The notes below the pieces were generated by a model. That model had not been told where the DNA came from and did not search any database. It saw only the letters and a list, made by a program, of their open reading frames with translations. From contig CAZTSR010000017.1 of NCBI GenBank assembly GCA_964615995.1, forward strand, positions 4,844-68,843: DNA of 64,000 nucleotides. Reading direction: 5' to 3'. The DNA is from an uncultured Bacteroidales bacterium. Lineage in GTDB: Bacteria; Bacteroidota; Bacteroidia; Bacteroidales; UBA10428. The position numbers and the translations under genes are program-made. The number at the start of each line of letters is the position of its first letter. Positions within the stretch are counted from its first letter, which is position 1. Below, in pieces: positions 1-64,000 of this stretch.

Positions 1-1631
1 TGAAAAAATATTTACACGGAATCTTAATGACATGCTTCATTGTGCTATTCAGCGTCACAATCTTTGCAAACAGTCCCAAAACTGAATTTTATAAATCTGC
101 TTCCTACCAAGATACTCCCGACACCACATTCTGGAAATCCGAAGGATACGGCTACCTGCTGGGTATTTCGGGAAATACTGCAACGCTTTATGACATCACT
201 TCCATCAGTATTGTAAAGACTTTTGAATACCAGTTCGCCGATGGCTTCATTTATATCGACGATCAACCGCTTGGCACCATAGAACTGGGGACAGGTGAAA
301 TCCTTATCAACGTTGGTCAGCAATATACTTTTAAAAAGTGGGATGATGCCAAAACAGTGATTGGCAATCTTGCCATTAAAGAAGACACAGATGACCCGCT
401 TGTGGTCTTCGATGTTTTCTGGCAGACTTTTGAAGAGCACTGTGTGCTGTTCGACATTGCCGGTGTTGACTGGCATGCTGCACGCGAAACTTACCGGCCT
501 GCGATCAACGAAACCACAACAGATGAGGAACTTTTTCTGACGCTGTCGGAAATGATCGAACCACTGAACGATGGCCACACATCAATTGAAATCCCCGGCA
601 CCGGGTTTCAATACAGTCCTGGTCCCGAATACGAAGCATTCTGGATTGAGGATGTGGGTACGATGATTACAAATATCACGGGATACCTCGACCCTGAAGA
701 AATGTCAGCTGCTGCCGGCGGAAGAATATTTTGCGGAAAGACCCCGGAACAGATCGGTTACCTTAATATTGTTTCCATGGACGACCTGGCAGCGGGCTCT
801 GAAGCAGAAAATGTGGCAGTTGTAAAACATGTGATGGATTCGCTTATGGTGGCCTGGAGTGATTGCAAAGGCATCATCATCGACGTCCGCTTAAACGGAG
901 GAGGCTATGATATTGTGTCGAATGCCTTTGCCGGCTATTTTACCGGCACACAGGTGCCTGCATATACGAAATATATCAGAAATGGAGGATATAATGAGTT
1001 CCTTGATCCTTTGCCCTTCTATATTGAACCTGCCGAAGCCGGCTTTTTTGAAGTGCCGGTTTACCTGCTTACCAGCAATTTCACAGCCAGTGCTTCCGAC
1101 GTATTTGCGATGGTGATGAGTGGGTTTCCACAGGTTACGGTTGTGGGAGAACATACCTATGGCATATTTTCCGACAGGCTCGATAAGCTTTTACCGAATG
1201 GCTGGGCATTCAGCCTGTCCAATGAAAAATACCTCTCTGCAGATCAGGTAAATTATGAGCAGCAGGGCATCACCCCCGACGTTGAGTTGGCCATGGATGA
1301 AGATGACTTTAACGCAGGCCGCGATAATGTACTGGAATATGCGTTGAATGAGTTAACGGTATTGTTTTCGGCAACAACAGTCATCCGGAATGAAGTGCAG
1401 GTGAGAAGTTATCCGAATCCTTTTACCGACCAGGTGACCTTTGAATCGAGTGCTGCTGATCCCATATCGCAGGTTGTTGTTTATTCCATGACGGGAGAAA
1501 CAGTGGCTGCATTTTCTGATTTGAATGATCCGGTATTTGAATGGAAGGCATCGGCCCTTCAACCGGGAGTTTATATTTGCAATGTTAGGACAGAGAACAG
1601 TATGAAGACAATGAAATTGGTGAAGCGATAG
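1..1631 (+). CDS. S41-family serine peptidase (C-terminal processing / tricorn-core-like) with a T9SS C-terminal sorting domain. The 5' end is clipped by the window edge.
   Basis: ORF 27..1631. In-frame codons from nt 3 read KKYLHGIL and the window starts with 'tg', so the true ATG is probably cut by one base and gives the signal peptide MKKYLHGILMTCFIVLFSVTIFA. There is an S41-like Ser motif, TSNFTASASDVFAMVM. The last ~80 aa (VRSYPNPFTDQVTF...GVYICNV...MKLVKR) look like a Por/T9SS CTD. Confidence 0.8.
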   Translation, partial: KKYLHGILMTCFIVLFSVTIFANSPKTEFYKSASYQDTPDTTFWKSEGYGYLLGISGNTATLYDITSISIVKTFEYQFADGFIYIDDQPLGTIELGTGEILINVGQQYTFKKWDDAKTVIGNLAIKEDTDDPLVVFDVFWQTFEEHCVLFDIAGVDWHAARETYRPAINETTTDEELFLTLSEMIEPLNDGHTSIEIPGTGFQYSPGPEYEAFWIEDVGTMITNITGYLDPEEMSAAAGGRIFCGKTPEQIGYLNIVSMDDLAAGSEAENVAVVKHVMDSLMVAWSDCKGIIIDVRLNGGGYDIVSNAFAGYFTGTQVPAYTKYIRNGGYNEFLDPLPFYIEPAEAGFFEVPVYLLTSNFTASASDVFAMVMSGFPQVTVVGEHTYGIFSDRLDKLLPNGWAFSLSNEKYLSADQVNYEQQGITPDVELAMDEDDFNAGRDNVLEYALNELTVLFSATTVIRNEVQVRSYPNPFTDQVTFESSAADPISQVVVYSMTGETVAAFSDLNDPVFEWKASALQPGVYICNVRTENSMKTMKLVKR

Positions 1632-1674
1632 TATTCTTGTTCTAAAGGGGCTTTGCCCCTTTAGAACAAGAATA
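1632..1674. terminator. Bidirectional stem-loop between convergent genes
   Basis: Perfect 19-bp stem tattcttgttctaaagggg / cccctttagaacaagaata with a 5-nt loop. It sits exactly between the peptidase stop (1631) and the gnd stop (1683). Confidence 0.75.
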
Positions 1675-1682
1675 TACACAAC

Positions 1683-3137
1683 CTAAGCATTATAGGTTGT
1701 AGACGCCGTATCGCCACCACGGCCGGTCCAGTTGGTATGGAAAAACTGTCCCCTGGGCTTATCCGTCCGCTCATAGGTATGAGCGCCAAAATAATCGCGT
1801 TGTGCCTGCAACAGGTTTGCCGGAAGCCGCTCTGAGCGATAGCCATCGAAATAAGCCAGAGCCGATGACATCGCTGGAACGGGTATCCCCTGCTCCACCG
1901 CTGCAGCAATAACCCTGCGCCATCCTTCCTGTGCTTTAAGCACGGTATTTGTAAAATAAGGATCGAGCAACAGGTTATCGAGTTGTGGATTTTTGTCAAA
2001 TGCTTCCTTTATTTTTCCGAGGAAAGCAGAGCGGATGATGCATCCACCTCTCCACATCAGCGCAATACCGCCATAGTTCAGGTTCCATTTATAATCTGCA
2101 GCAGCTCCCCGCATCAAAGAATACCCCTGTGCATAGGATACAATTTTGGCAGCATAAAGGGCATCGCGGATATCGCTGATCATCGCCTTCCTGTCGCCTT
2201 TGAATGCAGGAACCGTACGTTTCAGTATTGCGGAAGCCTTTACACGTTCATCTTTAAAAGAAGACAAAGAACGGGCAAAAACTGCTTCCACGATCAGTGT
2301 AAGCGGAATACCGAGGTTCAGGGCTTCAATGCCGGTCCATTTGCCCGTGCCCTTCTGACCGGCAGTATCAAGAATTCTCTCTACCAGGGGCTGACCGTCT
2401 GCATCTTTAAAACCCAATATGTCGCGGGTAATTTCAATCAGGTAGCTATTGAGTTCACCATTGTTCCATTCTGCAAAAATGCCATGCATTTCGTCACAAG
2501 TGAGTCCGCATACCTCTTTCATCAGGTGGTAAGCCTCGTTGATCAGCTGCATATCGCCATATTCAATGCCATTGTGTACCATTTTAACAAAATGCCCGGC
2601 GCCGTTCTCTCCTACCCAATCGCAGCAAGGAGTTCCATCTTCAACTTTTGCAGACACAGCCTGGAATATGGGTTTTACATGTTCCCATGCTTTAGCAGAT
2701 CCGCCCGGCATAATGGAAGGACCTCTCAGTGCGCCTTCTTCACCGCCGGAAACGCCAGTTCCTATATACAACAACCCCTTGCTTTCGACATGTTGGGTAC
2801 GCCGTATGGTATCGGGAAAATGGGAATTACCGCCATCAATGATGATATCTCCGGGTTCGAGCATGGGTATCAGTTGTTCGATAAAGTCGTCGACAGGCTG
2901 ACCGGCTTTTACAAGCATCATTACCTTCCGGGGGCGTTTGATGGATTGGACAAAGTCGGCAATGGTACGGGCACCGATGAAATTTTTATCTTTTCCGCGG
3001 CCCTGGAGGAATTTATCTACCTTCTCCACAGAGCGGTTAAACACTGCCACTGTAAATCCCTTGCTTTCCATATTCAGCACCAGGTTTTCTCCCATCACGG
3101 CAAGGCCAATCAATCCAATATCTGCTTTTGCATTCAT
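1683..3137 (-). CDS. gnd: 6-phosphogluconate dehydrogenase (decarboxylating)
   Basis: 484 aa. The N-terminus [23 protein letters not shown] is the Rossmann motif. The full-length pattern is typical of Gnd (…[21 protein letters not shown]…). Confidence 0.97.
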
Positions 3138-3162
3138 GTGAAATAAATTTTTGATTTTGTTT

Positions 3163-4293
3163 TTATAGTATCAGGAATCCCATTTTTCGAAGTGTTTTAG
3201 CGACACCCGGATTCGGTAAGTTTTCCAGAACAAGGCTATAGGCTGTAAATTCTCTTCGTAAGGGATAATCCCCCCGTAGTTTTTCGAAGTCGCCTGGATG
3301 TTGGCGCAGCCGCTGATCATCCTGCATCACATCATAAGTGTTCATCACTGCTTTTTCAATGATTGCTTCATCTGACAACCCGTAACAGTTGATTTGCATT
3401 ACCGGATTTTCCGGTTTAGGAATGCTGTCTTCAGGCGTCCAGTCTTCCAGTCCCAGATGAAAAACCTTGCTGAGTTCGCGAACGATCATTGATGTTCCGT
3501 TTGCCTTACCGTCGGCCGAGTAACCTGCAATATGAGGTGTAGCAATGGTGCAGGCATTCAAGAGATCGGAGTCGATATCCGGTTCCTGCTCCCAGACATC
3601 CAAAACAAGGCCTTTCAGCTTATTGCCAGTCAGTGCATTTTTAAGAGCTTTTGTATCTGCAACTTCACCGCGTGATGCGTTGATGATTATGGTTCCGGGA
3701 TTTATGGCAGCAAGAAGGGTATCATCAACCAGATGGTATGTTTTGTCGGTTCCCTGCATATCCAGGGGAACATGAAAGGTAATGATATCGCATTCGCGCA
3801 GAATTCCTTCCATGGAAATAAAACCGCATGCGCCCTGGTTGCGAACCCTGGGCGGGTCGCATAAATACACTTTCATACCCAGCAATTCGGCAGTGTTAAC
3901 AATTCTTGTGCCTACATGACCTACACCAACAACTCCCAGAACGCGATCTTTCAATGAAAATCCCATTTTGCGCGATAATGAAAACAACACCGAAGCAATA
4001 TACTGGTTTACGGAGCGTGCATTGCATCCGGGTGCGTTTTTCCATGTAATGCCATGTGTTTCGCACCAGTGGGTATCAATATGGTCATAGCCAATTGTGG
4101 CAGTTCCAACAAACTGAACATTAGATTTACCCAGTAAGGCCTCATCACAACAGGTACGTGTCCGAACCAGCAAAGCATCGGCATTTCGCAACATGGAATG
4201 ATCGATTTTTTTTCCGGGTACGTACACGACATCTGCATATGGTTCGAGAACGCCCTTAAGAAAAGGGATTTTATCGTCTGCTACAATTTTCAT
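3163..4293 (-). CDS. pdxB: 4-phosphoerythronate dehydrogenase
   Basis: 376 aa and collinear with E. coli PdxB. Matching motifs are [33 protein letters not shown] and a C-terminal dimerisation domain with [16 protein letters not shown]. Confidence 0.9.
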
Positions 4294-5276
4294 GGTTTTA
4301 TCTTTCCTAATATTACATCCAGGATCCAGTTGGTGTGCATGGCACTCAGACTGTTTGAATTTGCAGGTCTGATCCCCTGCAATTCTTCCACCATATTTTT
4401 AATGAATCCGTATTGGATGTGCTCCGGATTCGCCGGAAGAAAAGTTTCCTCACCTTGTGCGGTATTCAACCGGATTGGTGTAAAGTCAAACGTTGAAAAA
4501 ACAACTGATCCCCGGGCGCCGAATATAGTAATTAAATCGATATGTTCTTTTTCGGAGCATGTAAAACACCAGCGGCCGTTTACGGAAACGCCTGATTTGA
4601 AGTCGATCCGGCCCAGCACCGTATCTTCAGCCGGGTATAAACCTGCCTTGTTATATGCTTTTCCGGAAACATCCATGAAATTGCCAAAAAACCATTGCAT
4701 CAGGTCGATCTGATGACAGGCCAGGTCGTAAAAATGTCCCCCACCGGCGATTTCCGGAATTACGCGCCAGGGAAGACGATCTTTATGATATTCTTCCGGC
4801 CGGGGTGATTTATGCATCACGATATCTGCATACAGCATGGTTCCGAGAATCCCGGAATCGAGGATTTCTTTAATTTTTATAAAATAAGGAAGGTACCGGC
4901 GATAATAAGCAACATATAAGGGTTGCCCGGTATGAACAGCTGTTTCATGCATGTTCAGGCAATCGTTATAATGTGCGGCCATCGGCTTTTCAACATAAAC
5001 GGCCTTCCCGCTTTTCAGGGCACGAATGGCATAATCTGTATGGGAAGCAGGAGGAGTGGCAATATAGATGCTGTTAATTTCGGGGTGATTGATGATCTCG
5101 TCAGCATTGGTGAACCACCAGGGCACATGATGCCGGAGGGCATAATCCCTGGCCTTGTCGCCATCACGACGCATGACGGCTACAATTTTTGAACCGGAAA
5201 CCTTATTGAATGCCGGACCGCTCTTGTTTTCGGTGACATCTCCACACCCGATGATGCCCCAGTTAATCTGATTCAT
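4290..5276 (-). CDS. Gfo/Idh/MocA-family NAD(P)-dependent oxidoreductase
   Basis: The N-terminus WGIIGCGDV is the Rossmann motif, and length and layout fit the family. A 4-bp ATGA overlap with pdxB suggests an operon oxidoreductase-pdxB-gnd. Confidence 0.8.
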   Translation of the reverse strand: MNQINWGIIGCGDVTENKSGPAFNKVSGSKIVAVMRRDGDKARDYALRHHVPWWFTNADEIINHPEINSIYIATPPASHTDYAIRALKSGKAVYVEKPMAAHYNDCLNMHETAVHTGQPLYVAYYRRYLPYFIKIKEILDSGILGTMLYADIVMHKSPRPEEYHKDRLPWRVIPEIAGGGHFYDLACHQIDLMQWFFGNFMDVSGKAYNKAGLYPAEDTVLGRIDFKSGVSVNGRWCFTCSEKEHIDLITIFGARGSVVFSTFDFTPIRLNTAQGEETFLPANPEHIQYGFIKNMVEELQGIRPANSNSLSAMHTNWILDVILGKIKP

Positions 5277-5402
5277 TGTACCTTATATGAACATGCGAAT
5301 ATAGTTAAATCAGTTATAAGGTGGGAGCGGATTTGAATATTACCTGGCTATAGGGATAACCCTTTTAATGGTTTTTCGTATTATCTGACATAATCAGAAA
5401 AT

Positions 5403-6185
5403 ATGAAAAGAATCATTTTGTACGCTCTGTTATTTTGCTTGTCGCTGCCGCTGTTTTCAATGTCAGGCACCGATCCTGTAAAGGCGCTCATAAACGATTT
5501 CGTATCGACTGACTGGCCCAGGGTAAGTATAGCAAAAGGACAACTCGAAAATCTTGGCGCTTCTGCCATACCTGAAATCATCAGTCTTCTTGCAAACTGC
5601 AATAACCAGAAACTGCAGCATACAGGTGACCTGATATATCCGGGTGCCGAGAAAGTATATGGTCACGGGCAGATGATTGAATATGATATTGATGTGATCT
5701 GCGTGAGAGCAGGTTGGTTACTGGAGGACCTCACCTTCCGCAATTTTGGATTTTCGGGAGTTCAATTACCTGAAAACGAATTGGAAATTTTCATAAAAAG
5801 TACTTTTTCAGAGTATTACAACCAGCCCGGCAATCCACAAAAAATCAGAACGCTTACAGAAGATGAAAAAAGAATGCTGATCAGGTCGATGAGCATTGAA
5901 AAAGCCAAGGCCTGGTGGCCTGAGGCATCAAAGCAATGGACCCGATTAAGTGCTTTACAGCAGGCTCTTTTAGGCACAGACGAAATCAGTCAGGTCAAAG
6001 CCCTGTTCTATCTCAGAAATGGAAAATCACAGTGTACCGGACTGACCCAAAAATATTATAAATCGAAACTGGCAGGAATTGTTGAAAAGCTCACGAAATC
6101 AAAGACAGACAGAATTTCAGAAAACGCCAAGCTTATTATGCTGGACAGTGATTTTTCGTGGCTTGCATTAAAGCCTGTTCATTAG
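5403..6185 (+). CDS. Hypothetical secreted protein
   Basis: 260-aa ORF with an N-terminal signal peptide (MKRIILYALLFCLSLPLFSMSG). I recognise no family. Confidence 0.6.
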   Translation: MKRIILYALLFCLSLPLFSMSGTDPVKALINDFVSTDWPRVSIAKGQLENLGASAIPEIISLLANCNNQKLQHTGDLIYPGAEKVYGHGQMIEYDIDVICVRAGWLLEDLTFRNFGFSGVQLPENELEIFIKSTFSEYYNQPGNPQKIRTLTEDEKRMLIRSMSIEKAKAWWPEASKQWTRLSALQQALLGTDEISQVKALFYLRNGKSQCTGLTQKYYKSKLAGIVEKLTKSKTDRISENAKLIMLDSDFSWLALKPVH

Positions 6186-6244
6186 TGTTAACAAAATCAT
6201 TTTTACAGAAATATCATTTCTCTAATTTTGAAAAAAAAATACAG

Positions 6245-6637
6245 ATGATGAGGTATATATTTGTGATGATCGCCTTCCTGATCTTTGGGTTTACGAAGGC
6301 AAACGCACAACAGAAAGAAATCTTTATCAAGCAGATTGAATTCAAGCTGGAAAATGTTAGTGCGCAAGCATATGAAAATGAATATTTTATGACCATTAAG
6401 CTGAATAAAGGCACTTCCTACAAATTTAAGATCACCAACCACCGCGACAATTTTGCGGGGAAAGCAGTCATTCAGCTATTGGATGCTGACAATCTGGTTA
6501 TGACAAACTCTTTAGGAGACAAGTATTTTGAAGCCATAGGGTATGTATGCAATAAGACAGCCTTTTACGATATTCTTATCAAATACAAGGATAACAAACC
6601 CGGAAACTCTGTTGTGGATATTGTAATGCTTCAATAG
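6245..6637 (+). CDS. Hypothetical secreted protein
   Basis: The ORF track starts at 6158, but the internal ATG at 6245 gives a clean signal peptide, MMRYIFVMIAFLIFGFTKANA. The 6158 start would overlap the previous gene. Confidence 0.6.
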   Translation: MMRYIFVMIAFLIFGFTKANAQQKEIFIKQIEFKLENVSAQAYENEYFMTIKLNKGTSYKFKITNHRDNFAGKAVIQLLDADNLVMTNSLGDKYFEAIGYVCNKTAFYDILIKYKDNKPGNSVVDIVMLQ

Positions 6638-6640
6638 CAC

Positions 6641-7063
6641 TTAAGGATAACCCTGGCGGATGGAAGCATCCAGATCTTCATTTTCAATTACATAACATTT
6701 TTCATCGCAGGCGTCAGCCACTGATTTTATTTTCAGGTTGGTGCCATCTACCACATACAATACATTTCCCTCGTATTCATATTCAGCTTTCACTGAATAT
6801 TTTTGGTCTACGGGAACATAAACATAAACCGGGGAATAATCCACAGTATCCTGAAGCACAATCTCGTTGTCTTCCATATTGCCTTTGTATACGGTAAAAG
6901 GAACCGTGCGGTATTTATAATTCAGGGTGAGCTTGATAACAAGATCTGCCTTATCCGGCTCATCTGCATAGCATTCATCACAATCCACGTCGCCTGTAAA
7001 GAACTTTTCATCGCAGGATAACAGTGCAAGAATTAAAAATATTCCCAGAATCAGATTCTTCAT
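6641..7063 (-). CDS. Hypothetical lipoprotein
   Basis: 140 aa with a lipobox signal peptide, MKNLILGIFLILALLSCDE. The rest looks like a Cys-containing beta-rich domain. Confidence 0.65.
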   Translation of the reverse strand: MKNLILGIFLILALLSCDEKFFTGDVDCDECYADEPDKADLVIKLTLNYKYRTVPFTVYKGNMEDNEIVLQDTVDYSPVYVYVPVDQKYSVKAEYEYEGNVLYVVDGTNLKIKSVADACDEKCYVIENEDLDASIRQGYP

Positions 7064-7072
7064 AAAGTGTTT

Positions 7073-8596
7073 TTAAAGTTCCGGAATCCGGTTCAACCCT
7101 CTTTTTCTGTTGATCAGGTATTCGATAGAAATGCCGAACCAGTTTTCATTATAACCTTTCATATCCAGGTTCATCCATTCATATCCGAATTTCAGTCTGA
7201 ACCGTGCCAGGTCGAACATACAACCAATACGCGGGTTAAATACTGTCTGGAGTCCCGGATTTTTTTCTGAGCCCTTATAACCTCCAAAAGTCAGCGTTTG
7301 GCTTACGCTGGCATAGGCACGTGCAGAAACATTTGATCCGAAATTCTGATTCAAAAATCCTTTTCCAAGGGTTAATGTTACAAAATGACGTCTCTCCCAA
7401 AACTGATAAGATGTATTTGCATCCTGCCGGTCGAGAACCTGCACTGCTTTGAGCCGGAAAGCATATTCCATATCAGCCATCAGGTGATAACGGCTTTCTG
7501 ATATTCCAAAAGACATTCCGGTATGGGTATCATCGTCGTTAAAGCGCACGGTTGCTCCGAGCGTAAACTGGTTAATATTCGGCTTTCGAAGTACTACTGC
7601 ATTGTTGTTCAACAAAAGGTTCCGGATTGAATCATTTTTGTCGTTCATTACAAACGACAGGATATTGAAGGCAGGGTCAATCCGGACGTTCACGTCAGCA
7701 CCATAGCCAATTAACAGTTTTGAAGCGGCATAATTTCTTTTGGCCACAGCAACAGCAAGCGGTGTATATCCTGAAGAATTTCTTGCATCAACATCTGCTC
7801 CGTTGAGTAACAGAAGTTCTGCAACACTCTTTTTGCCGGCGGCAATCGCATAGTGCAAAGGCGAGTTCCCCTTTTCGTCCACGGCATTTATTTCGGCACC
7901 TGATTCAAGCAGCCGCGCAGATATTTCATACAGTCCATAATTTGCTGCCAGCATCAGCGCAGTTTGGTCTTTACTATTGCTTAGGTTCACCTGTGCCTCA
8001 TAATAGAGAAGCATATCAGGCATATAAAAAGTATCCACCGATATGGCATGCATCAGTGGGGTAACATTATTGATATCGCCCAGATTTACATCTGCACCAT
8101 TTCGTATAAGCATCTCTGCGGTTTCAATAAATCCATTGGCAACGGCTAATATTAAGGCGGTATACCCCTGTTCTGAACGTTCATTCAACTTTGCACCTGC
8201 AGCCAGCAATATAGAACCCGCATTGGTGAAGCCATGCTGAGAAGCAAGCATTAAAGGCGTATACCTATCCCAGGTTTTAATATTAGGATTCACGCCCAGT
8301 TTAAGAAACACCTTGATTTTGGATGTATCTCCTTCATCAGCAGCTTGAAGAAGGAGCTCTTCCGAAGGTCCTAAAGGCCCTGTAGACTCTGTAGACTGAT
8401 CAACTTCATCAGCACCTGCATCAACCGGATTATACTGTCCGTTCAATATTGCAACCTGTGTGCATAGGATTAAAAAAATGATATATAGATACTTTCTCAA
8501 ATCAATAAACAGATTAAGCAGCGGTCGATGCCTTTTTTTTGGTAAATTTAAGAGGATTTTAGCAAGTTTTACAGAACAAGTATTAAAAATCAACAT
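7073..8596 (-). CDS. Ankyrin-repeat protein with a C-terminal beta-barrel-like domain
   Basis: About 7 ankyrin repeats (e.g. TPLMLASQHGFTNAGSILLAAGAKLN, YTALILAVANGFIETAEMLIRNGADVN, SPLHYAIAAGKKSVAELLLLNGADVD). They are followed by ~190 aa of alternating-hydrophobic beta strands (…FRLKFGYEWMNL…WFGISIEYLI). An alternative TTG start at 8500 would give the signal peptide (M)RKYLYIIFLILCTQVAILNG. Confidence 0.8.
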   Translation of the reverse strand: MLIFNTCSVKLAKILLNLPKKRHRPLLNLFIDLRKYLYIIFLILCTQVAILNGQYNPVDAGADEVDQSTESTGPLGPSEELLLQAADEGDTSKIKVFLKLGVNPNIKTWDRYTPLMLASQHGFTNAGSILLAAGAKLNERSEQGYTALILAVANGFIETAEMLIRNGADVNLGDINNVTPLMHAISVDTFYMPDMLLYYEAQVNLSNSKDQTALMLAANYGLYEISARLLESGAEINAVDEKGNSPLHYAIAAGKKSVAELLLLNGADVDARNSSGYTPLAVAVAKRNYAASKLLIGYGADVNVRIDPAFNILSFVMNDKNDSIRNLLLNNNAVVLRKPNINQFTLGATVRFNDDDTHTGMSFGISESRYHLMADMEYAFRLKAVQVLDRQDANTSYQFWERRHFVTLTLGKGFLNQNFGSNVSARAYASVSQTLTFGGYKGSEKNPGLQTVFNPRIGCMFDLARFRLKFGYEWMNLDMKGYNENWFGISIEYLINRKRGLNRIPEL

Positions 8597-8605
8597 TTAT
8601 GGTGT

Positions 8606-9949
8606 ATGGTCAATATTAAGAGAATCAAACATCTCAGAACCGGGCCTTCAGGAATTGGTCCCGTTTTGTACTGGATGAGCCGTGATCAGCGCGTAAATGA
8701 CAACTGGGCTCTGTCGTATGCTATTGAACTGGCAGAAAGCACCCAGAATAATGTAATGGTGTTGTTTAACCTCTCAGACACTTTTTTAGGAGCCACCTGG
8801 AGGCAGTATGATTTTATGATAAAAGGTCTGAAGCGTGTTGAAACCCACCTTAAAAAACTGAATATCCCTTTTACAGTGCTTCTTGGATCACCTGAGCTGA
8901 ACCTGCCCAATTTTATCAGGCAGAATCGGATCAGCCATCTGGTTACTGATTTTGATCCGTTACGAATTAAGCGGGAATGGCAGGACAAGGTAGCAGCGCT
9001 GACAGATATACCTTTTGATGTTGTAGATACCCATAACATTGTTCCATGCTTTCTGGCTTCAGAAAAGGAAGAATTTTCCGCAGCGCATTTCCGGAAGAAA
9101 ATAAAGAAGCAGTTGCCGGAATTTCTGGATATTTTCCCTCCCATCCTTAAACAGCAAGGGACACCTTCGTTGATGCGTATTAACTGGGCATCGATTGAAA
9201 TAGCACTCAAAACAGACCGGACCGTTAAGCCGGTCGACCGGATTGTTCCCGGCGAGACGACAGCATTGAATGTGCTTGAAAAATTCATCGATGAACGCTT
9301 ACCTGCCTATGCTACCGGCAAAAACAATCCGAATGAGGAAGCGGTGTCCGGCTTATCTCCTTATCTTCATTTCGGGCACATTTCAGCTCAAAGGATTGCC
9401 ATTGAGATCATAAACCGCTACGGGAGGGATGAACACATTGAATCGTTTCTTGATGAGTTAATTGTACGCAGAGAACTGGCCGATAATTTTTGCTACTACA
9501 ATTCCCATTATGATTCAGTTGCAGGATTCAAACCCTGGGCGCTTGAAACACTGGACAAGCACAGGATGGATCGCAGGAAGTATATTTATTCGGCCGGTGA
9601 GTTTGAAAGTGCTGCAACGCATGATGATTTATGGAATGCAGCACAGAACCAAATGAAAGTTCAGGGCCAGATGCATGGGTATATGCGGATGTACTGGGCA
9701 AAGAAAATTCTTGAATGGTCAGAGAATCCCGAAGAAGCTTTGAAAATTGCCATTTTCCTAAATGACAAATTCCAGCTTGACGGACGCGATCCGAATGGAT
9801 ATGCAGGTTGTGCATGGTCGATCGGAGGGATACATGACCGGCCCTGGCCAGAGCGGGAAATATTCGGTAACATACGGTTTATGAACCGTTCGGGATGTGA
9901 AAGAAAATTTGATGCAGCCCGTTATATTGCAAAAAACCAGCCCAAATAG
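8606..9949 (+). CDS. Deoxyribodipyrimidine (CPD) photolyase, class II type
   Basis: 447 aa. Motifs are YWMSRDQRVNDNWAL near the N-terminus, LSPYLHFGHIS, and a C-terminal MHGYMRMYWAKKILEW…DPNGYAGCAWSIGG that is typical of class II enzymes. Confidence 0.88.
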   Translation: MVNIKRIKHLRTGPSGIGPVLYWMSRDQRVNDNWALSYAIELAESTQNNVMVLFNLSDTFLGATWRQYDFMIKGLKRVETHLKKLNIPFTVLLGSPELNLPNFIRQNRISHLVTDFDPLRIKREWQDKVAALTDIPFDVVDTHNIVPCFLASEKEEFSAAHFRKKIKKQLPEFLDIFPPILKQQGTPSLMRINWASIEIALKTDRTVKPVDRIVPGETTALNVLEKFIDERLPAYATGKNNPNEEAVSGLSPYLHFGHISAQRIAIEIINRYGRDEHIESFLDELIVRRELADNFCYYNSHYDSVAGFKPWALETLDKHRMDRRKYIYSAGEFESAATHDDLWNAAQNQMKVQGQMHGYMRMYWAKKILEWSENPEEALKIAIFLNDKFQLDGRDPNGYAGCAWSIGGIHDRPWPEREIFGNIRFMNRSGCERKFDAARYIAKNQPK

Positions 9950-9955
9950 CCGGCA

Positions 9956-11911
9956 TCAGGGCAAAGGCAAATTCAGCGAATCAGCAGGAGCAGGCATTAC
10001 AGGTGCAGGCATTGCAGGAGGAACTTCAGTAAATTCCGATTCACCTTTCACTATGGCAACCCGTTCGATTGAAAAATCGGGCTTATATACTACCACGCTA
10101 AAGCTGTTGTTTACAAAGCCTCCATGCGGTGTTTTTCTAAAATTATAGTCGGTTAGCAGCTGATCTGCGTTTACTTCATTGATGCAGGTACGGAAGTTTT
10201 TACCATATTGCTTAAGTGCTGTGAGAAAATAGCTTCCGATATCATACCCCAGCATGCTGTAATTATAGCCAAGGGGTCCGATTTCAAAAGGTTCATAGCC
10301 ATAGAGGCTACGGGACTTTCTGAGATATTTTTTTACCTGAAGGTTGGAAAAATCGGTATAAAAGGGTGTGATCACATGAAGCTGAAGGCTGTGGAAGAAA
10401 GTAAGGTCAATATTGGTCCATGTTTGCCAGGAGGGCATGCCAAAAAGTTTGATGGAATACATGGATGACCTTTGGATCAGTCGCGATACCAAAATATTCA
10501 CATGCGCTTCCTTATCAGAAAATACCAAAACAATATTCTCTTCTTCTTTGGAAAGAATTTTTGAAAGGTTGTGATATAGACTGTCGTTCAAACGGCAATC
10601 CACAAAATGAAGCATCTGGCCGTTTTCTTTAACAGGCATGTGGGCTTTGAGGTATTTCCTGAATCGTATGCTGTTGTTAGTGGAAACGGTGTCCAAATCC
10701 CTGATCAGAATAATTTTGCCTTTTTTGAAAGTCCTTAAGTAATTGGCAATCGCATAGCTTTCAGATTGTCTGGAAGGAATTATCTGAATGATATTTGGAT
10801 TATTATTCACCAAAACGGGACGTGCCGACAATGGAGATACCACAAAAAAGTCTTTATGCTGTGCAAGGCGGCCGGCTATACTCACATCACTCGAGAATAC
10901 AGGGCCAATAATGAGGTCGGGATTTGACGGAGCAAGTTCGCGCATATACTTTTTCACCCTGTTTGTATCGCGCTCTGTATCAAATACCTGAAGGTTCACA
11001 GATAAGCCGGTTGCCTTAAGCGAATCCAGAGCAAGCATAAAGCCTTCATAGAATTCAGCAAAATTTCGGCCTCTTAATCCCATTTGCCTTTGAAGGGGGA
11101 TTACGGTGCCCTCTTCTGCGCTATCCGGTGCTGCCATTTCATCAAAATTAAAACTGGCGTATAACGGAAGCATCAGGGCCACATTATAAGTTACCGGGTA
11201 CCCGGGAGCTGAACAAGGAGTGGCGATCAGATCAACAGTATCGGTTGGAATATCAGGAATAACGGCAGCCTGTTTTTTAATGCGCAATACCTGACCCGGT
11301 TTGAGTCCATTTCTAAGCTCAGGGTTGGTATTGATGATTTCAGAGATGTCTACGCCATATGTACGGGCAATGGAATAAAGCGTATCCTTTTCCTTCACCG
11401 AATAAAGGTAGAACTGGTCGTTTGTGGAAGCACTTTCCGGAGCAACAAGGATATCCTTATTTTTCGGGATCCACAGGGTCTGATCCTGTTTAATCCCTTC
11501 ACGTGCCCATGGATTAAAATGGTAGATCACCTCTTCGTTGACCTTATATTTTTTGGCAAGCGAATAAACGGTATCTTTTTTACGCACCACGTGGGCAATA
11601 AAATCCTCCTTGTTTTGCGGATATGCAATAGCCTGTTTTGAGCGACTGTCAGGTATGCGGAGGGCAAGACCTTCAGGGAGGTACAAAATATCAATTCCCG
11701 GATTGGCGGCCTTAAGTTCGTCGAGCGTTACTTCGTATACTTTGCTGATTGAGTAGGCAGTTTGACCTTTAAGGACGGTATGTATGTAGTAGAGTTTACC
11801 ATCTACCAATGTCTTTTCCTGTGAACGAACCACTTCTGCAGGCTGAAACTGACTATAAACCAGCCCGTTCATCAACTGCATCAAAGCAATAATAAGGACG
11901 ACTTTCTTCAA
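9956..11911 (-). CDS. LysM-repeat protein fused to a type-1 periplasmic-binding-protein domain
   Basis: Signal peptide, then three LysM modules (HTVLKGQTAYSISKVY…, HVVRKKDTVYSLAKKY…, YSVKEKDTLYSIARTYGV…), then ~400 aa that look like PBP1. The tail is Pro/Ala-rich. Confidence 0.85.
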   Translation of the reverse strand: MKKVVLIIALMQLMNGLVYSQFQPAEVVRSQEKTLVDGKLYYIHTVLKGQTAYSISKVYEVTLDELKAANPGIDILYLPEGLALRIPDSRSKQAIAYPQNKEDFIAHVVRKKDTVYSLAKKYKVNEEVIYHFNPWAREGIKQDQTLWIPKNKDILVAPESASTNDQFYLYSVKEKDTLYSIARTYGVDISEIINTNPELRNGLKPGQVLRIKKQAAVIPDIPTDTVDLIATPCSAPGYPVTYNVALMLPLYASFNFDEMAAPDSAEEGTVIPLQRQMGLRGRNFAEFYEGFMLALDSLKATGLSVNLQVFDTERDTNRVKKYMRELAPSNPDLIIGPVFSSDVSIAGRLAQHKDFFVVSPLSARPVLVNNNPNIIQIIPSRQSESYAIANYLRTFKKGKIILIRDLDTVSTNNSIRFRKYLKAHMPVKENGQMLHFVDCRLNDSLYHNLSKILSKEEENIVLVFSDKEAHVNILVSRLIQRSSMYSIKLFGMPSWQTWTNIDLTFFHSLQLHVITPFYTDFSNLQVKKYLRKSRSLYGYEPFEIGPLGYNYSMLGYDIGSYFLTALKQYGKNFRTCINEVNADQLLTDYNFRKTPHGGFVNNSFSVVVYKPDFSIERVAIVKGESEFTEVPPAMPAPVMPAPADSLNLPLP

Positions 11912-12023
11912 CTTCTTTGTTTTTTAAACTCAGGCATCAAAAATAGTAAAAAAACGGAATGCATGTGAAATATCGTGTGCTGATGTGCTGCGATATTTTT
12001 TAATATTCTAAATCAATCAAATC

Positions 12024-12341
12024 TTATGAATAAAACTTTATGCCTACGATTCCAATAATGATCAGGGAAGCAAAAAAGAGCCGTGCCATATTCATGGGGT
12101 CATTAAAGAAAATAATTCCGATAAGCAAGGTGCCTGTAGCGCCAATTCCCGTCCATACAGCATAGGCTGTTCCTATCGGAATGGATTTCTGTGCAATCCA
12201 AAGGAAAAAACCGCTTAAAGCCATAGAAACCACAGCGATTAAAATCCAAAGAAAACGATTTGAAGTAGTTTGAGAAAGTTTAAATCCCAGCGGCCATCCA
12301 ATTTCAAAAATTCCTGCAATCAGTAAGTAAATCCAACTCAT
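12024..12341 (-). CDS. sugE: SMR-family small multidrug/guanidinium exporter (SugE/Gdx type)
   Basis: 105 aa with 4 predicted TM segments. The N-terminus is MSWIYLLIAGIFEIGWPLGFK, with the conserved membrane Glu. Confidence 0.9.
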   Translation of the reverse strand: MSWIYLLIAGIFEIGWPLGFKLSQTTSNRFLWILIAVVSMALSGFFLWIAQKSIPIGTAYAVWTGIGATGTLLIGIIFFNDPMNMARLFFASLIIIGIVGIKFYS

Positions 12342-12352
12342 AAAATCAATTA

Positions 12353-13543
12353 TTATCGCTCCACAGCAGTCACAAGGTCGTTCAATATCCCATCAATAGC
12401 CGACTCTACTCTTTTCCAGTCGGGTATTAACGGTGAACCAAAGTGCTGGTCGCAGAAATCAAGGACTCCTGAATCAATGGCACTGGCAAATGTTTCAACG
12501 GTTTTCAGTTCCTCATGAAAATCAAAGGTAAGACGCCGCTCGTACATTTCAGCGAGCGACTCATAGATACCAACCATTTCACGGGCATGTTTCAGGTAGG
12601 TAAGCCGGATGGTCCGGAACAATTCGGCATTAAGTGATACTCCATTGCTGGCCAGGTGTGTAAAGAAGGTGCGGGCAATATCCGAAGCCATTTTATACAA
12701 TCCCCGCTCACTTTCAGACCCAACCGACTGGTGTTTATGGTCATATCTGCTGGTAAGTTCGATCTGGCATATTCTGGTCTCACGAACCAACCTGTATATT
12801 TCACCCAGAAGCCCAACCTCTATGCCCCAATCCGATGGAAACTGCATCATGCGGGCCTGACTCGTATATGTGGCAAACTCACCCGACAGCGGATAGCGGA
12901 AATCGCCCATATAATCGAGAAATTCTGTGCTTCCGAACATATCTTTAAGCGTTCTTACCAATGGAAAGTAAAAGAGCCGGGAAACCCTCCCGAAAAGTTT
13001 TTTATCATAGCGCACATAATAGCCCTTTACAAACTGGAATCGCATATACATGAGCGGAAACAACAGGCGCGTCAGAAAATCCCTTTCATATGTCAGAATA
13101 TCTGCGTCGTGAAATGCAATTGCAGAAACCTCTGATTTACCAATAATATATCCCAGGCATGTCCATACTGCTCTTCCCTTGCCGCGACTCCCCAATGGCA
13201 AATGCTTTTCAATACGGTTTATGACTTCAAGAACCTCAGGTTTATCATTCCATACCAGTGAGGCTTTTGAACCCAGAGGCGCCACGATTTCCCGGGCGCT
13301 TTCATAATCATCGGGGTTAGCGCGATCGAGGGAAATATAAACCTTGCGTATGTATTTCGTATCCGAAAGTACGCGGATGATATTGCGCATGGCATCGCTG
13401 GAAAGATCACTGAACAAAGCAGGTATCAGAACACCAACAGGTACGCGACCGCATGCCTGAAGGATTTTGGCTTCCATGTCATCGCAGCTTTCGTGCTGCA
13501 GCAATGAAAAAGTTGGAACCTTATTGATGTGGAAATCTGCCAT
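12353..13543 (-). CDS. GT-A fold glycosyltransferase resembling glucosyl-/mannosyl-3-phosphoglycerate synthase
   Basis: 396 aa. Motifs are VGVLIPALFSDL, GSRGKGRAVWTCLGY (a GKG.A.W motif remembered from GpgS) and AFHDADIL (DxD). The coding call is solid, but the function is inferred from memory of motifs only. Confidence 0.6.
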   Translation of the reverse strand: MADFHINKVPTFSLLQHESCDDMEAKILQACGRVPVGVLIPALFSDLSSDAMRNIIRVLSDTKYIRKVYISLDRANPDDYESAREIVAPLGSKASLVWNDKPEVLEVINRIEKHLPLGSRGKGRAVWTCLGYIIGKSEVSAIAFHDADILTYERDFLTRLLFPLMYMRFQFVKGYYVRYDKKLFGRVSRLFYFPLVRTLKDMFGSTEFLDYMGDFRYPLSGEFATYTSQARMMQFPSDWGIEVGLLGEIYRLVRETRICQIELTSRYDHKHQSVGSESERGLYKMASDIARTFFTHLASNGVSLNAELFRTIRLTYLKHAREMVGIYESLAEMYERRLTFDFHEELKTVETFASAIDSGVLDFCDQHFGSPLIPDWKRVESAIDGILNDLVTAVER

Positions 13544-13619
13544 AACTTTTATTGGATAACAAAAGGATGCCGTTTTGTTTCAATAAATTTACGACAAATA
13601 TTCCATACGGGCCAAATGA

Positions 13620-14087
13620 TTAAGAAATAAAGTGATACAGGAATATCATGGTTCCTTCAAAAGCAGGCTTTTTGTTATCCTTTATCTCAAGAACCACATC
13701 AATTTCAGCTTTGGTAACGCCTCTTAAATTGATGATCCGGGCAAGTTTGGCAACAAGACGCACTTCACCATTTACAAGTACAGGCTGGTTAAATTTCAGT
13801 TTTTCAATTCCGTAATTCACCAGAAGCTTGATGTTGTTAACCTGGGTAATTTGAAACCATAAGTGGGGAAGCAATGACAGGCTTAGATAACCATGTGCTA
13901 TCGTTGATTTAAAAGGACTTTCACGTTGAGCCCTTTCCACATCTACATGAATCCATTGATGGTCGAGTGTCGCATCAGCAAATAAATTAATCTGCTCTTG
14001 GGTGACCTGAATATAATCGGATACACCAATTACCTTGCCCAGATATGCGGCAAACTCATCGTAATTATTGATAATCGCTCTTTCCAT
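13620..14087 (-). CDS. MaoC-like (R)-specific enoyl-CoA hydratase / hot-dog fold dehydratase
   Basis: 155 aa with the characteristic motifs DHQWIHVD…TIAHGYLSLSLLP. Confidence 0.85.
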   Translation of the reverse strand: MERAIINNYDEFAAYLGKVIGVSDYIQVTQEQINLFADATLDHQWIHVDVERAQRESPFKSTIAHGYLSLSLLPHLWFQITQVNNIKLLVNYGIEKLKFNQPVLVNGEVRLVAKLARIINLRGVTKAEIDVVLEIKDNKKPAFEGTMIFLYHFIS

Positions 14088-14340
14088 TATTTATTTGTTA
14101 AACTAAGCCGTCTTTGAAACGGGATTGAATGACAAATAAATCAAATTTTCCGGAGATATGCCAGAAAATTAAGGATTATATATAAAGGATGCATAATTCT
14201 CAGAATTCAACCCGTTTTTAAAAATAAAGTCTTCCTGTTGTAAGTTAAAAGAAGACCTGATTTGTTATATATATATAGCAGGGTTCATCCGGTAATGGAT
14301 TCTGTCCAAAATTTTCAAATAGAAACAAAATGAAAATATC

Positions 14341-14727
14341 ATGAAAAAGACCGGAAACTCACAACAGTTAAGGAGCACGATCGAAAACCGAAAAGTCAGA
14401 CATGAATGGAAGAAAAACCTTCCTCAGGATATCAATGAAGGATATCCGGAATATCCGGCAACTGAGGATATATACCGTCAGTTTCGGGAAGAGCAGGAAT
14501 TGAATCCTGAAGATCCGAGCACTATTAAGCGATTTGACACATTGAATAAAGTCACATTGGATCTGGACAGTGATTTTGATCATTCCGGCGGCGACCTGGA
14601 TATACCCGGGGTAGAACTTGATGATTACCAGGAAGAGCTGGGCAGCGAGGATGAAGAAAACAACTTTTACAGCCTGGGAGGCGATGATCACAATGCGCTG
14701 GAAGAGAATGAAGACGACAGACAGTAG
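14341..14727 (+). CDS. Hypothetical small, highly acidic protein
   Basis: 128 aa with an Asp/Glu-rich C-terminal half (DLDIPGVELDDYQEELGSEDEENNFYSLGGDD). I recognise no family. Confidence 0.6.
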   Translation: MKKTGNSQQLRSTIENRKVRHEWKKNLPQDINEGYPEYPATEDIYRQFREEQELNPEDPSTIKRFDTLNKVTLDLDSDFDHSGGDLDIPGVELDDYQEELGSEDEENNFYSLGGDDHNALEENEDDRQ

Positions 14728-14730
14728 TTA

Positions 14731-14770
14731 TTGGTTGATTGGTTGATTGGTTGATTGGTTGATTGGTTGA
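14731..14770. repeat. Tandem octamer array (ttggttga)x5
   Basis: Five perfect head-to-tail copies starting 4 nt after the stop codon at 14725-14727. They are followed by aattatgaatt. Confidence 0.95.
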
Positions 14771-14907
14771 TTTAGAATTATGAATTACAAGTGATACGTT
14801 TATTTTTAAAAAAGCCTTGTAAAATATTGATATTAAATATAATAAAAGCGTTCTTTGATTTTTTAATTTGAAAGGAATGTACTCCATTTTATCATTGACT
14901 TTTCTTT

Positions 14908-15023
14908 TACCGCGGAGCGGTTTTGGTATTGTAGAAATATTATTAGATAGAAATTGTTTACCGCGGAGCGGTTATTGTTTGGTGCCATTAAAGCCAAAAT
15001 AAAACAATAACCGCTCCGCGGTA
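14908..15023. repeat. Three copies of the palindromic motif ACCGCGGAGCGGT, including a perfect 22-bp inverted repeat
   Basis: The three copies are at 14908-14922 (taccgcggagcggtt), 14959-14980 (taccgcggagcggttattgttt) and 15002-15023 (aaacaataaccgctccgcggta). The last two are exact reverse complements separated by 21 nt. Confidence 0.9.
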
Positions 15024-15228
15024 TGGGTTAACAATCATGCTTAATTCTGCAATACCTGATGCCCTCCGGGCAAAAAAGTAGCAATACAGTAAAATCGGTT
15101 TGTAAACTATCATTTACACCTTTATGGATCTGCGGATTGAGCACTAAGTCAATCAAAATGTCAAACAACAATATGATTTATTTTAAAGAAAATTGAACGC
15201 ATCAGAAGTAATTATGAATTAACTCATT

Positions 15229-15304
15229 CCCTTCTTCACCTCTTCACCTCCTTTCCTCCTCACCTCATCACTTCATCACCTCATCACCTCACCACCTCCT
15301 CACA
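15229..15304. repeat. Degenerate pyrimidine-strand 'cttcacct/catcacct' tandem repeat tract
   Basis: The tract reads cccttcttcacctcttcacctcctttcctcctcacctcatcacttcatcacctcatcacctcaccacctcctcac and is preceded by aattatgaatt at 15210-15220. Confidence 0.85.
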
Positions 15305-15378
15305 TAATCAGAACCGCATGAAGTAAAAAGAGGCATAAAAAATCATATGATGTCAGTATTTTTTATCCTGGCTTTAAA

Positions 15379-15386
15379 TACCTTTG
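15379..15386 (+). promoter_or_regulatory. Candidate Bacteroidota -7 box (TAnnTTTG)
   Basis: TACCTTTG lies 39 nt upstream of the M13 peptidase ATG (15425). Confidence 0.4.
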
Positions 15387-15424
15387 AGCTTCGGTTGTGA
15401 CACTTCATTCATTAATTCTTACAT

Positions 15425-17488
15425 ATGAAACATTCGTTATTAATGCTGTTGGGCGGGGTTCTTACGCTGTCCCTTCTATCTGGCTGTGCAGGAAAAAACA
15501 AAAAAACCGATGCTACAGGCTCGGTTTATCCTGCCTTTGAAGTTCAAAATATGGACACTACGGTAAATCCGGGAGATGACTTTTTTGAATATGTAAACGG
15601 CACATGGATCAAAAATCATCCCATACCTGCTGACAAAGATTCATATTCCACATTTGAGGAAATCTTTGAAAAGAGCCGTGAAGACATCAAAGCCATTATT
15701 GAAACTGCTGCAAAAAACACCCAGGCCACACCGGGGAGTATCGATAAAAAAATCGGCATGTTTTATAACACCGGTATGGACACCGTTAAGATTGATCAGG
15801 CAGGGGTAACCCCATTGGACGATTTCTTTAAAAGGATTGAAGCCATGAAAACAGCCGCCGACGTACAAAGTTTCTCGGCATATCTGCAAACTTTCGGCCT
15901 GAGTCCGTTCTTTTACGTGTTCTCGAATGCCGACAAGAAGAACAGTGAAATGGTGATTGCCAATATTTACCAATCGGGACTGGGCTTACCTGACCGTGAT
16001 TATTATTTCAGAACCGATGAGGAGAGTAAACAACTCCGTGAGGCATATATGACACATCTTACAAAGATGTTTGTGTTTTTGAAAGACGCTCCTGAAGTTG
16101 CAGCAAAAAATGCGCAAACTATCATGAAAATAGAAACACAACTTGCCAAAGCATCATTGACACAGGTTGAAAACCAGGATCCTCAGAAGACTTATAATAA
16201 AATGACCGTGGATGCATTGGGCAAACTGACACCAAATATCGACTGGAAGGCATATTTGAAAAATATCGGATATCCTGAGATTACGGAAATAAACATTTAT
16301 CAACCCGGCTTTTTAAAAGAGCTGAGCAGTATGATGAACACAGTAGCCGTGGACGACTGGAAAGCATTTATGAGGTGGTCATTGATTAACAGTACTGCCG
16401 CTTATCTGAGTCGTGATTTTGAAGATCAGAATTTTGATTTTTATTACCGGACCTTATCCGGCCAGGAACAGAAAGAGCCCCGTTGGAAGCTGGTTCTTGA
16501 TGAAACCAGCAGCAGTCTTGGCGAAGCAATCGGACAATTATATGTAAACAAATATTTTCCTCCCGAAGCCAAACAAAAGATGACCGACCTGGTGAATAAC
16601 CTGAAGATTTCCATGCACTCACGCATTGAAAATTTAACATGGATTGGTACTGAAACGAAAGCAGAAGCCCTGGCCAAACTTGACAAAATGAATGTAAAGG
16701 TAGGGTATCCCGACAAATGGAGGGATTACTCAGCATTGAAAATATCCGAAGACTCCTATGTAACGAATATGCTTCAGTCGGGTAATTTTGAATTCACTTA
16801 TGAAATGAACAAGGTTGGTAAGCCGGTCGACCGCACTGAATGGTCGATGACACCACAAACCGTTAATGCTTATTACAGTCCTGCCCAAAACGAAATCGTA
16901 TTCCCTGCAGGAATTCTGCAGCCTCCTATGTTTAATTTAAATGCCGATGATGCCATCAATTATGGTGCTATTGGAATGGTAATCGGGCATGAAATGACAC
17001 ATGGTTTCGACAATTCGGGCCGTCAATATGACAAGGACGGTAATTTGCGCGACTGGTGGACTCCTGCTGATGTAAAATCATTTAATGATCATACCAAAAT
17101 TCTGGTTGACGAATACAATCAGTTTGAGGTTCTGGATTCTCTATTTATCAATGGTCAGATGACATTGGGTGAAAACATCGCTGATCTGGGAGGCACTACA
17201 ATTGCGTATTATGCTTATAAATTGTCTCTGAATGGTAAGACTGCACCTGAGCCCATCGACGGATTTACCGGGGAGCAGCGTTTCTTTTTGTCCATGGCGC
17301 AAGTTTGGAGAACCAACATGCGTGAACAACAACTCAGAAAGCGGGTATTGACCGATGAGCATTCCCCTGCCAAATACAGGGTAAATGGTACCGTATTCAA
17401 CATGCCCGAATTCTATCAGGCATTTCCCAAGGTAAAAGAAGGTAATAAGTTGTACCGGGCTGTTGCTATGAGGCCGGTGATTTGGTAG
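15425..17488 (+). CDS. M13-family zinc metallopeptidase (neprilysin / PepO-like) lipoprotein
   Basis: 687 aa. Lipobox LLSGCAG, HExxH motif VIGHEMTHGFD, an NAYY motif and a C-terminal …RPVIW that is typical of M13. Confidence 0.95.
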   Translation: MKHSLLMLLGGVLTLSLLSGCAGKNKKTDATGSVYPAFEVQNMDTTVNPGDDFFEYVNGTWIKNHPIPADKDSYSTFEEIFEKSREDIKAIIETAAKNTQATPGSIDKKIGMFYNTGMDTVKIDQAGVTPLDDFFKRIEAMKTAADVQSFSAYLQTFGLSPFFYVFSNADKKNSEMVIANIYQSGLGLPDRDYYFRTDEESKQLREAYMTHLTKMFVFLKDAPEVAAKNAQTIMKIETQLAKASLTQVENQDPQKTYNKMTVDALGKLTPNIDWKAYLKNIGYPEITEINIYQPGFLKELSSMMNTVAVDDWKAFMRWSLINSTAAYLSRDFEDQNFDFYYRTLSGQEQKEPRWKLVLDETSSSLGEAIGQLYVNKYFPPEAKQKMTDLVNNLKISMHSRIENLTWIGTETKAEALAKLDKMNVKVGYPDKWRDYSALKISEDSYVTNMLQSGNFEFTYEMNKVGKPVDRTEWSMTPQTVNAYYSPAQNEIVFPAGILQPPMFNLNADDAINYGAIGMVIGHEMTHGFDNSGRQYDKDGNLRDWWTPADVKSFNDHTKILVDEYNQFEVLDSLFINGQMTLGENIADLGGTTIAYYAYKLSLNGKTAPEPIDGFTGEQRFFLSMAQVWRTNMREQQLRKRVLTDEHSPAKYRVNGTVFNMPEFYQAFPKVKEGNKLYRAVAMRPVIW

Positions 17489-17491
17489 AGT

Positions 17492-17610
17492 TCAGTTACT
17501 AGTGACGGGTGACAAGTGACAAGTAAGAAGTTACGAGTTACAAGTAACAAGTCATAAGGGACGCTTCCCTACTTTTAACTTGTCACTTGTCACCCGTCAC
17601 TAGTAACTGA
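17492..17610. terminator. Long perfect inverted repeat (33-bp arms) immediately after the M13 peptidase stop
   Basis: tcagttactagtgacgggtgacaagtgacaagt (17492-17524) is the exact reverse complement of 17578-17610, with a 53-nt spacer. The arms are made of gtgacaa heptamers. A T-rich run follows (ttcttgctatttattttt). Confidence 0.65.
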
Positions 17611-17635
17611 TTCTTGCTATTTATTTTTGAAATAG

Positions 17636-17643
17636 TATATTTG
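17636..17643 (+). promoter_or_regulatory. Candidate -7 box (TATATTTG) for tRNA-Ser
   Basis: A perfect TAnnTTTG lies 13 nt upstream of the tRNA 5' end. Confidence 0.5.
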
Positions 17644-17655
17644 CATTCCAAATCA

Positions 17656-17742
17656 GGAGAGGTGCCAGAGTGGTCGATCGGGGCAGTCTCGAAAACTGTT
17701 GAACCTTTCGGGGTTCCGGGGGTTCGAATCCCCCCCTCTCCG
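17656..17742 (+). tRNA. tRNA-Ser (anticodon CGA), class II with a long variable arm
   Basis: Acceptor stem GGAGAGG/CCTCTCC with discriminator G. Anticodon stem GCAGT/ACTGT with loop CTCGAAA, so the anticodon is CGA. There is a 5-bp variable-arm stem (gaacc/ggttc). The T arm is GGGGG-TTCGAAT-CCCCC. No CCA is encoded. The D-stem is weak by eye. Confidence 0.88.
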
Positions 17743-17872
17743 CAAAGAATGAATATCCCGGGCGAAGCCGGGCTTTTAAAGCAAAATCCGGACTCAAGCC
17801 CCGCTTGAAAGTCCGGATTTTTGATTTAAAAGACCACCAGCGCGAAGCGATGGTTGGGATATTCATTCTTTG
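17743..17872. repeat. 130-bp element bounded by perfect 17-bp terminal inverted repeats, directly abutting the tRNA 3' end
   Basis: caaagaatgaatatccc (17743-17759) pairs with gggatattcattctttg (17856-17872). Inside are hairpins cccgg-gcgaag-ccggg, the terminator hairpin, and ccagcgc-gaa-gcgatgg. The last hairpin is repeated at 17927-17943. Confidence 0.8.
17783..17826 (+). terminator. Rho-independent-type terminator downstream of tRNA-Ser
   Basis: Stem aaaatccggac(tcaag)/(cttga)aagtccggatttt followed by a T-run (tttttgattt). Confidence 0.7.
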
Positions 17873-17967
17873 CTGGGATCTCCCCCTTGGGGATCACGCA
17901 GTAATCCACGTTTTTTTATATCTCACCAGCGCGAAGCGATGGCGGTGGGGCTTTGTAAGGTAGTTTA

Positions 17968-18012
17968 TTGGGACCCTTGGGACCCTTGGGACTCTTGGGA
18001 CATTGGGGACAT
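17968..18012. repeat. Tandem 9-mer array (ttgggaccc-like) x5
   Basis: The array reads ttgggaccc ttgggaccc ttgggactc ttgggacat tggggacat, decaying toward the 3' end. It is followed by ttgattggttgatt (18021-18036) and an 8-bp hairpin agacgcga-taaa-tcgcgtct (18039-18058). Confidence 0.9.
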
Positions 18013-18085
18013 ATTTATTTGTTGATTGGTTGATTTTTAGACGCGATAAATCGCGTCTCTACATATGGTTCATTAAATTACCTTT

Positions 18086-18133
18086 CTTCACTTCTTCACT
18101 TCTTCACTTCTTCACTTCTTCACCTCTTCACTT
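18086..18133. repeat. Tandem octamer array (cttcactt)x6 overlapping the 3' end of galU
   Basis: Six units, one of them the variant cttcacct. The galU stop codon (tca on the + strand, 18128-18130) lies inside the last unit. Confidence 0.95.
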
Positions 18134-19006
18134 CCTCTCATCCAGTTTTTTCACCGTTTCTCTGAGAAATTCTTCAAATCCTTTGGCAAATTCGTTGCGT
18201 TTCAGGGCAAATTCCACTGTGGTTTTCAAAAATTCCATCTTATTGCCGATATCATAGCGTTTGCCTTCAAAAATATTGGCAATAATGCCTTCTTCCTTGA
18301 GCAGAATCTGCAGCGCATCGGTTAATTGTATTTCATTGCCTTTGCCACGTGGTGTTTTTTCCAAAGCTTTGAATATTTCAGGCGTTAAAATATAACGGCC
18401 TGCAATAGCCAGATTCGAAGGAGCCTGAGCAGGTTCCGGCTTTTCTATGAGTTGATTTAACTGAAGTACATTACCACTTAGAAAATTACCACCTACAATT
18501 CCATATCTTGAAACGCGTTCTTCAGGAACCTTTTCAACTCCGATTACGGTTTGACCAAACTGTTCATAGGAATCAATCATTTGCTGGGTTACCGGAATAA
18601 CAGCATCAATGATCGTATCACCTAAAAGAACAGCAAACGGCTCGTGGGCACAATGAAAGCGGGCATGATATATGGCATCACCCAGTCCATTCAACTCCTT
18701 TTGCCTGATGAAGTGAATATTGGCCATAGACTCGATATGTTTCAGCTGGGTATAGAGTGCTTCATCCTCCTGCTCCTGGATTCTTGATTCCAGTTCAATA
18801 TTCCTGTCGAAATGATCCTCTATGGAACGTTTCCCCTTGCCTGAAATAATCAGAATATCCTCAATTCCTGAGTCGACGCATTCCTGAACCACATATTGAA
18901 TTACAGGGGTGTCGATTACCGGAAGCATTTCTTTAGGTTGTGCCTTGGTAGCGGGCAGGAATCGTGTTCCGAAACCTGCTGCCGGAATTACTGCTTTTTT
19001 GATCAT
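18128..19006 (-). CDS. galU: UTP--glucose-1-phosphate uridylyltransferase
   Basis: 292 aa. The N-terminus is KAVIPAAGFGTRFLPATKAQPKEMLPV, the canonical GalU motif. Confidence 0.95.
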   Translation of the reverse strand: MIKKAVIPAAGFGTRFLPATKAQPKEMLPVIDTPVIQYVVQECVDSGIEDILIISGKGKRSIEDHFDRNIELESRIQEQEDEALYTQLKHIESMANIHFIRQKELNGLGDAIYHARFHCAHEPFAVLLGDTIIDAVIPVTQQMIDSYEQFGQTVIGVEKVPEERVSRYGIVGGNFLSGNVLQLNQLIEKPEPAQAPSNLAIAGRYILTPEIFKALEKTPRGKGNEIQLTDALQILLKEEGIIANIFEGKRYDIGNKMEFLKTTVEFALKRNEFAKGFEEFLRETVKKLDERK

Positions 19007-19022
19007 GTATCCTGGGTGTTAT

Positions 19023-20018
19023 TTATGTTATTATTGGTTTAATGACACGTGCATTAATTTTTCGCAATTTAACAACGAGGCGGCGAAGCATTTCATCGTC
19101 CTGGTACATGCCAATTATGGCGCCACCCGAGCCTGAAAATTTAGCAGAAGCTCCGCAACTTCTTGCAGTATGAACCAGTTCCATGTTGCTTTCGGAAATA
19201 TTCATAATCTTACAGCGTAAATCAAAATTTTTATCCATCAAACCACTCAGCGTGCTGTAATCTCTATTGGCAATGGCCGTCTTTCCCTGCTCGGACAGAT
19301 CGGCCAGCTCCTCAAGTGTCTTAAGAACCACGGCATCGCCCTTCTCATATTTCTCCCGGATGTTGTTGAGCACTGTACCGGAAACTTTTCCCAGTTCTAC
19401 TTTATAAGCAAGATAGAACTTGGGCAATAATGCGGGATTAATGGTTTCATAGGTACCGAAGCCATTTTTAACCAGGTTGTCTTTATTAAAATCCATAAAA
19501 ACACATCCTTCGAAAACCTGGATTACGCGATCCTGCAATCCGGCGTTGATGCCCAATTCTTCGGTTTCGGCTTTTAAAATAAGGGTAGGCAGAATATGGC
19601 GGGGAATATCAATCTCATAAAATTGCATCAAAGCTTTTATTGTGGCGGTAACAATAGCGCTTGAGCCTGCAAGTCCAACCTGCCTGGGTATAGAAGATCT
19701 GTACCGGATGGTGAAATTTCTCCTGCATAAAGGAAGGTTTTGAAATTCGCAATATTCCACAAACTTTTTTACGGCAGCCTTAATCAACCGAGCACCGCCG
19801 TAATAACCGGTTAATCTCACAGAATCAATCAGATGGTGAACATTTCTAAAAGCATTCAGATCAACATCAGCTTCTTCAATTCTCAATTCGGGTGACTCAT
19901 ATAAAGAGATCGAAGCACCAAAATTTTTCACAATAATGGATATGGTTTTCCCAAAATATCCATCGGATGGATTCCCAAGGAGTCCGGCTCTTGCATAAGC
20001 CCTTGTTTCAATAATCAT
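19023..20018 (-). CDS. GHMP-family sugar kinase (glucuronokinase-like)
   Basis: 331 aa with GHMP motif 2, PRQVGLAGSSAIV, and a C-terminal GSGGAIIG. It lies 16 nt upstream of galU, so the two probably form an operon. Confidence 0.75.
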   Translation of the reverse strand: MIIETRAYARAGLLGNPSDGYFGKTISIIVKNFGASISLYESPELRIEEADVDLNAFRNVHHLIDSVRLTGYYGGARLIKAAVKKFVEYCEFQNLPLCRRNFTIRYRSSIPRQVGLAGSSAIVTATIKALMQFYEIDIPRHILPTLILKAETEELGINAGLQDRVIQVFEGCVFMDFNKDNLVKNGFGTYETINPALLPKFYLAYKVELGKVSGTVLNNIREKYEKGDAVVLKTLEELADLSEQGKTAIANRDYSTLSGLMDKNFDLRCKIMNISESNMELVHTARSCGASAKFSGSGGAIIGMYQDDEMLRRLVVKLRKINARVIKPIIT

Positions 20019-20056
20019 GTATGATAATAATTATGCGCCCCTAAATTTACCAACAA

Positions 20057-20258
20057 ATCAATCAATCACCAAATCGGGTAATCGGGTAATCGGGTAATCG
20101 GGTAATCGGTAATCGGTAATCGGTTACAGTGACAAGTGACGAGGGACAAGGGACAAGTGGGTGTGTGCATGGGGTTGGAGCATGGAGATGGTAATCGGTA
20201 ATCGGTAATCGGTAATCAGTAATCAGGTAATTGGTATCCAGCATCAAGCATCCAGCAT
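20057..20258. repeat. Mosaic of 7-8 bp tandem repeats between the ZIP stop and the GHMP-kinase start
   Basis: The order is (atcgggta)x4, (atcggta)x2, gtgacaag/tgacgag/ggacaag/ggacaag, 29 nt of unique sequence, (ggtaatc)x4, agtaatc, then atccagc/atcaagc/atccagc. The mosaic ends 1 nt before the ZIP stop codon. Confidence 0.9.
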
Positions 20259-20259
20259 A

Positions 20260-21075
20260 TCATCCCAGAGAAACGTCCAAAAACATCATGGTAGCAAAGC
20301 CTACCATTGCGCCAATGGTAGACAGGTCCGTTTCATTTCCTGTTTGAGATTCAGGAATCAGTTCTTCTACAACAACAAAGATCATAGCGCCTGCAGCAAA
20401 GGATAATGCATACGGTAAAAGCGGTGTAATAGCGAGAACCATGTAGGCTCCGATAACACCACTGATGGGTTCCACAATTCCGGATAACTGCCCGTAGTTA
20501 AACGCTTTCAAACGTGAAAATCCCTCACGGCGGAGGGGAATGGAAACAGCTGCTCCTTCCGGAAAATTCTGCAATCCAATGCCAATTGCCAGTGCAATGC
20601 TTCCTGTTAACAGGCCAATATCAGGGTTATGAGCCAGGGCTCCAAATGAAATACCTACTGCCAGTCCTTCCGGTATATTATGAAGCGTAATGGCCAGAAC
20701 CAGCAAGACGCTCTTCCGCCAGCTTGTTTTAATACCCTCTGCCTTATCTTTACTCAATCCCATATGCAGGTGAGGCAAAATCCGATCGATGAGATACAAA
20801 AAAGCTCCTCCGGAAATAAAACCAACCAGTGCAGGAACCCATGGTATGGAACCATGTTCCTCAGCCATTTCTATAGCGGGCTTTAAAAGAGACCAGAAAC
20901 TGGCAGCAATCATTACACCTGCTGCAAATCCCAACATGGAATTCAGAATTTTCTTATTGATGGTTCGGAAAAAGAATACCATTGCAGATCCCAGGGCCGT
21001 GACAAACCATGTAAACAGAGTAGCTAAAAGAGCCAGTATGACAGGGTTAACATCCAGAAGTGAATTAAGATTCAT
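20260..21075 (-). CDS. ZIP-family divalent metal (Zn/Fe) transporter, ZupT-like
   Basis: 271 aa with ~8 TM segments. Signature motifs are [10 protein letters not shown] and …QNFPEGAAV…. Confidence 0.9.
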
Positions 21076-21146
21076 GGTTGAATTGAAACAGTTGTTTTAA
21101 TAATTTCAGACTTACTCTAAATTAAACACTTATATGTAGTATTTGT

Positions 21147-21334
21147 TGAACAATGAACAATTAATAATTAACAATGAACAATGAACAATGAATAATAGGG
21201 ATTGCAGATGCTGGATGCTGGATACTGTTTTACTGATTACCGATTACTGACCGCTGACTGCTGACTGCTGATAGCTTTACCGATTACCGATTACCCACAG
21301 CAATATTACTCCTCGTCCCTTGTCCCTCGTCCCT
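21147..21334. repeat. Mosaic of 7-bp tandem repeats between the nuoN stop and the ZIP start. It is an inverted counterpart of 20057-20258.
   Basis: The order is (caatgaa)-type x4, gatgctg-gatgctg-gata, tactgattaccgattactga, (ctgactg)x2-3, taccgattaccgattaccc, then cctcgtcccttgtccctcgtccct. The mosaic ends 3 nt from the nuoN stop. Confidence 0.9.
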
Positions 21335-21337
21335 ACT

Positions 21338-22759
21338 CTATAACGTTCCGGACAAATTGAAGAAGAATTCATATACGGCTCCAAAGAAACCGGTAAAGAA
21401 GACGCCGAGAATGCAAAGTATGAGGCTGATTCTGCTATACAAATCACTTTTGAAACAGGCGATCGGCTGATCGTTTTTATCAATAAACATAGCCTTTATC
21501 ACTTTTAAATAGTAATAAAGCGATATGGTGGCATTGAGTACAGCAATTAATACCAGAATGTAGTATCCTTTTCCTGCAGCAGCTGTGAACAAAAAGAACT
21601 TGCTGAAAAAGCCTGCTACCGGGGGGATGCCGGCCAGAGAAAACAGAGCAAGCATCATGGTCAGGCTTAAAAGCGGGTTGGTTCTGTACAGTCCGTTATA
21701 AGAGTCAATGGTATCTTTACCAGTCTGGTTGTAAATCGAAGAAATAACTCCAAAAGCTGCAAGGTTTGTAAAAACATATATCAGAACAAAGTAAACCACT
21801 GTAGTCATTCCGATCTGACCGCCACCCATGATACCCAGCAAAATAAAACCTGCCTGGGCAATGGAGGAAAAAGCCATAAATCGTCTCAGGTTATTCTGCC
21901 GCAAGGCAAACAGATTACCAATGGTCATTGTGGAAACAGCGATAATGTATAAAATTGTTTGCCACTGATTTTCAATTGCCGGAAACACTTTATACAGTAC
22001 GATTGTCAGTATGAATACGGCTGAGCCTTTTGATATAACTGACAGATATGCGGTAACATTCACGGGAGCTCCTTCATAAACATCTGCTGTCCAGAAGTGA
22101 AAAGGAACCAAAGAGATTTTAAAGGCCATGCCTGACAAAAAGAATATAAACCCAAGCATATGCAGGCTTGAGGTACCCATGTTGGAGAACACTTCGGAAA
22201 AATAAACCGATCCTGTGGTTCCATAAATAAATGAGATACCCAAGAGCAGGACACCTGATGAAAGTGCGGATGAAAAGATGTATTTAATACCTGCCTCCGG
22301 ACCGTTTTCACCTGATTTATCAAATGCGGCAAGAATTGTAGCCGGAATGCTGGCCAATTCCAAACCAATATATAACATCAGAAAATCACCCGAGGAGATC
22401 ATAAAGTTCATGCCAATGAGGGTTGACAGCATGATAATGATATATTCAGCTACGCGTCCCTGATTGATATCTTTGCAAAGCCATTGAACCGATTGCAGAA
22501 AAACAATCAGCATGGCAATATTGAGGATGTTTTTCATCTGGGTGGTAAGTCCGGTATTCCGGTACATCCCTCCGAAGAGTTCGCCAGTGGGCACACAGAA
22601 AAATCCTGAAACAGTAATTGCAGCAAACAGCACCAATGTGGTATTGATGATGCGTTGTTTACCTGCATCGGCCCATGCCAGATCGAGGATCAATACGAGT
22701 AATGCAAGCAAAACCAGCAATACTTCCTGACGCATGATCATAAAATTTGAAAGATCCAT
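21338..22759 (-). CDS. nuoN: NADH-quinone oxidoreductase subunit N
   Basis: 473-aa polytopic antiporter-like subunit. It is the last gene of the nuo operon. Confidence 0.9.
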   Translation of the reverse strand: MDLSNFMIMRQEVLLVLLALLVLILDLAWADAGKQRIINTTLVLFAAITVSGFFCVPTGELFGGMYRNTGLTTQMKNILNIAMLIVFLQSVQWLCKDINQGRVAEYIIIMLSTLIGMNFMISSGDFLMLYIGLELASIPATILAAFDKSGENGPEAGIKYIFSSALSSGVLLLGISFIYGTTGSVYFSEVFSNMGTSSLHMLGFIFFLSGMAFKISLVPFHFWTADVYEGAPVNVTAYLSVISKGSAVFILTIVLYKVFPAIENQWQTILYIIAVSTMTIGNLFALRQNNLRRFMAFSSIAQAGFILLGIMGGGQIGMTTVVYFVLIYVFTNLAAFGVISSIYNQTGKDTIDSYNGLYRTNPLLSLTMMLALFSLAGIPPVAGFFSKFFLFTAAAGKGYYILVLIAVLNATISLYYYLKVIKAMFIDKNDQPIACFKSDLYSRISLILCILGVFFTGFFGAVYEFFFNLSGTL

Positions 22760-22771
22760 TTTTGCTCTCTT

Positions 22772-24286
22772 TTATAAATTAATACCCGTTACTGCTGCTG
22801 TCAATCTGGAAATATAAGGCATTAAACCTCCATTGATGAGATTTGACAGCCATAAGGGCGCAATACCAATTCCTGCAATGGCAACCACCAGCGTTCCAAC
22901 GCTCAGCCTTTCGTACCACCGTGCATCCTTAAAATGGGTAAAATGTTCGTTTTTCAGAGGCCCAAGTAACAGAATTCCCACAACACGCAAAATATAAACT
23001 GCAGTTACAACGATGGATGTTGTTACCAATATGGTAGCGACCCTGTGAAAGGTATCAGCATGTTGGAAGGCACCGGTAAAAACAGTCATTTCTGCAACGA
23101 ATCCCGACAAACCTGGTAAACCCAGTGATGCGAGACCGGCGATAACATAAACTACAGATAAAAAGGGAATCACCTTCATCAAACCGCCCATTTCATGGAT
23201 AATGCGGGTATGTGTTCTGCCATATATCATGCCGATCAAGGCAAAGAAAAGTGCAGTCATTAAACCATGTGAAATCATCTGAATAACAGCGCCATTCATG
23301 GAAGTCTGATTCATCATAAGCAGGGCAAAGATTACTAGTCCACAATGGCTTACAGAAGAATAAGCATTGATGTATTTAAGGTCTTTTTGCCAGACAGCGC
23401 CAAATGCACCGTAAACTACACTGATGGTAGTAAGTATGATGAATATCCATGCCATTTCCTGTGCAGCAGATGGCATCAGATACATAGCAACTCTCAGACA
23501 GCCATAACCTCCCAGCTTCATTAAAACACCGGCATGCAACATTGATACTGCAGTGGGAGCAGAAGCGTGACCATCGGGTGACCATGTATGCAAAGGGAAT
23601 AGTGCGCCTAACACGCCGAAACCTATAAATGTGAAAGGAAAGAAAAACCGTTGGGCAGCAAGAGGCATTTGGATCTGAGCTATCTCGAGTAAATTAAAAG
23701 TATGTGTGCCGTTGGCCAGCGTAGCATTATAATAAATTCCGAAAAGTCCCACCATCAGCAATGCAGATCCTCCCATCAGCATCAGGGTAAGTTTCATGGC
23801 AGAATATTCCTTTGGTCCGCTTCCCCAGATTCCGATCAACAGGTACATTGGAATTACAGCCAGCTCATAAAACATAAACATGGTGAACAGGTCGATGGAA
23901 ATAAAGAATCCGAAAACACCGGTTGCCAGAATAATGAGCGATATGAAAAATTCCCGCGCCAGATCCTGCATTTCCCATGAAGCAAAAATTCCAGCAAAAA
24001 CCACCGTGGATGTAAGCAGGATCATTGAAACTGCAATACCATCCACTCCGGTTGTGAAATGGAAATTCAGAGATGTAAACCAGGTATAGTCTGTCACAAA
24101 CAACATTTCGGCCGTATTGCCTGCATTGCGTTCATGGTAATATAAGCAAAGCAGAACAACAGACAGAATAAGCTGGAGAAACATACCGGCAGCAGCAACA
24201 ACACGAGCTGACCTGCCATCTTTGGTAAAAAGGATTCCCGAGATGGTAAGTACCGGAATGATTATGAAAAGCCAGAGAATGCTCAT
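22772..24286 (-). CDS. nuoM: NADH-quinone oxidoreductase subunit M
   Basis: 504-aa antiporter-like subunit (…HTWSPDGHASAPTAVSMLHAGVLMKLGGYG…). Confidence 0.92.
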   Translation of the reverse strand: MSILWLFIIIPVLTISGILFTKDGRSARVVAAAGMFLQLILSVVLLCLYYHERNAGNTAEMLFVTDYTWFTSLNFHFTTGVDGIAVSMILLTSTVVFAGIFASWEMQDLAREFFISLIILATGVFGFFISIDLFTMFMFYELAVIPMYLLIGIWGSGPKEYSAMKLTLMLMGGSALLMVGLFGIYYNATLANGTHTFNLLEIAQIQMPLAAQRFFFPFTFIGFGVLGALFPLHTWSPDGHASAPTAVSMLHAGVLMKLGGYGCLRVAMYLMPSAAQEMAWIFIILTTISVVYGAFGAVWQKDLKYINAYSSVSHCGLVIFALLMMNQTSMNGAVIQMISHGLMTALFFALIGMIYGRTHTRIIHEMGGLMKVIPFLSVVYVIAGLASLGLPGLSGFVAEMTVFTGAFQHADTFHRVATILVTTSIVVTAVYILRVVGILLLGPLKNEHFTHFKDARWYERLSVGTLVVAIAGIGIAPLWLSNLINGGLMPYISRLTAAVTGINL

Positions 24287-24298
24287 AATGAAATGACA

Positions 24299-26218
24299 TT
24301 AAGACAATTGATACAGAACAATAAGAACAAGAATGATGGCACCCGAAATGAATCCGAGGGCATAATGCTGCAACTGACCCGACTGCATACCTTTAATCCT
24401 TTCCGATGTATTAGATACAGCGGCAGCAATGCCGTTCATGGTTGCATCCACAACATGACGGTCGAACCATGCAACCGGCCGGGAAACATAGTTGAACAGG
24501 ATGCGCTTGGTAACGAAGAGATACAGCTCATCAATGTAAAACTTGTTATAGATGGTCTTATAAATCGATCCGAGGCTGTCTGCCAGCTTTCCGGACAGGG
24601 CATTTTCCTTTTTATAAAACAACAGTGCAACGGCAATACCCACAATAGCAACTAATACAGAAGGTATTGCAATGTTATAATGAATTTGGGTTTCGAAGGG
24701 TACCCGATCTGCCGACACAAATTTGCCGAAAGGAATAAAACCGGTAAACAAAGAACCCAGCGCCAGAAAAACCAGCGGAAAGGTCATTGTTACAGGCGAT
24801 TCATGCGGGGTATGGTGATAGTGGGTATCTTTATTCCAAAAAATTCCAAAATAGAGCCGGAACATATAAAATGCTGTAAGTCCTGCCACCAGGTACTCGA
24901 TTGCAAACAGCCAGCGATTATAGTTCCATGCAGCAACCAGAATTTCATCCTTGCTGAAAAATCCTGAAAAAGGTGGAATACCGGCTATTGCCAGACAGGC
25001 AATCAGGAATGTAATATGTGTAATGGGCAAATACTTCCTTAACCCGCCCATATCGTTCATCAGGTTGCTGTGAACAGCATGGATAATAGATCCCGCACCC
25101 AGGAACAGCAAAGCCTTAAACATGGCATGAGTAAACAAATGAAACATGGATGCCATGTAACCAAGTCCTTCTTCGCCTTTGAGTCCCGAAACGCCCAATG
25201 CCAGCATCATATATCCGATCTGGGATAATGTGGAATAAGCCAGAACACGTTTGATATCGAATTGTGTACATGCAATTACAGCTGCAAACAGGGAAGTAAA
25301 GCCTCCAATCCATGCAATTACAGAAAGCGCATCAGGAGTATAAACAAAATACACAGGAAACATACGTGCTACAAGGAATACACCGGCAACAACCATAGTT
25401 GCAGCATGAATAAGTGCTGAAACCGGGGTAGGACCTTCCATTGCATCGGGCAACCAGATATGAAGCGGAAACATAGCCGATTTACCGGCTCCACCCATAA
25501 AAATCAGAAGCATTGCCCAGGTAATAACGGAACATCCCATAAAACTGGCAGAGGCAATGCCTGTGAAAGCAAGATTCTGAGGATTTGTGAGTTCCTGGAA
25601 ATCAAAAGTTTTAGTATAAAAGGATAACAGAAGGATGCCGATCAGGAACCCGAGATCTGCAAACCTGGTTACAATAAACGCTTTCTTGGATGCTGCAACA
25701 GCAGACGGGCGTTCATAATAGAAGCCAATCAGAAGATAGGATGAAACGCCCACAAGCTCCCAGAAAATGTACATCTGGAAAATATTGGTTGCTACAACCA
25801 GTCCCAGCATTGAAAAAGTAAACAGCGAAAGGAAAGCATAGAAACGAGCAAACCCACGTTCTCCTTTCATGTAACCCATACTGTATATGTGCACCATCAG
25901 GGAAACGGTAGTGATTACGACAAGCATCATCACTGAAATCGGATCGAGCAATACGCCCATATCAATCCGAAGGTTTTCAGTAAGCTGAAGCCAGGTGGTT
26001 TTTGCAGCAATAATGGTTGCATAGCCATCACTTCCTGACGGGATCATAAAGAAGTAATTCCAGGCAGTGATCAATGAAAGGATAAAAGCCAGGAAAAGGC
26101 CTGTTGTGCCAATCATTCCCGAAATAACGGGCTTAAAACGATTTCCCGCCAAACCTGTGAACAGGAATACTGCCAGGGGAATAAGCGGAATGCATATGGT
26201 ATAATTAAAGTTCATCAT
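24299..26218 (-). CDS. nuoL: NADH-quinone oxidoreductase subunit L
   Basis: 639 aa. The antiporter-like core (…WLPDAMEGPTPVSALIHAATMVVAGV…) and the long C-terminal extension are typical of NuoL. Confidence 0.93.
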   Translation of the reverse strand: MMNFNYTICIPLIPLAVFLFTGLAGNRFKPVISGMIGTTGLFLAFILSLITAWNYFFMIPSGSDGYATIIAAKTTWLQLTENLRIDMGVLLDPISVMMLVVITTVSLMVHIYSMGYMKGERGFARFYAFLSLFTFSMLGLVVATNIFQMYIFWELVGVSSYLLIGFYYERPSAVAASKKAFIVTRFADLGFLIGILLLSFYTKTFDFQELTNPQNLAFTGIASASFMGCSVITWAMLLIFMGGAGKSAMFPLHIWLPDAMEGPTPVSALIHAATMVVAGVFLVARMFPVYFVYTPDALSVIAWIGGFTSLFAAVIACTQFDIKRVLAYSTLSQIGYMMLALGVSGLKGEEGLGYMASMFHLFTHAMFKALLFLGAGSIIHAVHSNLMNDMGGLRKYLPITHITFLIACLAIAGIPPFSGFFSKDEILVAAWNYNRWLFAIEYLVAGLTAFYMFRLYFGIFWNKDTHYHHTPHESPVTMTFPLVFLALGSLFTGFIPFGKFVSADRVPFETQIHYNIAIPSVLVAIVGIAVALLFYKKENALSGKLADSLGSIYKTIYNKFYIDELYLFVTKRILFNYVSRPVAWFDRHVVDATMNGIAAAVSNTSERIKGMQSGQLQHYALGFISGAIILVLIVLYQLS

Positions 26219-26234
26219 TTCAGGAGCAAAAAAA

Positions 26235-26552
26235 TCAATACTTCATTTTATTCATTTCATCCGATTCGATGGAAGTATACTTTCTGTATATGTTAATGAT
26301 CAGTGCTATGGCTACTGAAGCTTCAGCAGCAGCGATAGCAACAATAAAAATGGCAAAGAAATGTCCCTGCAGCTTGTCGGGGAACAGGTATCTGTTAAAT
26401 ATTACAAAATTGATATTTACAGAATTCAGGATCAATTCAACAGACATGAGCATGGTGATCAGGTTCCGGCGTGTCAGAAAGCCATATATTCCGATAAAGA
26501 ATACCAATGTGCTCACAATCAGAAAATGGGTGATGGGAATGCCGTGTATCAT
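26235..26552 (-). CDS. nuoK: NADH-quinone oxidoreductase subunit K
   Basis: 105 aa with 3 TM segments, in the correct position in the operon. Confidence 0.9.
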   Translation of the reverse strand: MIHGIPITHFLIVSTLVFFIGIYGFLTRRNLITMLMSVELILNSVNINFVIFNRYLFPDKLQGHFFAIFIVAIAAAEASVAIALIINIYRKYTSIESDEMNKMKY

Positions 26553-27061
26553 ACTTTTTTGTCTTTTTTAGCAATTACAATGGAACCAATCATTGCTGCG
26601 AGCAACAGAATACTTATTACTTCAAAGGGCAAGGCGTAGCCATCCTTTCCGGTGAACAGAAGACTTGTTCCGATTTCACGCATGTCAGGATCGGGAAATT
26701 GTGCTTCCTGGATTTTGAAGGGATAATTCAGAAAGGAAACAATTGTAATGGATGCTCCCAAAACAGCCACTAAAAGGCCCGTAACGACTTTCATCAATGG
26801 TGGGCGTTCGAATTTATGGCTGATATGATGGGTCAGGAGTATTGAAAAAATAATCATCACCACAATGCCCCCGGCATATAAAGCAAGCTGAACCCCTGCA
26901 AGGAATTGATATTGCAATAGAAAGTAGAGGCCTGATGTTGCTACTAGAGCAAAAAGAAGAAAAACTGCTGCTCTCAGAATACGGCGACTGGTTACTGCAA
27001 GTACTGCAAAAGCCAGTAATGTAGCAGAAAACAGGTAAAACATGAAAACGTTTGCACTCAT
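26549..27061 (-). CDS. nuoJ: NADH-quinone oxidoreductase subunit J
   Basis: 170 aa, hydrophobic. It has 4-bp overlaps with both neighbours. Confidence 0.88.
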   Translation of the reverse strand: MSANVFMFYLFSATLLAFAVLAVTSRRILRAAVFLLFALVATSGLYFLLQYQFLAGVQLALYAGGIVVMIIFSILLTHHISHKFERPPLMKVVTGLLVAVLGASITIVSFLNYPFKIQEAQFPDPDMREIGTSLLFTGKDGYALPFEVISILLLAAMIGSIVIAKKDKKV

Positions 27062-27540
27062 TGCCTGATCTCTTTTTTTAGGGAGGAACCCGGTTGATTT
27101 AATACTTTGGTGAGTTTCGACTTGTCAAAAACTGCATTTTCAAAATCGTGTCCGAATGCAAGGGCATCTGAAGGACAGGCTTTAACACACAAGCCACAGA
27201 AAGTACACATTCCAAGCCGGTATACATGACGGTCGAGTACTCTCACTTCTTTCCCTTCAGCATTTAATTCCTTGCGTGAAATCACTTCAATGGTGCCATT
27301 GGGACAGTTCATCTGGCAAATGCCACAGGCCGTGCAACGATGATGGTTTTCAGCATCGTGTGGCATGATGATTTCACCCTTATAACGGTCGAACATCTTA
27401 AGCTGCCCGCGGTTTTCGGGATACTTACGGGTAACGATTTCCTTAGGACGAAAGAAATAGCCACCGGTTATGCGCATTCCGGCCCATAAGGTCGCCAGAC
27501 CGGAAATGATCTCCTTTATATAATTAATGATACTTTTCAT
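27058..27540 (-). CDS. nuoI: NADH-quinone oxidoreductase subunit I (2x[4Fe-4S])
   Basis: Two ferredoxin-type motifs, CTACGICQMNCP and CTFCGLCVKACP. Confidence 0.93.
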   Translation of the reverse strand: MKSIINYIKEIISGLATLWAGMRITGGYFFRPKEIVTRKYPENRGQLKMFDRYKGEIIMPHDAENHHRCTACGICQMNCPNGTIEVISRKELNAEGKEVRVLDRHVYRLGMCTFCGLCVKACPSDALAFGHDFENAVFDKSKLTKVLNQPGSSLKKEIRQ

Positions 27541-27544
27541 AGAT

Positions 27545-28636
27545 TTAAAAATGCCATCCCTTAAGCGTTAAAAATGCCACCAGTACCAGGTTTACGAGAT
27601 TCACAGGAAGCAGGTACTTCCATTCGAGCGTAAGCAACTGGTCAATCCGCAGACGCGGGAAAGTCCATTTAAACAACATCATGATAAAAATCACAGCAAA
27701 GGTCTTGGCAAAAAACCAAATAAACGGCGGGATAAAATCCATTACATGGTTAAAAGCAGTGTCAGTACCAAAATGAAGGGGCATCCATCCTCCCAGGAAT
27801 ACTGTAGCGGCAATGGATGCTACGATGAACATGTTCATATATTCAGCCAGGAAGAAAAAGGCAAATTTAATTCCTGAATACTCGGTATGAAAACCTGCTG
27901 TAAGCTCTGATTCGGCCTCGGCCAGGTCAAAAGGTCCCCTGTTGGTTTCAGCCGTACTTGCAATGAGAAAAACAACAAAAGCAATTACAGCCGGTATATG
28001 TCCTTTAAAAACCCACCAGCCGTCGGCCTGGCTTTCAACAATGCCGGATAGCTGCATAGTGCCTGAAAACACAACAATTGTTAGAAGAGAAAGACCTACC
28101 GACAATTCGTAGCTGATCACCTGTGCGCCACTGCGCATAGCTCCGATAAGGGAGTATTTGCTGTTGCTTGACCACCCGGCCAGAAGAATTCCAACCACTC
28201 CTAAAGAGGAAACGGCTATAACATAAAATATCCCGATATTAAAATCAATGGCGTGCAAACCTTTTGAAAAAGGAATTGCAGCAATAGCCATAAATGACGC
28301 AATGATGACGATAAAGGGTGCAACATTAAACAGCAAAGTATCCGCATTTTTAATCGGTATCAACTCTTTCATCAAGAGCTTGATGAGGTCGGCAATGGTT
28401 TGAAAAATGCCAAACGGTCCTACCCTGTTTGGTCCCAAACGGTTTTGTACAAATGCGCATACTTTTCTTTCGGCATATACCAGAAAAAGTCCCACAAGCG
28501 CATAGAAAATCAAAAATACCAGTCCGATCAGCACCAGTTCAGCAAACTGGGCCCATCCGGCAGACATGGATGCCCGTAACCATGCATCGATGGAACGGGT
28601 TAGTTCTGAAAAGTCGTAAAGAATGGATATATTCAT
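27545..28636 (-). CDS. nuoH: NADH-quinone oxidoreductase subunit H
   Basis: ND1-family polytopic protein. The ORF track begins at a TTG (28675) that overlaps nuoD. The ATG at 28636 (MNISILYDF…) is the more likely start. Confidence 0.9.
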
Positions 28637-28664
28637 TTGAAATGGTTCCAGGTTAACAGTTTGT

Positions 28665-29792
28665 TCAACGGTCAATATCGGGGATCACAAGATCCAGCGA
28701 TCCACTGATCGCAATCAGGTCGGCAATTTTATATCCTTCGGCCAGTTTCCCAATGATAAAAAGGTTGGAAAAATTGGGTGTTCTGAATTTTACACGGTAT
28801 GGATTCTTATTGCCATCGCTTACAATATAAACCCCCAGCTCGCCTCTAGCAGTTTCCACCCGCTGATAAAATTCTCCGACAGGAAGCTTTAATACGGCTT
28901 TCATTTTTACAGCATGATCGCCTTCAGGAATTTGGTCAACCAACTGTTCCAGAATATTCATGGATTCGTACATTTCTTCAATGCGCACTTTATATCTGGC
29001 CAGAGTATCACATTCTGTCCGGAGCACTTCACGGAACTGAACATTTGAATAAGCTCCATAGGGATCTATTTTGCGGATATCGCATGAATAATTGGAAGCT
29101 CTGGCTGCTGGTCCGGTAATTCCATAATCAATAGCATCTTCGCGCGACAGGATGGCTATATCCTTAGTACGTTCACGGAAAATCACATTTCCGGTTAAAA
29201 GTTGGTCGTATTCAGGCAGTTTTTTTCTGAAATAGGCATTAAACTCCTTTACCCTTTTTTGAAATCCCGGGTGAATATCGGTCATCAGTCCGCCCGGTGT
29301 ATTTACACTCTGTATAAGCCGGGTGCCGAATGATTCTTCAAAAATGTCCAGTATCTTTTCGCGGTCGCGCAAGCCATAGAAGAATGTTGTAAGTGCGCCC
29401 ATATCCATTCCCATGGCACTCCACCATAGCTGGTGAGAAGCAATACGGTTCAGTTCGTCCATCATAGCACGAATCACCTTCACACGTTCGGGAACTTCAA
29501 CATTCAAGGCTTTTTCAACACAAAGGCAGAATGCTTCATTATTCATGTGAGCAGACAGGTAGTCCATCCGGTCGGTGAGATGCACAATCTGCGGATAGGT
29601 GTCGTGTTCACACATTTTTTCAATTCCCCTGTGGATATAGCCACAATGGGGGGTAATTTTGCGAATGATTTCACCCTGTAGTGAAACTTCAAAGCGCAAT
29701 ACACCATGGGTGGAAGGATGCTGCGGACCCACATTTACAATGTAGTCTTCCTGTTCACCGAGGATGATATTTTTAACAGTTTCTTCCTGCAT
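28665..29792 (-). CDS. nuoD: NADH-quinone oxidoreductase subunit D (49-kDa)
   Basis: 375 aa with the motifs [12 protein letters not shown] and GYIHRGIEK, ending in …DLVIPDIDR. Confidence 0.95.
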
Positions 29793-29794
29793 GT

Positions 29795-30247
29795 TTATTT
29801 TACAATCATTCGTGATTCATCGGTAAAGTCCTTGCGTAAAGGAAATCCATATCCTTCATCCATAAAAAGACGTGTGAGATCAGGATGGTTGTTAAAGGCG
29901 ATTCCGAAGAGGTCAAAAACTTCCCTTTCATGAAACTCAGCCGTTTTCCATATATCAGAAACCGTGTCGATTTGAGGGTTCTGGCGGTCGTTGATCTGTG
30001 ATTTCACAACCAGGACATGCCTGTATTCTGTTGATGTCAGGTGGTATACCATTGTAAAGTGCGTATTCCAGTCGACTGCCGTTTCACTCATCAGATAATC
30101 GAATTTCAGATCAGCAGCAGATTTCAACTGAGAACAGAACGCATGCAATTGATCTGAAGGTATTTGAATCTCAGTATATTGCGGATTTTCGTTAAATATC
30201 AAATCCGGCAACAGAAGTTGCAATTTTTGTTTCAGGACAAGATCCAT
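29795..30247 (-). CDS. nuoC: NADH-quinone oxidoreductase subunit C (30-kDa)
   Basis: 150 aa with …ERE(V)FDLFGI.F..HPDL.R… It is a separate gene from nuoD. Confidence 0.9.
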   Translation of the reverse strand: MDLVLKQKLQLLLPDLIFNENPQYTEIQIPSDQLHAFCSQLKSAADLKFDYLMSETAVDWNTHFTMVYHLTSTEYRHVLVVKSQINDRQNPQIDTVSDIWKTAEFHEREVFDLFGIAFNNHPDLTRLFMDEGYGFPLRKDFTDESRMIVK

Positions 30248-30250
30248 ACT

Positions 30251-30823
30251 TTAAGTTGTAAGTGATTCTGCGGGAGGCGCTTGTTTACCGGCAGAAAAAT
30301 TCCGTTCGGTTTTAATTTTCCTTTGCAGCTGCATAATTCCATATAACAGTGCTTCGGGCCGGGGCGGACAACCGGGAATAAATACATCAACCGGAATAAT
30401 CTGATCGACACCCCTGACAACAGAATAGGAATTATAGTAAAAAGGCCCGCCACTAATGGCACAAGAGCCCATGGCAATGACATATTTCGGATCGGCCATC
30501 TGGTCGTACAAGCGTTTCAACACAGGTGCCATTTTGTGAACAATAGTGCCAGCCACAACAATAACATCGGCCTGGCGCGGACTTGCGCGGTATACTTCAA
30601 CTCCGAACCGGGCAAAATCGTTATGCGGGGCACCGGCTGCCATCATTTCGATCCCGCAACAGCTGGTGGCAAATGTAAGAGGCCATACCGAGTTTGACCT
30701 CCCCCAGTTGATGATGTCATCAATGGTGCTTAGTATAACGTTTCCACCTGCTTTATTAAGAATTTCAAGGGTTTCGTTATCCTTGAAATCCTCATATTTC
30801 ATAGATTTTATTTTTATACCCAT
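30251..30823 (-). CDS. nuoB: NADH-quinone oxidoreductase subunit B (N2 cluster, 20-kDa)
   Basis: Motifs [20 protein letters not shown] and [10 protein letters not shown]. Confidence 0.95.
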
Positions 30824-31164
30824 TTCAATGCATCTTTACGCCAGGCATATAACAGGCCCAGGCCCAGAATGGCAAAAAATATTAATATTTCAACAAATGC
30901 CCGCATACCAATTTCCTTCATCACTACTGCCCATGGGAAAATAAATACTGTTTCCACATCAAAAACAAGATATACAATAGCAAATAGGTAATAACCAACG
31001 TTGAATTGAATCCAGGCGGGACTTTTCACCGGTATTCCGCATTCATAAGGTTCGGATTTTGCAGGGTTTACCGATGAGGGAGCCAGAAAGTGCGCAAAAA
31101 GTACTGCGCCTCCTACAAGAACGACTCCAATTAGAAAAAAAAGAACGAGTGTCTCACTACTCAT
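30814..31164 (-). CDS. nuoA: NADH-quinone oxidoreductase subunit A
   Basis: About 116 aa with 3 TM segments (…EPYECG…). The ATG at 31164 is preferred over the TTG at 31170 given in the ORF track. Confidence 0.9.
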
Positions 31165-31271
31165 AGCCAAAATGTGTTAGCCTTTGAAATCGGGCGCTAA
31201 TATAGTAAAAAACCGAAATGATAATCCCATTACGGGGAAAATGATGTAATTTAGCATCATTCAAAAGACCT

Positions 31272-32558
31272 ATGAACTTAACAAACATTCCTGATACACA
31301 ACAAAAAAGAGTTGTTATTGCCGGAGCCGGATTTGGAGGATTGAAGCTTGCACGGCATCTGGCACAGAGAAATTTCCAGGTAGTTTTACTTGATAAGAAC
31401 AATTACCATTCGTTTCAACCCTTATTTTACCAGGTTTCCACTGCCGGTATTGAACCCAGCGCCATTGCTTTTCCATTGCGTAAAGCTTTTCAAAAGTTTC
31501 CGAATGTACATGTAAGGATAGCGAGGGTATTGCGCATTCATACAAATGCGCAAACATTAGATACAAATATAGGTTCTCTGCATTACGATTTTCTGGTAAT
31601 TGCATTGGGTGCCGGAAACAACTTCTTTGGCAACGAGGCCATCACCAAATATGCACTTCCCATGAAGAGCATTGGTGAGTCGCTCGGATTGCGGAACACC
31701 TTATTAAATAATTTTGAGCAGGCGCTGAACACTGAGGATGCCGAAGAACAAACAGCCCTGCTAAACCTGGTTATTGTTGGAGGTGGACCAACCGGTGTAG
31801 AATTGTCCGGTGCACTTTCAGAAATGAAGCATTATGTATTGCCGAACGACTATCCTGAACTGGATTTCAACCGGATGAAGATCTATCTTGTTGAAGGAGG
31901 GAATCAGGTTCTGGGAGCCATGTCTGAAAAATCGCAGTTTAAAGCACTCGAATATATCAAGTCGATGGGGGTTGAGCTTTTGCTGGGGAAAACAGTGACC
32001 AACTATGACGGAAAGACTGTTTTTTTAAGCGACAATTCCGAAATAAAGTCATATACACTGATATGGGCTGCAGGTATTAAAGGCAACATTCTTGAAGGTT
32101 TAAATAAAGAGGTTATCGCAATGGGTAACCGCATTAAGGTAGATGCTTTTAACCGGGTGGAAGGGTATGAAAACATTTTTGCCATAGGCGATATTGCACT
32201 TATGGCCAGTGAACAATACCCGAAAGGCCATCCACAGGTTGCGCAGGGGGCTATACAGCAGGCTAAAACCTTGGCCAAAAATCTCGCAAGGATGATCAGC
32301 AATAAGCCAATGAGGCCTTTTAAATACCACGACCTGGGCACCCTTGCTACAATCGGCAGGAACAAAGCTGTTGTAGATCTTCCATATATCCGGTTCCAGG
32401 GTGGGCTGGCATGGCTTTTCTGGATGTTTATACACCTGATGTCAATTGTTGGAGTGAAAAACCGGCTGCTGATCTTTATCAACTGGGCTTACCATTATTT
32501 TACCTACGACCAGAGTCTGCGACTGATCATCAAGCCTAAAATCAGGGAAGGTTTGTAA
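31272..32558 (+). CDS. ndh: Type II NADH:quinone oxidoreductase (NDH-2)
   Basis: 428 aa with two dinucleotide-binding motifs, VVIAGAGFGGL and VIVGGGPTGVELSG. It is divergent from nuoA. Confidence 0.9.
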   Translation: MNLTNIPDTQQKRVVIAGAGFGGLKLARHLAQRNFQVVLLDKNNYHSFQPLFYQVSTAGIEPSAIAFPLRKAFQKFPNVHVRIARVLRIHTNAQTLDTNIGSLHYDFLVIALGAGNNFFGNEAITKYALPMKSIGESLGLRNTLLNNFEQALNTEDAEEQTALLNLVIVGGGPTGVELSGALSEMKHYVLPNDYPELDFNRMKIYLVEGGNQVLGAMSEKSQFKALEYIKSMGVELLLGKTVTNYDGKTVFLSDNSEIKSYTLIWAAGIKGNILEGLNKEVIAMGNRIKVDAFNRVEGYENIFAIGDIALMASEQYPKGHPQVAQGAIQQAKTLAKNLARMISNKPMRPFKYHDLGTLATIGRNKAVVDLPYIRFQGGLAWLFWMFIHLMSIVGVKNRLLIFINWAYHYFTYDQSLRLIIKPKIREGL

Positions 32559-32647
32559 GCAGGGCTGGTTAAAACTCAGCAGGTAATTTCCGCAGCTGGC
32601 TGTATGTAAAAACGGGATTTAGTCAAAAAATGAAATCGTAAAAAAAC

Positions 32648-32673
32648 GGGCCGTGTGCATAAGCACACGGCCC
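32648..32673. terminator. Bidirectional terminator between ndh and the pyrophosphatase gene
   Basis: Stem gggccgtgtgc-ataa-gcacacggccc, an 11-bp perfect GC-rich stem. An A-run lies upstream and a T-rich run downstream. Confidence 0.8.
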
Positions 32674-32697
32674 GAAATTTTATGGTTATTATGAATA

Positions 32698-35181
32698 TTA
32701 ATTCAATGTTACAACTTCAGCTTCCTGGGCAACAGCTTTCGTTTCTTTTTTCATGCCTACTTTCGGATTTTCATTGGAAATCCTCATGGAATAGAATGAA
32801 CGGTATACGAATACAAGCGCAACAGCCATCATTACCAGACCTACAATTAAAGTATAGTCAAATGCACCGGCATTGCGAGCTGCCAGTTTCATATTAACGG
32901 CGATTTCCACTGCAAGCAAACCAAACAGTGTTGAAAACTTGATAATTGGGTTGAGGGCAACAGAAGTAGTGTCTTTGAAAGGATCACCAACTGTATCACC
33001 AATCACGGTAGCATCATGGAGTGGAGTATTCTTTTCTCTCATGTCCACTTCAACAAATTTCTTGGCATTGTCCCATGCGCCACCGGCATTAGCCATATAG
33101 ATAGCCTGGAATAAACCAAAAATGGCAATGGAGATCAGGTAAGATACAAAGAAATTGGGATCGATAAATGCAAAAGCCAGTGTAAAGGCCATCAGTGCAA
33201 TAAAGATATTCCACATTCCTTTTTGAGCATACTGTGTACAGATTTTTACAACAGCCTTGGAATCTTCAATATCAGCTTCTTTCTTGTCAAGATTGATGTT
33301 CTTCTTGATAAATTCAACAGCACGATATGCACCGGCAGCAACAGCCTGTATGGAAGCACCGCTAAACCAGTATACAACAGCTCCACCACAAACAAAGCCA
33401 ATGATTACAGGAGCTTCGGTGAGTTCAAGAGCAAGAAGACCAAGTTTCTTCAATAATAAGATAATTGAGAAGATCATTGTGGTAGCACCAATTACGGCAG
33501 TACCGATCAGAACCGGCTTAGCTGTAGCCTTGAAGGTATTACCTGCTGAGTCGTTTTCTTCGAGATAGAGTTTGCCCTGTTCAAAATCAGGTGTAAAGCC
33601 AAAATCTTTTTTAATTTCCTCTTTAATGCCGGGGATACTTTCAGTCTGTGCTAATTCAAATACAGACTGAGCGTTGTCGGTAACAGGACCATAGCTGTCG
33701 ACAGCAATGTTAACAGGGCCCATACAAAGGAAACCGAAAGCAACCAATCCGAAAGCAAAGATGGATGAATAACCAATGATGTCAGCTAATCCCAATTGGC
33801 TAACCAGATAGGCGATGGTCATAAGACCAGCTATAAGGATGCCTTTCCAGAAAGCGCTGAAATTGCCGGAAACAATACCGGAAAGAATGGTAAGAGAAGC
33901 GCCACCTTCTTTAGAAGCGTTTACAATTTCGTGAACATGCTTGGATTGTGCACTGGTAAAGAGCTTTGTGAATTCGGGGATCAGGACAGCAGCAAGCGTA
34001 CCACAGCTAATGATGGTGGCAAGTTTCCACCACATGGTAGGATAAGCAACACCATCAACAGTAAGTGTTCCGATAAGCAGGTAACTCATTACAAAAGTAG
34101 TGGCAATAGACATGATGCTGGCAATCCAGATCAAACGTGCCAATGGTTCTTCAAAATTAAAGTTCTTCAAATTTGAATATTTGGATTTGCTGATTGTCTG
34201 GTTGATGGAGAAAGAAACAGCTGACATAAAGTCCATCAGGAAACGCATTGCAAAAATCCAAACGATAAGAGTAGCCTGAATCATAGGCTCTTTAACAGCC
34301 AAAGTAATAAAGGAAATTAAAGCAACACCGGTTACACCATAAGTTTCAAAACCATCTGCTGTAGGGCCAACGCTGTCACCAGCATTGTCACCAGTGCAGT
34401 CGGCAATAACGCCAGGGTTTCTGGGATCATCTTCCTTAATATGGAAAACGATTTTCATCAGGTCGGATCCGATATCAGCAATCTTGGTAAAGATGCCACC
34501 GGCGATCCTCAAGGCGCTAGCGCCCAAGGATTCACCAATGGCAAATCCCAAAAAGCAATATCCTACTATATCGCGCGGTACGAAAAGGAGAATGAAAACC
34601 ATCATAATCAGTTCAAGGCTGATCAGGAACAATCCGATACTCATACCGGCACGCAGGGGAATGGAAACAACATCCCAGGGTTTACCTCTTAATGAAGCAA
34701 ATGCAGTGCGTGCATTTGCATAGGTATTCACCCGGATGCCATACCATGCAACACTGTATGAACCGGCCATCCCGATCACAGAGAATAACAGTACCAGAAA
34801 GACAACTGAAGCACTTGAACCTACCAGAGCGAAAAAATAATAGGCCATTGCCACGCCAATAATGGCAAATAAGATTAATAAAAACTTACCCTGTTGTATG
34901 AGATAAGTTTTGCAAGTTTCGTAAATTGTTGCGGCCACATTCAACATCGACTTGTGTGCCGGAAGCTTTTTAACTGAACGGAATAAGGTTAAACTTACCG
35001 TTAATGTGAAAACAATAACAACTGAACCATAGAGCAACAAATGCCATGCATCCAGTCCGAAATTTGAAAAGAAACCCTGACGCAAATCAGGAATCGCCAA
35101 ATCTGCCTCACTGGCCATGGCAGGGAGACCACAAACCAGTAACATCCCAATTAAAATTACTATATGTTTAAAGTATCTCAT
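32698..35181 (-). CDS. hppA: Membrane-bound ion-translocating pyrophosphatase (M-PPase)
   Basis: About 827 aa from the ATG at 35181 (MRYFKHIVILIG…). Motifs are DPRNPGVIADCTGDNAGDSVGPTADGFETY, AGNTFKATAKP, DNAKKFVE and VIGDTVGDPFKDT. Confidence 0.93.
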   Translation of the reverse strand: MRYFKHIVILIGMLLVCGLPAMASEADLAIPDLRQGFFSNFGLDAWHLLLYGSVVIVFTLTVSLTLFRSVKKLPAHKSMLNVAATIYETCKTYLIQQGKFLLILFAIIGVAMAYYFFALVGSSASVVFLVLLFSVIGMAGSYSVAWYGIRVNTYANARTAFASLRGKPWDVVSIPLRAGMSIGLFLISLELIMMVFILLFVPRDIVGYCFLGFAIGESLGASALRIAGGIFTKIADIGSDLMKIVFHIKEDDPRNPGVIADCTGDNAGDSVGPTADGFETYGVTGVALISFITLAVKEPMIQATLIVWIFAMRFLMDFMSAVSFSINQTISKSKYSNLKNFNFEEPLARLIWIASIMSIATTFVMSYLLIGTLTVDGVAYPTMWWKLATIISCGTLAAVLIPEFTKLFTSAQSKHVHEIVNASKEGGASLTILSGIVSGNFSAFWKGILIAGLMTIAYLVSQLGLADIIGYSSIFAFGLVAFGFLCMGPVNIAVDSYGPVTDNAQSVFELAQTESIPGIKEEIKKDFGFTPDFEQGKLYLEENDSAGNTFKATAKPVLIGTAVIGATTMIFSIILLLKKLGLLALELTEAPVIIGFVCGGAVVYWFSGASIQAVAAGAYRAVEFIKKNINLDKKEADIEDSKAVVKICTQYAQKGMWNIFIALMAFTLAFAFIDPNFFVSYLISIAIFGLFQAIYMANAGGAWDNAKKFVEVDMREKNTPLHDATVIGDTVGDPFKDTTSVALNPIIKFSTLFGLLAVEIAVNMKLAARNAGAFDYTLIVGLVMMAVALVFVYRSFYSMRISNENPKVGMKKETKAVAQEAEVVTLN

Positions 35182-35333
35182 AATGAAAATATTAATGTAT
35201 ATAAATTGGTACAAAAAAAATAAATATACGTTTTCAAATCGTCGTTTTGCTACTTAGGCAAAAACGGACGCGGTCAATAAAATCAGAACAGTTTAGTGTG
35301 TTTTTGAATGGGAGTTGGTAATTCGGCAAATGC

Positions 35334-35684
35334 TTAAACCTGTATTTTACACAGGAAAACCGAATCATTCCTAAGGGGCCCTATGAAGGAGGCAGATTGG
35401 AAACGTTGTGTTAAATGAAATTCATTTAACAGTTTTTTACAACCTGCTGAAGAACTGAAAATGGAAGGCCTTTCGCTCCATGTATTCTGAGTAACAACAA
35501 TTGGTTCTACACGCTCTATATCGCGTGAATTGCGTTCAAACGGCCAATGAGCCTGAAAGGCCAGCCGATTATTCTCAAAAGACTTCTGTCTAATAGCGAA
35601 AGAGGAATTCAAAATTTCCGTGAAATGATAATGGTCCAGTAAGATGCAGAAGCAATGGAATAAAATCCATGTAAGAATGATCAT
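35334..35684 (-). CDS. Hypothetical small membrane-anchored protein
   Basis: The ORF track gives 35334..35708 with a GTG start. The ATG at 35684 gives a hydrophobic N-terminus, MIILTWILFHCFCILL. A perfect -7 box lies just upstream. No family recognised. Confidence 0.35.
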   Translation of the reverse strand: MIILTWILFHCFCILLDHYHFTEILNSSFAIRQKSFENNRLAFQAHWPFERNSRDIERVEPIVVTQNTWSERPSIFSSSAGCKKLLNEFHLTQRFQSASFIGPLRNDSVFLCKIQV

Positions 35685-35731
35685 CCTTGTTCCCCTGCAA
35701 ATTTTCACGGCACTTTTTATTTTTCCGTGTG

Positions 35732-35739
35732 CAAAAGTA
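35732..35739 (-). promoter_or_regulatory. Candidate -7 box (TACTTTTG on the minus strand)
   Basis: The + strand reads caaaagta. This is a perfect TAnnTTTG ~25-50 nt upstream of the small ORF's start candidates. Confidence 0.4.
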
Positions 35740-35851
35740 ATTGAGAAGTTAAATAAAATGAAATTTTATGCGGAAAAATACATTACAAGCCATAATTTAG
35801 AGTGCATATAAATAACTACAACCTCAGAAATCCAACCTGTTCAGACGGTCT

Positions 35852-37654
35852 TTATTTTGCTTCGGGCCTTGGGACTGCAATTGTAAACATAAACGCGCTG
35901 CCCTTGTTTACGGTAGATTCAACCCATATCCTGCCCCCCATCCTTTCCACAAATTCCCTGCTCAGTTTAAGTCCAAGACCTGTTCCTTGTTCATTTTCAG
36001 TGCCCGGAACCGAATATTTAGAATCGATATTAAAAATACCATCCCTGTATTCTTCAGGGATACCCGTGCCATAATCTTTAACAGAGACAGTGATTTCATC
36101 AGGGCCGTTAATTGCTTTAACAAGAATTTTATGAGATCTGAATGAAAATTTAAGCGCATTGCTCATGAGATTCCTGATCACTGTACTGAGCATATTTTTA
36201 TCAGCATATACAACCAGATGATCTTTAATTCTTGCATCAATGGTAATTTCTTTATTGATGCAAAAAAGTTCCAGATTTGAAATATTCTCCTCTACCAGAT
36301 TCTTTAAATTCACTATTTCAGGATTATACTTGAGATTACCTGTTTGCGACCTCGACCAATCCAGCAAATTCTGCAAAATGGCATAGCCACTTTTAGCTGA
36401 ATCATTCAGAATAATGGCCAGTTTTTTAATATGATCCAGGTCCAGATGTTCTATATTCTGGAACAATAATTCTGAAGAACCCAATAAGCTGGTAAAAGGA
36501 TTCTTTAAATCGTGTGCGACAATATTAAAAAATTTGTCTTTAGTGGCGTTCAACTCCTGGAGTTGTTGTTCATTCTTTCTCAGTGCCTGTTCTGCCTGAA
36601 TTCGTTCAAACAGCTCTTTGTTCAGCTGTTCGTTAACCTCTTCAAGATCTTTAGTCCTTTCACATACTTTCACTTCCAGATCCTTTGCCAGCAAACGATA
36701 GCGATCTTCGCTAATACGCAACTCGGATTCAATAAAACGGCGTTGGATATTGAGTGAAGTCTGGCTGCAAATGGCTTCAATAATCTTAATGTCTTCATCG
36801 GGGATGATTGTCTGGCAGAAAATGATCAATCCCCCATAAAACGATTTCTGACGGTGAAATCCAATCGCATAAACATAATGAATATGAGCCCTGTCTTCCA
36901 TTTGTTTTCGCGCAAGCTGATTGATTGCCCTTTCACATACTTCATAAATCACTTCATCAATTCTTTCAATATGGTTCTTACAAACAGCCAACAGTTTGCT
37001 TTTTCCATTTCGGCTGAGCTCAATCAGCGGATGACTCAATTGGAACCCAGTAATTTGACTGATTTCATCAAACCAGGGCGTCATCCACTCGATGCCTGAA
37101 AGACGCAGAATATCTGACTGAGGAAAATCAAAAGCCAGAGCCTGTGATTTACTAACAAGAATTTTGATATTTCTGCATATGATCTTAAGGGTAGCAGGAA
37201 TATCCTCATATTCATTGAGTGCCGCCGTGCATTCGGACAATATGGAAAACCTCTTAACATTAAGCTTTTGAAGATTCTGGATTTTCTTTCGCTCCATACT
37301 GTATTTGATGCTTCTTAAAATAATATCGGAAGTCAGGCGGTCTTTAACAAGGTAATCCTGTGCACCCTCTCTTAATGAAGCCAGGGCTAAGTCTTCGTCA
37401 TCCATACCGGTCATAATAATTATCGGGATATTTGCATTTATGGTATGTATTTTTTTTAAAGTATCCAGGCCAATACTGTCAGGCAATCCGAAGTCCAGCA
37501 GGATGATATCATAATGGTATTCAGAACACAACTTTAATGTATCCCGCAGTGTAGATACATGGGTAAACTGAAAACTGAATCCGGCAGATTTCAGCATTTC
37601 CCTTATCATGAAAACATCTCCCGGATTGTCTTCGATCAATAATATGCTCAGCAT
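35852..37654 (-). CDS. Hybrid response-regulator/histidine kinase (REC - sensory region - coiled coil - HisKA - HATPase_c)
   Basis: N-terminal receiver (ILLIEDNPGD…IILLDFGLPD). H-box FFNIVAHDLKNPFTSL, N-box VIRNLMSNALKFS, G-boxes DYGTGIP and GTGLGLKLS. No TM segments. Confidence 0.9.
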   Translation of the reverse strand: MLSILLIEDNPGDVFMIREMLKSAGFSFQFTHVSTLRDTLKLCSEYHYDIILLDFGLPDSIGLDTLKKIHTINANIPIIIMTGMDDEDLALASLREGAQDYLVKDRLTSDIILRSIKYSMERKKIQNLQKLNVKRFSILSECTAALNEYEDIPATLKIICRNIKILVSKSQALAFDFPQSDILRLSGIEWMTPWFDEISQITGFQLSHPLIELSRNGKSKLLAVCKNHIERIDEVIYEVCERAINQLARKQMEDRAHIHYVYAIGFHRQKSFYGGLIIFCQTIIPDEDIKIIEAICSQTSLNIQRRFIESELRISEDRYRLLAKDLEVKVCERTKDLEEVNEQLNKELFERIQAEQALRKNEQQLQELNATKDKFFNIVAHDLKNPFTSLLGSSELLFQNIEHLDLDHIKKLAIILNDSAKSGYAILQNLLDWSRSQTGNLKYNPEIVNLKNLVEENISNLELFCINKEITIDARIKDHLVVYADKNMLSTVIRNLMSNALKFSFRSHKILVKAINGPDEITVSVKDYGTGIPEEYRDGIFNIDSKYSVPGTENEQGTGLGLKLSREFVERMGGRIWVESTVNKGSAFMFTIAVPRPEAK

Positions 37655-37959
37655 GGGTTAAGGTATGATTTGAGTTTACAATAATGCCGTGACCAATTCC
37701 ACATGGAAGGTGAATCAACTATTGAAAGCCGGAGATCTTCCATCGATTCAACAACCACGTTATATTGCTTCAGATCAACAGACTTAGTATTATAACAATC
37801 TGAAAAGAGGTTATATGATTCAGGAATATCTTCCTCACTCCGGATAATGGCTCCAGGAACAACCGGCAGATGCCGAAGATACTCATGACAATAACTGATC
37901 TTTTTCTGCATAACAAGAGAAAGCATTGAAAATAAATTACGTATAAAATTATATTTCAA
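37648..37959 (-). CDS. Hypothetical protein, translationally coupled to the REC-HK gene
   Basis: 103-aa ORF whose stop overlaps the downstream ATG (ATGCTGA, a 7-nt overlap). No family recognised. Confidence 0.4.
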   Translation of the reverse strand: MKYNFIRNLFSMLSLVMQKKISYCHEYLRHLPVVPGAIIRSEEDIPESYNLFSDCYNTKSVDLKQYNVVVESMEDLRLSIVDSPSMWNWSRHYCKLKSYLNPC

Positions 37960-38140
37960 TTAATTGATCCATCACAAGCTCAAAAGAATAAACCATGGTT
38001 TCAAAATAATGCATTTGTTATAGAGACAATTGGGAGGTAAAAGAGTTCTGAACCCAAAAATTAAGTAACTTTACATATGAAAAGGTACTGTGCCTCTTAC
38101 GTGCTAAACATCCTTCTAACAATGTAAAGAGCAAGAATTT

Positions 38141-38821
38141 ATGAAGATATTGTTGGTAGAAGATGATCCAAAGATTGCATCGTTTGTGAAAATCGGCCTT
38201 GAAAGCAATAACTGCATAGTGGATGTTGCATATGACGGCCCTCGTGGAGAAAAATTTGCTACTTCAAAAGCCTACGATATTATAATTTTAGATGTTGTCA
38301 TTCCAGGAATGTCAGGGTTTGAGCTCTGCAAAAAAATTCGAAACTCGGGGATATTGACTCCGATTATTATGCTTACATCGCTGGATTCTATGGATGATAA
38401 ACTTATGGGTTTTAAATGCGGAGCTGATGATTATATCATCAAACCCTTCAGTTTCCGGGAACTGTTAGCTCGTATTCAAGCCTTAAACCGTAGAAATAAA
38501 GATTTATTTGTAAGTCCGGTTATCCGTGTGCTTGACCTTGAAATGGATTCAATGGCACGATCTGTTAAAAGAAATAAAAAAGAAATCAAGCTGACGCCTA
38601 CTGAATACAAAATCCTGGAACTGCTCTTAAACAATAAGGGAAAGGTGTTTGACCGCATTGACATTGCAGAAAAAATCTGGGGCTTTTCATTTAATTCAGG
38701 CACCAATGTAATTGATGTTCATATCAATTCCCTGCGTAAGAAAATAGATAAAGATTTCAAACAAAAGCTGATCCACACGAAAGTTGGATTTGGTTACATG
38801 CTGCAGGAAGAGGAATTATGA
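38141..38821 (+). CDS. OmpR/PhoB-family response regulator (REC + winged helix)
   Basis: MKILLVEDDPKI…IIILDVVIPGMSG… and a C-terminal trans_reg_C-like LTPTEYKILELLL…GFGYML. Confidence 0.93.
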   Translation: MKILLVEDDPKIASFVKIGLESNNCIVDVAYDGPRGEKFATSKAYDIIILDVVIPGMSGFELCKKIRNSGILTPIIMLTSLDSMDDKLMGFKCGADDYIIKPFSFRELLARIQALNRRNKDLFVSPVIRVLDLEMDSMARSVKRNKKEIKLTPTEYKILELLLNNKGKVFDRIDIAEKIWGFSFNSGTNVIDVHINSLRKKIDKDFKQKLIHTKVGFGYMLQEEEL

Positions 38822-38910
38822 ATTATGAATTGACCTCTTCACTTCCTCTCTTCCTTTCTTCCTTTCTTCCTCTCTTCCTCTCTTCCTCTCTTACTCACCT
38901 CTTCACCTCA
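38814..38910. repeat. (aattatg)x2.5 followed by a degenerate CT-rich 'cttcac/ctcttcc' repeat tract
   Basis: The sequence reads aattatgaattatgaatt, then cctcttcacttcctctcttcctttcttcctttcttcctctcttcctctcttcctctcttactcacctcttcacctca. The regulator's TGA stop (38819-38821) lies inside the heptamer repeat. Confidence 0.9.
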
Positions 38911-38998
38911 TTACTGTCTAAAACCGGCACACTAAAATCTTAATCTGTTTTTAATCCAACCTTAATGCAGTCTTAAGGCCTTTCTGAAATATATGCGG

Positions 38999-39006
38999 TA
39001 GTTTTG
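38999..39006 (+). promoter_or_regulatory. Candidate -7 box (TAGTTTTG) for the sigma-factor gene
   Basis: TAnnTTTG match. It overlaps the TTG 'start' of the ORF track, which argues for the ATG at 39040 as the true start. Confidence 0.4.
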
Positions 39007-39039
39007 ATGTACGTTATTAATAACACAATACTAACTGCA

Positions 39040-39543
39040 ATGACTACCCAGGAATTTAACAGCAAGCTCATTATTATGAAGGATCATATGGAGCGATTTG
39101 CGTTATCCTTAACTTACAATAAGGAGGAAGCCAAAGATCTTATGCAGGAAACCTTTTTGAAAGCGCTTATATACAAGGATAAATTCGTTGAATTCACCAA
39201 TCTGAAAGCATGGGTGTTTACCATCATGAAAAATATTTTCATCAATAATTACAGAAAAGCAGTCAGAGTCAACACCATTGTTGATAATACAAGAGATTTG
39301 TTTTTCCTGAATAATACCAGGGAATCCAGACATTCCCTGCCCGATTCTGAATTAGCCTTTAACGAGATCAATCACATAATCAATCACCTGGGAAATGAAT
39401 TCAAAACTCCTTTTCAAATGCATAACGATGGATATAAGTACCAGGAAATCGCCGACAATCTCAATTTAAAAATCGGTACTGTAAAGAGCAGGATTTTTTT
39501 TACACGTAAGAAATTAATAGAATCCCTCGCAGATTATCAGTAA
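39040..39543 (+). CDS. ECF-type sigma-70 family RNA polymerase sigma factor
   Basis: Region 2 (DLMQETFLKALIYKDKF…WVFTIMKNIFINNYRK) and region 4 (YKYQEIADNLNLKIGTVKSRIFFTRKKL). No anti-sigma gene follows. Confidence 0.88.
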   Translation: MTTQEFNSKLIIMKDHMERFALSLTYNKEEAKDLMQETFLKALIYKDKFVEFTNLKAWVFTIMKNIFINNYRKAVRVNTIVDNTRDLFFLNNTRESRHSLPDSELAFNEINHIINHLGNEFKTPFQMHNDGYKYQEIADNLNLKIGTVKSRIFFTRKKLIESLADYQ

Positions 39544-39916
39544 CCCCGCGCTTTCCATCTATTAAAATCGAACCATTGCCTGTTTATTGCCATGTTCCTG
39601 AGGGCTATTCCGGAGAACATATTGAATATATTGAATGAAAGCTTCGGACATATGTAGAACCTGATTCGGGAATGAAATCAGTATGGTGAGCAATTCACTG
39701 CAGGTGATTCATTGCATATCGTAAGAATAAAAAGAAAACAAACGTATTTGTTTTAAATAATTACACAAAAGCATAAAAACTTTTTGCAACGGAAGTGCCT
39801 ACCCATTAAAGGATAGCATTGCATATATGATTTACCGGGGCATTTCTGTCCTGCTCATTGTTGAAAAGGAATAAGTGTTATTGTTCATAACTTATGGGGC
39901 ATTGCGAATTTATTCA

Positions 39917-39924
39917 TATATTTG
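39917..39924 (+). promoter_or_regulatory. Candidate -7 box (TATATTTG) for the Cys-rich kinase gene
   Basis: A perfect TAnnTTTG 25 nt upstream of the ATG at 39949. It overlaps the TTG start listed in the ORF track. Confidence 0.45.
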
Positions 39925-39948
39925 TATCCGAATATCCACTTTTCATTC

Positions 39949-41091
39949 ATGAGTACTTTAGATACCTCGCAGAACAAATTCACAATAAGCCAAGATTCTT
40001 TAACTTCTCCAATGGCTGATGATTTTGGCGCCCTGGAACATGCTCATATAGTTCAGGGAATTCTCGACAGCAGTCCCTTTATAAGTGCAGTTATCAACAA
40101 TCAGCAACAAATCGTTCTTTCTAACAACAAGCTCTCTCATTTTGCAGCCTCTGCTGCCATTGAGCAGATTATTGGCAACAGACCCGGCAAAGTTCTGTCG
40201 TGCAACAATCATGAAACTTATTCAGAGTGTGGAAAAGGAGAAAAGTGCAAATACTGTGGAATATTAAATACAATCAAAAAGTCTCAGCAAACCAATAAAC
40301 CAGCTTCTGATGAGTGCAGGGTGACGCTATATAAAAATAAAAAGCTTGAATACTACGATTATAAGATCACCTGTAGCCCGCTTAATGTCAACAATCATAC
40401 TTTCACACTCCTGGTTCTTGAAGACATCAGCCATGAGAAAAGAAAAGCCGTTCTTGAAAATGTCTTTTTTCATGATGTACTGAACCGGCTCGGTGGATTA
40501 AACGGCATTATCAGATTCATAAAAACCGGCAACAAACAGCCAGAGCTCAATGAATACATCAACATACTTGAGACCCTTGGAGATATTGTTGTAGAAGATA
40601 TACAGAATCAGCAGTACCTTAAATCCGCTGAAGCTGATAACCTGCTCCTGAATATCAGGGAACATGATGCCCGTGAAATCATCGAATCGGTGAGACGTCA
40701 GATCATGTTTCATCCCGTAGCCAGTAAATTAAACATTGAAGTGCGTTTTGAATCGGGGGATTTCAGGTTAAAAACCGATGGTACACTTTTGAAACGAATT
40801 CTGCTAAATATGGCTAAAAATGCTGCTGAAGCATCATCTGAACAGAGTACAATTATAATAGCAGCAAATTATTCAGGCAATCGTTGCATCTTCACTGTAA
40901 ATAATCAGGGCGTTATACCGGAAGAGGTCCGGCATCAAATCTTTCAGCGTTCATTTAGTACCAAAGGCCATGGACGGGGTCTTGGAACGTACAGCATGAA
41001 ACTATTCGGCGAAAACTACCTGAAGGGTAAAGTGAGCTTTACATCTGAGCATGAAAGCGGAACAACCTTTATGATTGAGATTCCGTTTTAA
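39949..41091 (+). CDS. Soluble sensor histidine kinase with a Cys-rich N-terminal sensory domain
   Basis: No TM segments. Cys motif C-x8-C-x5-C-x2-C (SCNNHETYSECGKGEKCKYCG) plus further Cys residues. H-box FFHDVLNRLGG, N-box LLNMAKNAAEAS and G-box GHGRGLGTYSMKL. Confidence 0.85.
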   Translation: MSTLDTSQNKFTISQDSLTSPMADDFGALEHAHIVQGILDSSPFISAVINNQQQIVLSNNKLSHFAASAAIEQIIGNRPGKVLSCNNHETYSECGKGEKCKYCGILNTIKKSQQTNKPASDECRVTLYKNKKLEYYDYKITCSPLNVNNHTFTLLVLEDISHEKRKAVLENVFFHDVLNRLGGLNGIIRFIKTGNKQPELNEYINILETLGDIVVEDIQNQQYLKSAEADNLLLNIREHDAREIIESVRRQIMFHPVASKLNIEVRFESGDFRLKTDGTLLKRILLNMAKNAAEASSEQSTIIIAANYSGNRCIFTVNNQGVIPEEVRHQIFQRSFSTKGHGRGLGTYSMKLFGENYLKGKVSFTSEHESGTTFMIEIPF

Positions 41092-41155
41092 TCGGAATTT
41101 AATCCGACCTGAACTTTTTTATGTTTATTTTGTTTTTTAAACAAATTGAGCCTGC

Positions 41156-41509
41156 ATGTTTTTTCTCGGAAGCTTCAATTCTGCATTACCCTATATAGTT
41201 TACCTGTCGGTGATATGGGCGTTCATGCTTATCGGGTTAGGCGGAAGTGTTCATTTCTTTCGAAATACAGACCAGGTTCATCAGGAACATCACATCTCAA
41301 TATATCAGCCCTATAGCGGAAACCATCACGCTAATTTTGCTTCTTCACGAAATATCACAAACAACGGACCTGCTTTTTTTTCATTGAACGATTATCCTTG
41401 TTCTCAAGTAATTGTCCGCAAGATCATTTATCCTGAATTTCAACCCGGATCTGTTGGGGGATATTCAAACCTTACCGCACTCAGAGGACCACCTGTTCAG
41501 TTTTGCTAA
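41156..41509 (+). CDS. Hypothetical protein (one predicted TM segment, His-rich). The coding status is uncertain.
   Basis: 117-aa ORF in the ~500-bp gap upstream of the HmuY-like operon, with a hydrophobic N-terminus. No recognisable family. Confidence 0.3.
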   Translation: MFFLGSFNSALPYIVYLSVIWAFMLIGLGGSVHFFRNTDQVHQEHHISIYQPYSGNHHANFASSRNITNNGPAFFSLNDYPCSQVIVRKIIYPEFQPGSVGGYSNLTALRGPPVQFC

Positions 41510-41600
41510 GCAATTCTTTTTTCTCTTATTGCTGCAATTGCCGGCAGTAATTTATTATGAATTCAAAATCATATTGTTGAACGATTAACCTTGTATCGTA

Positions 41601-42596
41601 ATGAAACTATTTTCTCCAATTATATTAATAGCGGTATTGTTTGTTGCCTGTGAAAAAAACAATGATTCTGATCCGCAATTTAAAACAGAAACCATATCAA
41701 TGGGAACCAATAGTTCCAATGATATTTACTACAGTCTCGAAACAGGTGTTATCGGCTCAGAAGCCAGAAACCAATGGGATATTGCCTTTTCCACACCTTT
41801 ACAATCAGCAACCGTTTTAATCAATGAAGGTGCCGGAGTGGAATTATATGCCATTGAAGACACCAGCCATTGGGCTGAGGTTCCAACATATACAACACTT
41901 AATCAGAGATTTAATGACGAGTCTGACTGGAATTCAGGAGCATTTAATCAGTTTAATACCGGATTTCCCAATTACGGCTGGGGAACATACCATGCAGGTA
42001 TTCCTAATCATGATGTCGGGGGTGATTCCATTTATGTAATCAAACTTACTGATGGAACATACAAAAAATTCATGATCCGTGTAAAATTGGGTGTGGGGTC
42101 TGAAAACATCATAAGATGGGCAGATATTGACGGAACAAATGAACATATTGCAAGAATTTCCACAACACCCTATAGCAATAAAAACCTCATTCACTTTTCC
42201 ATCGTCGACAATGCCATTCGTGAAATCGAACCTGACAACTGGGACCTTTTGTTTACCCGTTACCAGACAAAAATTCCTGCCGGACCCGGCACCTTTATGC
42301 AATATCCTGTAACAGGAGTACTGACGCGTTCAGGAATTGAAACTGCAAAAGTAACCGGAATACATCCTGATGAAGCCACCGATGCCTCAAGCGCCGAAGG
42401 GTATGAATCACGGGCAGATGCGATCGGAAGCGACTGGAAAGAGCGCGACCCCAATAACCATGCTAATATGTATATCGTTGACAGTGTCAGTTATTTTATT
42501 CAAAAAGAAGATGGCTCTGTCTACCAGATGTATTTTACAGGATATTCCAGTCTGTCTGAAGGCTCTCTTGAATTAAAAATGAAAAAAGTCGAATAA
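41601..42596 (+). CDS. HmuY-like lipoprotein
   Basis: Lipobox LFVACEK. It has WDIAF and WDLLFTRY motifs and a C-terminal …VYQMYFTGYS…LELKMKKVE, which parallel P. gingivalis HmuY (LNWDMALHRYD, KVQFTDYQ) as I recall it. Confidence 0.6.
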   Translation: MKLFSPIILIAVLFVACEKNNDSDPQFKTETISMGTNSSNDIYYSLETGVIGSEARNQWDIAFSTPLQSATVLINEGAGVELYAIEDTSHWAEVPTYTTLNQRFNDESDWNSGAFNQFNTGFPNYGWGTYHAGIPNHDVGGDSIYVIKLTDGTYKKFMIRVKLGVGSENIIRWADIDGTNEHIARISTTPYSNKNLIHFSIVDNAIREIEPDNWDLLFTRYQTKIPAGPGTFMQYPVTGVLTRSGIETAKVTGIHPDEATDASSAEGYESRADAIGSDWKERDPNNHANMYIVDSVSYFIQKEDGSVYQMYFTGYSSLSEGSLELKMKKVE

Positions 42597-42613
42597 ACCA
42601 CCCATCTATAGAA

Positions 42614-44656
42614 ATGTTTTCAGGTAAACAAATGCGTTTTGCTACTTTCATTTTTTGCATCTTCATCAGCCTGGATTTTAATGGTCAAACCGAATTGCGT
42701 AAATCTGGTGATACCATTCAAGCTTCGCGGGCCGATACGATTCATGCAGTTGTAGTTACCGGTCAGTTCCGGGCCCAGCCGGCGGATCAATCTATCTATG
42801 AAATTAAGGTTATTGATAACCGGGATATCCGGCTCAAAGCAGCACAAAATCTGGGAGAACTGCTGCGAACTGAGCCGGGGTTTCAAATGCGTTCAGGAGG
42901 AATTCTTGGGGATTTCATGCGCATCAGAGGGATGACAGGCGAACATGTCAAAATTCTTATAGACGGAGTACCAGTAACAGGGCGTATCTGGGATCGTCTT
43001 GATCTCAGTCAGCTTCCCATGTTGAATGTAGCGCAGATTGAAATTATTGAAGGCCCCATGTCGGTTGTTTATGGAAGTAATGCTTTGGCAGGGGCCATTA
43101 ATATCATTACCGATACCAGGGCTGAGGATCCATTTAAGATAAGATTCAGCGGATATTCCGAACCTGGTTTTACCTATAATTTCGACTTGTTTGCGTCAAC
43201 CCATTTCAGAAACAATTCCTTTCGCATTCATGGCGGCAGGAACTTTTTTTCGGGCTGGGGTCCGGATGAGCAGTCTCGTTTTAAGACCTGGAAACCCAAA
43301 CTTCAAAATATTTCAGGAGGAAGTTATCAGTATGCAACACCTAAACTGGTCATTACATTTAATACAGACTTTTTGCATGAAGAACTTCGGGATAAAGGTG
43401 CGCTTACCCTGGAAAATCTTTATGAAAAAGCCATAGACGCTTATCACTTCACAGACCGATGGAATAACCGGCTTAGCCTAAATCGCAAATATGCCTCCTT
43501 TAACCTGGATTTTCAGGCAGGATACTCCTTTTATCAGAAAAGAAAAATCAGCTATCTGAACGATCTGGTTTTGCTGAAAAAAACCATTTCAGACAATAAG
43601 GAACTTCATGATACTACTACCTTTCATATGATATCTGCCCGTACTTATATTTCCCGAAACGAAAATGATCACATTGAATATCAGGCGGGCCTTGATGTAA
43701 ATGATGAAATTGCAAAAGGTAAAAGAACAGGTGGTACACGCCAGATGTTTGACGGCGCAGCTTTTTTGAATATCATTTACAAACCTGTTCCCATCATCAG
43801 CATACAGCCTGGTCTGCGTGTTATGTACAATTCTGATTTTGAAACTCCACTGATTTATGCACTTACCATAAAAGCTGAGCCTGGTAATTTCACGATAAAG
43901 ACTTCTTATGCAAAAGGTTTCAGGGCACCTTCACTGAAGCAGCTGTATCTGAAGTTTATTGACACCAATCATGAAATCTATGGCAATGAGAATCTGAAAC
44001 CTGAAACAGCTCACAACTTTAGTTTTCTGGTAAATTACAGAAAAGTATCTGATCAGATTGCATTTGGAGCAAAAGCCGGCATTTATTACAACCAGATTGA
44101 CAATGCCATTCAGCTGGCCATCAGCAGGGAGCGAAGCGGATTTGGAAAATACTTTAACCTTGAAGGGATTCGTTATGTCACACAGGGCGGTGATATCAGC
44201 GGTCACCTGCAATGGTCAAATGGACTTATCCTGGATGCCGGGCTTGCAGCTACCGGACGGCTTCAAATGGATGATCCGGACAAGTATGCATGGTCGGTTG
44301 ACTATACAGCTTCTGCCAAGTGGCTTTTCAAACGGAACAGAGTGCAATCTGCTTTGTTTTACAAGTATTCCGATGAAATCCTTGAATTTACCGGCAATTA
44401 TGATGCGGATGGAACACTAAACGGAATAGCCCAGCAATATATTGGCGGGTATCATACCATGGATTTCACGCTGAGCAGGGTTTTCTTTAAAAAGCAATGC
44501 AATGTTTGCCTGGGATTGAAAAACATCTTTAATGTAAAAGAGGTTAATGCCCTCGGAAGCCTTGATCCCCATGGCGGATCAGGGGAGTCATTAACACTTG
44601 GATATGGACGCATCTTTTTTATTCAACTGAATTATACCTTCACAAAAGGCTCATGA
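42614..44656 (+). CDS. TonB-dependent outer-membrane receptor
   Basis: 680 aa. Signal peptide, then a plug domain (VVVTGQ…IEIIEGPMSVVYGSNALAGAINIIT), then a beta-barrel. Confidence 0.92.
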   Translation: MFSGKQMRFATFIFCIFISLDFNGQTELRKSGDTIQASRADTIHAVVVTGQFRAQPADQSIYEIKVIDNRDIRLKAAQNLGELLRTEPGFQMRSGGILGDFMRIRGMTGEHVKILIDGVPVTGRIWDRLDLSQLPMLNVAQIEIIEGPMSVVYGSNALAGAINIITDTRAEDPFKIRFSGYSEPGFTYNFDLFASTHFRNNSFRIHGGRNFFSGWGPDEQSRFKTWKPKLQNISGGSYQYATPKLVITFNTDFLHEELRDKGALTLENLYEKAIDAYHFTDRWNNRLSLNRKYASFNLDFQAGYSFYQKRKISYLNDLVLLKKTISDNKELHDTTTFHMISARTYISRNENDHIEYQAGLDVNDEIAKGKRTGGTRQMFDGAAFLNIIYKPVPIISIQPGLRVMYNSDFETPLIYALTIKAEPGNFTIKTSYAKGFRAPSLKQLYLKFIDTNHEIYGNENLKPETAHNFSFLVNYRKVSDQIAFGAKAGIYYNQIDNAIQLAISRERSGFGKYFNLEGIRYVTQGGDISGHLQWSNGLILDAGLAATGRLQMDDPDKYAWSVDYTASAKWLFKRNRVQSALFYKYSDEILEFTGNYDADGTLNGIAQQYIGGYHTMDFTLSRVFFKKQCNVCLGLKNIFNVKEVNALGSLDPHGGSGESLTLGYGRIFFIQLNYTFTKGS

Positions 44657-45654
44657 AACCGATATATCATATTGTTATTGCAATCTCTGCCATTCTGGTA
44701 TTATTATCGTCCTGCTTTGAAGAAGACAGCAGGGTACCTGAATATCCTTATACGGTTCATACCATTTCAGATTCTGTTCAGGTGAACAGGAGTTACTTTG
44801 ATTTTGAATCGGCAAGCATTTTAGCGGTTCATAAGAATGATATCTGGCAGCTTGCATTTGAATGTGGTGTGGATGGACACCGCATATTAACCAATTCTGA
44901 AGCATACTGGCTGATATACAATACCCATCAGAAGACACCAGAGCCTTCCGTTCAAATGCCTTATATCAATGCATCCATGTATGATATTCCGGGTCTGTGG
45001 CCTGATTCAACTGCAGTTGGAACATGGTTCAACACCAGTAATTCTGTTCGCACTTATACAAAGAATGTATACTTACTGGGGAAAATGGCATCCCCTTCCT
45101 TTCAGGAAGTTAAAGAGATCGTTTTTCTTGAATTAACGGATACTTCCTATACTTTTAGTTATCATGACCGCAGTACGGACACTTATGATACCGTTCTTAT
45201 ACCTAAAAACAACGAAGTGAATTTCGTTTATTATTCCTTTAGCACCCACACGTCATTTACCCCTGAGCCGCCCAAAACAGAGTACGATGTAATTTTCACC
45301 TCGTATTATGATATGGCCACCCTTTTTGGTATCACACAACCTTATCATGTAGGCGGGGGCTTTATCAATATTTACGCAACAGAAGCTGCATTGGACAGCA
45401 TTACTCCTTATGAGGCCATTGATTTAAATAAAGCGCTGGATACTGAGTTTAGCAGAAAAAGGGATATTCCGGGTTATAAATGGAAGGATGTCAATGTAGA
45501 CATCAGTTCTGTAAATGCCACATATAAAGTAAAACCTCATTACACGTATCTGTTCAAAACCCAGGAAGGGAACTATTTTAAACTCCGCTTCCTGAGCTAT
45601 TCACTTGAGGGAAAATCAGGTTTTCCTCAGTTTGAATTTGTCCGGCTCGAGTAA
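44653..45654 (+). CDS. HmuY-like lipoprotein (second paralog)
   Basis: ATGA overlap with the receptor stop. Lipobox LLSSCFE. Motifs WQLAFECG, YDVIFTSYYD and a C-terminal …YFKLRFLSYS…FEFVRLE. Confidence 0.55.
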   Translation: MKPIYHIVIAISAILVLLSSCFEEDSRVPEYPYTVHTISDSVQVNRSYFDFESASILAVHKNDIWQLAFECGVDGHRILTNSEAYWLIYNTHQKTPEPSVQMPYINASMYDIPGLWPDSTAVGTWFNTSNSVRTYTKNVYLLGKMASPSFQEVKEIVFLELTDTSYTFSYHDRSTDTYDTVLIPKNNEVNFVYYSFSTHTSFTPEPPKTEYDVIFTSYYDMATLFGITQPYHVGGGFINIYATEAALDSITPYEAIDLNKALDTEFSRKRDIPGYKWKDVNVDISSVNATYKVKPHYTYLFKTQEGNYFKLRFLSYSLEGKSGFPQFEFVRLE

Positions 45655-46697
45655 TTGAAAGCACTTTCCATCATCAGGAAAAAAGCCTGGGCCTCGACGG
45701 AAGTTCCGGGCTTGTCGAAATGCGGCGAGCCACAAGCGTCCTGAACAATTCCGTTTGAGTCCATTTTCTGTAAAGCTGCTTTTCGCATCCTATCAGCAGC
45801 TTCGCGATATATTGGATCAAGCCATCCGGAAGCTATACCGGTATAAATTCCGTATGCCAGCATTTGTGAAAGGTTTGTTTCCACAAACGTATCCGGTTGA
45901 TCCATCACATCATGAAATAATCCGTCATCACGCATGTATTTCAGGCATCCATCCAGCAATTCTTTTCCATAAATAACGAGTTCTGCCTTTAAGTCATTTC
46001 TTTCAGCCGGCAGCATATTGATCACTTTTGCAATTCCGGCGACCGTCCATCCGTTACCTCCTCCCCAGAATGCTTCTCGTTCATATTGTTTCTTATCCTC
46101 ATCCCACATATGATGAAGCAGTTTTGTCTGTGCATCAAACAGGTACTTTTTAAAACCCATGATTTGTTTAAAGGCTTCTTCATAATCACCCATTAATGCA
46201 AGAAAGGGAGGAGCCATAAAAGAAGAATCACTCCAAATCTGATTCCGGTCGTTTAAGTGATAAAGTATACCTTCAGAGGTTTTGGGCGCTGTCTTTTTCA
46301 GGTAGTTGTACATTTTATCGGCCGCTTCTTTGTATCGCAAATCGCCGGTTGTTTTTGATGCCAGAATTACAGCTTCGCCGTTGGAAGCAGGATCAGTGAT
46401 ACCCGGATCATTTCCGACAATGCCCAGCCGGCCGTCAGGAGTTTGCCTGACAATTGCATCCCTGGCAAACAGCACAGCCAGATCATCTCTTTTTGCTGCA
46501 ATTAATGCCTGCGAAGCAGTGCCTTGCTCCCATGCCATCCTTTGCATACAAAGCATTGCTTGAAGCGCTTTTTCAACAAGAGCATCACTATTTGAAGCAT
46601 CTGCATCTTTAGCAATACCAGCTTTGCATCCCACCATTCCGGTAAGGACCAAAGGCATGGAAAACGATGCTGCACTAATAAAACTTCGTCTTTTCAT
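45627..46697 (-). CDS. Glycoside hydrolase family 88/105-like (unsaturated glucuronyl/rhamnogalacturonyl hydrolase fold)
   Basis: 356 aa with a Tat-like/lipoprotein leader, MKRRSFISAASFSMPLVLTGMVGCKAG. The body resembles YteR/UGL-type (alpha/alpha)6 hydrolases (…WGGGNGW…). The 3' end overlaps the convergent gene by 28 nt. Confidence 0.65.
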   Translation of the reverse strand: MKRRSFISAASFSMPLVLTGMVGCKAGIAKDADASNSDALVEKALQAMLCMQRMAWEQGTASQALIAAKRDDLAVLFARDAIVRQTPDGRLGIVGNDPGITDPASNGEAVILASKTTGDLRYKEAADKMYNYLKKTAPKTSEGILYHLNDRNQIWSDSSFMAPPFLALMGDYEEAFKQIMGFKKYLFDAQTKLLHHMWDEDKKQYEREAFWGGGNGWTVAGIAKVINMLPAERNDLKAELVIYGKELLDGCLKYMRDDGLFHDVMDQPDTFVETNLSQMLAYGIYTGIASGWLDPIYREAADRMRKAALQKMDSNGIVQDACGSPHFDKPGTSVEAQAFFLMMESAFNYSSRTNSN

Positions 46698-46698
46698 G

Positions 46699-47649
46699 TT
46701 ATTCAGATTTTTGACAATGACATGGAACGCGTTCTATATAGATCTGTTGTAGGTTCATGGCAACCAATCGTTCCGTTCGGGCAACTATACAATCGGGACA
46801 ATCCGAAAACAGTTTCAAATCCCAAGTGTCTGCAAAAACGCGGCCTTGCTGCTTTGAAATTCCATATTCCAGAACAGTTTCAAGAGCATTTAGGGATGGC
46901 GGCGTAAAGAGACCCTGCTTAAGAAGAAGATCCATGGCTCCGTTTCCAGGGCGAACCGGGATTACCACACAACATTCGATTCCCGTGTCGAACGCGTAAT
47001 CAATCGACTTCTGAGCCCAGTAAATCCCTTCCTCTTCATTTAAAAATGGAGGTCGTACCAATATGAAAGCACGTGTCCGAATCTGGTGCCGGCTTAAAAA
47101 TTGAACGGCATTTTGAAATTGTTCCAGAGTCATCCGCTTATTCAGTTGTTTCAGCACTTCGGGATGAACAGTTTCCAAACCCAGCGCAACCTGCAATTGA
47201 GGAGATAGCATATCACGAAAATCCATACACGATTGATTTATAAACCGTGGATGACTTTCAACAACCACCGTTTTAAAATCCTTCAATAAAGCGGCTATAT
47301 CAGGATAATCTTCGGGCGGTATGGCCTGATGATCGAAAAAGCTGCCGCTATTATAAAGCTTGATATGCGAAATGCCGGGCATCTGCTTCAACGCAAAAGC
47401 AATCTGAGCGGGAACAGAACCAACAAGCACTTTGGACTGCGTGGTGTTCTTCCATAAGTCGCACATCAGACAACGAAAAGGACATTCCCGATTTGTCAGA
47501 AAAATAATTCCGGTATCCTCAATCGTACCCGAATGAGTCCTTTCTTTTTCGACCAACCACCCGTAAGGCTTTCCCGGATCCACCGGATTCCTGGCTCCCC
47601 GTTTGGAAATCACCCAGGAATCAGATATATCGGGTCGGAGATTATTCAT
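46699..47649 (-). CDS. Radical SAM enzyme of unknown function
   Basis: 316 aa with a CxxxCxxC motif (RECPFRCLMCDLW). KLYNSGSFFD resembles the Elp3/RaSEA-type TIM-barrel radical SAM group. A C-terminal CPDC…CHC motif may bind an auxiliary metal. Confidence 0.8.
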   Translation of the reverse strand: MNNLRPDISDSWVISKRGARNPVDPGKPYGWLVEKERTHSGTIEDTGIIFLTNRECPFRCLMCDLWKNTTQSKVLVGSVPAQIAFALKQMPGISHIKLYNSGSFFDHQAIPPEDYPDIAALLKDFKTVVVESHPRFINQSCMDFRDMLSPQLQVALGLETVHPEVLKQLNKRMTLEQFQNAVQFLSRHQIRTRAFILVRPPFLNEEEGIYWAQKSIDYAFDTGIECCVVIPVRPGNGAMDLLLKQGLFTPPSLNALETVLEYGISKQQGRVFADTWDLKLFSDCPDCIVARTERLVAMNLQQIYIERVPCHCQKSE

Positions 47650-48970
47650 AACTCGACAGGAACTCTTTCCTGTATTCGATCTCCTTCAAAGGAAAGTGTT
47701 TCTTAAAGGCATTTTCAGATGCTGCGCCATGCTGGAATCTGCGCTTTTGATATACAGGCATATCCATACCGGTAACAGCTTTTACGCCGGCAGATACGAT
47801 TTGCCCTTTTAAATCATATAATTTGTTATGATCCCAGTTTGTCAGGTCGATGTATGGAATACCTTCGGAGATCTCAATCACATTAGGCAGGGTATATGGA
47901 CTGAATCCCTCAAATCCAAACAGTGCAGAAGGAGCAAGGGTACGCATGTATCCGCGACTCAATCCACCTGAGTATGTCAGTGAATGTTTAATGGATGCCA
48001 CACCCCAACCCTCATGGTAAAGCATCAGGTTATTGAGAACACTGCGGATGGTAAGCTCGGGGTTTTCCTCAATGGGATAATCTTTTAAGTTTTCATCTCC
48101 TCCTTCACCATCCAGAATGTATTTCCATTCAGGATATTTTGATCTGATTCCTTTTAATAAAGCCACGTTCATAGTAGCAGATTGAATATCAAGAGGTTTA
48201 TAATCCTCAACAATCTGAACAGTCTTTTTCCAGTCGAGGGTTTCGTAAGATACTTCAACAGGCTCGAGGAACATTTCAAGATTCAGTGCTTCCAGAAATT
48301 GCCTTGCCTGTACGAGATCCTCTCCTCCGCCGTCTATGCTCAGTGTAAAAGCTTTCAGACGTGAAGGGCTTTGTCCAAGCTCTCTCAGCGCATGGTATGT
48401 CAATAGAAAAACAGATCCGCTGTCGATTCCTGCAGAGAAAGTGACACCAACAGGACCTTGTGTGGCTCTGAATTGAAGCCATTTTTTAATTTCATTATAG
48501 AGTGTTCCTATATATCTCGTTTCAATAGCTTCCAGCTGATCTGTGCCGAATGCATTTCGTCTGGGAGTAAAGAACCGGTCGTATACCGGATTGGGGTCAG
48601 GACAACCCAGCAATTGTATGGTGGTGATATAATGAGCCGGAACCATGCGGGTATACGAAGGATGAAACTGATCATCAAGTTTCTCTTCAACCAGATATCT
48701 GAAAATCTCATCAATTCTTTCGGCAATAACCAGACTGGGTCCTGCTGCCTTTTTAGCAATAAAATAACGAAGGGGCCGTCCGATGGAACGGGCCATGCGG
48801 ATTGTCTTTCCATCTACCGATATCAATGCAAACTGTCCGTCGATATTTCTCACAGCCTCAGTATTACCGGTTTTTAGTACCGCTACTGCCTCTTCATGTG
48901 TCATGTTGTAGATCACATTTTTTGAGGGATCGGTGAGGTCTATTACTCTTTCAATATATTGATGGTCCAT
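47642..48970 (-). CDS. Asparagine-synthetase-like ATP-dependent (PP-loop) amidoligase lacking the N-terminal glutaminase Cys
   Basis: 442 aa. A remnant Ntn domain (DGQFALISVDGKTIRMARSIGRPLRYF) has no Cys2. The PP-loop variant is GVTFSAGIDSGSV. An 8-nt overlap joins it to the radical SAM gene. Confidence 0.75.
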   Translation of the reverse strand: MDHQYIERVIDLTDPSKNVIYNMTHEEAVAVLKTGNTEAVRNIDGQFALISVDGKTIRMARSIGRPLRYFIAKKAAGPSLVIAERIDEIFRYLVEEKLDDQFHPSYTRMVPAHYITTIQLLGCPDPNPVYDRFFTPRRNAFGTDQLEAIETRYIGTLYNEIKKWLQFRATQGPVGVTFSAGIDSGSVFLLTYHALRELGQSPSRLKAFTLSIDGGGEDLVQARQFLEALNLEMFLEPVEVSYETLDWKKTVQIVEDYKPLDIQSATMNVALLKGIRSKYPEWKYILDGEGGDENLKDYPIEENPELTIRSVLNNLMLYHEGWGVASIKHSLTYSGGLSRGYMRTLAPSALFGFEGFSPYTLPNVIEISEGIPYIDLTNWDHNKLYDLKGQIVSAGVKAVTGMDMPVYQKRRFQHGAASENAFKKHFPLKEIEYRKEFLSSYE

Positions 48971-48995
48971 ATAAAATTAAAATTATGCGTTAATA

Positions 48996-50663
48996 CTACT
49001 TTTGAGATGTTATTCCTGATCCTTCAGTTATTGTGATATACCGGTTTATGGGAATGCCGGTATAGCTTTCTTTCTTTCCACCAGTCCATTGCACTTCTAT
49101 CCTGTCAATGGATGATTGCTTACCCAAACCAACGTGAATCCGCGGATCCATATTACTCAGATAGGCGACAGCCCATTGATTCACAAATACCTGCTTTTTA
49201 TCACCTGAGTATACAGTAACTGTAGAAGCAATTGCAGCCGCCCGGCCTTTTTTACCTACAAGGGTAATTCCGAGCCAGTGATTTTTGTTTCCGCCGTCGT
49301 TGCGCAATAAAGTAGCAGCAGCCTTCAGGTCGACATGAGAAATAATTACGTCCAGGTCACCATCGTTGTCATAATCCCAAACGGCAAGTCCCCTGCCCGA
49401 CCGTTTTTCTGCAAAATAACTTCCGTGTTCAGGACCCACATTTTTAAAGGAGCCTTTACCATCGTTTTCTAACAACAACGGATATTGAAGAATAAGCGCT
49501 TCCCCGTTTCCATTGGCAGAAATGATATCCAGATCCCCGTCGTTATCGTAATCAAACATGGCAGCTGCCCAACCACCTTTACCGGCAAGAGGACCGGATA
49601 TACCGCTGGTTTCTGATATATCTTCAAACAAACCGTTGCCCAGATTGCGATAAAGCGATCCGTATTCCAGATCCACCACAAGAATATCTGTTAAACCATC
49701 ACCATCAACATCTCCTAAGGTACCATGCATAGAACCGGTAGGTTTACCCTGAGTGTTGCCTGCCACTCCAATATTTTTGGCAACTTCAACAAAAGTGCCT
49801 GAATCGTTGCGAAACATATAATTATACTGATGATCGTTGGCCTGATAGATATCCATGTCCCCATCTGTGTCATAATCATATGGGGTAAGTCCCATGCATT
49901 TGGAATCGGGGAAATAGAGGCTGTTTTCACGGGTCACATCCTTAAAAGTACCATCAGCCTGCTGTTCATACAGCATCGAGGCCTGTCCCTTATATTCAGA
50001 TGGATGCGGCATAAGTCCCGGCGTTTTTGTGGATATATACTTCGGATCAAAAGCTAGAAAGTTGCCTACCATGACGTCCAGCAATCCATCGTTGTTGTAA
50101 TCCCAGAATGAAGCACCAATACTCCACTTCACAAAACCGTTCAATGTATCGGGACCAGCAAGGGCAGGAAAATGGGCAGTGATATCCGTAAAAGTACCGT
50201 TTCCGTTATTTTGAAAAAACCGGTTTGGACCGTAATTCAGCAGGAGCAGATCATCGAAACCATCTTTGTTTAAATCGACAGGTGCTGCAGCCATGCTCCA
50301 GATGGAATCGCCCAGTCCGGATTGCATCGTAACATCTGCAAAAGTCCCATCACCATTGTTTTTATAGAGTCTGTCCGTAGAATTTTTAAAACCCAGACCA
50401 CCAGTATCAGATATCCCTTCAATATATGTACCGTTAAGCAGATACACATCCATAGCGCCATCATTGTTGTAATCAAAAATGGTTATACCGGAGCCGCTGC
50501 TTTCAAGAATATTTTCGTAGTGATAATCGCCAAAAGTGTATTTGAAATCAATACCTGCAGAAGAAGCCACGTCAGTAAACACGACCTTCTTTTCCTTGCA
50601 GCCTGCAGTGAAACAAACAACAAAAACTGTAAAAATCAGAAACAGAAAAGGATTTTTTTTCAT
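48996..50663 (-). CDS. FG-GAP/VCBS-repeat lipoprotein with a C-terminal ASPIC/UnbV domain (CRTAC1-like)
   Basis: Lipobox FTAGCKE. Repeated Ca-binding DxNxDGxxD loops (DYNNDGAMDV, DYDNDGDLDI…). The C-terminus NHWLGITLVGKKG…RIHVGLG…IEVQWTGG is ASPIC/UnbV-like. Confidence 0.85.
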   Translation of the reverse strand: MKKNPFLFLIFTVFVVCFTAGCKEKKVVFTDVASSAGIDFKYTFGDYHYENILESSGSGITIFDYNNDGAMDVYLLNGTYIEGISDTGGLGFKNSTDRLYKNNGDGTFADVTMQSGLGDSIWSMAAAPVDLNKDGFDDLLLLNYGPNRFFQNNGNGTFTDITAHFPALAGPDTLNGFVKWSIGASFWDYNNDGLLDVMVGNFLAFDPKYISTKTPGLMPHPSEYKGQASMLYEQQADGTFKDVTRENSLYFPDSKCMGLTPYDYDTDGDMDIYQANDHQYNYMFRNDSGTFVEVAKNIGVAGNTQGKPTGSMHGTLGDVDGDGLTDILVVDLEYGSLYRNLGNGLFEDISETSGISGPLAGKGGWAAAMFDYDNDGDLDIISANGNGEALILQYPLLLENDGKGSFKNVGPEHGSYFAEKRSGRGLAVWDYDNDGDLDVIISHVDLKAAATLLRNDGGNKNHWLGITLVGKKGRAAAIASTVTVYSGDKKQVFVNQWAVAYLSNMDPRIHVGLGKQSSIDRIEVQWTGGKKESYTGIPINRYITITEGSGITSQK

Positions 50664-50676
50664 AAGGAAAGCGTTC

Positions 50677-53600
50677 TTATTTTAATGCGTTTAAAAAGGG
50701 TTCCGCAGTAACTACACGGGTATTATACTTCCGGTTGTATTCTTTTAATACAGGATCATCGGGATAAGATTGATTTTCCGCAGGCGGATAGGAACCCATT
50801 CCATGCCATGGCAGTGGCAGTACAGTGCTTCCGGTAGCTGTGTTCAAATCGCCATCTTTAACCCAGCCCACACTGTGGATTAGAAAGTCGCGCTTCCAGC
50901 CTGGTTTCAATGGGGGGAGATTCCCGGCATTAAATACAACGGTAGTCTCATCTCCAGCATTGCTGATGATATACTGGTTGTCCGATCCCTGAAGTAGCGG
51001 CAATACATCTCCATATCTGGTATAGCAACCTTCAAGGTCATGCCATTTGGTTGCGGTGCTTACCTTGCTATAGTCGAACCAATGAGGTCCGAACCTTCCA
51101 CCCTTTCTGTACAATTCAGAAAATCCACGGTAATGGATATCGGCCTTCATAGGTTTCATGGGGGTTTTGACAACTGACACACCCGGAACCATACTTCCGA
51201 AAAAGATATGATCCCAGTATATTTCCATGTTGGTTACAATGCGAACACGATGATCGGCAGACAAAAACTTCCCGGAAAGGTCAATGACCATGGTCTTATC
51301 TTTTCCCATTGGAAAGCCCGCCTGATCGATAACAGTGACCCATTTCCCCTGTTTGTTCAGGACCTGAACAACAGGCGAATGAACCTGAACCGCCTTTGTT
51401 TGTGAAAGCGCCACATTAATACTGGCATCGGTAGGAAATATCCATCCATTCATAAACAACACCAGATTTTTTGGATCAACGTTCTTCCCGGGATCAAGAA
51501 TCAGAGTTTTCATATCTACCACACCCTGGTAGCGTGCAGGTTTCAAATCGGACAGGTAGACATCATCTTCGGCACTTATAAATGACAGTACATTGTTGTT
51601 TTGTTCATCCACCGCCGATATGGGTGCAATCTTATCTTTAATGATATAAATTTGATCGCCCGGGAAAGGAGGCGGTGTAAACTGTTCAGGTACAAAAAAG
51701 TCAATCGTCTGCGGATAATCCACAGCAACCAGCTCCAGTTCATCAAAATAGATGGTTTCCCAGAGTTCTGAGGTAATCTGTAGTGTATAAGTGCCGTTTT
51801 TTGGTTGCATCTGTTCAGCAGGAATCTTAATATAGTCGTCCGATGCATCGGCAAAACCATATTTTGTAGTTCCCCCCATGATGCCCAGAGGCATTCCAAG
51901 AGCACTTCTCCATAAGATATCCTTTACAAATGCAAATTCTTTACCATTCCATGCATACAAAAACGGACATGAACCTTTTAAAGTTTGTGATTCTACAAGC
52001 GATTGATCAGAACCCGGCATGAAAATATTCTGCGGCACGCCATTGGTCCATGTTATTCTCACCACATCGGCCTGGGTACGATTTCCCAGTCCAAAATGAA
52101 CATTGGGATCAGTAACAACCATGGTCTGATATAGTGTTCCGGAACGCATTTCGATTTTAGCACCAATGCCAAAATGGTTGTTTTTTGCGCTGCCAGCTTT
52201 CAGACCTACCAGTTTCATTTTCAGAAAGTGATTCTGGTTTCCCCCGTCATTTCTGTATAAAAAGCTTCCTGCGTATAGTCCGGCAATGCCAAGGTCAATA
52301 TCTCCATCATCGTTGTAGTCAAACAGGGCAATCTGATGTGCAGGTTTTGTAACTTCCGGCATCAGATCACTTTTATCTGAGAAGACTCCCTTTCCGTCAT
52401 TTTGAAATATCCGTAAGGATTTACCCTGGGGTTCGGATGATTTTCCTGCCAGGACAATATCCAGAAACCCATCATTATTGTAATCAAAAAACCGTGCCTG
52501 ATATCCATTAAAGCCGCTTAATCCGGTAAAAGACTTTACCGCCTTATCATCCGATTTAAAGTGACCGTCTTTCAGGTTTTGCATGAGCTGATATTTCCCT
52601 TTGGTGCTGCCAAAGAAGAGATCGATAAAACCATCATTGTTGTAATCCCCAACGGCTACAAAGTCGGCTCCGGATAAGCCTTCCAAACCATTTTCAGAGG
52701 CCATATCTTTAAACTTTCCCTGACGCTGATTCAGATACAATGATACCGGAGCATTTTCACGGGTAACAACAAAATCGATATCCTCATCTCCGTCAAAGTC
52801 CCCAAAAGCACCATCGGTAGTGTTCTGATTGCCACCAGAAATACCCATAACAGATGCCTGTTCGGTAAACGATCCATCGGCATTGTTGCGATATAAAAGA
52901 TCAGCACCCTTCTTCAAAATCAGGAGATCGAGATCGCCATCATGATCAATATCAAAGAACAATGCCTTATTTCCACCAGTTTTATCGGTAATACCTGATT
53001 TTTGCGTAACATCCTTAAAGGTGCCAGCTCCGGCATTCCGGTATAATATATTTCCGCCTTCCTTCAGTATGAAAAGGTCCAGAAAACCATCATTGTCAAA
53101 GTCAGCAAAGGTAGCATCCGATTCCCTTCCCGAATGATTAATGCCTGCTTCAGCAGTAATATCAAGAAACCGTCCCATTTCATTGGTAAAAAGGAAGTGC
53201 TTATATGCAGATGAAGCACCATCAAAGCTTCCTGTATAAATATCTATATCCCCGTCACTATCGAAGTCAGCAGCTTCCATATGCGCATATGCAGGCTTAT
53301 CAGGAAGCTCAGATGGTTCTGTAACGAGGTTCAGGCCCACAGTGGTGGTTATATCCGTAAAACGGATAATACCATCCATAACAGTATTATTATCAGGGTT
53401 TTGCGCTTGCTGATCGAGCGTAATCAGCGGAAATCCAATAAGTGAACCGCCAGGACCTTTCAAATCCATAATGCTGGCCTGATAAGGAGATGACACTTTC
53501 AGGTAATTATGAAAGACCATGAAAGGAACAAGAGCGTTTTCAGCATTGCCCTGTTTGAGGAATTCCATTGTTTTTTCAAAATACGAAACGGCTTCAGCAG

Positions 53601-54234
53601 GAAAATCCGGAAATTGTTTCTGAATCAGGGCCAGTTCAGAAAGCGCATCGTCAGAAGCGCCTTTTCTGATGTATATTTCGGTCAGGTTTAAATGAGCAAC
53701 AAGATTTTCGGGAGCCTTCCGGGCCAGTTGAAGCATATAGTCCTCCCTTTGTTTTTTAGAATCTTCATCATTCTGTGATGCCAGTATTTCCGTGAGCTCG
53801 TAAAGCGCTTTGATATGATCAGGTTGGCTTTTCAAAGCCTCTTTAAGTTGTATCACAGCCTGATCAGGCTTTTCATCCATCTTATAAACTGTTGCAAGAA
53901 TAAGCCGGATATCAGCATCATCAGGAGCGATGCGCAGAGCTTTGTTCAGTTGTTTTTCAGCCTCTGCATATTTGGCCATACGCAGGTAAGTGAGTCCGAG
54001 GTTAGCATAACCCAGTTTCTCTTTAGGTGCCAGCTTAATAAATTTGAGAAATTCGGCTTCGGCCTTTTCAAGCTCAAACTCCTCAAGATAGGCAAGTCCT
54101 AATGTTTTCGATGAGATCAGATCCTTCGCCTTTTGTGCTTTCTTTTCCTCGCTGTTTCCGCAACCGGCTAACATAATGCAGCACATTGCTGTCAGAATGA
54201 ACAGATTCCTTTTATAAACAAAGGTATTTCTCAT
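50677..54234 (-). CDS. Large lipoprotein: TPR repeats + FG-GAP/VCBS repeats + ASPIC/UnbV domain + ~480-aa C-terminal domain of unknown function
   Basis: 1185 aa with lipobox MLAGCGN. The N-terminal ~250 aa are TPR-like. There are multiple DFDxDGDxD loops. The ASPIC/UnbV part is NHFLKMKLVG…VHFGLG…RITWTNG. Then comes CPFLYAWNGKEFAFVKD and a long unassigned tail. Confidence 0.85.
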   Translation of the reverse strand: MRNTFVYKRNLFILTAMCCIMLAGCGNSEEKKAQKAKDLISSKTLGLAYLEEFELEKAEAEFLKFIKLAPKEKLGYANLGLTYLRMAKYAEAEKQLNKALRIAPDDADIRLILATVYKMDEKPDQAVIQLKEALKSQPDHIKALYELTEILASQNDEDSKKQREDYMLQLARKAPENLVAHLNLTEIYIRKGASDDALSELALIQKQFPDFPAEAVSYFEKTMEFLKQGNAENALVPFMVFHNYLKVSSPYQASIMDLKGPGGSLIGFPLITLDQQAQNPDNNTVMDGIIRFTDITTTVGLNLVTEPSELPDKPAYAHMEAADFDSDGDIDIYTGSFDGASSAYKHFLFTNEMGRFLDITAEAGINHSGRESDATFADFDNDGFLDLFILKEGGNILYRNAGAGTFKDVTQKSGITDKTGGNKALFFDIDHDGDLDLLILKKGADLLYRNNADGSFTEQASVMGISGGNQNTTDGAFGDFDGDEDIDFVVTRENAPVSLYLNQRQGKFKDMASENGLEGLSGADFVAVGDYNNDGFIDLFFGSTKGKYQLMQNLKDGHFKSDDKAVKSFTGLSGFNGYQARFFDYNNDGFLDIVLAGKSSEPQGKSLRIFQNDGKGVFSDKSDLMPEVTKPAHQIALFDYNDDGDIDLGIAGLYAGSFLYRNDGGNQNHFLKMKLVGLKAGSAKNNHFGIGAKIEMRSGTLYQTMVVTDPNVHFGLGNRTQADVVRITWTNGVPQNIFMPGSDQSLVESQTLKGSCPFLYAWNGKEFAFVKDILWRSALGMPLGIMGGTTKYGFADASDDYIKIPAEQMQPKNGTYTLQITSELWETIYFDELELVAVDYPQTIDFFVPEQFTPPPFPGDQIYIIKDKIAPISAVDEQNNNVLSFISAEDDVYLSDLKPARYQGVVDMKTLILDPGKNVDPKNLVLFMNGWIFPTDASINVALSQTKAVQVHSPVVQVLNKQGKWVTVIDQAGFPMGKDKTMVIDLSGKFLSADHRVRIVTNMEIYWDHIFFGSMVPGVSVVKTPMKPMKADIHYRGFSELYRKGGRFGPHWFDYSKVSTATKWHDLEGCYTRYGDVLPLLQGSDNQYIISNAGDETTVVFNAGNLPPLKPGWKRDFLIHSVGWVKDGDLNTATGSTVLPLPWHGMGSYPPAENQSYPDDPVLKEYNRKYNTRVVTAEPFLNALK

Positions 54235-54359
54235 AGTCAGGCTTTATTTTCAATGAATATCCCGGGATTCCGGAGGCCGAAAGTTAATCATTTCAGGGGA
54301 TGTATGCCAGATAATAGGTACAATTTAACTTGGCCCCGCTAATCGCAAGAAATATATTA

Positions 54360-55478
54360 CTAATGAGTTGACGTAACAACCAGCTTTTCGATCCGATTGC
54401 CATTCTGATCAAAACGCACCGTACCGGTAACACCATCAAAACTGATCTTGTACAGTGCATCCTGTATTTTCTGACGGTCTGAATCTCCGGCCATTTTAAT
54501 GGCATTTATTAAAACTGACGTAGCGTCAAAGGCATAGGAAGCAACCAACCCCGGATAACTTCCATATTTCTTATAAAAGAGATCCTGAAATAATGCATAG
54601 ACGCTGCCTTTCTTTTCATTGTGGGTGATTTTCAAAACACCGGCTAATTCTTTGATTTCAGCTTCTTTGAGTTCATTTTCATTGAAAACGGCAATTGTTC
54701 CATAGAGAGGGACTGAGATTCCTTTTTGTTTCAAGCTGCGGGTGATTTTCAAGGTATTTGAAGGCGTGCAGAAAATTAAAACACATTGTGCCCTGGCAGA
54801 TTTTAACTGATCAGCCAGGCCTGCCGGATTTGCAGCATAATCCTCAAACCGGTATTGAAACGGGTTCGATTTCACAAGTTTTTTAGAACGCTGAAGGTAA
54901 TATTTCAGTGACAGGCTGCTGTCGTACACTTTATCAGAAATGATGGCCACCTTAGTATATTTCCGAAGGTTATGGATCTCCTGAATCAATGCATCTGCCT
55001 GCTGAATGTCATTTGGTACAACATTGAAAAACCAGGGAACATATGCCTGGGATAGTGTTGGATCGCTGGACCAGGCAGAAACAAAAACAACGATGGACTT
55101 GGTGGCGGCTTGCTCTACCAAATGTGCATTTCGTCCGTCATGCGATCCAATCAAAGCCCAAACCTGATCTTCCCAAATGAGGTCCACTGCCATTTTGGAT
55201 CCTGTTCCCCAGGGTCCTTCCATATTTTTAGTCAGCAATTGGAAGGGTCGCCCTTTAAGTCCGCCATTTTTGTTAGCCAGCGAAATGGCAATTTCAGCAC
55301 CACGAATAGCAGAAACCGAAGCCTTATCCTGAACCAGCAAACCCAGCTTTACCGGTTCCTTTATCGCTTTTAAAGGCGGATGAACCGCATAAAGGTGAAA
55401 ACCGGTAAAAAACAACAAAAGGCACAAACAAAGCTTTTTTACTGCTTGTGCCTTAAAATGAAGCGAATACTTTTTCAT
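54360..55478 (-). CDS. Type-1 periplasmic binding protein (Leu/Ile/Val-binding-like solute-binding protein), orphan
   Basis: Start taken at the ATG 55478 (MKKYSLHF…), which gives a signal peptide. The PBP1-like pattern is VKLGLLVQD…GPWGTGS…. There is no ABC permease or ATPase gene in the window. Confidence 0.75.
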   Translation of the reverse strand: MKKYSLHFKAQAVKKLCLCLLLFFTGFHLYAVHPPLKAIKEPVKLGLLVQDKASVSAIRGAEIAISLANKNGGLKGRPFQLLTKNMEGPWGTGSKMAVDLIWEDQVWALIGSHDGRNAHLVEQAATKSIVVFVSAWSSDPTLSQAYVPWFFNVVPNDIQQADALIQEIHNLRKYTKVAIISDKVYDSSLSLKYYLQRSKKLVKSNPFQYRFEDYAANPAGLADQLKSARAQCVLIFCTPSNTLKITRSLKQKGISVPLYGTIAVFNENELKEAEIKELAGVLKITHNEKKGSVYALFQDLFYKKYGSYPGLVASYAFDATSVLINAIKMAGDSDRQKIQDALYKISFDGVTGTVRFDQNGNRIEKLVVTSTH

Positions 55479-55508
55479 GATACAGGTTAACAAACCATCT
55501 TACAAGGA

Positions 55509-56372
55509 TTATGCAATAAATCTTCCAACCGCCTCAGCGATTTTGTTTAAATCGCTCATTAACGCACTGAATTCAGCAGGGCTGAGGGATTGTTTTCCAT
55601 CGCACAATGCTTCTTCAGGTTTGCAATGAACTTCCATGATAAGACCGTCGGCTCCTGCAGCAATGGCAGCTTTTGCCATTGAAGGAACCATCCATCTTAA
55701 ACCTGTTGCATGACTTGGATCAACGATTACAGGCAATCCGGTACGGCTTTTAAGCATAGGAATAGCACTGATATCAAGCGTATTGCGTGTAGAATTTTCA
55801 AAAGTCCTTATTCCTCTTTCACACAGAACAACCTGATCATTTCCTTGTGACAGAATGTATTCGGAAGCCAGTAAAAATTCATCAATGGTAGCCATCAAGC
55901 CGCGTTTCAGAAGGACAGGCTTCCGGATCATGCCGATTTCTTTCAGTAAGGAGTAATTCTGCATGTTGCGTGAACCAATCTGAATCATGTCCGCATATCG
56001 GCATACCACATCAATCTGCCGGACATCCATTACCTCAGTGACCACAGGAATTCCAAGTATGGTACCCACTTCATGGAGCAATTTCAGTCCCTCTTCTCCC
56101 AAACCCTGAAAGCTATGTGGTGAAGATCTGGGTTTAAAAGCACCGCCTCGTAAAATCCGCGCATTGCTTTTTTTAACGGAAACGGCTGTTTCATTCAGTT
56201 GTTGAAAATTTTCAACGGCACAGGGGCCGGCAATTACTACGATTCCCCTTCCGCCAATTTCAACATCGTTCACATGAACAAGGGTACTAAGAGTGCTGGA
56301 GTTTTCCATGATTTCTCCGGGCAAAGAATCTTTTGACGATCCCTCCACATTACACACATTTGTTTCCATCAC
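55509..56372 (-). CDS. 3-deoxy-7-phosphoheptulonate (DAHP) synthase, type I-beta, stand-alone
   Basis: Motifs [38 protein letters not shown] and CDGKQS. There is no fused chorismate mutase or regulatory domain beyond ~25 N-terminal residues. Confidence 0.9.
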
Positions 56373-56397
56373 AATAAGTATTTTTATACAAAGATCA

Positions 56398-57690
56398 TTA
56401 CTGAATCACCCTATGATAAGGTGGTGCAGGTGTAAATTCAAATTTTCCGTTGTTGATTTTAACCATATAAATATTTCTGACATTATTAAACGTAGCGTCC
56501 AAAACAATAGGTCCGGAAGCACCAGTATAGTTATAAAAGGTTGCAGGGGCGGTTAATTTATCTCTTATAAGAGCCCTGTTTAACCCTGCCAATTCTATGG
56601 ATTTTATGATCATGCTCATTCCATCATAAGCATGTACGGCAAACACATCTGGTTCCATTCCGTATTTCTTCCTGTAATTTTCTTTAAAGGTTTTCCACTT
56701 GGAGTCCGTTGATGTGGGATTGTACTGGCAGGTAGCTGTGACTCCATTAGCCAGGCTTCCAGCAGTTTTAAGAAAGATGGGATTTACCACCCTGTCACAA
56801 CAATAGACTGGCTGATTCATACCTGAATTTCGTAGAGATTTCAATATGAGGCCGAGTTCTTTTGGACTGCCCCACATAACAATAGCATCTGGTTTTGAAA
56901 GTTTCATTCTGCTAATCTGTTCTGAGAAGTTGGTCTCACCATCACTGAACCGTTCTTCAATAATAGGAGGAAAACCCAATCGAGTTGCTGTTTTATTAAA
57001 GTGCATAATACCAACTCTTCCATAACGGCTGTTTACTCTGATTACAGCGATACGCTTATGATGATCAAGATTATATACACTATTTGCCAAGGCATAACCA
57101 CTCTGACGATCATCAGGAATTACACGTGTTACCCATGGAATATTGGTCTCGGTGAATGTAGGATCCGGATCACCTGCACAAACCATAGGTATTTCAAGTT
57201 TCAGTGTGGCCCGGATGGCCACATGAGATACGATATCATCAATGGATCCCAACCAGGCCCATACGCCTTCATCATCCATTTTCACAATTTCATTCGCAGC
57301 CGCTCCCCACAAACCAACATCATTATGAACCATCATTTTGTATGGAATTCCTTTATAGCCGCCTCTTTTATTGGCTTCATCAATTGCCATTTGAGCGCCT
57401 TGTTTCATTTGTATGCCATAAGCTATAATATTGGATCCTTCCAAAGGTCCCAGAAAACCAATTCTCACTTCTTTTAATCCAACTGGTGCAGGCTCTTCCC
57501 GCCCATAACCATAAAACTCCGTAGGTATAAGGAAATGGTATTTGTAAGCCTTCTGATATTTTCCATAGGCCACATAAGTTTCAGGTATATTGCCATAGTT
57601 TTCAATTTTGGGTTGTTGTCCCAATGTAAGGGAAGTCCACAAAAACAAGAGAACAAATGACAACAAAGTTGATGATGTAATATGTTTCAT
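56398..57690 (-). CDS. Type-1 periplasmic binding protein (Leu/Ile/Val-binding-like), orphan
   Basis: 430 aa with a signal peptide. The PBP1 pattern is [12 protein letters not shown]…[16 protein letters not shown]…. Confidence 0.8.
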
Positions 57691-57702
57691 AGTGGTGATA
57701 CT

Positions 57703-58272
57703 TTATATTTTACTAACAGCATATACTTCCATTTCAAATAGCAGGGTCTCCCAGCAGAGTCTTACCTGTATACCCGTACTGGCGGGTAAAGGATCCAGAT
57801 TCATCCAGTTGTAGAATGTTGTACGGATCTTGTTAAAATCGTCATAGTCACGTTCAATATCGCGAAGATAATTGGTTGTTCTAACCACATCGTGCCAGCT
57901 CATTCCTTCTGCATCCAGAAGTTTGGTTACATTACGGTAAGTTCTCCAAACCTGGGCTTTAAAATCTCCGATGTATTCAGCTTTTCCGTCTTCATTAACA
58001 CTGGCAGTACCTGAAATCAGCAGCACTTTGTAACCTCCAAAATCCAGACGAAGTGCTCTTGAAAATGAGGATGGCTTTTGATAATCAGAAGCTTCATTAA
58101 GCGTTCCCGGGATTGTTACGCGTTTTTTTTCGATTGGAGGACGTGTGGCATGTATTTCAGGCATTTTATATCCGGCAATTTCATTACCTGTTAAAATACC
58201 CAGTTTTTTCATTTCCTCACGCTCGTTCTCTGTAAGTCTGTTCAGATCAATTAGTATATTATTCTTATCCAT
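57703..58272 (-). CDS. YjgF/RidA-fold protein with a ~70-aa N-terminal extension (FkbO/Hyg5 chorismatase-like signature)
   Basis: 189 aa. The C-terminal ~120 aa have the RidA-fold pattern. The motif LLISGTASV resembles the ISGTAS signature I recall from chorismatases rather than the SGQ of canonical RidA. Confidence 0.6.
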   Translation of the reverse strand: MDKNNILIDLNRLTENEREEMKKLGILTGNEIAGYKMPEIHATRPPIEKKRVTIPGTLNEASDYQKPSSFSRALRLDFGGYKVLLISGTASVNEDGKAEYIGDFKAQVWRTYRNVTKLLDAEGMSWHDVVRTTNYLRDIERDYDDFNKIRTTFYNWMNLDPLPASTGIQVRLCWETLLFEMEVYAVSKI

Positions 58273-58312
58273 GATGTAAGCTGTTTTTATATTTTTAGTA
58301 TTATGTGTTTTC

Positions 58313-59497
58313 TTATTTGATTACTTCACCGCGACTTAAGCCGTTAGAAGTTGCGACCCAAACTACGTCACCTTTGGCCTCCGCATTAATTACGAAGCTG
58401 TGTGCAATACCAGGTGACTGTGGGATCACTTTTTTCTCTTCCCCGCTGGTAACAATGGCTACACCATTTCCATCATTCTCATTCCTTTTATATGTAACCC
58501 ATGATGTTCCGTCTGTGGTACTAAAACCTTTGTCGGTACAAGCGTATGCCACCCTGCCGTTTACTTTGACAAAATTCATAAAGTTGCTGGCCAGTCCGCT
58601 GTCATGATCAAAATAGCCTTTCCAGTTTTTTCCGTCATACCGTGACATTCCAAAATAGGATGATACCCACAAAATTCCATTGGCATATGCTGTTGCTGTA
58701 GTAATGTCGTGTACAGGACCGTCATCCGGAAGCAGATCAATTTCCATAAAACCATCAGGATCTATATAATCTCTGAAATGCTTTGTTTTTTTGTTATATT
58801 CTATAACTCCTCCCCCCCAAGCTGCAATATAAATTTTACCGTCTCCTTCACAAAGTGCGTATGTCCATGGTTCATGCATAGGCGCATTCATTTCGGTAAA
58901 AATTTCCCATTCTTTGGTAAATGTATCATAATGGCCTACTCCACCACCCGTGGCAACCCAAACATCTTTTCCGTCGCATACCACATTATAAACCAAATCA
59001 TTAGGCATTCCACTGTTGAGTTGGTCGAATTTTTCAAATTTGCCTGCAGACCACCTGTTTAAACCACCTAATGTGCCAATCCAAACATCTCCGGTAACAG
59101 GGCTAACATCAACTGAAACTATACCATTGTGTGCTAGTCCATCCTTAGTTGTATATGTTTTCCACTTCCCGTCCTCATAAACAGCCAAACCATGATGAGT
59201 TCCTGCAAAAACTCTTTCCCCATCAATCTTCACTGTATATACCCGGTTGGCAGGAAGTCCGTTTTTGGTAGTAAAATTCTTCCAGTTTCCATAAACCGGC
59301 ATTCCATGAGCCTCTTTTACCGATTTGGTAGAGGAGGGCCCAAAGACATAACTTCCATCGGCTTTGGAAGCTTCAGATGTATGCACTTCTTCCCCTGCGA
59401 CACCTCCGGGCGTCTTTTTAACCAGCAGGACAGTAACGACAATAGCTACTATAAGCACTGCTACGGCGACTAAATACTTTAAAGCTTTGGATTTCAT
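58313..59497 (-). CDS. Membrane-anchored beta-propeller protein ('two-component regulator propeller'-type repeats)
   Basis: 394 aa with an N-terminal TM anchor (YLVAVAVLIVAIVVTVLLV). It has repeated …GL..N.V..V…G.VW(V/I)(A/G)T..GL… blades. Confidence 0.75.
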   Translation of the reverse strand: MKSKALKYLVAVAVLIVAIVVTVLLVKKTPGGVAGEEVHTSEASKADGSYVFGPSSTKSVKEAHGMPVYGNWKNFTTKNGLPANRVYTVKIDGERVFAGTHHGLAVYEDGKWKTYTTKDGLAHNGIVSVDVSPVTGDVWIGTLGGLNRWSAGKFEKFDQLNSGMPNDLVYNVVCDGKDVWVATGGGVGHYDTFTKEWEIFTEMNAPMHEPWTYALCEGDGKIYIAAWGGGVIEYNKKTKHFRDYIDPDGFMEIDLLPDDGPVHDITTATAYANGILWVSSYFGMSRYDGKNWKGYFDHDSGLASNFMNFVKVNGRVAYACTDKGFSTTDGTSWVTYKRNENDGNGVAIVTSGEEKKVIPQSPGIAHSFVINAEAKGDVVWVATSNGLSRGEVIK

Positions 59498-59531
59498 AGA
59501 ATTAAATTAACAATGAATGGTTATTATTTTA

Positions 59532-61550
59532 TTATTTATTCTTGCTATCAAATTTTTCATACTCGGGAGAACGCAATGATTTTAAATACTCTACAAGAAA
59601 ATTAAGTTCCATTTTTGTGAGGTCATTAACGATTCCATGTTCTTCTGTTTTTCCATAATTGGTCCATATTTCCTCGAGTGTTTTGGCGCGGCCATCATGG
59701 AGATATGGTGAGGATGCATAAATATTATTCAGGTGCGGTGTATCAAACATAATGGAATCATCAGTAGCGGCAAGTGTTCCCACGTCAAACATTTTTTTAT
59801 TAGTATAATATGGTGCCGGATGACAAAACACACATCGGCCTTTATCAGGCAAAGGCTTCCCATAATTGTCGTGGGTACGTTCAAATATTGCTTTACCAAG
59901 CAACTGTTTTTGAGTTAATTGGCCATTTGGATTGTACAACAGATTTGGAGGGTTATCTATTCCGGTCATGATGTATGATGCCAATGCATCAAGATCATCA
60001 TAATTGAAAGGTTCATTCCTTGTAAGAACCGTGGAAAAACGCATTCCATCCTGTTTATAAACTGTGGCATTTTTCCCATTCCATTTATAGGGTGCGGTTT
60101 CACCTACTTCGCGAAGTGATTGCGTATTGGTAACGTTACGTCCCATATCTTTCGAGGCCATATTGTATGCAAGGCCGTCTTCGTGGGCGTCAGGATGACA
60201 CGTGTAACATGAGAACTGCGTTTGAAAAGTTCCCCCTGCATTATTCATAAGTCTTCTGCCCTGCCGGCCAACGGTTATTCTTCCCGGGCCTCCTAAATCA
60301 ATGGTTTTTTCGGTTTTGCAGGTTTCGGTATTAATAACACCTATACGATCTTCAAGATGTTCAGCAACATACAGCTTTTTTCCATCAGCAGAAAGTGCCA
60401 AACCTTTCGGATTGATTCCTGTGGGTATCCGCGCCATCATATACCTGTTGCTGATGCCCATATCGTTAGCATATAATTTGAGGGTTTCAGGATTTTTTTC
60501 AGTTAATACGGCACGTACAGAATCCACATCGATTACGGAAACAAAATCTACTCCTGCGCTGGAAATAAAAGCCCTTTTGCCGTCGGGACTCACTACAATA
60601 TCGAACGGATCAGCGAAATATCTGTTAGGTTCATCAATGAGTAATTCCACGACCCTTCCTCCTGGCTTCATTTCAATGACCCCAAACCCGTGTGTCATCA
60701 TCCAGCCCCTATCTACCTGAACTGTAGTAATATTATTTTTGGGCCTGATCATTGTAAAAAACGCAAGATCCCCAGATGGTGTAAAAGATATGTTTTCCAT
60801 CAAATAAGCCTGCTCAATGCCTTTTCTTTCAATAACAACATGTTTTTGATCATCAACCACCGTAATTTCACAATTAACAGCTTCATCATAAGGCAGGCTC
60901 ATAGTACGTCTGCTTGTAACCAGAAGTTTGCTTCCATCAGGAGTTGCTTCAATTCCTGTAGGGTTATTCCCGGTTGTTAACCGGCGAACTTCTTCCTTGG
61001 TTTTCAAGTCAATGACGGATAAGTTTGAAGAATAAGAATCCACAACATACAGAAAACCTCCATCAGCACTTAAAGCTAGTCCTGCAGGTCCGTCACCGGT
61101 GGCTATTGTATCAACGACTTCCAGTTCTTTCAGATCAATAACTGATACCGTATTGGACCATTGATTGCTCACATAAGCTCTCGATCCATCTTTATTCAGA
61201 ATAACACTGTGTGGACGTGTTCCTACCTTAATTTTTCTGACTACTTTATCTTTTTTTGAATCAACAACCAGAAGGACATTCCCTTCTTCAGCAACCACAT
61301 ACATTCTTTCTCCATTTTCAGAAACTGCCAGGTTGAACGGAGAATAATACTCTGTATTTGTAATATTATGTATCAAACCTGATTGTTGCATATGTAAATG
61401 GCAGGAAGCGCAATTCAGCGGATGATCTTCAACAGCGGTTTTTTCATTAACATGTGCTCTGGCCCAACGATGAAAAGACGGGTATTTGATTGCGATAATC
61501 AGGGCTAATGAAAGCACAATGGCCAGTGTAATTATGAGCGATTTTTTCAT
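59532..61550 (-). CDS. YVTN-type beta-propeller fused to a di-heme cytochrome c peroxidase/MauG-like domain, with an extra N-terminal heme site (3 CxxCH)
   Basis: 672 aa with an N-terminal anchor or signal. The CxxCH motifs are CASCH, CYTCH and CVFCH. Propeller repeats include (…RPHSVILNKDGSRAYVSNQWSNTVSVIDL…, …PAGLALSADGGFLYVVDSYSSNLSVIDL…). The C-terminal third is CCP-like (…PHLNNIYASSPYLHDG…). Confidence 0.85.
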   Translation of the reverse strand: MKKSLIITLAIVLSLALIIAIKYPSFHRWARAHVNEKTAVEDHPLNCASCHLHMQQSGLIHNITNTEYYSPFNLAVSENGERMYVVAEEGNVLLVVDSKKDKVVRKIKVGTRPHSVILNKDGSRAYVSNQWSNTVSVIDLKELEVVDTIATGDGPAGLALSADGGFLYVVDSYSSNLSVIDLKTKEEVRRLTTGNNPTGIEATPDGSKLLVTSRRTMSLPYDEAVNCEITVVDDQKHVVIERKGIEQAYLMENISFTPSGDLAFFTMIRPKNNITTVQVDRGWMMTHGFGVIEMKPGGRVVELLIDEPNRYFADPFDIVVSPDGKRAFISSAGVDFVSVIDVDSVRAVLTEKNPETLKLYANDMGISNRYMMARIPTGINPKGLALSADGKKLYVAEHLEDRIGVINTETCKTEKTIDLGGPGRITVGRQGRRLMNNAGGTFQTQFSCYTCHPDAHEDGLAYNMASKDMGRNVTNTQSLREVGETAPYKWNGKNATVYKQDGMRFSTVLTRNEPFNYDDLDALASYIMTGIDNPPNLLYNPNGQLTQKQLLGKAIFERTHDNYGKPLPDKGRCVFCHPAPYYTNKKMFDVGTLAATDDSIMFDTPHLNNIYASSPYLHDGRAKTLEEIWTNYGKTEEHGIVNDLTKMELNFLVEYLKSLRSPEYEKFDSKNK

Positions 61551-61551
61551 A

Positions 61552-62988
61552 CTATTCTAATTCGACTTCTTTTTCAAGAACTTCAGTAATAACCACGGGA
61601 ATAATCACAGGATCCTTTTTAATAGCAAGAGGAACAATGTTCTCAGGTGCCAGTTCAGGATTATCGTAAAAACTCACAACGCCTCGCCTTTCATTAGGAC
61701 GCAGCCACATCCAATTTCCTGGACCCAACACCACTTTTCCATTTTGATCCAGTGTCTGAATACGGAAAGGGGTATCGGCCATCACTTTAAGATAAATTGA
61801 TCCGTCTTTCTCTGCTTGCACAATGCCATAACTTGATTTTATACCCAAGACTTCTATACGGTCGGCTTTTCTGAAATCAACTGAAGGATGAAGAACTTGC
61901 TGAGTACTATAATTGAGGTCCAGACATACCAACAGTCCGGTTTTTACACCCATATCGACTTCACTGGGCAACTTTTTTGGACGATCATGCACGAGAACTT
62001 CAATGACGTCAGTCACATTCATTTTATCATTACTGTATATGCATTTGCCCAATTGTTCCTGAGCAATATCAAAGTCATAGATTGCAAATGGTTTATTTTC
62101 CACGGAGCATGACACCCATAATTGATCGGATGATGAAGGGAAAACAGCATTAAAACTGCCTGATATGTTTGATGAATGATTTTTCTTACTGGTGGATGGT
62201 CTGTTATAACTTATGGATAATATGTCACTTTGTTTCTTCAGTGTATCTGTTTCAACAAAGAATAGTCTGTCATGATTGCGTTCACGCATGCGATTTACCA
62301 GTATACATCCCGGATTTCCATCATAAAGCGGATCGGCTTTAGTTCCGTCGTGTCTCAAAACCATGTATGCCGGATCGTTTTTTACGGGCAGTAGCTGACG
62401 GACTATCGTAACCACACGACCATCCATGAGTACTACAGATCCAAAGCAATTTTGCGGTGAGAAGGTAATTTGTTTGATTTCACTTCCATCAATCCGTGAT
62501 GTAAACAGTTCATGCCGGTTACCCAATGAATCATCGGAAACTTCCATACTGTATACCAACTGATCCATGGGCAGGTATACCGGATCGGTGCAATTGTGAT
62601 CTGTATTGGTTATCTTATGAAAGGTGTTCTTATCGAGGTCCATTTCCCATATCTGCCAGAGATCATGCGCTTCCTTTTGTCCGGCAAAAAGTAGATGCCT
62701 GCCATCCCAGGATAAATCAGGAGAACAGGCTGAATAGAAGTCCTTTGTTAATATGACTTCTGAGGAAAGGTTATTTGGATCGACTGTAGCAATCTGTGAT
62801 CCTGAAATAAATCTCCATCCCTTACCATTTTTAAAATCAGGAGCAGTATTACTTGAAGGCGACAAAGTAACAATCAGCATACCATCCTGAATTTCAGATT
62901 TGCATGAAAACAAAAGGAGTGCGCACAACCCGGCAAAAGAAAATGAAAAAAACAAGCGTGAGATTTTCGTATTCATTGTTCTGCTCAA
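61552..62988 (-). CDS. TolB/PD40-like beta-propeller lipoprotein with a C-terminal beta-sandwich-like domain and no heme motif
   Basis: 478 aa with lipobox LLFSCKS. The PD40-like pattern is SPDLSWDGRHLLFAGQ…IWEMDLD…. The C-terminal TPFRIQTLDQNGKVVLGPGNWMWLRPNERRGVV resembles a motif that in homologs I recall is followed by C.GCHE. Here the CxxCH is absent. Confidence 0.7.
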   Translation of the reverse strand: MSRTMNTKISRLFFSFSFAGLCALLLFSCKSEIQDGMLIVTLSPSSNTAPDFKNGKGWRFISGSQIATVDPNNLSSEVILTKDFYSACSPDLSWDGRHLLFAGQKEAHDLWQIWEMDLDKNTFHKITNTDHNCTDPVYLPMDQLVYSMEVSDDSLGNRHELFTSRIDGSEIKQITFSPQNCFGSVVLMDGRVVTIVRQLLPVKNDPAYMVLRHDGTKADPLYDGNPGCILVNRMRERNHDRLFFVETDTLKKQSDILSISYNRPSTSKKNHSSNISGSFNAVFPSSSDQLWVSCSVENKPFAIYDFDIAQEQLGKCIYSNDKMNVTDVIEVLVHDRPKKLPSEVDMGVKTGLLVCLDLNYSTQQVLHPSVDFRKADRIEVLGIKSSYGIVQAEKDGSIYLKVMADTPFRIQTLDQNGKVVLGPGNWMWLRPNERRGVVSFYDNPELAPENIVPLAIKKDPVIIPVVITEVLEKEVELE

Positions 62989-64000
62989 TTACTGTTCTTT
63001 AATGTCAATGATTTGGTTGGCCTTAATATTTGACAGCACCTGCACTTTTCCTGATGGCCATTTCACTTCAATTTTTCCTGCGATATCATTTTTTGCCAAT
63101 CCAAAATGCAATCTCGGATCATTTTGTGAAAGGTATCCGACTGTGCTTTTCTTTTGGTTTACCTGGGTTTTACCACCTGAAGTCACTCTTACAATAGCTC
63201 CAATACCATCATGGTTACTGGTAGTACCTTTCAGGTTTATAGTAATCCAGTTATTCTGGTTTCCTTTGTTATTTCTAAGAAACCTACAATGGTCGTTGAG
63301 ATTCACGATAAACACATCCAAATCGCCGTCATTGTCATAATCGCCGATGCAACTTCCCCTGCCTACATATTCCTTGCTAAAATAGGATCCCAGCTCAATT
63401 GAAATTTCATTAAACTTGCCGTCTCCCTCATTACTAAATAACTGGGATTCCTGACCGTATAAATGCTTCAGAGCACCATTGGTTTTATAAATATCTACAT
63501 CGCCATCATTGTCATAATCCATAAAGGAGGATGACCAACCAACAAATTGAGCCGCCTTTGATGAGATCCCGGAAGACATGGCTTTATCAGCAAAGACACC
63601 ATTTCCCGCGTTCTCATAAAGAGAGCAATAGGTGTCATCAGACACAAAAATATCCAGAAGCTGGTCACCATTATAATCCGCAAAATCCACAGACATACTC
63701 ACGGTGGCCTCGCCACCCTGACTAAAAGCTGTACCTGATTTGGTTCCGATATCAACAAATTTTTTACCCCCTTCATTATGCCATAAATAGTTCAAAGTAT
63801 GGTCATTCGCAATATAGATATCTACAAATCCGTCCTCATCAACATCTGCAGCACCTACGCCCATGGCACGACCATCAACGTCTGCGATGCCAACTTCTTT
63901 TGTAACATCGGTAAATGTTCCGTCACCATTATTGTGATATAGAAAATCCGGCTGACTCTCATAAGCCATGGGTGGCGGGAAACCATCAGGAGCATAGAAA
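62989..64000 (-). CDS. FG-GAP/VCBS-repeat protein with an ASPIC/UnbV C-terminal domain (CRTAC1-like). The N-terminus lies beyond the window edge.
   Basis: The ORF track starts at an internal Met (63969), but the frame stays open to nt 64000 (…FYAPDGFPPP-MAYESQ…). It has DxDxDG loops and a C-terminal NNWITINLKGTTSNHDGIGA…LHFGLA…IEVKWPSG. There are 0 nt between its stop and the next start. Confidence 0.85.
   Translation of the reverse strand, partial: FYAPDGFPPPMAYESQPDFLYHNNGDGTFTDVTKEVGIADVDGRAMGVGAADVDEDGFVDIYIANDHTLNYLWHNEGGKKFVDIGTKSGTAFSQGGEATVSMSVDFADYNGDQLLDIFVSDDTYCSLYENAGNGVFADKAMSSGISSKAAQFVGWSSSFMDYDNDGDVDIYKTNGALKHLYGQESQLFSNEGDGKFNEISIELGSYFSKEYVGRGSCIGDYDNDGDLDVFIVNLNDHCRFLRNNKGNQNNWITINLKGTTSNHDGIGAIVRVTSGGKTQVNQKKSTVGYLSQNDPRLHFGLAKNDIAGKIEVKWPSGKVQVLSNIKANQIIDIKEQ

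Follow-up and report, generated by a model that had tools for sequence, protein, structure and literature searches.

A conserved Bacteroidales operon that very probably encodes a non-anammox homologue of the hydrazine synthase complex and a fixed set of partner proteins

Hydrazine synthase (HZS) of anammox bacteria is built of alpha, beta and gamma subunits (PDB 5C2V; NCBIfam NF052339-NF052342), and in Ca. Scalindua the beta and gamma subunits are fused. In the sections dealing with clades I-III of related proteins, Hagglund et al. (2025, Genome Biol Evol, PMC12758564) judged all three not to be hydrazine synthase. In clade III an FG-GAP/CRTAC1 gene precedes the alpha-like gene, the beta-gamma-like gene that follows encodes an additional haem motif (three haems in all), and two substrate-binding-protein genes lie downstream; these sections propose no function for it, and Bacteroidales proteins appear in the supplement, with the contig of one of the loci studied here (L047) among the entries. 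Parts of the locus also resemble other systems. YhjA/Ccp of E. coli, which is quinol-fed, and QPO of A. actinomycetemcomitans combine a TM helix, an extra N-terminal c-haem and a periplasm-facing di-haem CCP-type module (PMC10301912), and such tri-haem quinol peroxidases serve anaerobes and facultative organisms at oxic/anoxic interfaces (PMC8115020). MauG and MbnH adopt a CCP fold that holds two haems, between which a Trp is conserved, and their genes are linked to those of the proteins they act with. The archaeosine synthase ArcS-RaSEA transfers lysine and then performs radical-SAM cleavage (PMC11298593).

Here we describe a conserved operon, lying mostly inside the 64,000-nt stretch of DNA that was analysed (the window), which very probably encodes a non-anammox homologue of the HZS complex with a fixed partner set. 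The exported set comprises g12, g11, g13, g10, g8 and g6, joined in Bacteroidales by g5 and g4, and the cytoplasmic set comprises g9, g7 and the translationally coupled g3-g2 pair. As in anammox bacteria, the alpha-like and beta-gamma-like genes adjoin and encode exported proteins of the periplasm type; as in Ca. Scalindua, beta and gamma are fused. In contrast to anammox HZS, identity is low (about 23-37%), the alpha-like gene precedes the beta-gamma-like one, and CRTAC1-like, Reg_prop, PBP1, Rid-like and DAHP synthase genes are added to the three characterised subunits; moreover, the hosts are heterotrophic Bacteroidales. The first genes follow the clade III arrangement, including the third haem motif and the two downstream binding-protein genes. 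The first-pass annotation, which knew of no described pathway of this composition, was therefore right only in part, as the system was partly published in 2025 as clade III, there without a proposed function. The published sections on this clade do not mention the Reg_prop propeller, the Rid-like protein, the DAHP synthase, the TPR-FG-GAP protein, the AsnB-like/radical-SAM pair, the two-component system or the operator (PMC12758564).

Table 1. Features of the operon and of the flanking gene g1 in the window.
Feature	Positions	Strand	Evidence
g13, CRTAC1-like FG-GAP/UnbV_ASPIC propeller lipoprotein, cut by window edge	62989..64000	-	Pfam
g12, HZS alpha-like lipoprotein, propeller + HZS_alpha middle domain	61552..62988	-	PF18582, NF052339, 5c2v_A
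Degenerate alpha-haem site of g12, VVSFY (relatives C[IV]GCH)	61666..61680	-	orthologue alignment
g11, HZS beta-gamma-like fusion	59532..61550	-	NF052342, NF052340, NF052341, 5c2v_B, 5c2v_C
g11 haem motif 1, CASCH, aa 47-51, right after membrane anchor	61398..61412	-	
g11 haem motif 2, CYTCH, aa 448-452, haem gamma-I of HZS-gamma	60195..60209	-	
g11 KWNG, W490 at the gamma-His144 position of HZS	60075..60086	-	profile alignment 'ykwnG' vs 'fRHEG'
g11 haem motif 3, CVFCH, aa 573-577, equivalent to gamma-II	59820..59834	-	
g10, membrane-anchored single Reg_prop beta-propeller	58313..59497	-	PDB 4a2l E 1e-20; PF07494 28 bits
g9, cytoplasmic Rid (YjgF/L-PSP) family protein, 189 aa	57703..58272	-	PF01042 55.5 bits
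g8, exported type-1 periplasmic binding protein (Peripla_BP_6)	56398..57690	-	PF13458 147 bits; signal peptide
g7, cytoplasmic DAHP synthase type I-beta, catalytic domain alone, without regulatory domain	55509..56372	-	
g6, second exported type-1 binding protein	54360..55493	-	PF13458 118 bits
g5, TPR + FG-GAP + UnbV_ASPIC lipoprotein, 1185 aa	50677..54234	-	
g4, third CRTAC1-like FG-GAP/UnbV_ASPIC lipoprotein	48996..50663	-	FG-GAP_3 157 bits, UnbV_ASPIC 56 bits
g3, AsnB-like PP-loop ATP-dependent amidoligase	47642..48970	-	PF00733 45 bits
g2, radical SAM enzyme related to RaSEA (TIGR01210 family)	46699..47649	-	CPFRCLMC aa 56-63
g1, Tat/lipobox GH88-family hydrolase	45627..46697	-	PF07470 137 bits

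According to the ORF listing of the window, exactly 13 ORFs occupy the minus strand from 45627 to 63969, encoding (g1 to g13) 356, 316, 442, 555, 1185, 377, 287, 430, 189, 394, 672, 478 and 326 aa. The gaps recomputed from the coordinates (right to left 0, 1, 34, 40, 12, 25, 15, 125, 13, 25, -8 and 1 nt) agree with those listed by the first-pass annotation, and this spacing points to an operon. Its statement that strong terminators are missing from the interior was also confirmed: no convincing terminator was found in the intergenic gaps, the sole minus-strand match being a 5-bp stem in the 125-nt gap between g6 and g5, and an Rfam search of the cluster gave no matches. All of its domain calls were reproduced with Pfam and NCBIfam. 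The rightmost ORF is incomplete, its frame being open to base 64000; in a public contig with identical genes (L001) g13 encodes 566 aa with a lipobox. There, a response regulator and a histidine kinase (HK), an OmpR-type two-component system beyond the right edge of the window, adjoin g13 upstream. A conserved threefold TTTTAAT repeat with 11-bp spacing precedes the operon; pairs at exactly this spacing were counted 28 times as adjacent pairs, against 0.015 expected from shuffles, and the repeat is a putative operator just past the window's right edge.

Up to 80 species genomes of Bacteroidales share the order HK–g13–…–g2, with median gaps between genes of -8 to 82 nt, while the DNA on both sides varies. 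Related loci were searched with the highly conserved N-lobe motif of g6 as the anchor. In distant high-GC metagenome contigs g11 is just 35–44% identical, and a six-gene core (alpha-like, CRTAC1-like, beta-gamma-like, Reg_prop propeller, Rid-like, PBP1) is present in all 21 well-covered distant loci. Gene order is permuted in three loci (L154, L086, L087), and there are fusions of g8 with g6 and of g3 with g2. The cluster is thus a real, strongly conserved operon and a single functional unit, recurring far beyond chance, and non-conserved adjacency is excluded. The proposed 13-gene extent held for g2-g13; g1 is peripheral, and the two-component system lay beyond the first-pass view. Of 80 related genomes, just 4 (L005-L008) have g1 next to the cluster, and varied DNA follows g2 in the other loci; g1 is probably co-transcribed with the cluster in the window and does not belong to the conserved unit.

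The alpha-like protein g12, read before as a TolB-like propeller with its homology to HZS alpha overlooked, likely starts at the ATG at 62976. It exceeds the cut-off of PF18582 (41.6 against 26.6 bits), scores 80.6 bits against NF052339 (cut-off 800) and aligns with 5c2v_A in three collinear segments (E 1.7e-14). At 478 aa it is without the alpha-II domain and contains no CXXCH. The alpha-haem site reads RPNERRGC[IV]GCH in 51 of 53 aligned orthologues and RGVVSFY in the window and in L005. Exactly one CXXCH is carried by 37/37 high-GC and 16/17 low-GC distant homologues (the remaining one has two), at the C-terminal alpha-haem site in the 14 inspected. The otherwise near-universal alpha-subunit haem motif has been lost in the window's lineage, whereas clades I-III, as they are described, keep the alpha-I haem site (PMC12758564).

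The beta-gamma-like protein g11 had been described as a propeller–tri-haem peroxidase, which missed its homology to the fused beta-gamma of hydrazine synthase. An N-terminal TM anchor (residues 1-19) and c-haem are followed by a 7-bladed propeller and a di-haem CCP/MauG/HZS-gamma-type module. The protein scores 223 bits against NF052342 (cut-off 1250), 210 bits against NF052340 and 68 bits against NF052341, and matches 5c2v_B over residues 9-349 of 352 (E 1.4e-51). With a profile of the C-terminal part, 5c2v_C is matched at E 2.3e-24 and the best CCP only at 5e-6, and at motif 2 ysCytCH aligns with ysCasCH of 5c2v_C. Weak matches to MbnH-family, MauG and QHNDH-beta models (TIGR04039 1.6e-7, TIGR03791 2e-5, TIGR03907 3e-13) all lie far under the cut-offs. 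Three CXXCH motifs are present in 60 of 61 Bacteroidales orthologues; C47, C50 and H51 are invariant (alignment A2), as is W490. The gamma-His144 position of HZS is occupied by Trp in CCP/MauG, and gamma-Cys165, the third covalent Cys, falls opposite a gap. Trp at the gamma-His144 position is also reported in the description of clades I-III (PMC12758564). The likeness of g11 to YhjA and QPO is one of layout; unlike these, g11 has a propeller between the N-terminal haem and the di-haem module, the latter is nearer to HZS-gamma than to CCPs, and g11 needs partner subunits. In contrast to MauG/MbnH, g11 is fused to a propeller and the operon is without a MADH- or MbnP-type substrate protein.

Among the other exported proteins, g13 (FG-GAP_3 114 bits, UnbV_ASPIC 79 bits) always adjoins the alpha-like and beta-gamma-like genes, in Bacteroidales and in distant loci. 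g10, whose TM segment is residues 1-19, is a propeller of the type that Bacteroides hybrid two-component systems carry in their periplasmic sensor domain, and it follows g11 in 71 of 80 distant loci, including 21/21 well-covered ones. g8 is nearest to amino-acid (LIV-type) binders (PDB 4gnr 6e-27, 3td9 5e-24). g6 likely starts at the ATG at 55478, and in high-GC lineages a g6-like N-lobe is fused onto a g8-like protein. g5 is present in every sufficiently long Bacteroidales locus, a g5-like gene lies nearby in 7 of 21 distant loci, and the 436-aa C-terminal domain of g5 has no Pfam match and is 56-80% identical over 68 orthologues; g4 follows g5 in the order kept in Bacteroidales loci.

As first described, exported redox/propeller proteins stand beside cytoplasmic enzymes, a DAHP synthase among them. 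As judged from its motifs, g7 is a genuine and predicted catalytically intact DAHP synthase: it scores 427 bits against NF006421 (cut-off 335) and 376 bits against TIGR01361 (cut-off 268), and AGPC.VE, LRGGA.KPR.SPY.FQG, DPSH and E.H..P..A..DG.QS are kept in 100 family members, 27 of them distant. g9, for which no signal peptide was predicted, scores 40.8 bits against TIGR00004 (cut-off 106) and does not have the RidA catalytic arginine, with PLPASTG in all orthologues against FPARS in E. coli RidA; it is present in 48/64 Bacteroidales and 21/21 distant loci. g3, the best-conserved gene of the cluster (71-90% identity), scores 36 bits against TIGR01536 (cut-off 267); its PP-loop is SAGIDS (aa 179-184), and as its N-terminus (MDHQ) is without the Cys nucleophile of the glutaminase, it would need another nitrogen source. 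g2 (109 bits against TIGR01210, cut-off 212) has the radical SAM motif CX3CX2C and an AF2 model with a radical-SAM barrel (pLDDT 87). The two genes overlap by 8 nt in the window (median spacing -8 nt), form a single 756-aa fusion ORF in L033, and are missing from 7 Bacteroidales loci and from 21/21 well-covered distant loci. Membership of g2 in the wider TIGR01210 (RaSEA) radical-SAM lineage and its obligate pairing with a presumed nitrogen-donor-attaching enzyme suggest ArcS-RaSEA (PMC11298593) as an analogy, offered as an idea; g2 is below the family cut-off, the partner is an AsnB-type PP-loop protein and not of ArcS/TGT fold, and a tRNA or deazaguanine context is absent from the operon.

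The adjoining alpha-like and beta-gamma-like families, homologous over their whole lengths, and the total of four haems in most relatives, as in HZS, might be taken for a genuine hydrazine synthase, or cryptic anammox-type N-N bond formation, in a heterotroph. We consider this most improbable: scores amount to 10-18% of the NCBIfam cut-offs, the alpha-like protein has 478 instead of about 800 aa and is haem-less in the window, with a canonical CXXCH alone in relatives, gene order is reversed relative to anammox bacteria, and no CXXCH protein other than the cluster's own was found in the 64-kb window; clades I-III were rejected as such in their published description (PMC12758564). On the strength of the far-below-cut-off scores, W490 in place of gamma-His144, gamma-Cys165 in a gap and the missing alpha haem, the complex is predicted not to be a hydrazine synthase and to make no hydrazine. 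An equally slight chance is left to a mosaic of unrelated sub-operons, adjacent through shared Bacteroidales ancestry alone. The interleaving of cytoplasmic and exported functions without obvious pathway logic, the dispensability of g9, g3-g2 and g1 in some genomes and a 125-nt gap that could house an internal promoter would suit it, and it is largely refuted by the block remaining intact between differing flanks and by the same gene set recurring in the high-GC contigs at 35-44% identity, permuted and with fusions.

Synthesis or sensing of a small aromatic molecule, as first suggested, is possible; its full form, dedicated biosynthesis of a shikimate-derived small molecule with extracytoplasmic processing, we hold to be unlikely. 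DAHP synthase would lift chorismate flux, the Rid/chorismatase-like and AsnB-like/radical-SAM proteins would tailor an aromatic acid or amide, and outside the PBP1 pair would bind the product, which the haem/propeller complex would oxidise, couple or use as a redox mediator. The constant presence of g7 in the Bacteroidales operon and in 12/21 well-covered distant loci, the SGTAS motif of g9 with weak FkbO/Hyg5 matches (PF21168 E 0.0015, TIGR04444 E 8e-5), the tight g3-g2 coupling, fused once and kept together in the rearranged L086 and L087, and the aromatic-acid binders within Peripla_BP_6, exemplified by a match to 4evq (2e-8), favour it. However, about 160 loci contain neither an exporter nor a further shikimate or tailoring enzyme, g3-g2 are absent from 21/21 and DAHP synthase from 9/21 distant loci and g9 from 16/64 Bacteroidales loci, g9 is a single 189-aa domain with 22 bits against a chorismatase cut-off of 325, and the structures nearest to g8 are those of amino-acid binders, not of aromatic-acid binders. 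Still less probable is MauG/MbnH-like protein maturation, where the di-haem module of g11 would oxidatively modify an alpha-like, CRTAC1-like or PBP1 partner so as to form a protein-derived cofactor, or a quinoprotein-type system in which the propeller/haem complex would be a periplasmic amine or amino-acid dehydrogenase fed by LIV-type binding proteins; the radical SAM and AsnB-like enzymes would then modify a subunit ahead of its export, a role like that of QhpD for QHNDH. W490 of CCP/MauG type, the weak MbnH-family, MauG and QHNDH-beta matches, the obligate adjoining partners, the amino-acid-binding type of g8 and the established pairing of Rid-family proteins with deaminating enzymes agree with this, whereas g11 is far closer to HZS-gamma (E 2.3e-24) than to CCP/MauG-type structures (5e-6 or weaker), there is no gene for a small cofactor-bearing subunit and no gap large enough for one, g3-g2 are missing in distant loci, and g9 is cytoplasmic and without the RidA arginine.

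Our preferred reading remains the non-anammox HZS homologue, for which we tentatively propose, as a rather doubtful inference when taken whole, a haem reductase or peroxidase that is anchored in the membrane, works in the periplasm and is supported by cytoplasmic enzymes; the entire explanation, identity and mechanism, we see as standing at even chances. Homology with HZS, whose crystal structure is known, suggests that g12, g11 and g13 would assemble in the periplasm into a complex held in place by the helix of g11. Electrons may enter at the membrane-proximal N-terminal haem of g11, as proposed for YhjA, and then pass on to the di-haem site resembling that of CCP/MauG, which would reduce a small oxidant such as H2O2, NO or hydroxylamine; in most lineages the second, alpha-subunit haem, whose site is lost in the window's lineage, could handle an intermediate or relay electrons. 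The binding proteins and the Reg_prop propeller would trap or detect a ligand resembling an amino acid. What the chemistry consumes or damages, namely the first step towards aromatic compounds and reactive C=N species, may be supplied or coped with by the cytoplasmic enzymes; H2O2 is known to inactivate DAHP synthase, causing aromatic and branched-chain amino-acid requirements (PMC8115020).

Several observations speak against this mechanism. Substrate and catalytic direction are deduced from distant homology alone, and a YhjA-like electron path is not established in g11 since a whole propeller separates its N-terminal haem from the di-haem module. Stress compensation need not demand the Rid-like/PBP1 linkage seen in 21/21 distant loci, and oxidants also harm radical SAM enzymes themselves. 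The operon encodes neither a transporter nor a partner that would oxidise quinol, g9 is absent from 16/64 Bacteroidales loci and g3-g2 from 7, and the mechanism does not account for the three FG-GAP proteins and the 436-aa tail of g5. The operon offers a route to study what hydrazine synthase evolved from.

To our knowledge, hydrazine synthase (HZS) has long been regarded as an enzyme without relatives. Sequence and profile comparisons showed that two adjacent genes of the cluster, g12 and g11, encode homologues of its alpha subunit and of a beta-gamma fusion, respectively. The first-pass annotation had described a TolB-like propeller protein and a propeller-tri-haem protein; the propellers and haems stood, and the HZS homology had been overlooked. 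The g11 protein matched the NCBIfam beta-gamma fusion model NF052342 with an E-value of 4.6e-66 and 223.4 bits (equivalog cut-off 1250), the HZS beta model with 209.9 bits (cut-off 560) and the HZS gamma model with 67.7 bits (cut-off 625), and g12 scored 80.6 bits against the HZS alpha model NF052339 (cut-off 800); with all four scores below the equivalog cut-offs, membership of HZS itself was rejected. Residues 65-408 of g11 align with residues 9-349 of the 352 residues of HZS beta (5c2v_B, E 1.4e-51), a seven-bladed propeller, and the g11 propeller is thus homologous over the whole beta length. The profile of the C-terminal di-haem module of g11 matched HZS gamma at E 2.3e-24, with the best cytochrome c peroxidase structure at 5e-6. 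In g12, the Pfam HZS_alpha middle domain is present and three collinear segments align with HZS alpha (5c2v_A), the alignment stopping at approximately residue 554.

HZS alpha comprises about 800 residues and two c-haems, the Tyr-ligated alpha-I with a Zn site and the bis-His alpha-II, whereas g12 has 478 aa without any CXXCH and its orthologues hold one canonical CXXCH. Three CXXCH motifs are present in g11 (aa 47, 448 and 573), the first directly after the membrane anchor. Anammox HZS is accompanied in the genome by octahaem enzymes of the hydrazine dehydrogenase/HAO type; within the 64-kb window, no other plausible CXXCH ORF or c-type cytochrome was found. In the active site of HZS gamma stand gamma-His144 and gamma-Cys165, the latter attaching the haem by a third covalent bond, and cytochrome c peroxidases and MauG have Trp at the position of this His. 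In the profile alignment, with the HZS gamma numbering derived from the CXXCH offset, W490 of g11 occupies the His144 position and Cys165 lies opposite a gap on the g11 side. The same Trp is given for clades I-III of HZS-like proteins by Hagglund et al. 2025 (PMC12758564). Taken together, this Trp in place of His144, the unaligned third Cys and the missing alpha haem would exclude hydrazine production of the kind known from anammox bacteria.

Among the Bacteroidales alpha-like orthologues, 51 of 53 possess a single CXXCH within RPNERRGC[IV]GCH near the C-terminus, and exactly one CXXCH was found in 37/37 high-GC and 16/17 low-GC distant homologues (one low-GC protein has two), at the same C-terminal site in the 14 distant homologues inspected. 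In g12 and in the closest relative, locus L005, RGVVSFY stands instead of the haem motif, VVSFY replacing C.GCH. Since the window sequence is identical in two independent assemblies (contig loci L001 and L002), this substitution indicates that the alpha haem was lost in the lineage of the window, with every gene intact; clade III of Hagglund et al. 2025 differs in that the alpha-I haem motif is retained.

The two genes belong to a run of 13 minus-strand ORFs within 45627-63969, separated from g13 to g1 by 0, 1, 34, 40, 12, 25, 15, 125, 13, 25, -8 and 1 nt, values identical on recomputation to those reported earlier. The count was upheld. The rightmost ORF is incomplete: the frame of g13 is open to base 64000 and the gene is therefore cut by the window edge. 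On L001, a public contig with identical g11, g12 and g13, it encodes 566 aa, and co-directional genes for an OmpR-type response regulator, a HAMP histidine kinase and a GH97 protein lie upstream. The mechanical starts of g12, g6 and g7 (TTG, TTG and GTG) are probably too far upstream. In agreement with the earlier claim of no strong internal terminators, none of the intergenic gaps held a convincing one; the sole minus-strand candidate, a stem of 5 bp, lies between g6 and g5, which are 125 nt apart. Furthermore, Rfam gave no RNA family or riboswitch for the cluster or for four related loci, the -7 motif of Bacteroidota (TAnnTTTG) was absent from the internal gaps, and sigma-70 sites, a consensus not appropriate for Bacteroidota, were no commoner than in shuffles.

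Features of the cluster, its surroundings and related loci. Positions refer to the window unless a contig locus (L) is named; identity is the median (%) of Bacteroidales orthologues to the window.
Feature	Position	Strand	Description	Score or remark	Identity
g1	45627-46697	-	GH88 hydrolase, twin-arginine/lipobox leader	PF07470 137 bits	
g2		-	Radical SAM enzyme, CX3CX2C at aa 56	Nearest model RaSEA, TIGR01210 108.9 bits (cut-off 212)	61
g3		-	PP-loop enzyme of Asn_synthase type, with SAGIDS at aa 179 and MDHQ at the N-terminus	PF00733 45 bits	77
g4		-	CRTAC1-like FG-GAP/UnbV_ASPIC lipoprotein		65
g5		-	FG-GAP/UnbV_ASPIC lipoprotein with N-terminal TPRs and 436-aa tail	FG-GAP_3 168 bits	60
g5 tail	50680-51987	-	C-terminal 436 aa		
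g6	54360-55493	-	Exported Peripla_BP_6 protein	PF13458 118 bits; likely start ATG 55478	46
g7	55509-56372	-	DAHP synthase type I-beta	NF006421 427 bits (cut-off 335); TIGR01361 376 bits (cut-off 268); likely start ATG 56369	68
g8		-	Exported Peripla_BP_6 protein	PF13458 147 bits	64
g9		-	Rid-family protein	PF01042 55.5 bits	73
g10		-	Membrane-anchored Reg_prop propeller	PDB 4a2l, E 1e-20	65
g11		-	Beta-gamma-like HZS homologue		64
g12	61552-62988	-	Alpha-like HZS homologue	Likely start ATG 62976 (474 aa, as called on public contigs)	44
g13	62989-63969	-	CRTAC1-like FG-GAP/UnbV_ASPIC lipoprotein		70
TTTTAAT repeats	L001 5040, 5051, 5062 (span 5040-5068)		Candidate operator upstream of g13		
TTAAT repeats	38938-38980		Four repeats, 11-bp spacing		
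CT-rich tract	~38840-38900		Low complexity		
Second regulator gene	38141-38821		OmpR-type		
Repeat pair	41086-41103		Weaker pair		
Putative haem-uptake cluster	41601-45654	+	HmuY-like, TonB-dependent receptor, second HmuY-like gene		
Respiratory genes	18128-30823	-	Complex I (nuo), type-2 NADH dehydrogenase and H+-pyrophosphatase region		
Respiratory genes	31272-35214		Same region, continued		
tRNA gene	17656-17742	+			
g3-g2 fusion	L033 16560-18830		756-aa ORF		
Split g6 orthologue	L004 16085-17213		Two ORFs		
Extra FG-GAP copy	L003/L015 6820-8529		271- and 154-aa pieces		
g8/g6-like fusions	L109 13498-15438		Also L101, L110, L119, L137, L141, L144, L146, L148, L154, L163		

HMM searches of every ORF (Pfam and NCBIfam), suggested as a check in the first-pass annotation, assigned the domain families. 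Topology prediction gave lipoproteins for g13, g12, g5 and g4, N-terminal anchors for g11 and g10, Sec signals for g8 and g6 and a cytoplasmic location for g9, g7, g3 and g2. The stand-alone DAHP synthase between two PBP1 proteins was confirmed, as g7 passes the family cut-offs of type I-beta, with the metal/PEP/E4P motifs (GPC, KPR(S/T), DPSH, E...D) kept in 100 family members, and both g8 and g6 are of the Peripla_BP_6 family; the closest structures to g8 are the amino-acid binders 4gnr and 3td9. The Reg_prop propeller of g10 resembles the sensor domain found in hybrid two-component systems of Bacteroides. For g9, described as RidA/FkbO-like, the Rid family held while both narrower memberships failed: it scored 40.8 bits against the RidA deaminase model TIGR00004 (cut-off 106), with Ser at the position of the RidA catalytic Arg105 (E. 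coli numbering, in an alignment with the E. coli protein) in all orthologues, and 22 bits against the chorismatase FkbO/Hyg5 model TIGR04444 (cut-off 325), with a single 189-aa Rid domain versus a pseudo-trimer of about 340 aa and no chorismatase among its PDB sequence matches. Chorismatase membership was thus dropped and retained merely as a lead.

The coupling of the Asn-synthetase-like and radical SAM genes was likewise borne out, since g3 and g2 usually share 8 nt and in one locus (L033) form a single fused ORF. Assignment of g2 as the RaSEA equivalog was rejected, its score being below the cut-off and its partner AsnB-like, not ArcS; its AF2 model (pLDDT 87) retrieved generic radical-SAM barrels (PFL-AE, Elp3, LipA) in Foldseek with TM of about 0.5. 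A glutamine-hydrolysing asparagine synthetase B was rejected for g3 (TIGR01536 36 bits, cut-off 267), of which the PP-loop SAGIDS alone was kept, and the N-terminus MDHQ implies that the glutaminase Cys nucleophile is lacking. The AF2 model of g3 (pLDDT 37) was built from homologues of approximately 79% identity only. Searches with g3 and g2 yielded no PDB sequence or profile match and no distant relatives among the more than 8,000 near-identical Bacteroidales sequences listed, and Pfam gave no match to the N-terminal domain of g3 and none at E<=1 to the g5 tail. This tail is 56-80% identical across 68 orthologues and is conserved as much as or more than the rest of g5.

Using the g6 alignment as anchor, we scanned one genome per GTDB species and obtained 112 relatives, of which 80 loci were kept, all from Bacteroidota MAGs mostly labelled Bacteroidales; neighbouring genes were mapped by tblastn and ORF mapping. 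The order HK-g13-g12-g11-g10-(g9)-g8-g7-g6-g5-g4-g3-g2, where HK is the histidine kinase, was kept in essentially every sufficiently long locus, with median intergenic distances of -8 to 82 nt. The flanks vary, with GH97, FGGY/GH31 or SusC/D genes upstream beyond the two-component system and PnuC-like, TonB-receptor or reverse FG-GAP genes downstream of g2. The GH88 gene g1, counted earlier as a cluster member, adjoins the unit in four loci only and is therefore peripheral. A polysaccharide-utilisation locus was considered because of the nearby GH88 and GH97 genes and rejected, as the unit lacks SusC/D and neither g1 nor the upstream flank is conserved. In 16/64 loci g9 is truly absent and g10 and g8 abut, and the g3-g2 pair is missing from seven loci. 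In addition, one g6 orthologue (L004) is split by a frameshift or an assembly error, and a broken extra FG-GAP copy lies upstream of g12 in two loci. The carriers are heterotrophs whose MAGs were recovered from fens, peat, lake sediments and anaerobic bioreactors.

Among 42 Bacteroidales regions upstream of g13, 23 contained two to four TTTTAAT direct repeats at a variable distance to the gene, and adjacent pairs at exactly 11-bp spacing were observed 28 times compared with a mean of 0.015 in Markov shuffles. The upstream region of the window itself, beyond base 64000, holds three such repeats 195-217 nt before the g13 start on L001 and none elsewhere in that locus; the motifs TTTGCATAGTC and AAACAGGTTA likewise recur upstream of g13. 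OmpR/PhoB-type regulators usually bind tandem repeats spaced by one helical turn, and control by the adjacent regulator is thus a reasonable reading of the one-turn spacing, which makes the repeat probably the operator of this OmpR-type regulator. Within the window, four TTAAT repeats just downstream of a second OmpR-type regulator gene, preceded by a CT-rich tract, resemble this candidate operator, and a weaker pair lies upstream of the HmuY operon; with a chance expectation of 0.23 matches per window, the evidence for both is marginal. The HmuY genes, a putative haem-uptake cluster, converge on the operon, the last one overlapping the end of g1 by 28 nt, and thereby adjoin a locus needing three to four c-haems. 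The nuo operon, the type-2 NADH dehydrogenase and the membrane H+-pyrophosphatase in the left part of the window are ordinary respiratory housekeeping of a Bacteroidales chromosome.

The system extends far beyond this order. An exhaustive search of representative sequences gave more than 2,000 relatives of g11 at E<=1e-20 among 8,000 candidates scored, and 2,059 at E<=1e-30, including full-length proteins of 31-48% identity whose haem motifs number two, three or about ten. An alignment of 15 of these full-length g11 relatives, run against JGI metagenome contigs, yielded 80 loci, 55 of them at 53-72% G+C. In the high-GC loci g11 is 35-44% identical and lies in the neighbourhood g7-g12-g13-g11-g10-g9-g8. 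In the 21 high-GC loci whose flanks were long enough to judge, each of g12, g13, g10, g9 and g8 was present in all and g7 in 12, and g3, g2, g4 and the kinase were each found in none. Permuted orders occur, namely g9-g8-g7-g12-g13-g11-g10 in L154 and g4-g3-g2 before g13 in L086 and L087, and in 11 ORFs of high-GC lineages a full g8-like domain is fused to a g6-like N-lobe (fused PBP1 of about 650 aa). Conservation of adjacency, proposed earlier as a check, thus held for the gene order in Bacteroidales and for a core in distant loci, and the retention of the same set across such distance, with genes reordered or fused, strongly supports a functional system. At its core are the alpha-like, CRTAC1-like, beta-gamma-like, Reg_prop, Rid-like and PBP1 proteins with DAHP synthase as a frequent member, while the TPR-FG-GAP protein, the second FG-GAP protein, the AsnB-like/radical-SAM pair and the two-component system are Bacteroidota additions.

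The first-pass annotation knew of no described composition of this kind. A search for HZS relatives by Hagglund et al. 2025 (PMC12758564), however, led to four clades in which an alpha-like gene and a fused beta-gamma-like gene lie together. In clade III, an FG-GAP/CRTAC1 gene lies upstream of the alpha-like gene, the beta-gamma-like protein has one haem motif beyond the two gamma motifs, and two substrate-binding-protein genes lie downstream; this is matched by g13-g12-g11 and by the same order in the Bacteroidales loci, by the three CXXCH motifs of g11 (three in 60/61 orthologues), and by g8 and g6. Bacteroidales proteins appear in the supplement, with the contig of our locus L047 among the entries; the authors conclude that the residues key to catalysis are not retained, and they propose no function. 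The arrangement of alpha, beta-gamma, FG-GAP and binding-protein genes is thus already published as a sequence observation, and the fixed set of CRTAC1-like, Reg_prop, PBP1 pair, Rid-like and frequent DAHP synthase partners is not reported as a set in the accessible part of that description. Judged by the searchable literature, the complete operon of Bacteroidales, the candidate operator and the haem-less alpha lineage are new. So is the six-gene core, with its Rid-like and Reg_prop genes and the DAHP synthase that often accompanies it, a core that we call cross-phylum on high-GC contigs without taxonomic label. A wider HZS-like family acting on other substrates has likewise been suggested by Suarez et al. 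2023 (PMC10732223).

If the 5C2V heterotrimer is a guide, g12 and g11 may assemble in the periplasm into a complex that the g11 helix anchors and in which g13 probably takes part because it is always adjacent. The anchor, extra haem and di-haem module of g11 resemble the layout of YhjA, the tri-haem quinol peroxidase of E. coli (PMC10301912), and would provide for electron entry. YhjA lets E. coli respire H2O2 at oxic/anoxic interfaces, and H2O2 inactivates DAHP synthase, leading to aromatic and branched-chain amino-acid requirements (PMC8115020); the operon would join a peroxidase-like enzyme with DAHP synthase, LIV-type binding proteins and a Rid protein. On the basis of the active site, the YhjA-like layout and this H2O2-DAHP synthase link, we tentatively favour a membrane-anchored periplasmic reductase of a small oxidant (H2O2, NO or hydroxylamine type), with the cytoplasmic enzymes possibly compensating for or processing affected compounds. 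Such a reductase leaves unexplained the strict linkage of the Rid-like and PBP1 genes, the three FG-GAP proteins and the oxidant-sensitive radical SAM enzyme. Since g3 lacks the glutaminase nucleophile and RaSEA completes an amidine after lysine attachment by ArcS (PMC11298593), g3-g2 could amidate a carboxylate via an amino-acid nitrogen donor, which the radical enzyme g2 would then cleave off.

Biosynthesis and external processing of a shikimate-derived molecule, the idea of the first-pass annotation, would suit the DAHP synthase and is rather unlikely; no further conserved transporter or pathway enzyme family was found in the 80 distant loci, antisense artefacts only. A MauG-like cofactor-maturation system or a quinoprotein-like dehydrogenase appears improbable. 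As a whole protein g11, with two CXXCH in its di-haem module, reaches 31.8 bits with PF03150 (di-haem CCP/MauG, cut-off 25.6), no single stretch passing, and its profile matches to CCP structures are at 5e-6 or weaker. True hydrazine or N-N chemistry, to which the homology itself would point, is very hard to credit with gamma-His144 replaced, and a chance mosaic is just as remote, having been largely refuted by the conserved, permuted partner set in distant high-GC loci. There is also a slim chance that the six-gene core represents a widespread class of periplasmic two-site haem enzyme performing nitrogen chemistry on an organic, amino-acid-like substrate from the binding protein, for example NO- or hydroxylamine-dependent N-N or N-O bond formation, where the cytoplasmic Rid-like enzyme would resolve a membrane-permeant C=N or N-O product. 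If this were true, ordinary anaerobic heterotrophs would carry a free-living ancestral form of hydrazine synthase chemistry.

The homologous alpha/beta-gamma pair is thus common, which bears on the origin of hydrazine synthase, and the operon gives handles on the ancestral chemistry in the form of a likely regulator and operator, candidate ligand-binding proteins and a natural haem-less alpha variant. Isolates may exist in carrier families such as Prolixibacteraceae. Moreover, the operon would supply the first functional context for bacterial CRTAC1/ASPIC proteins.
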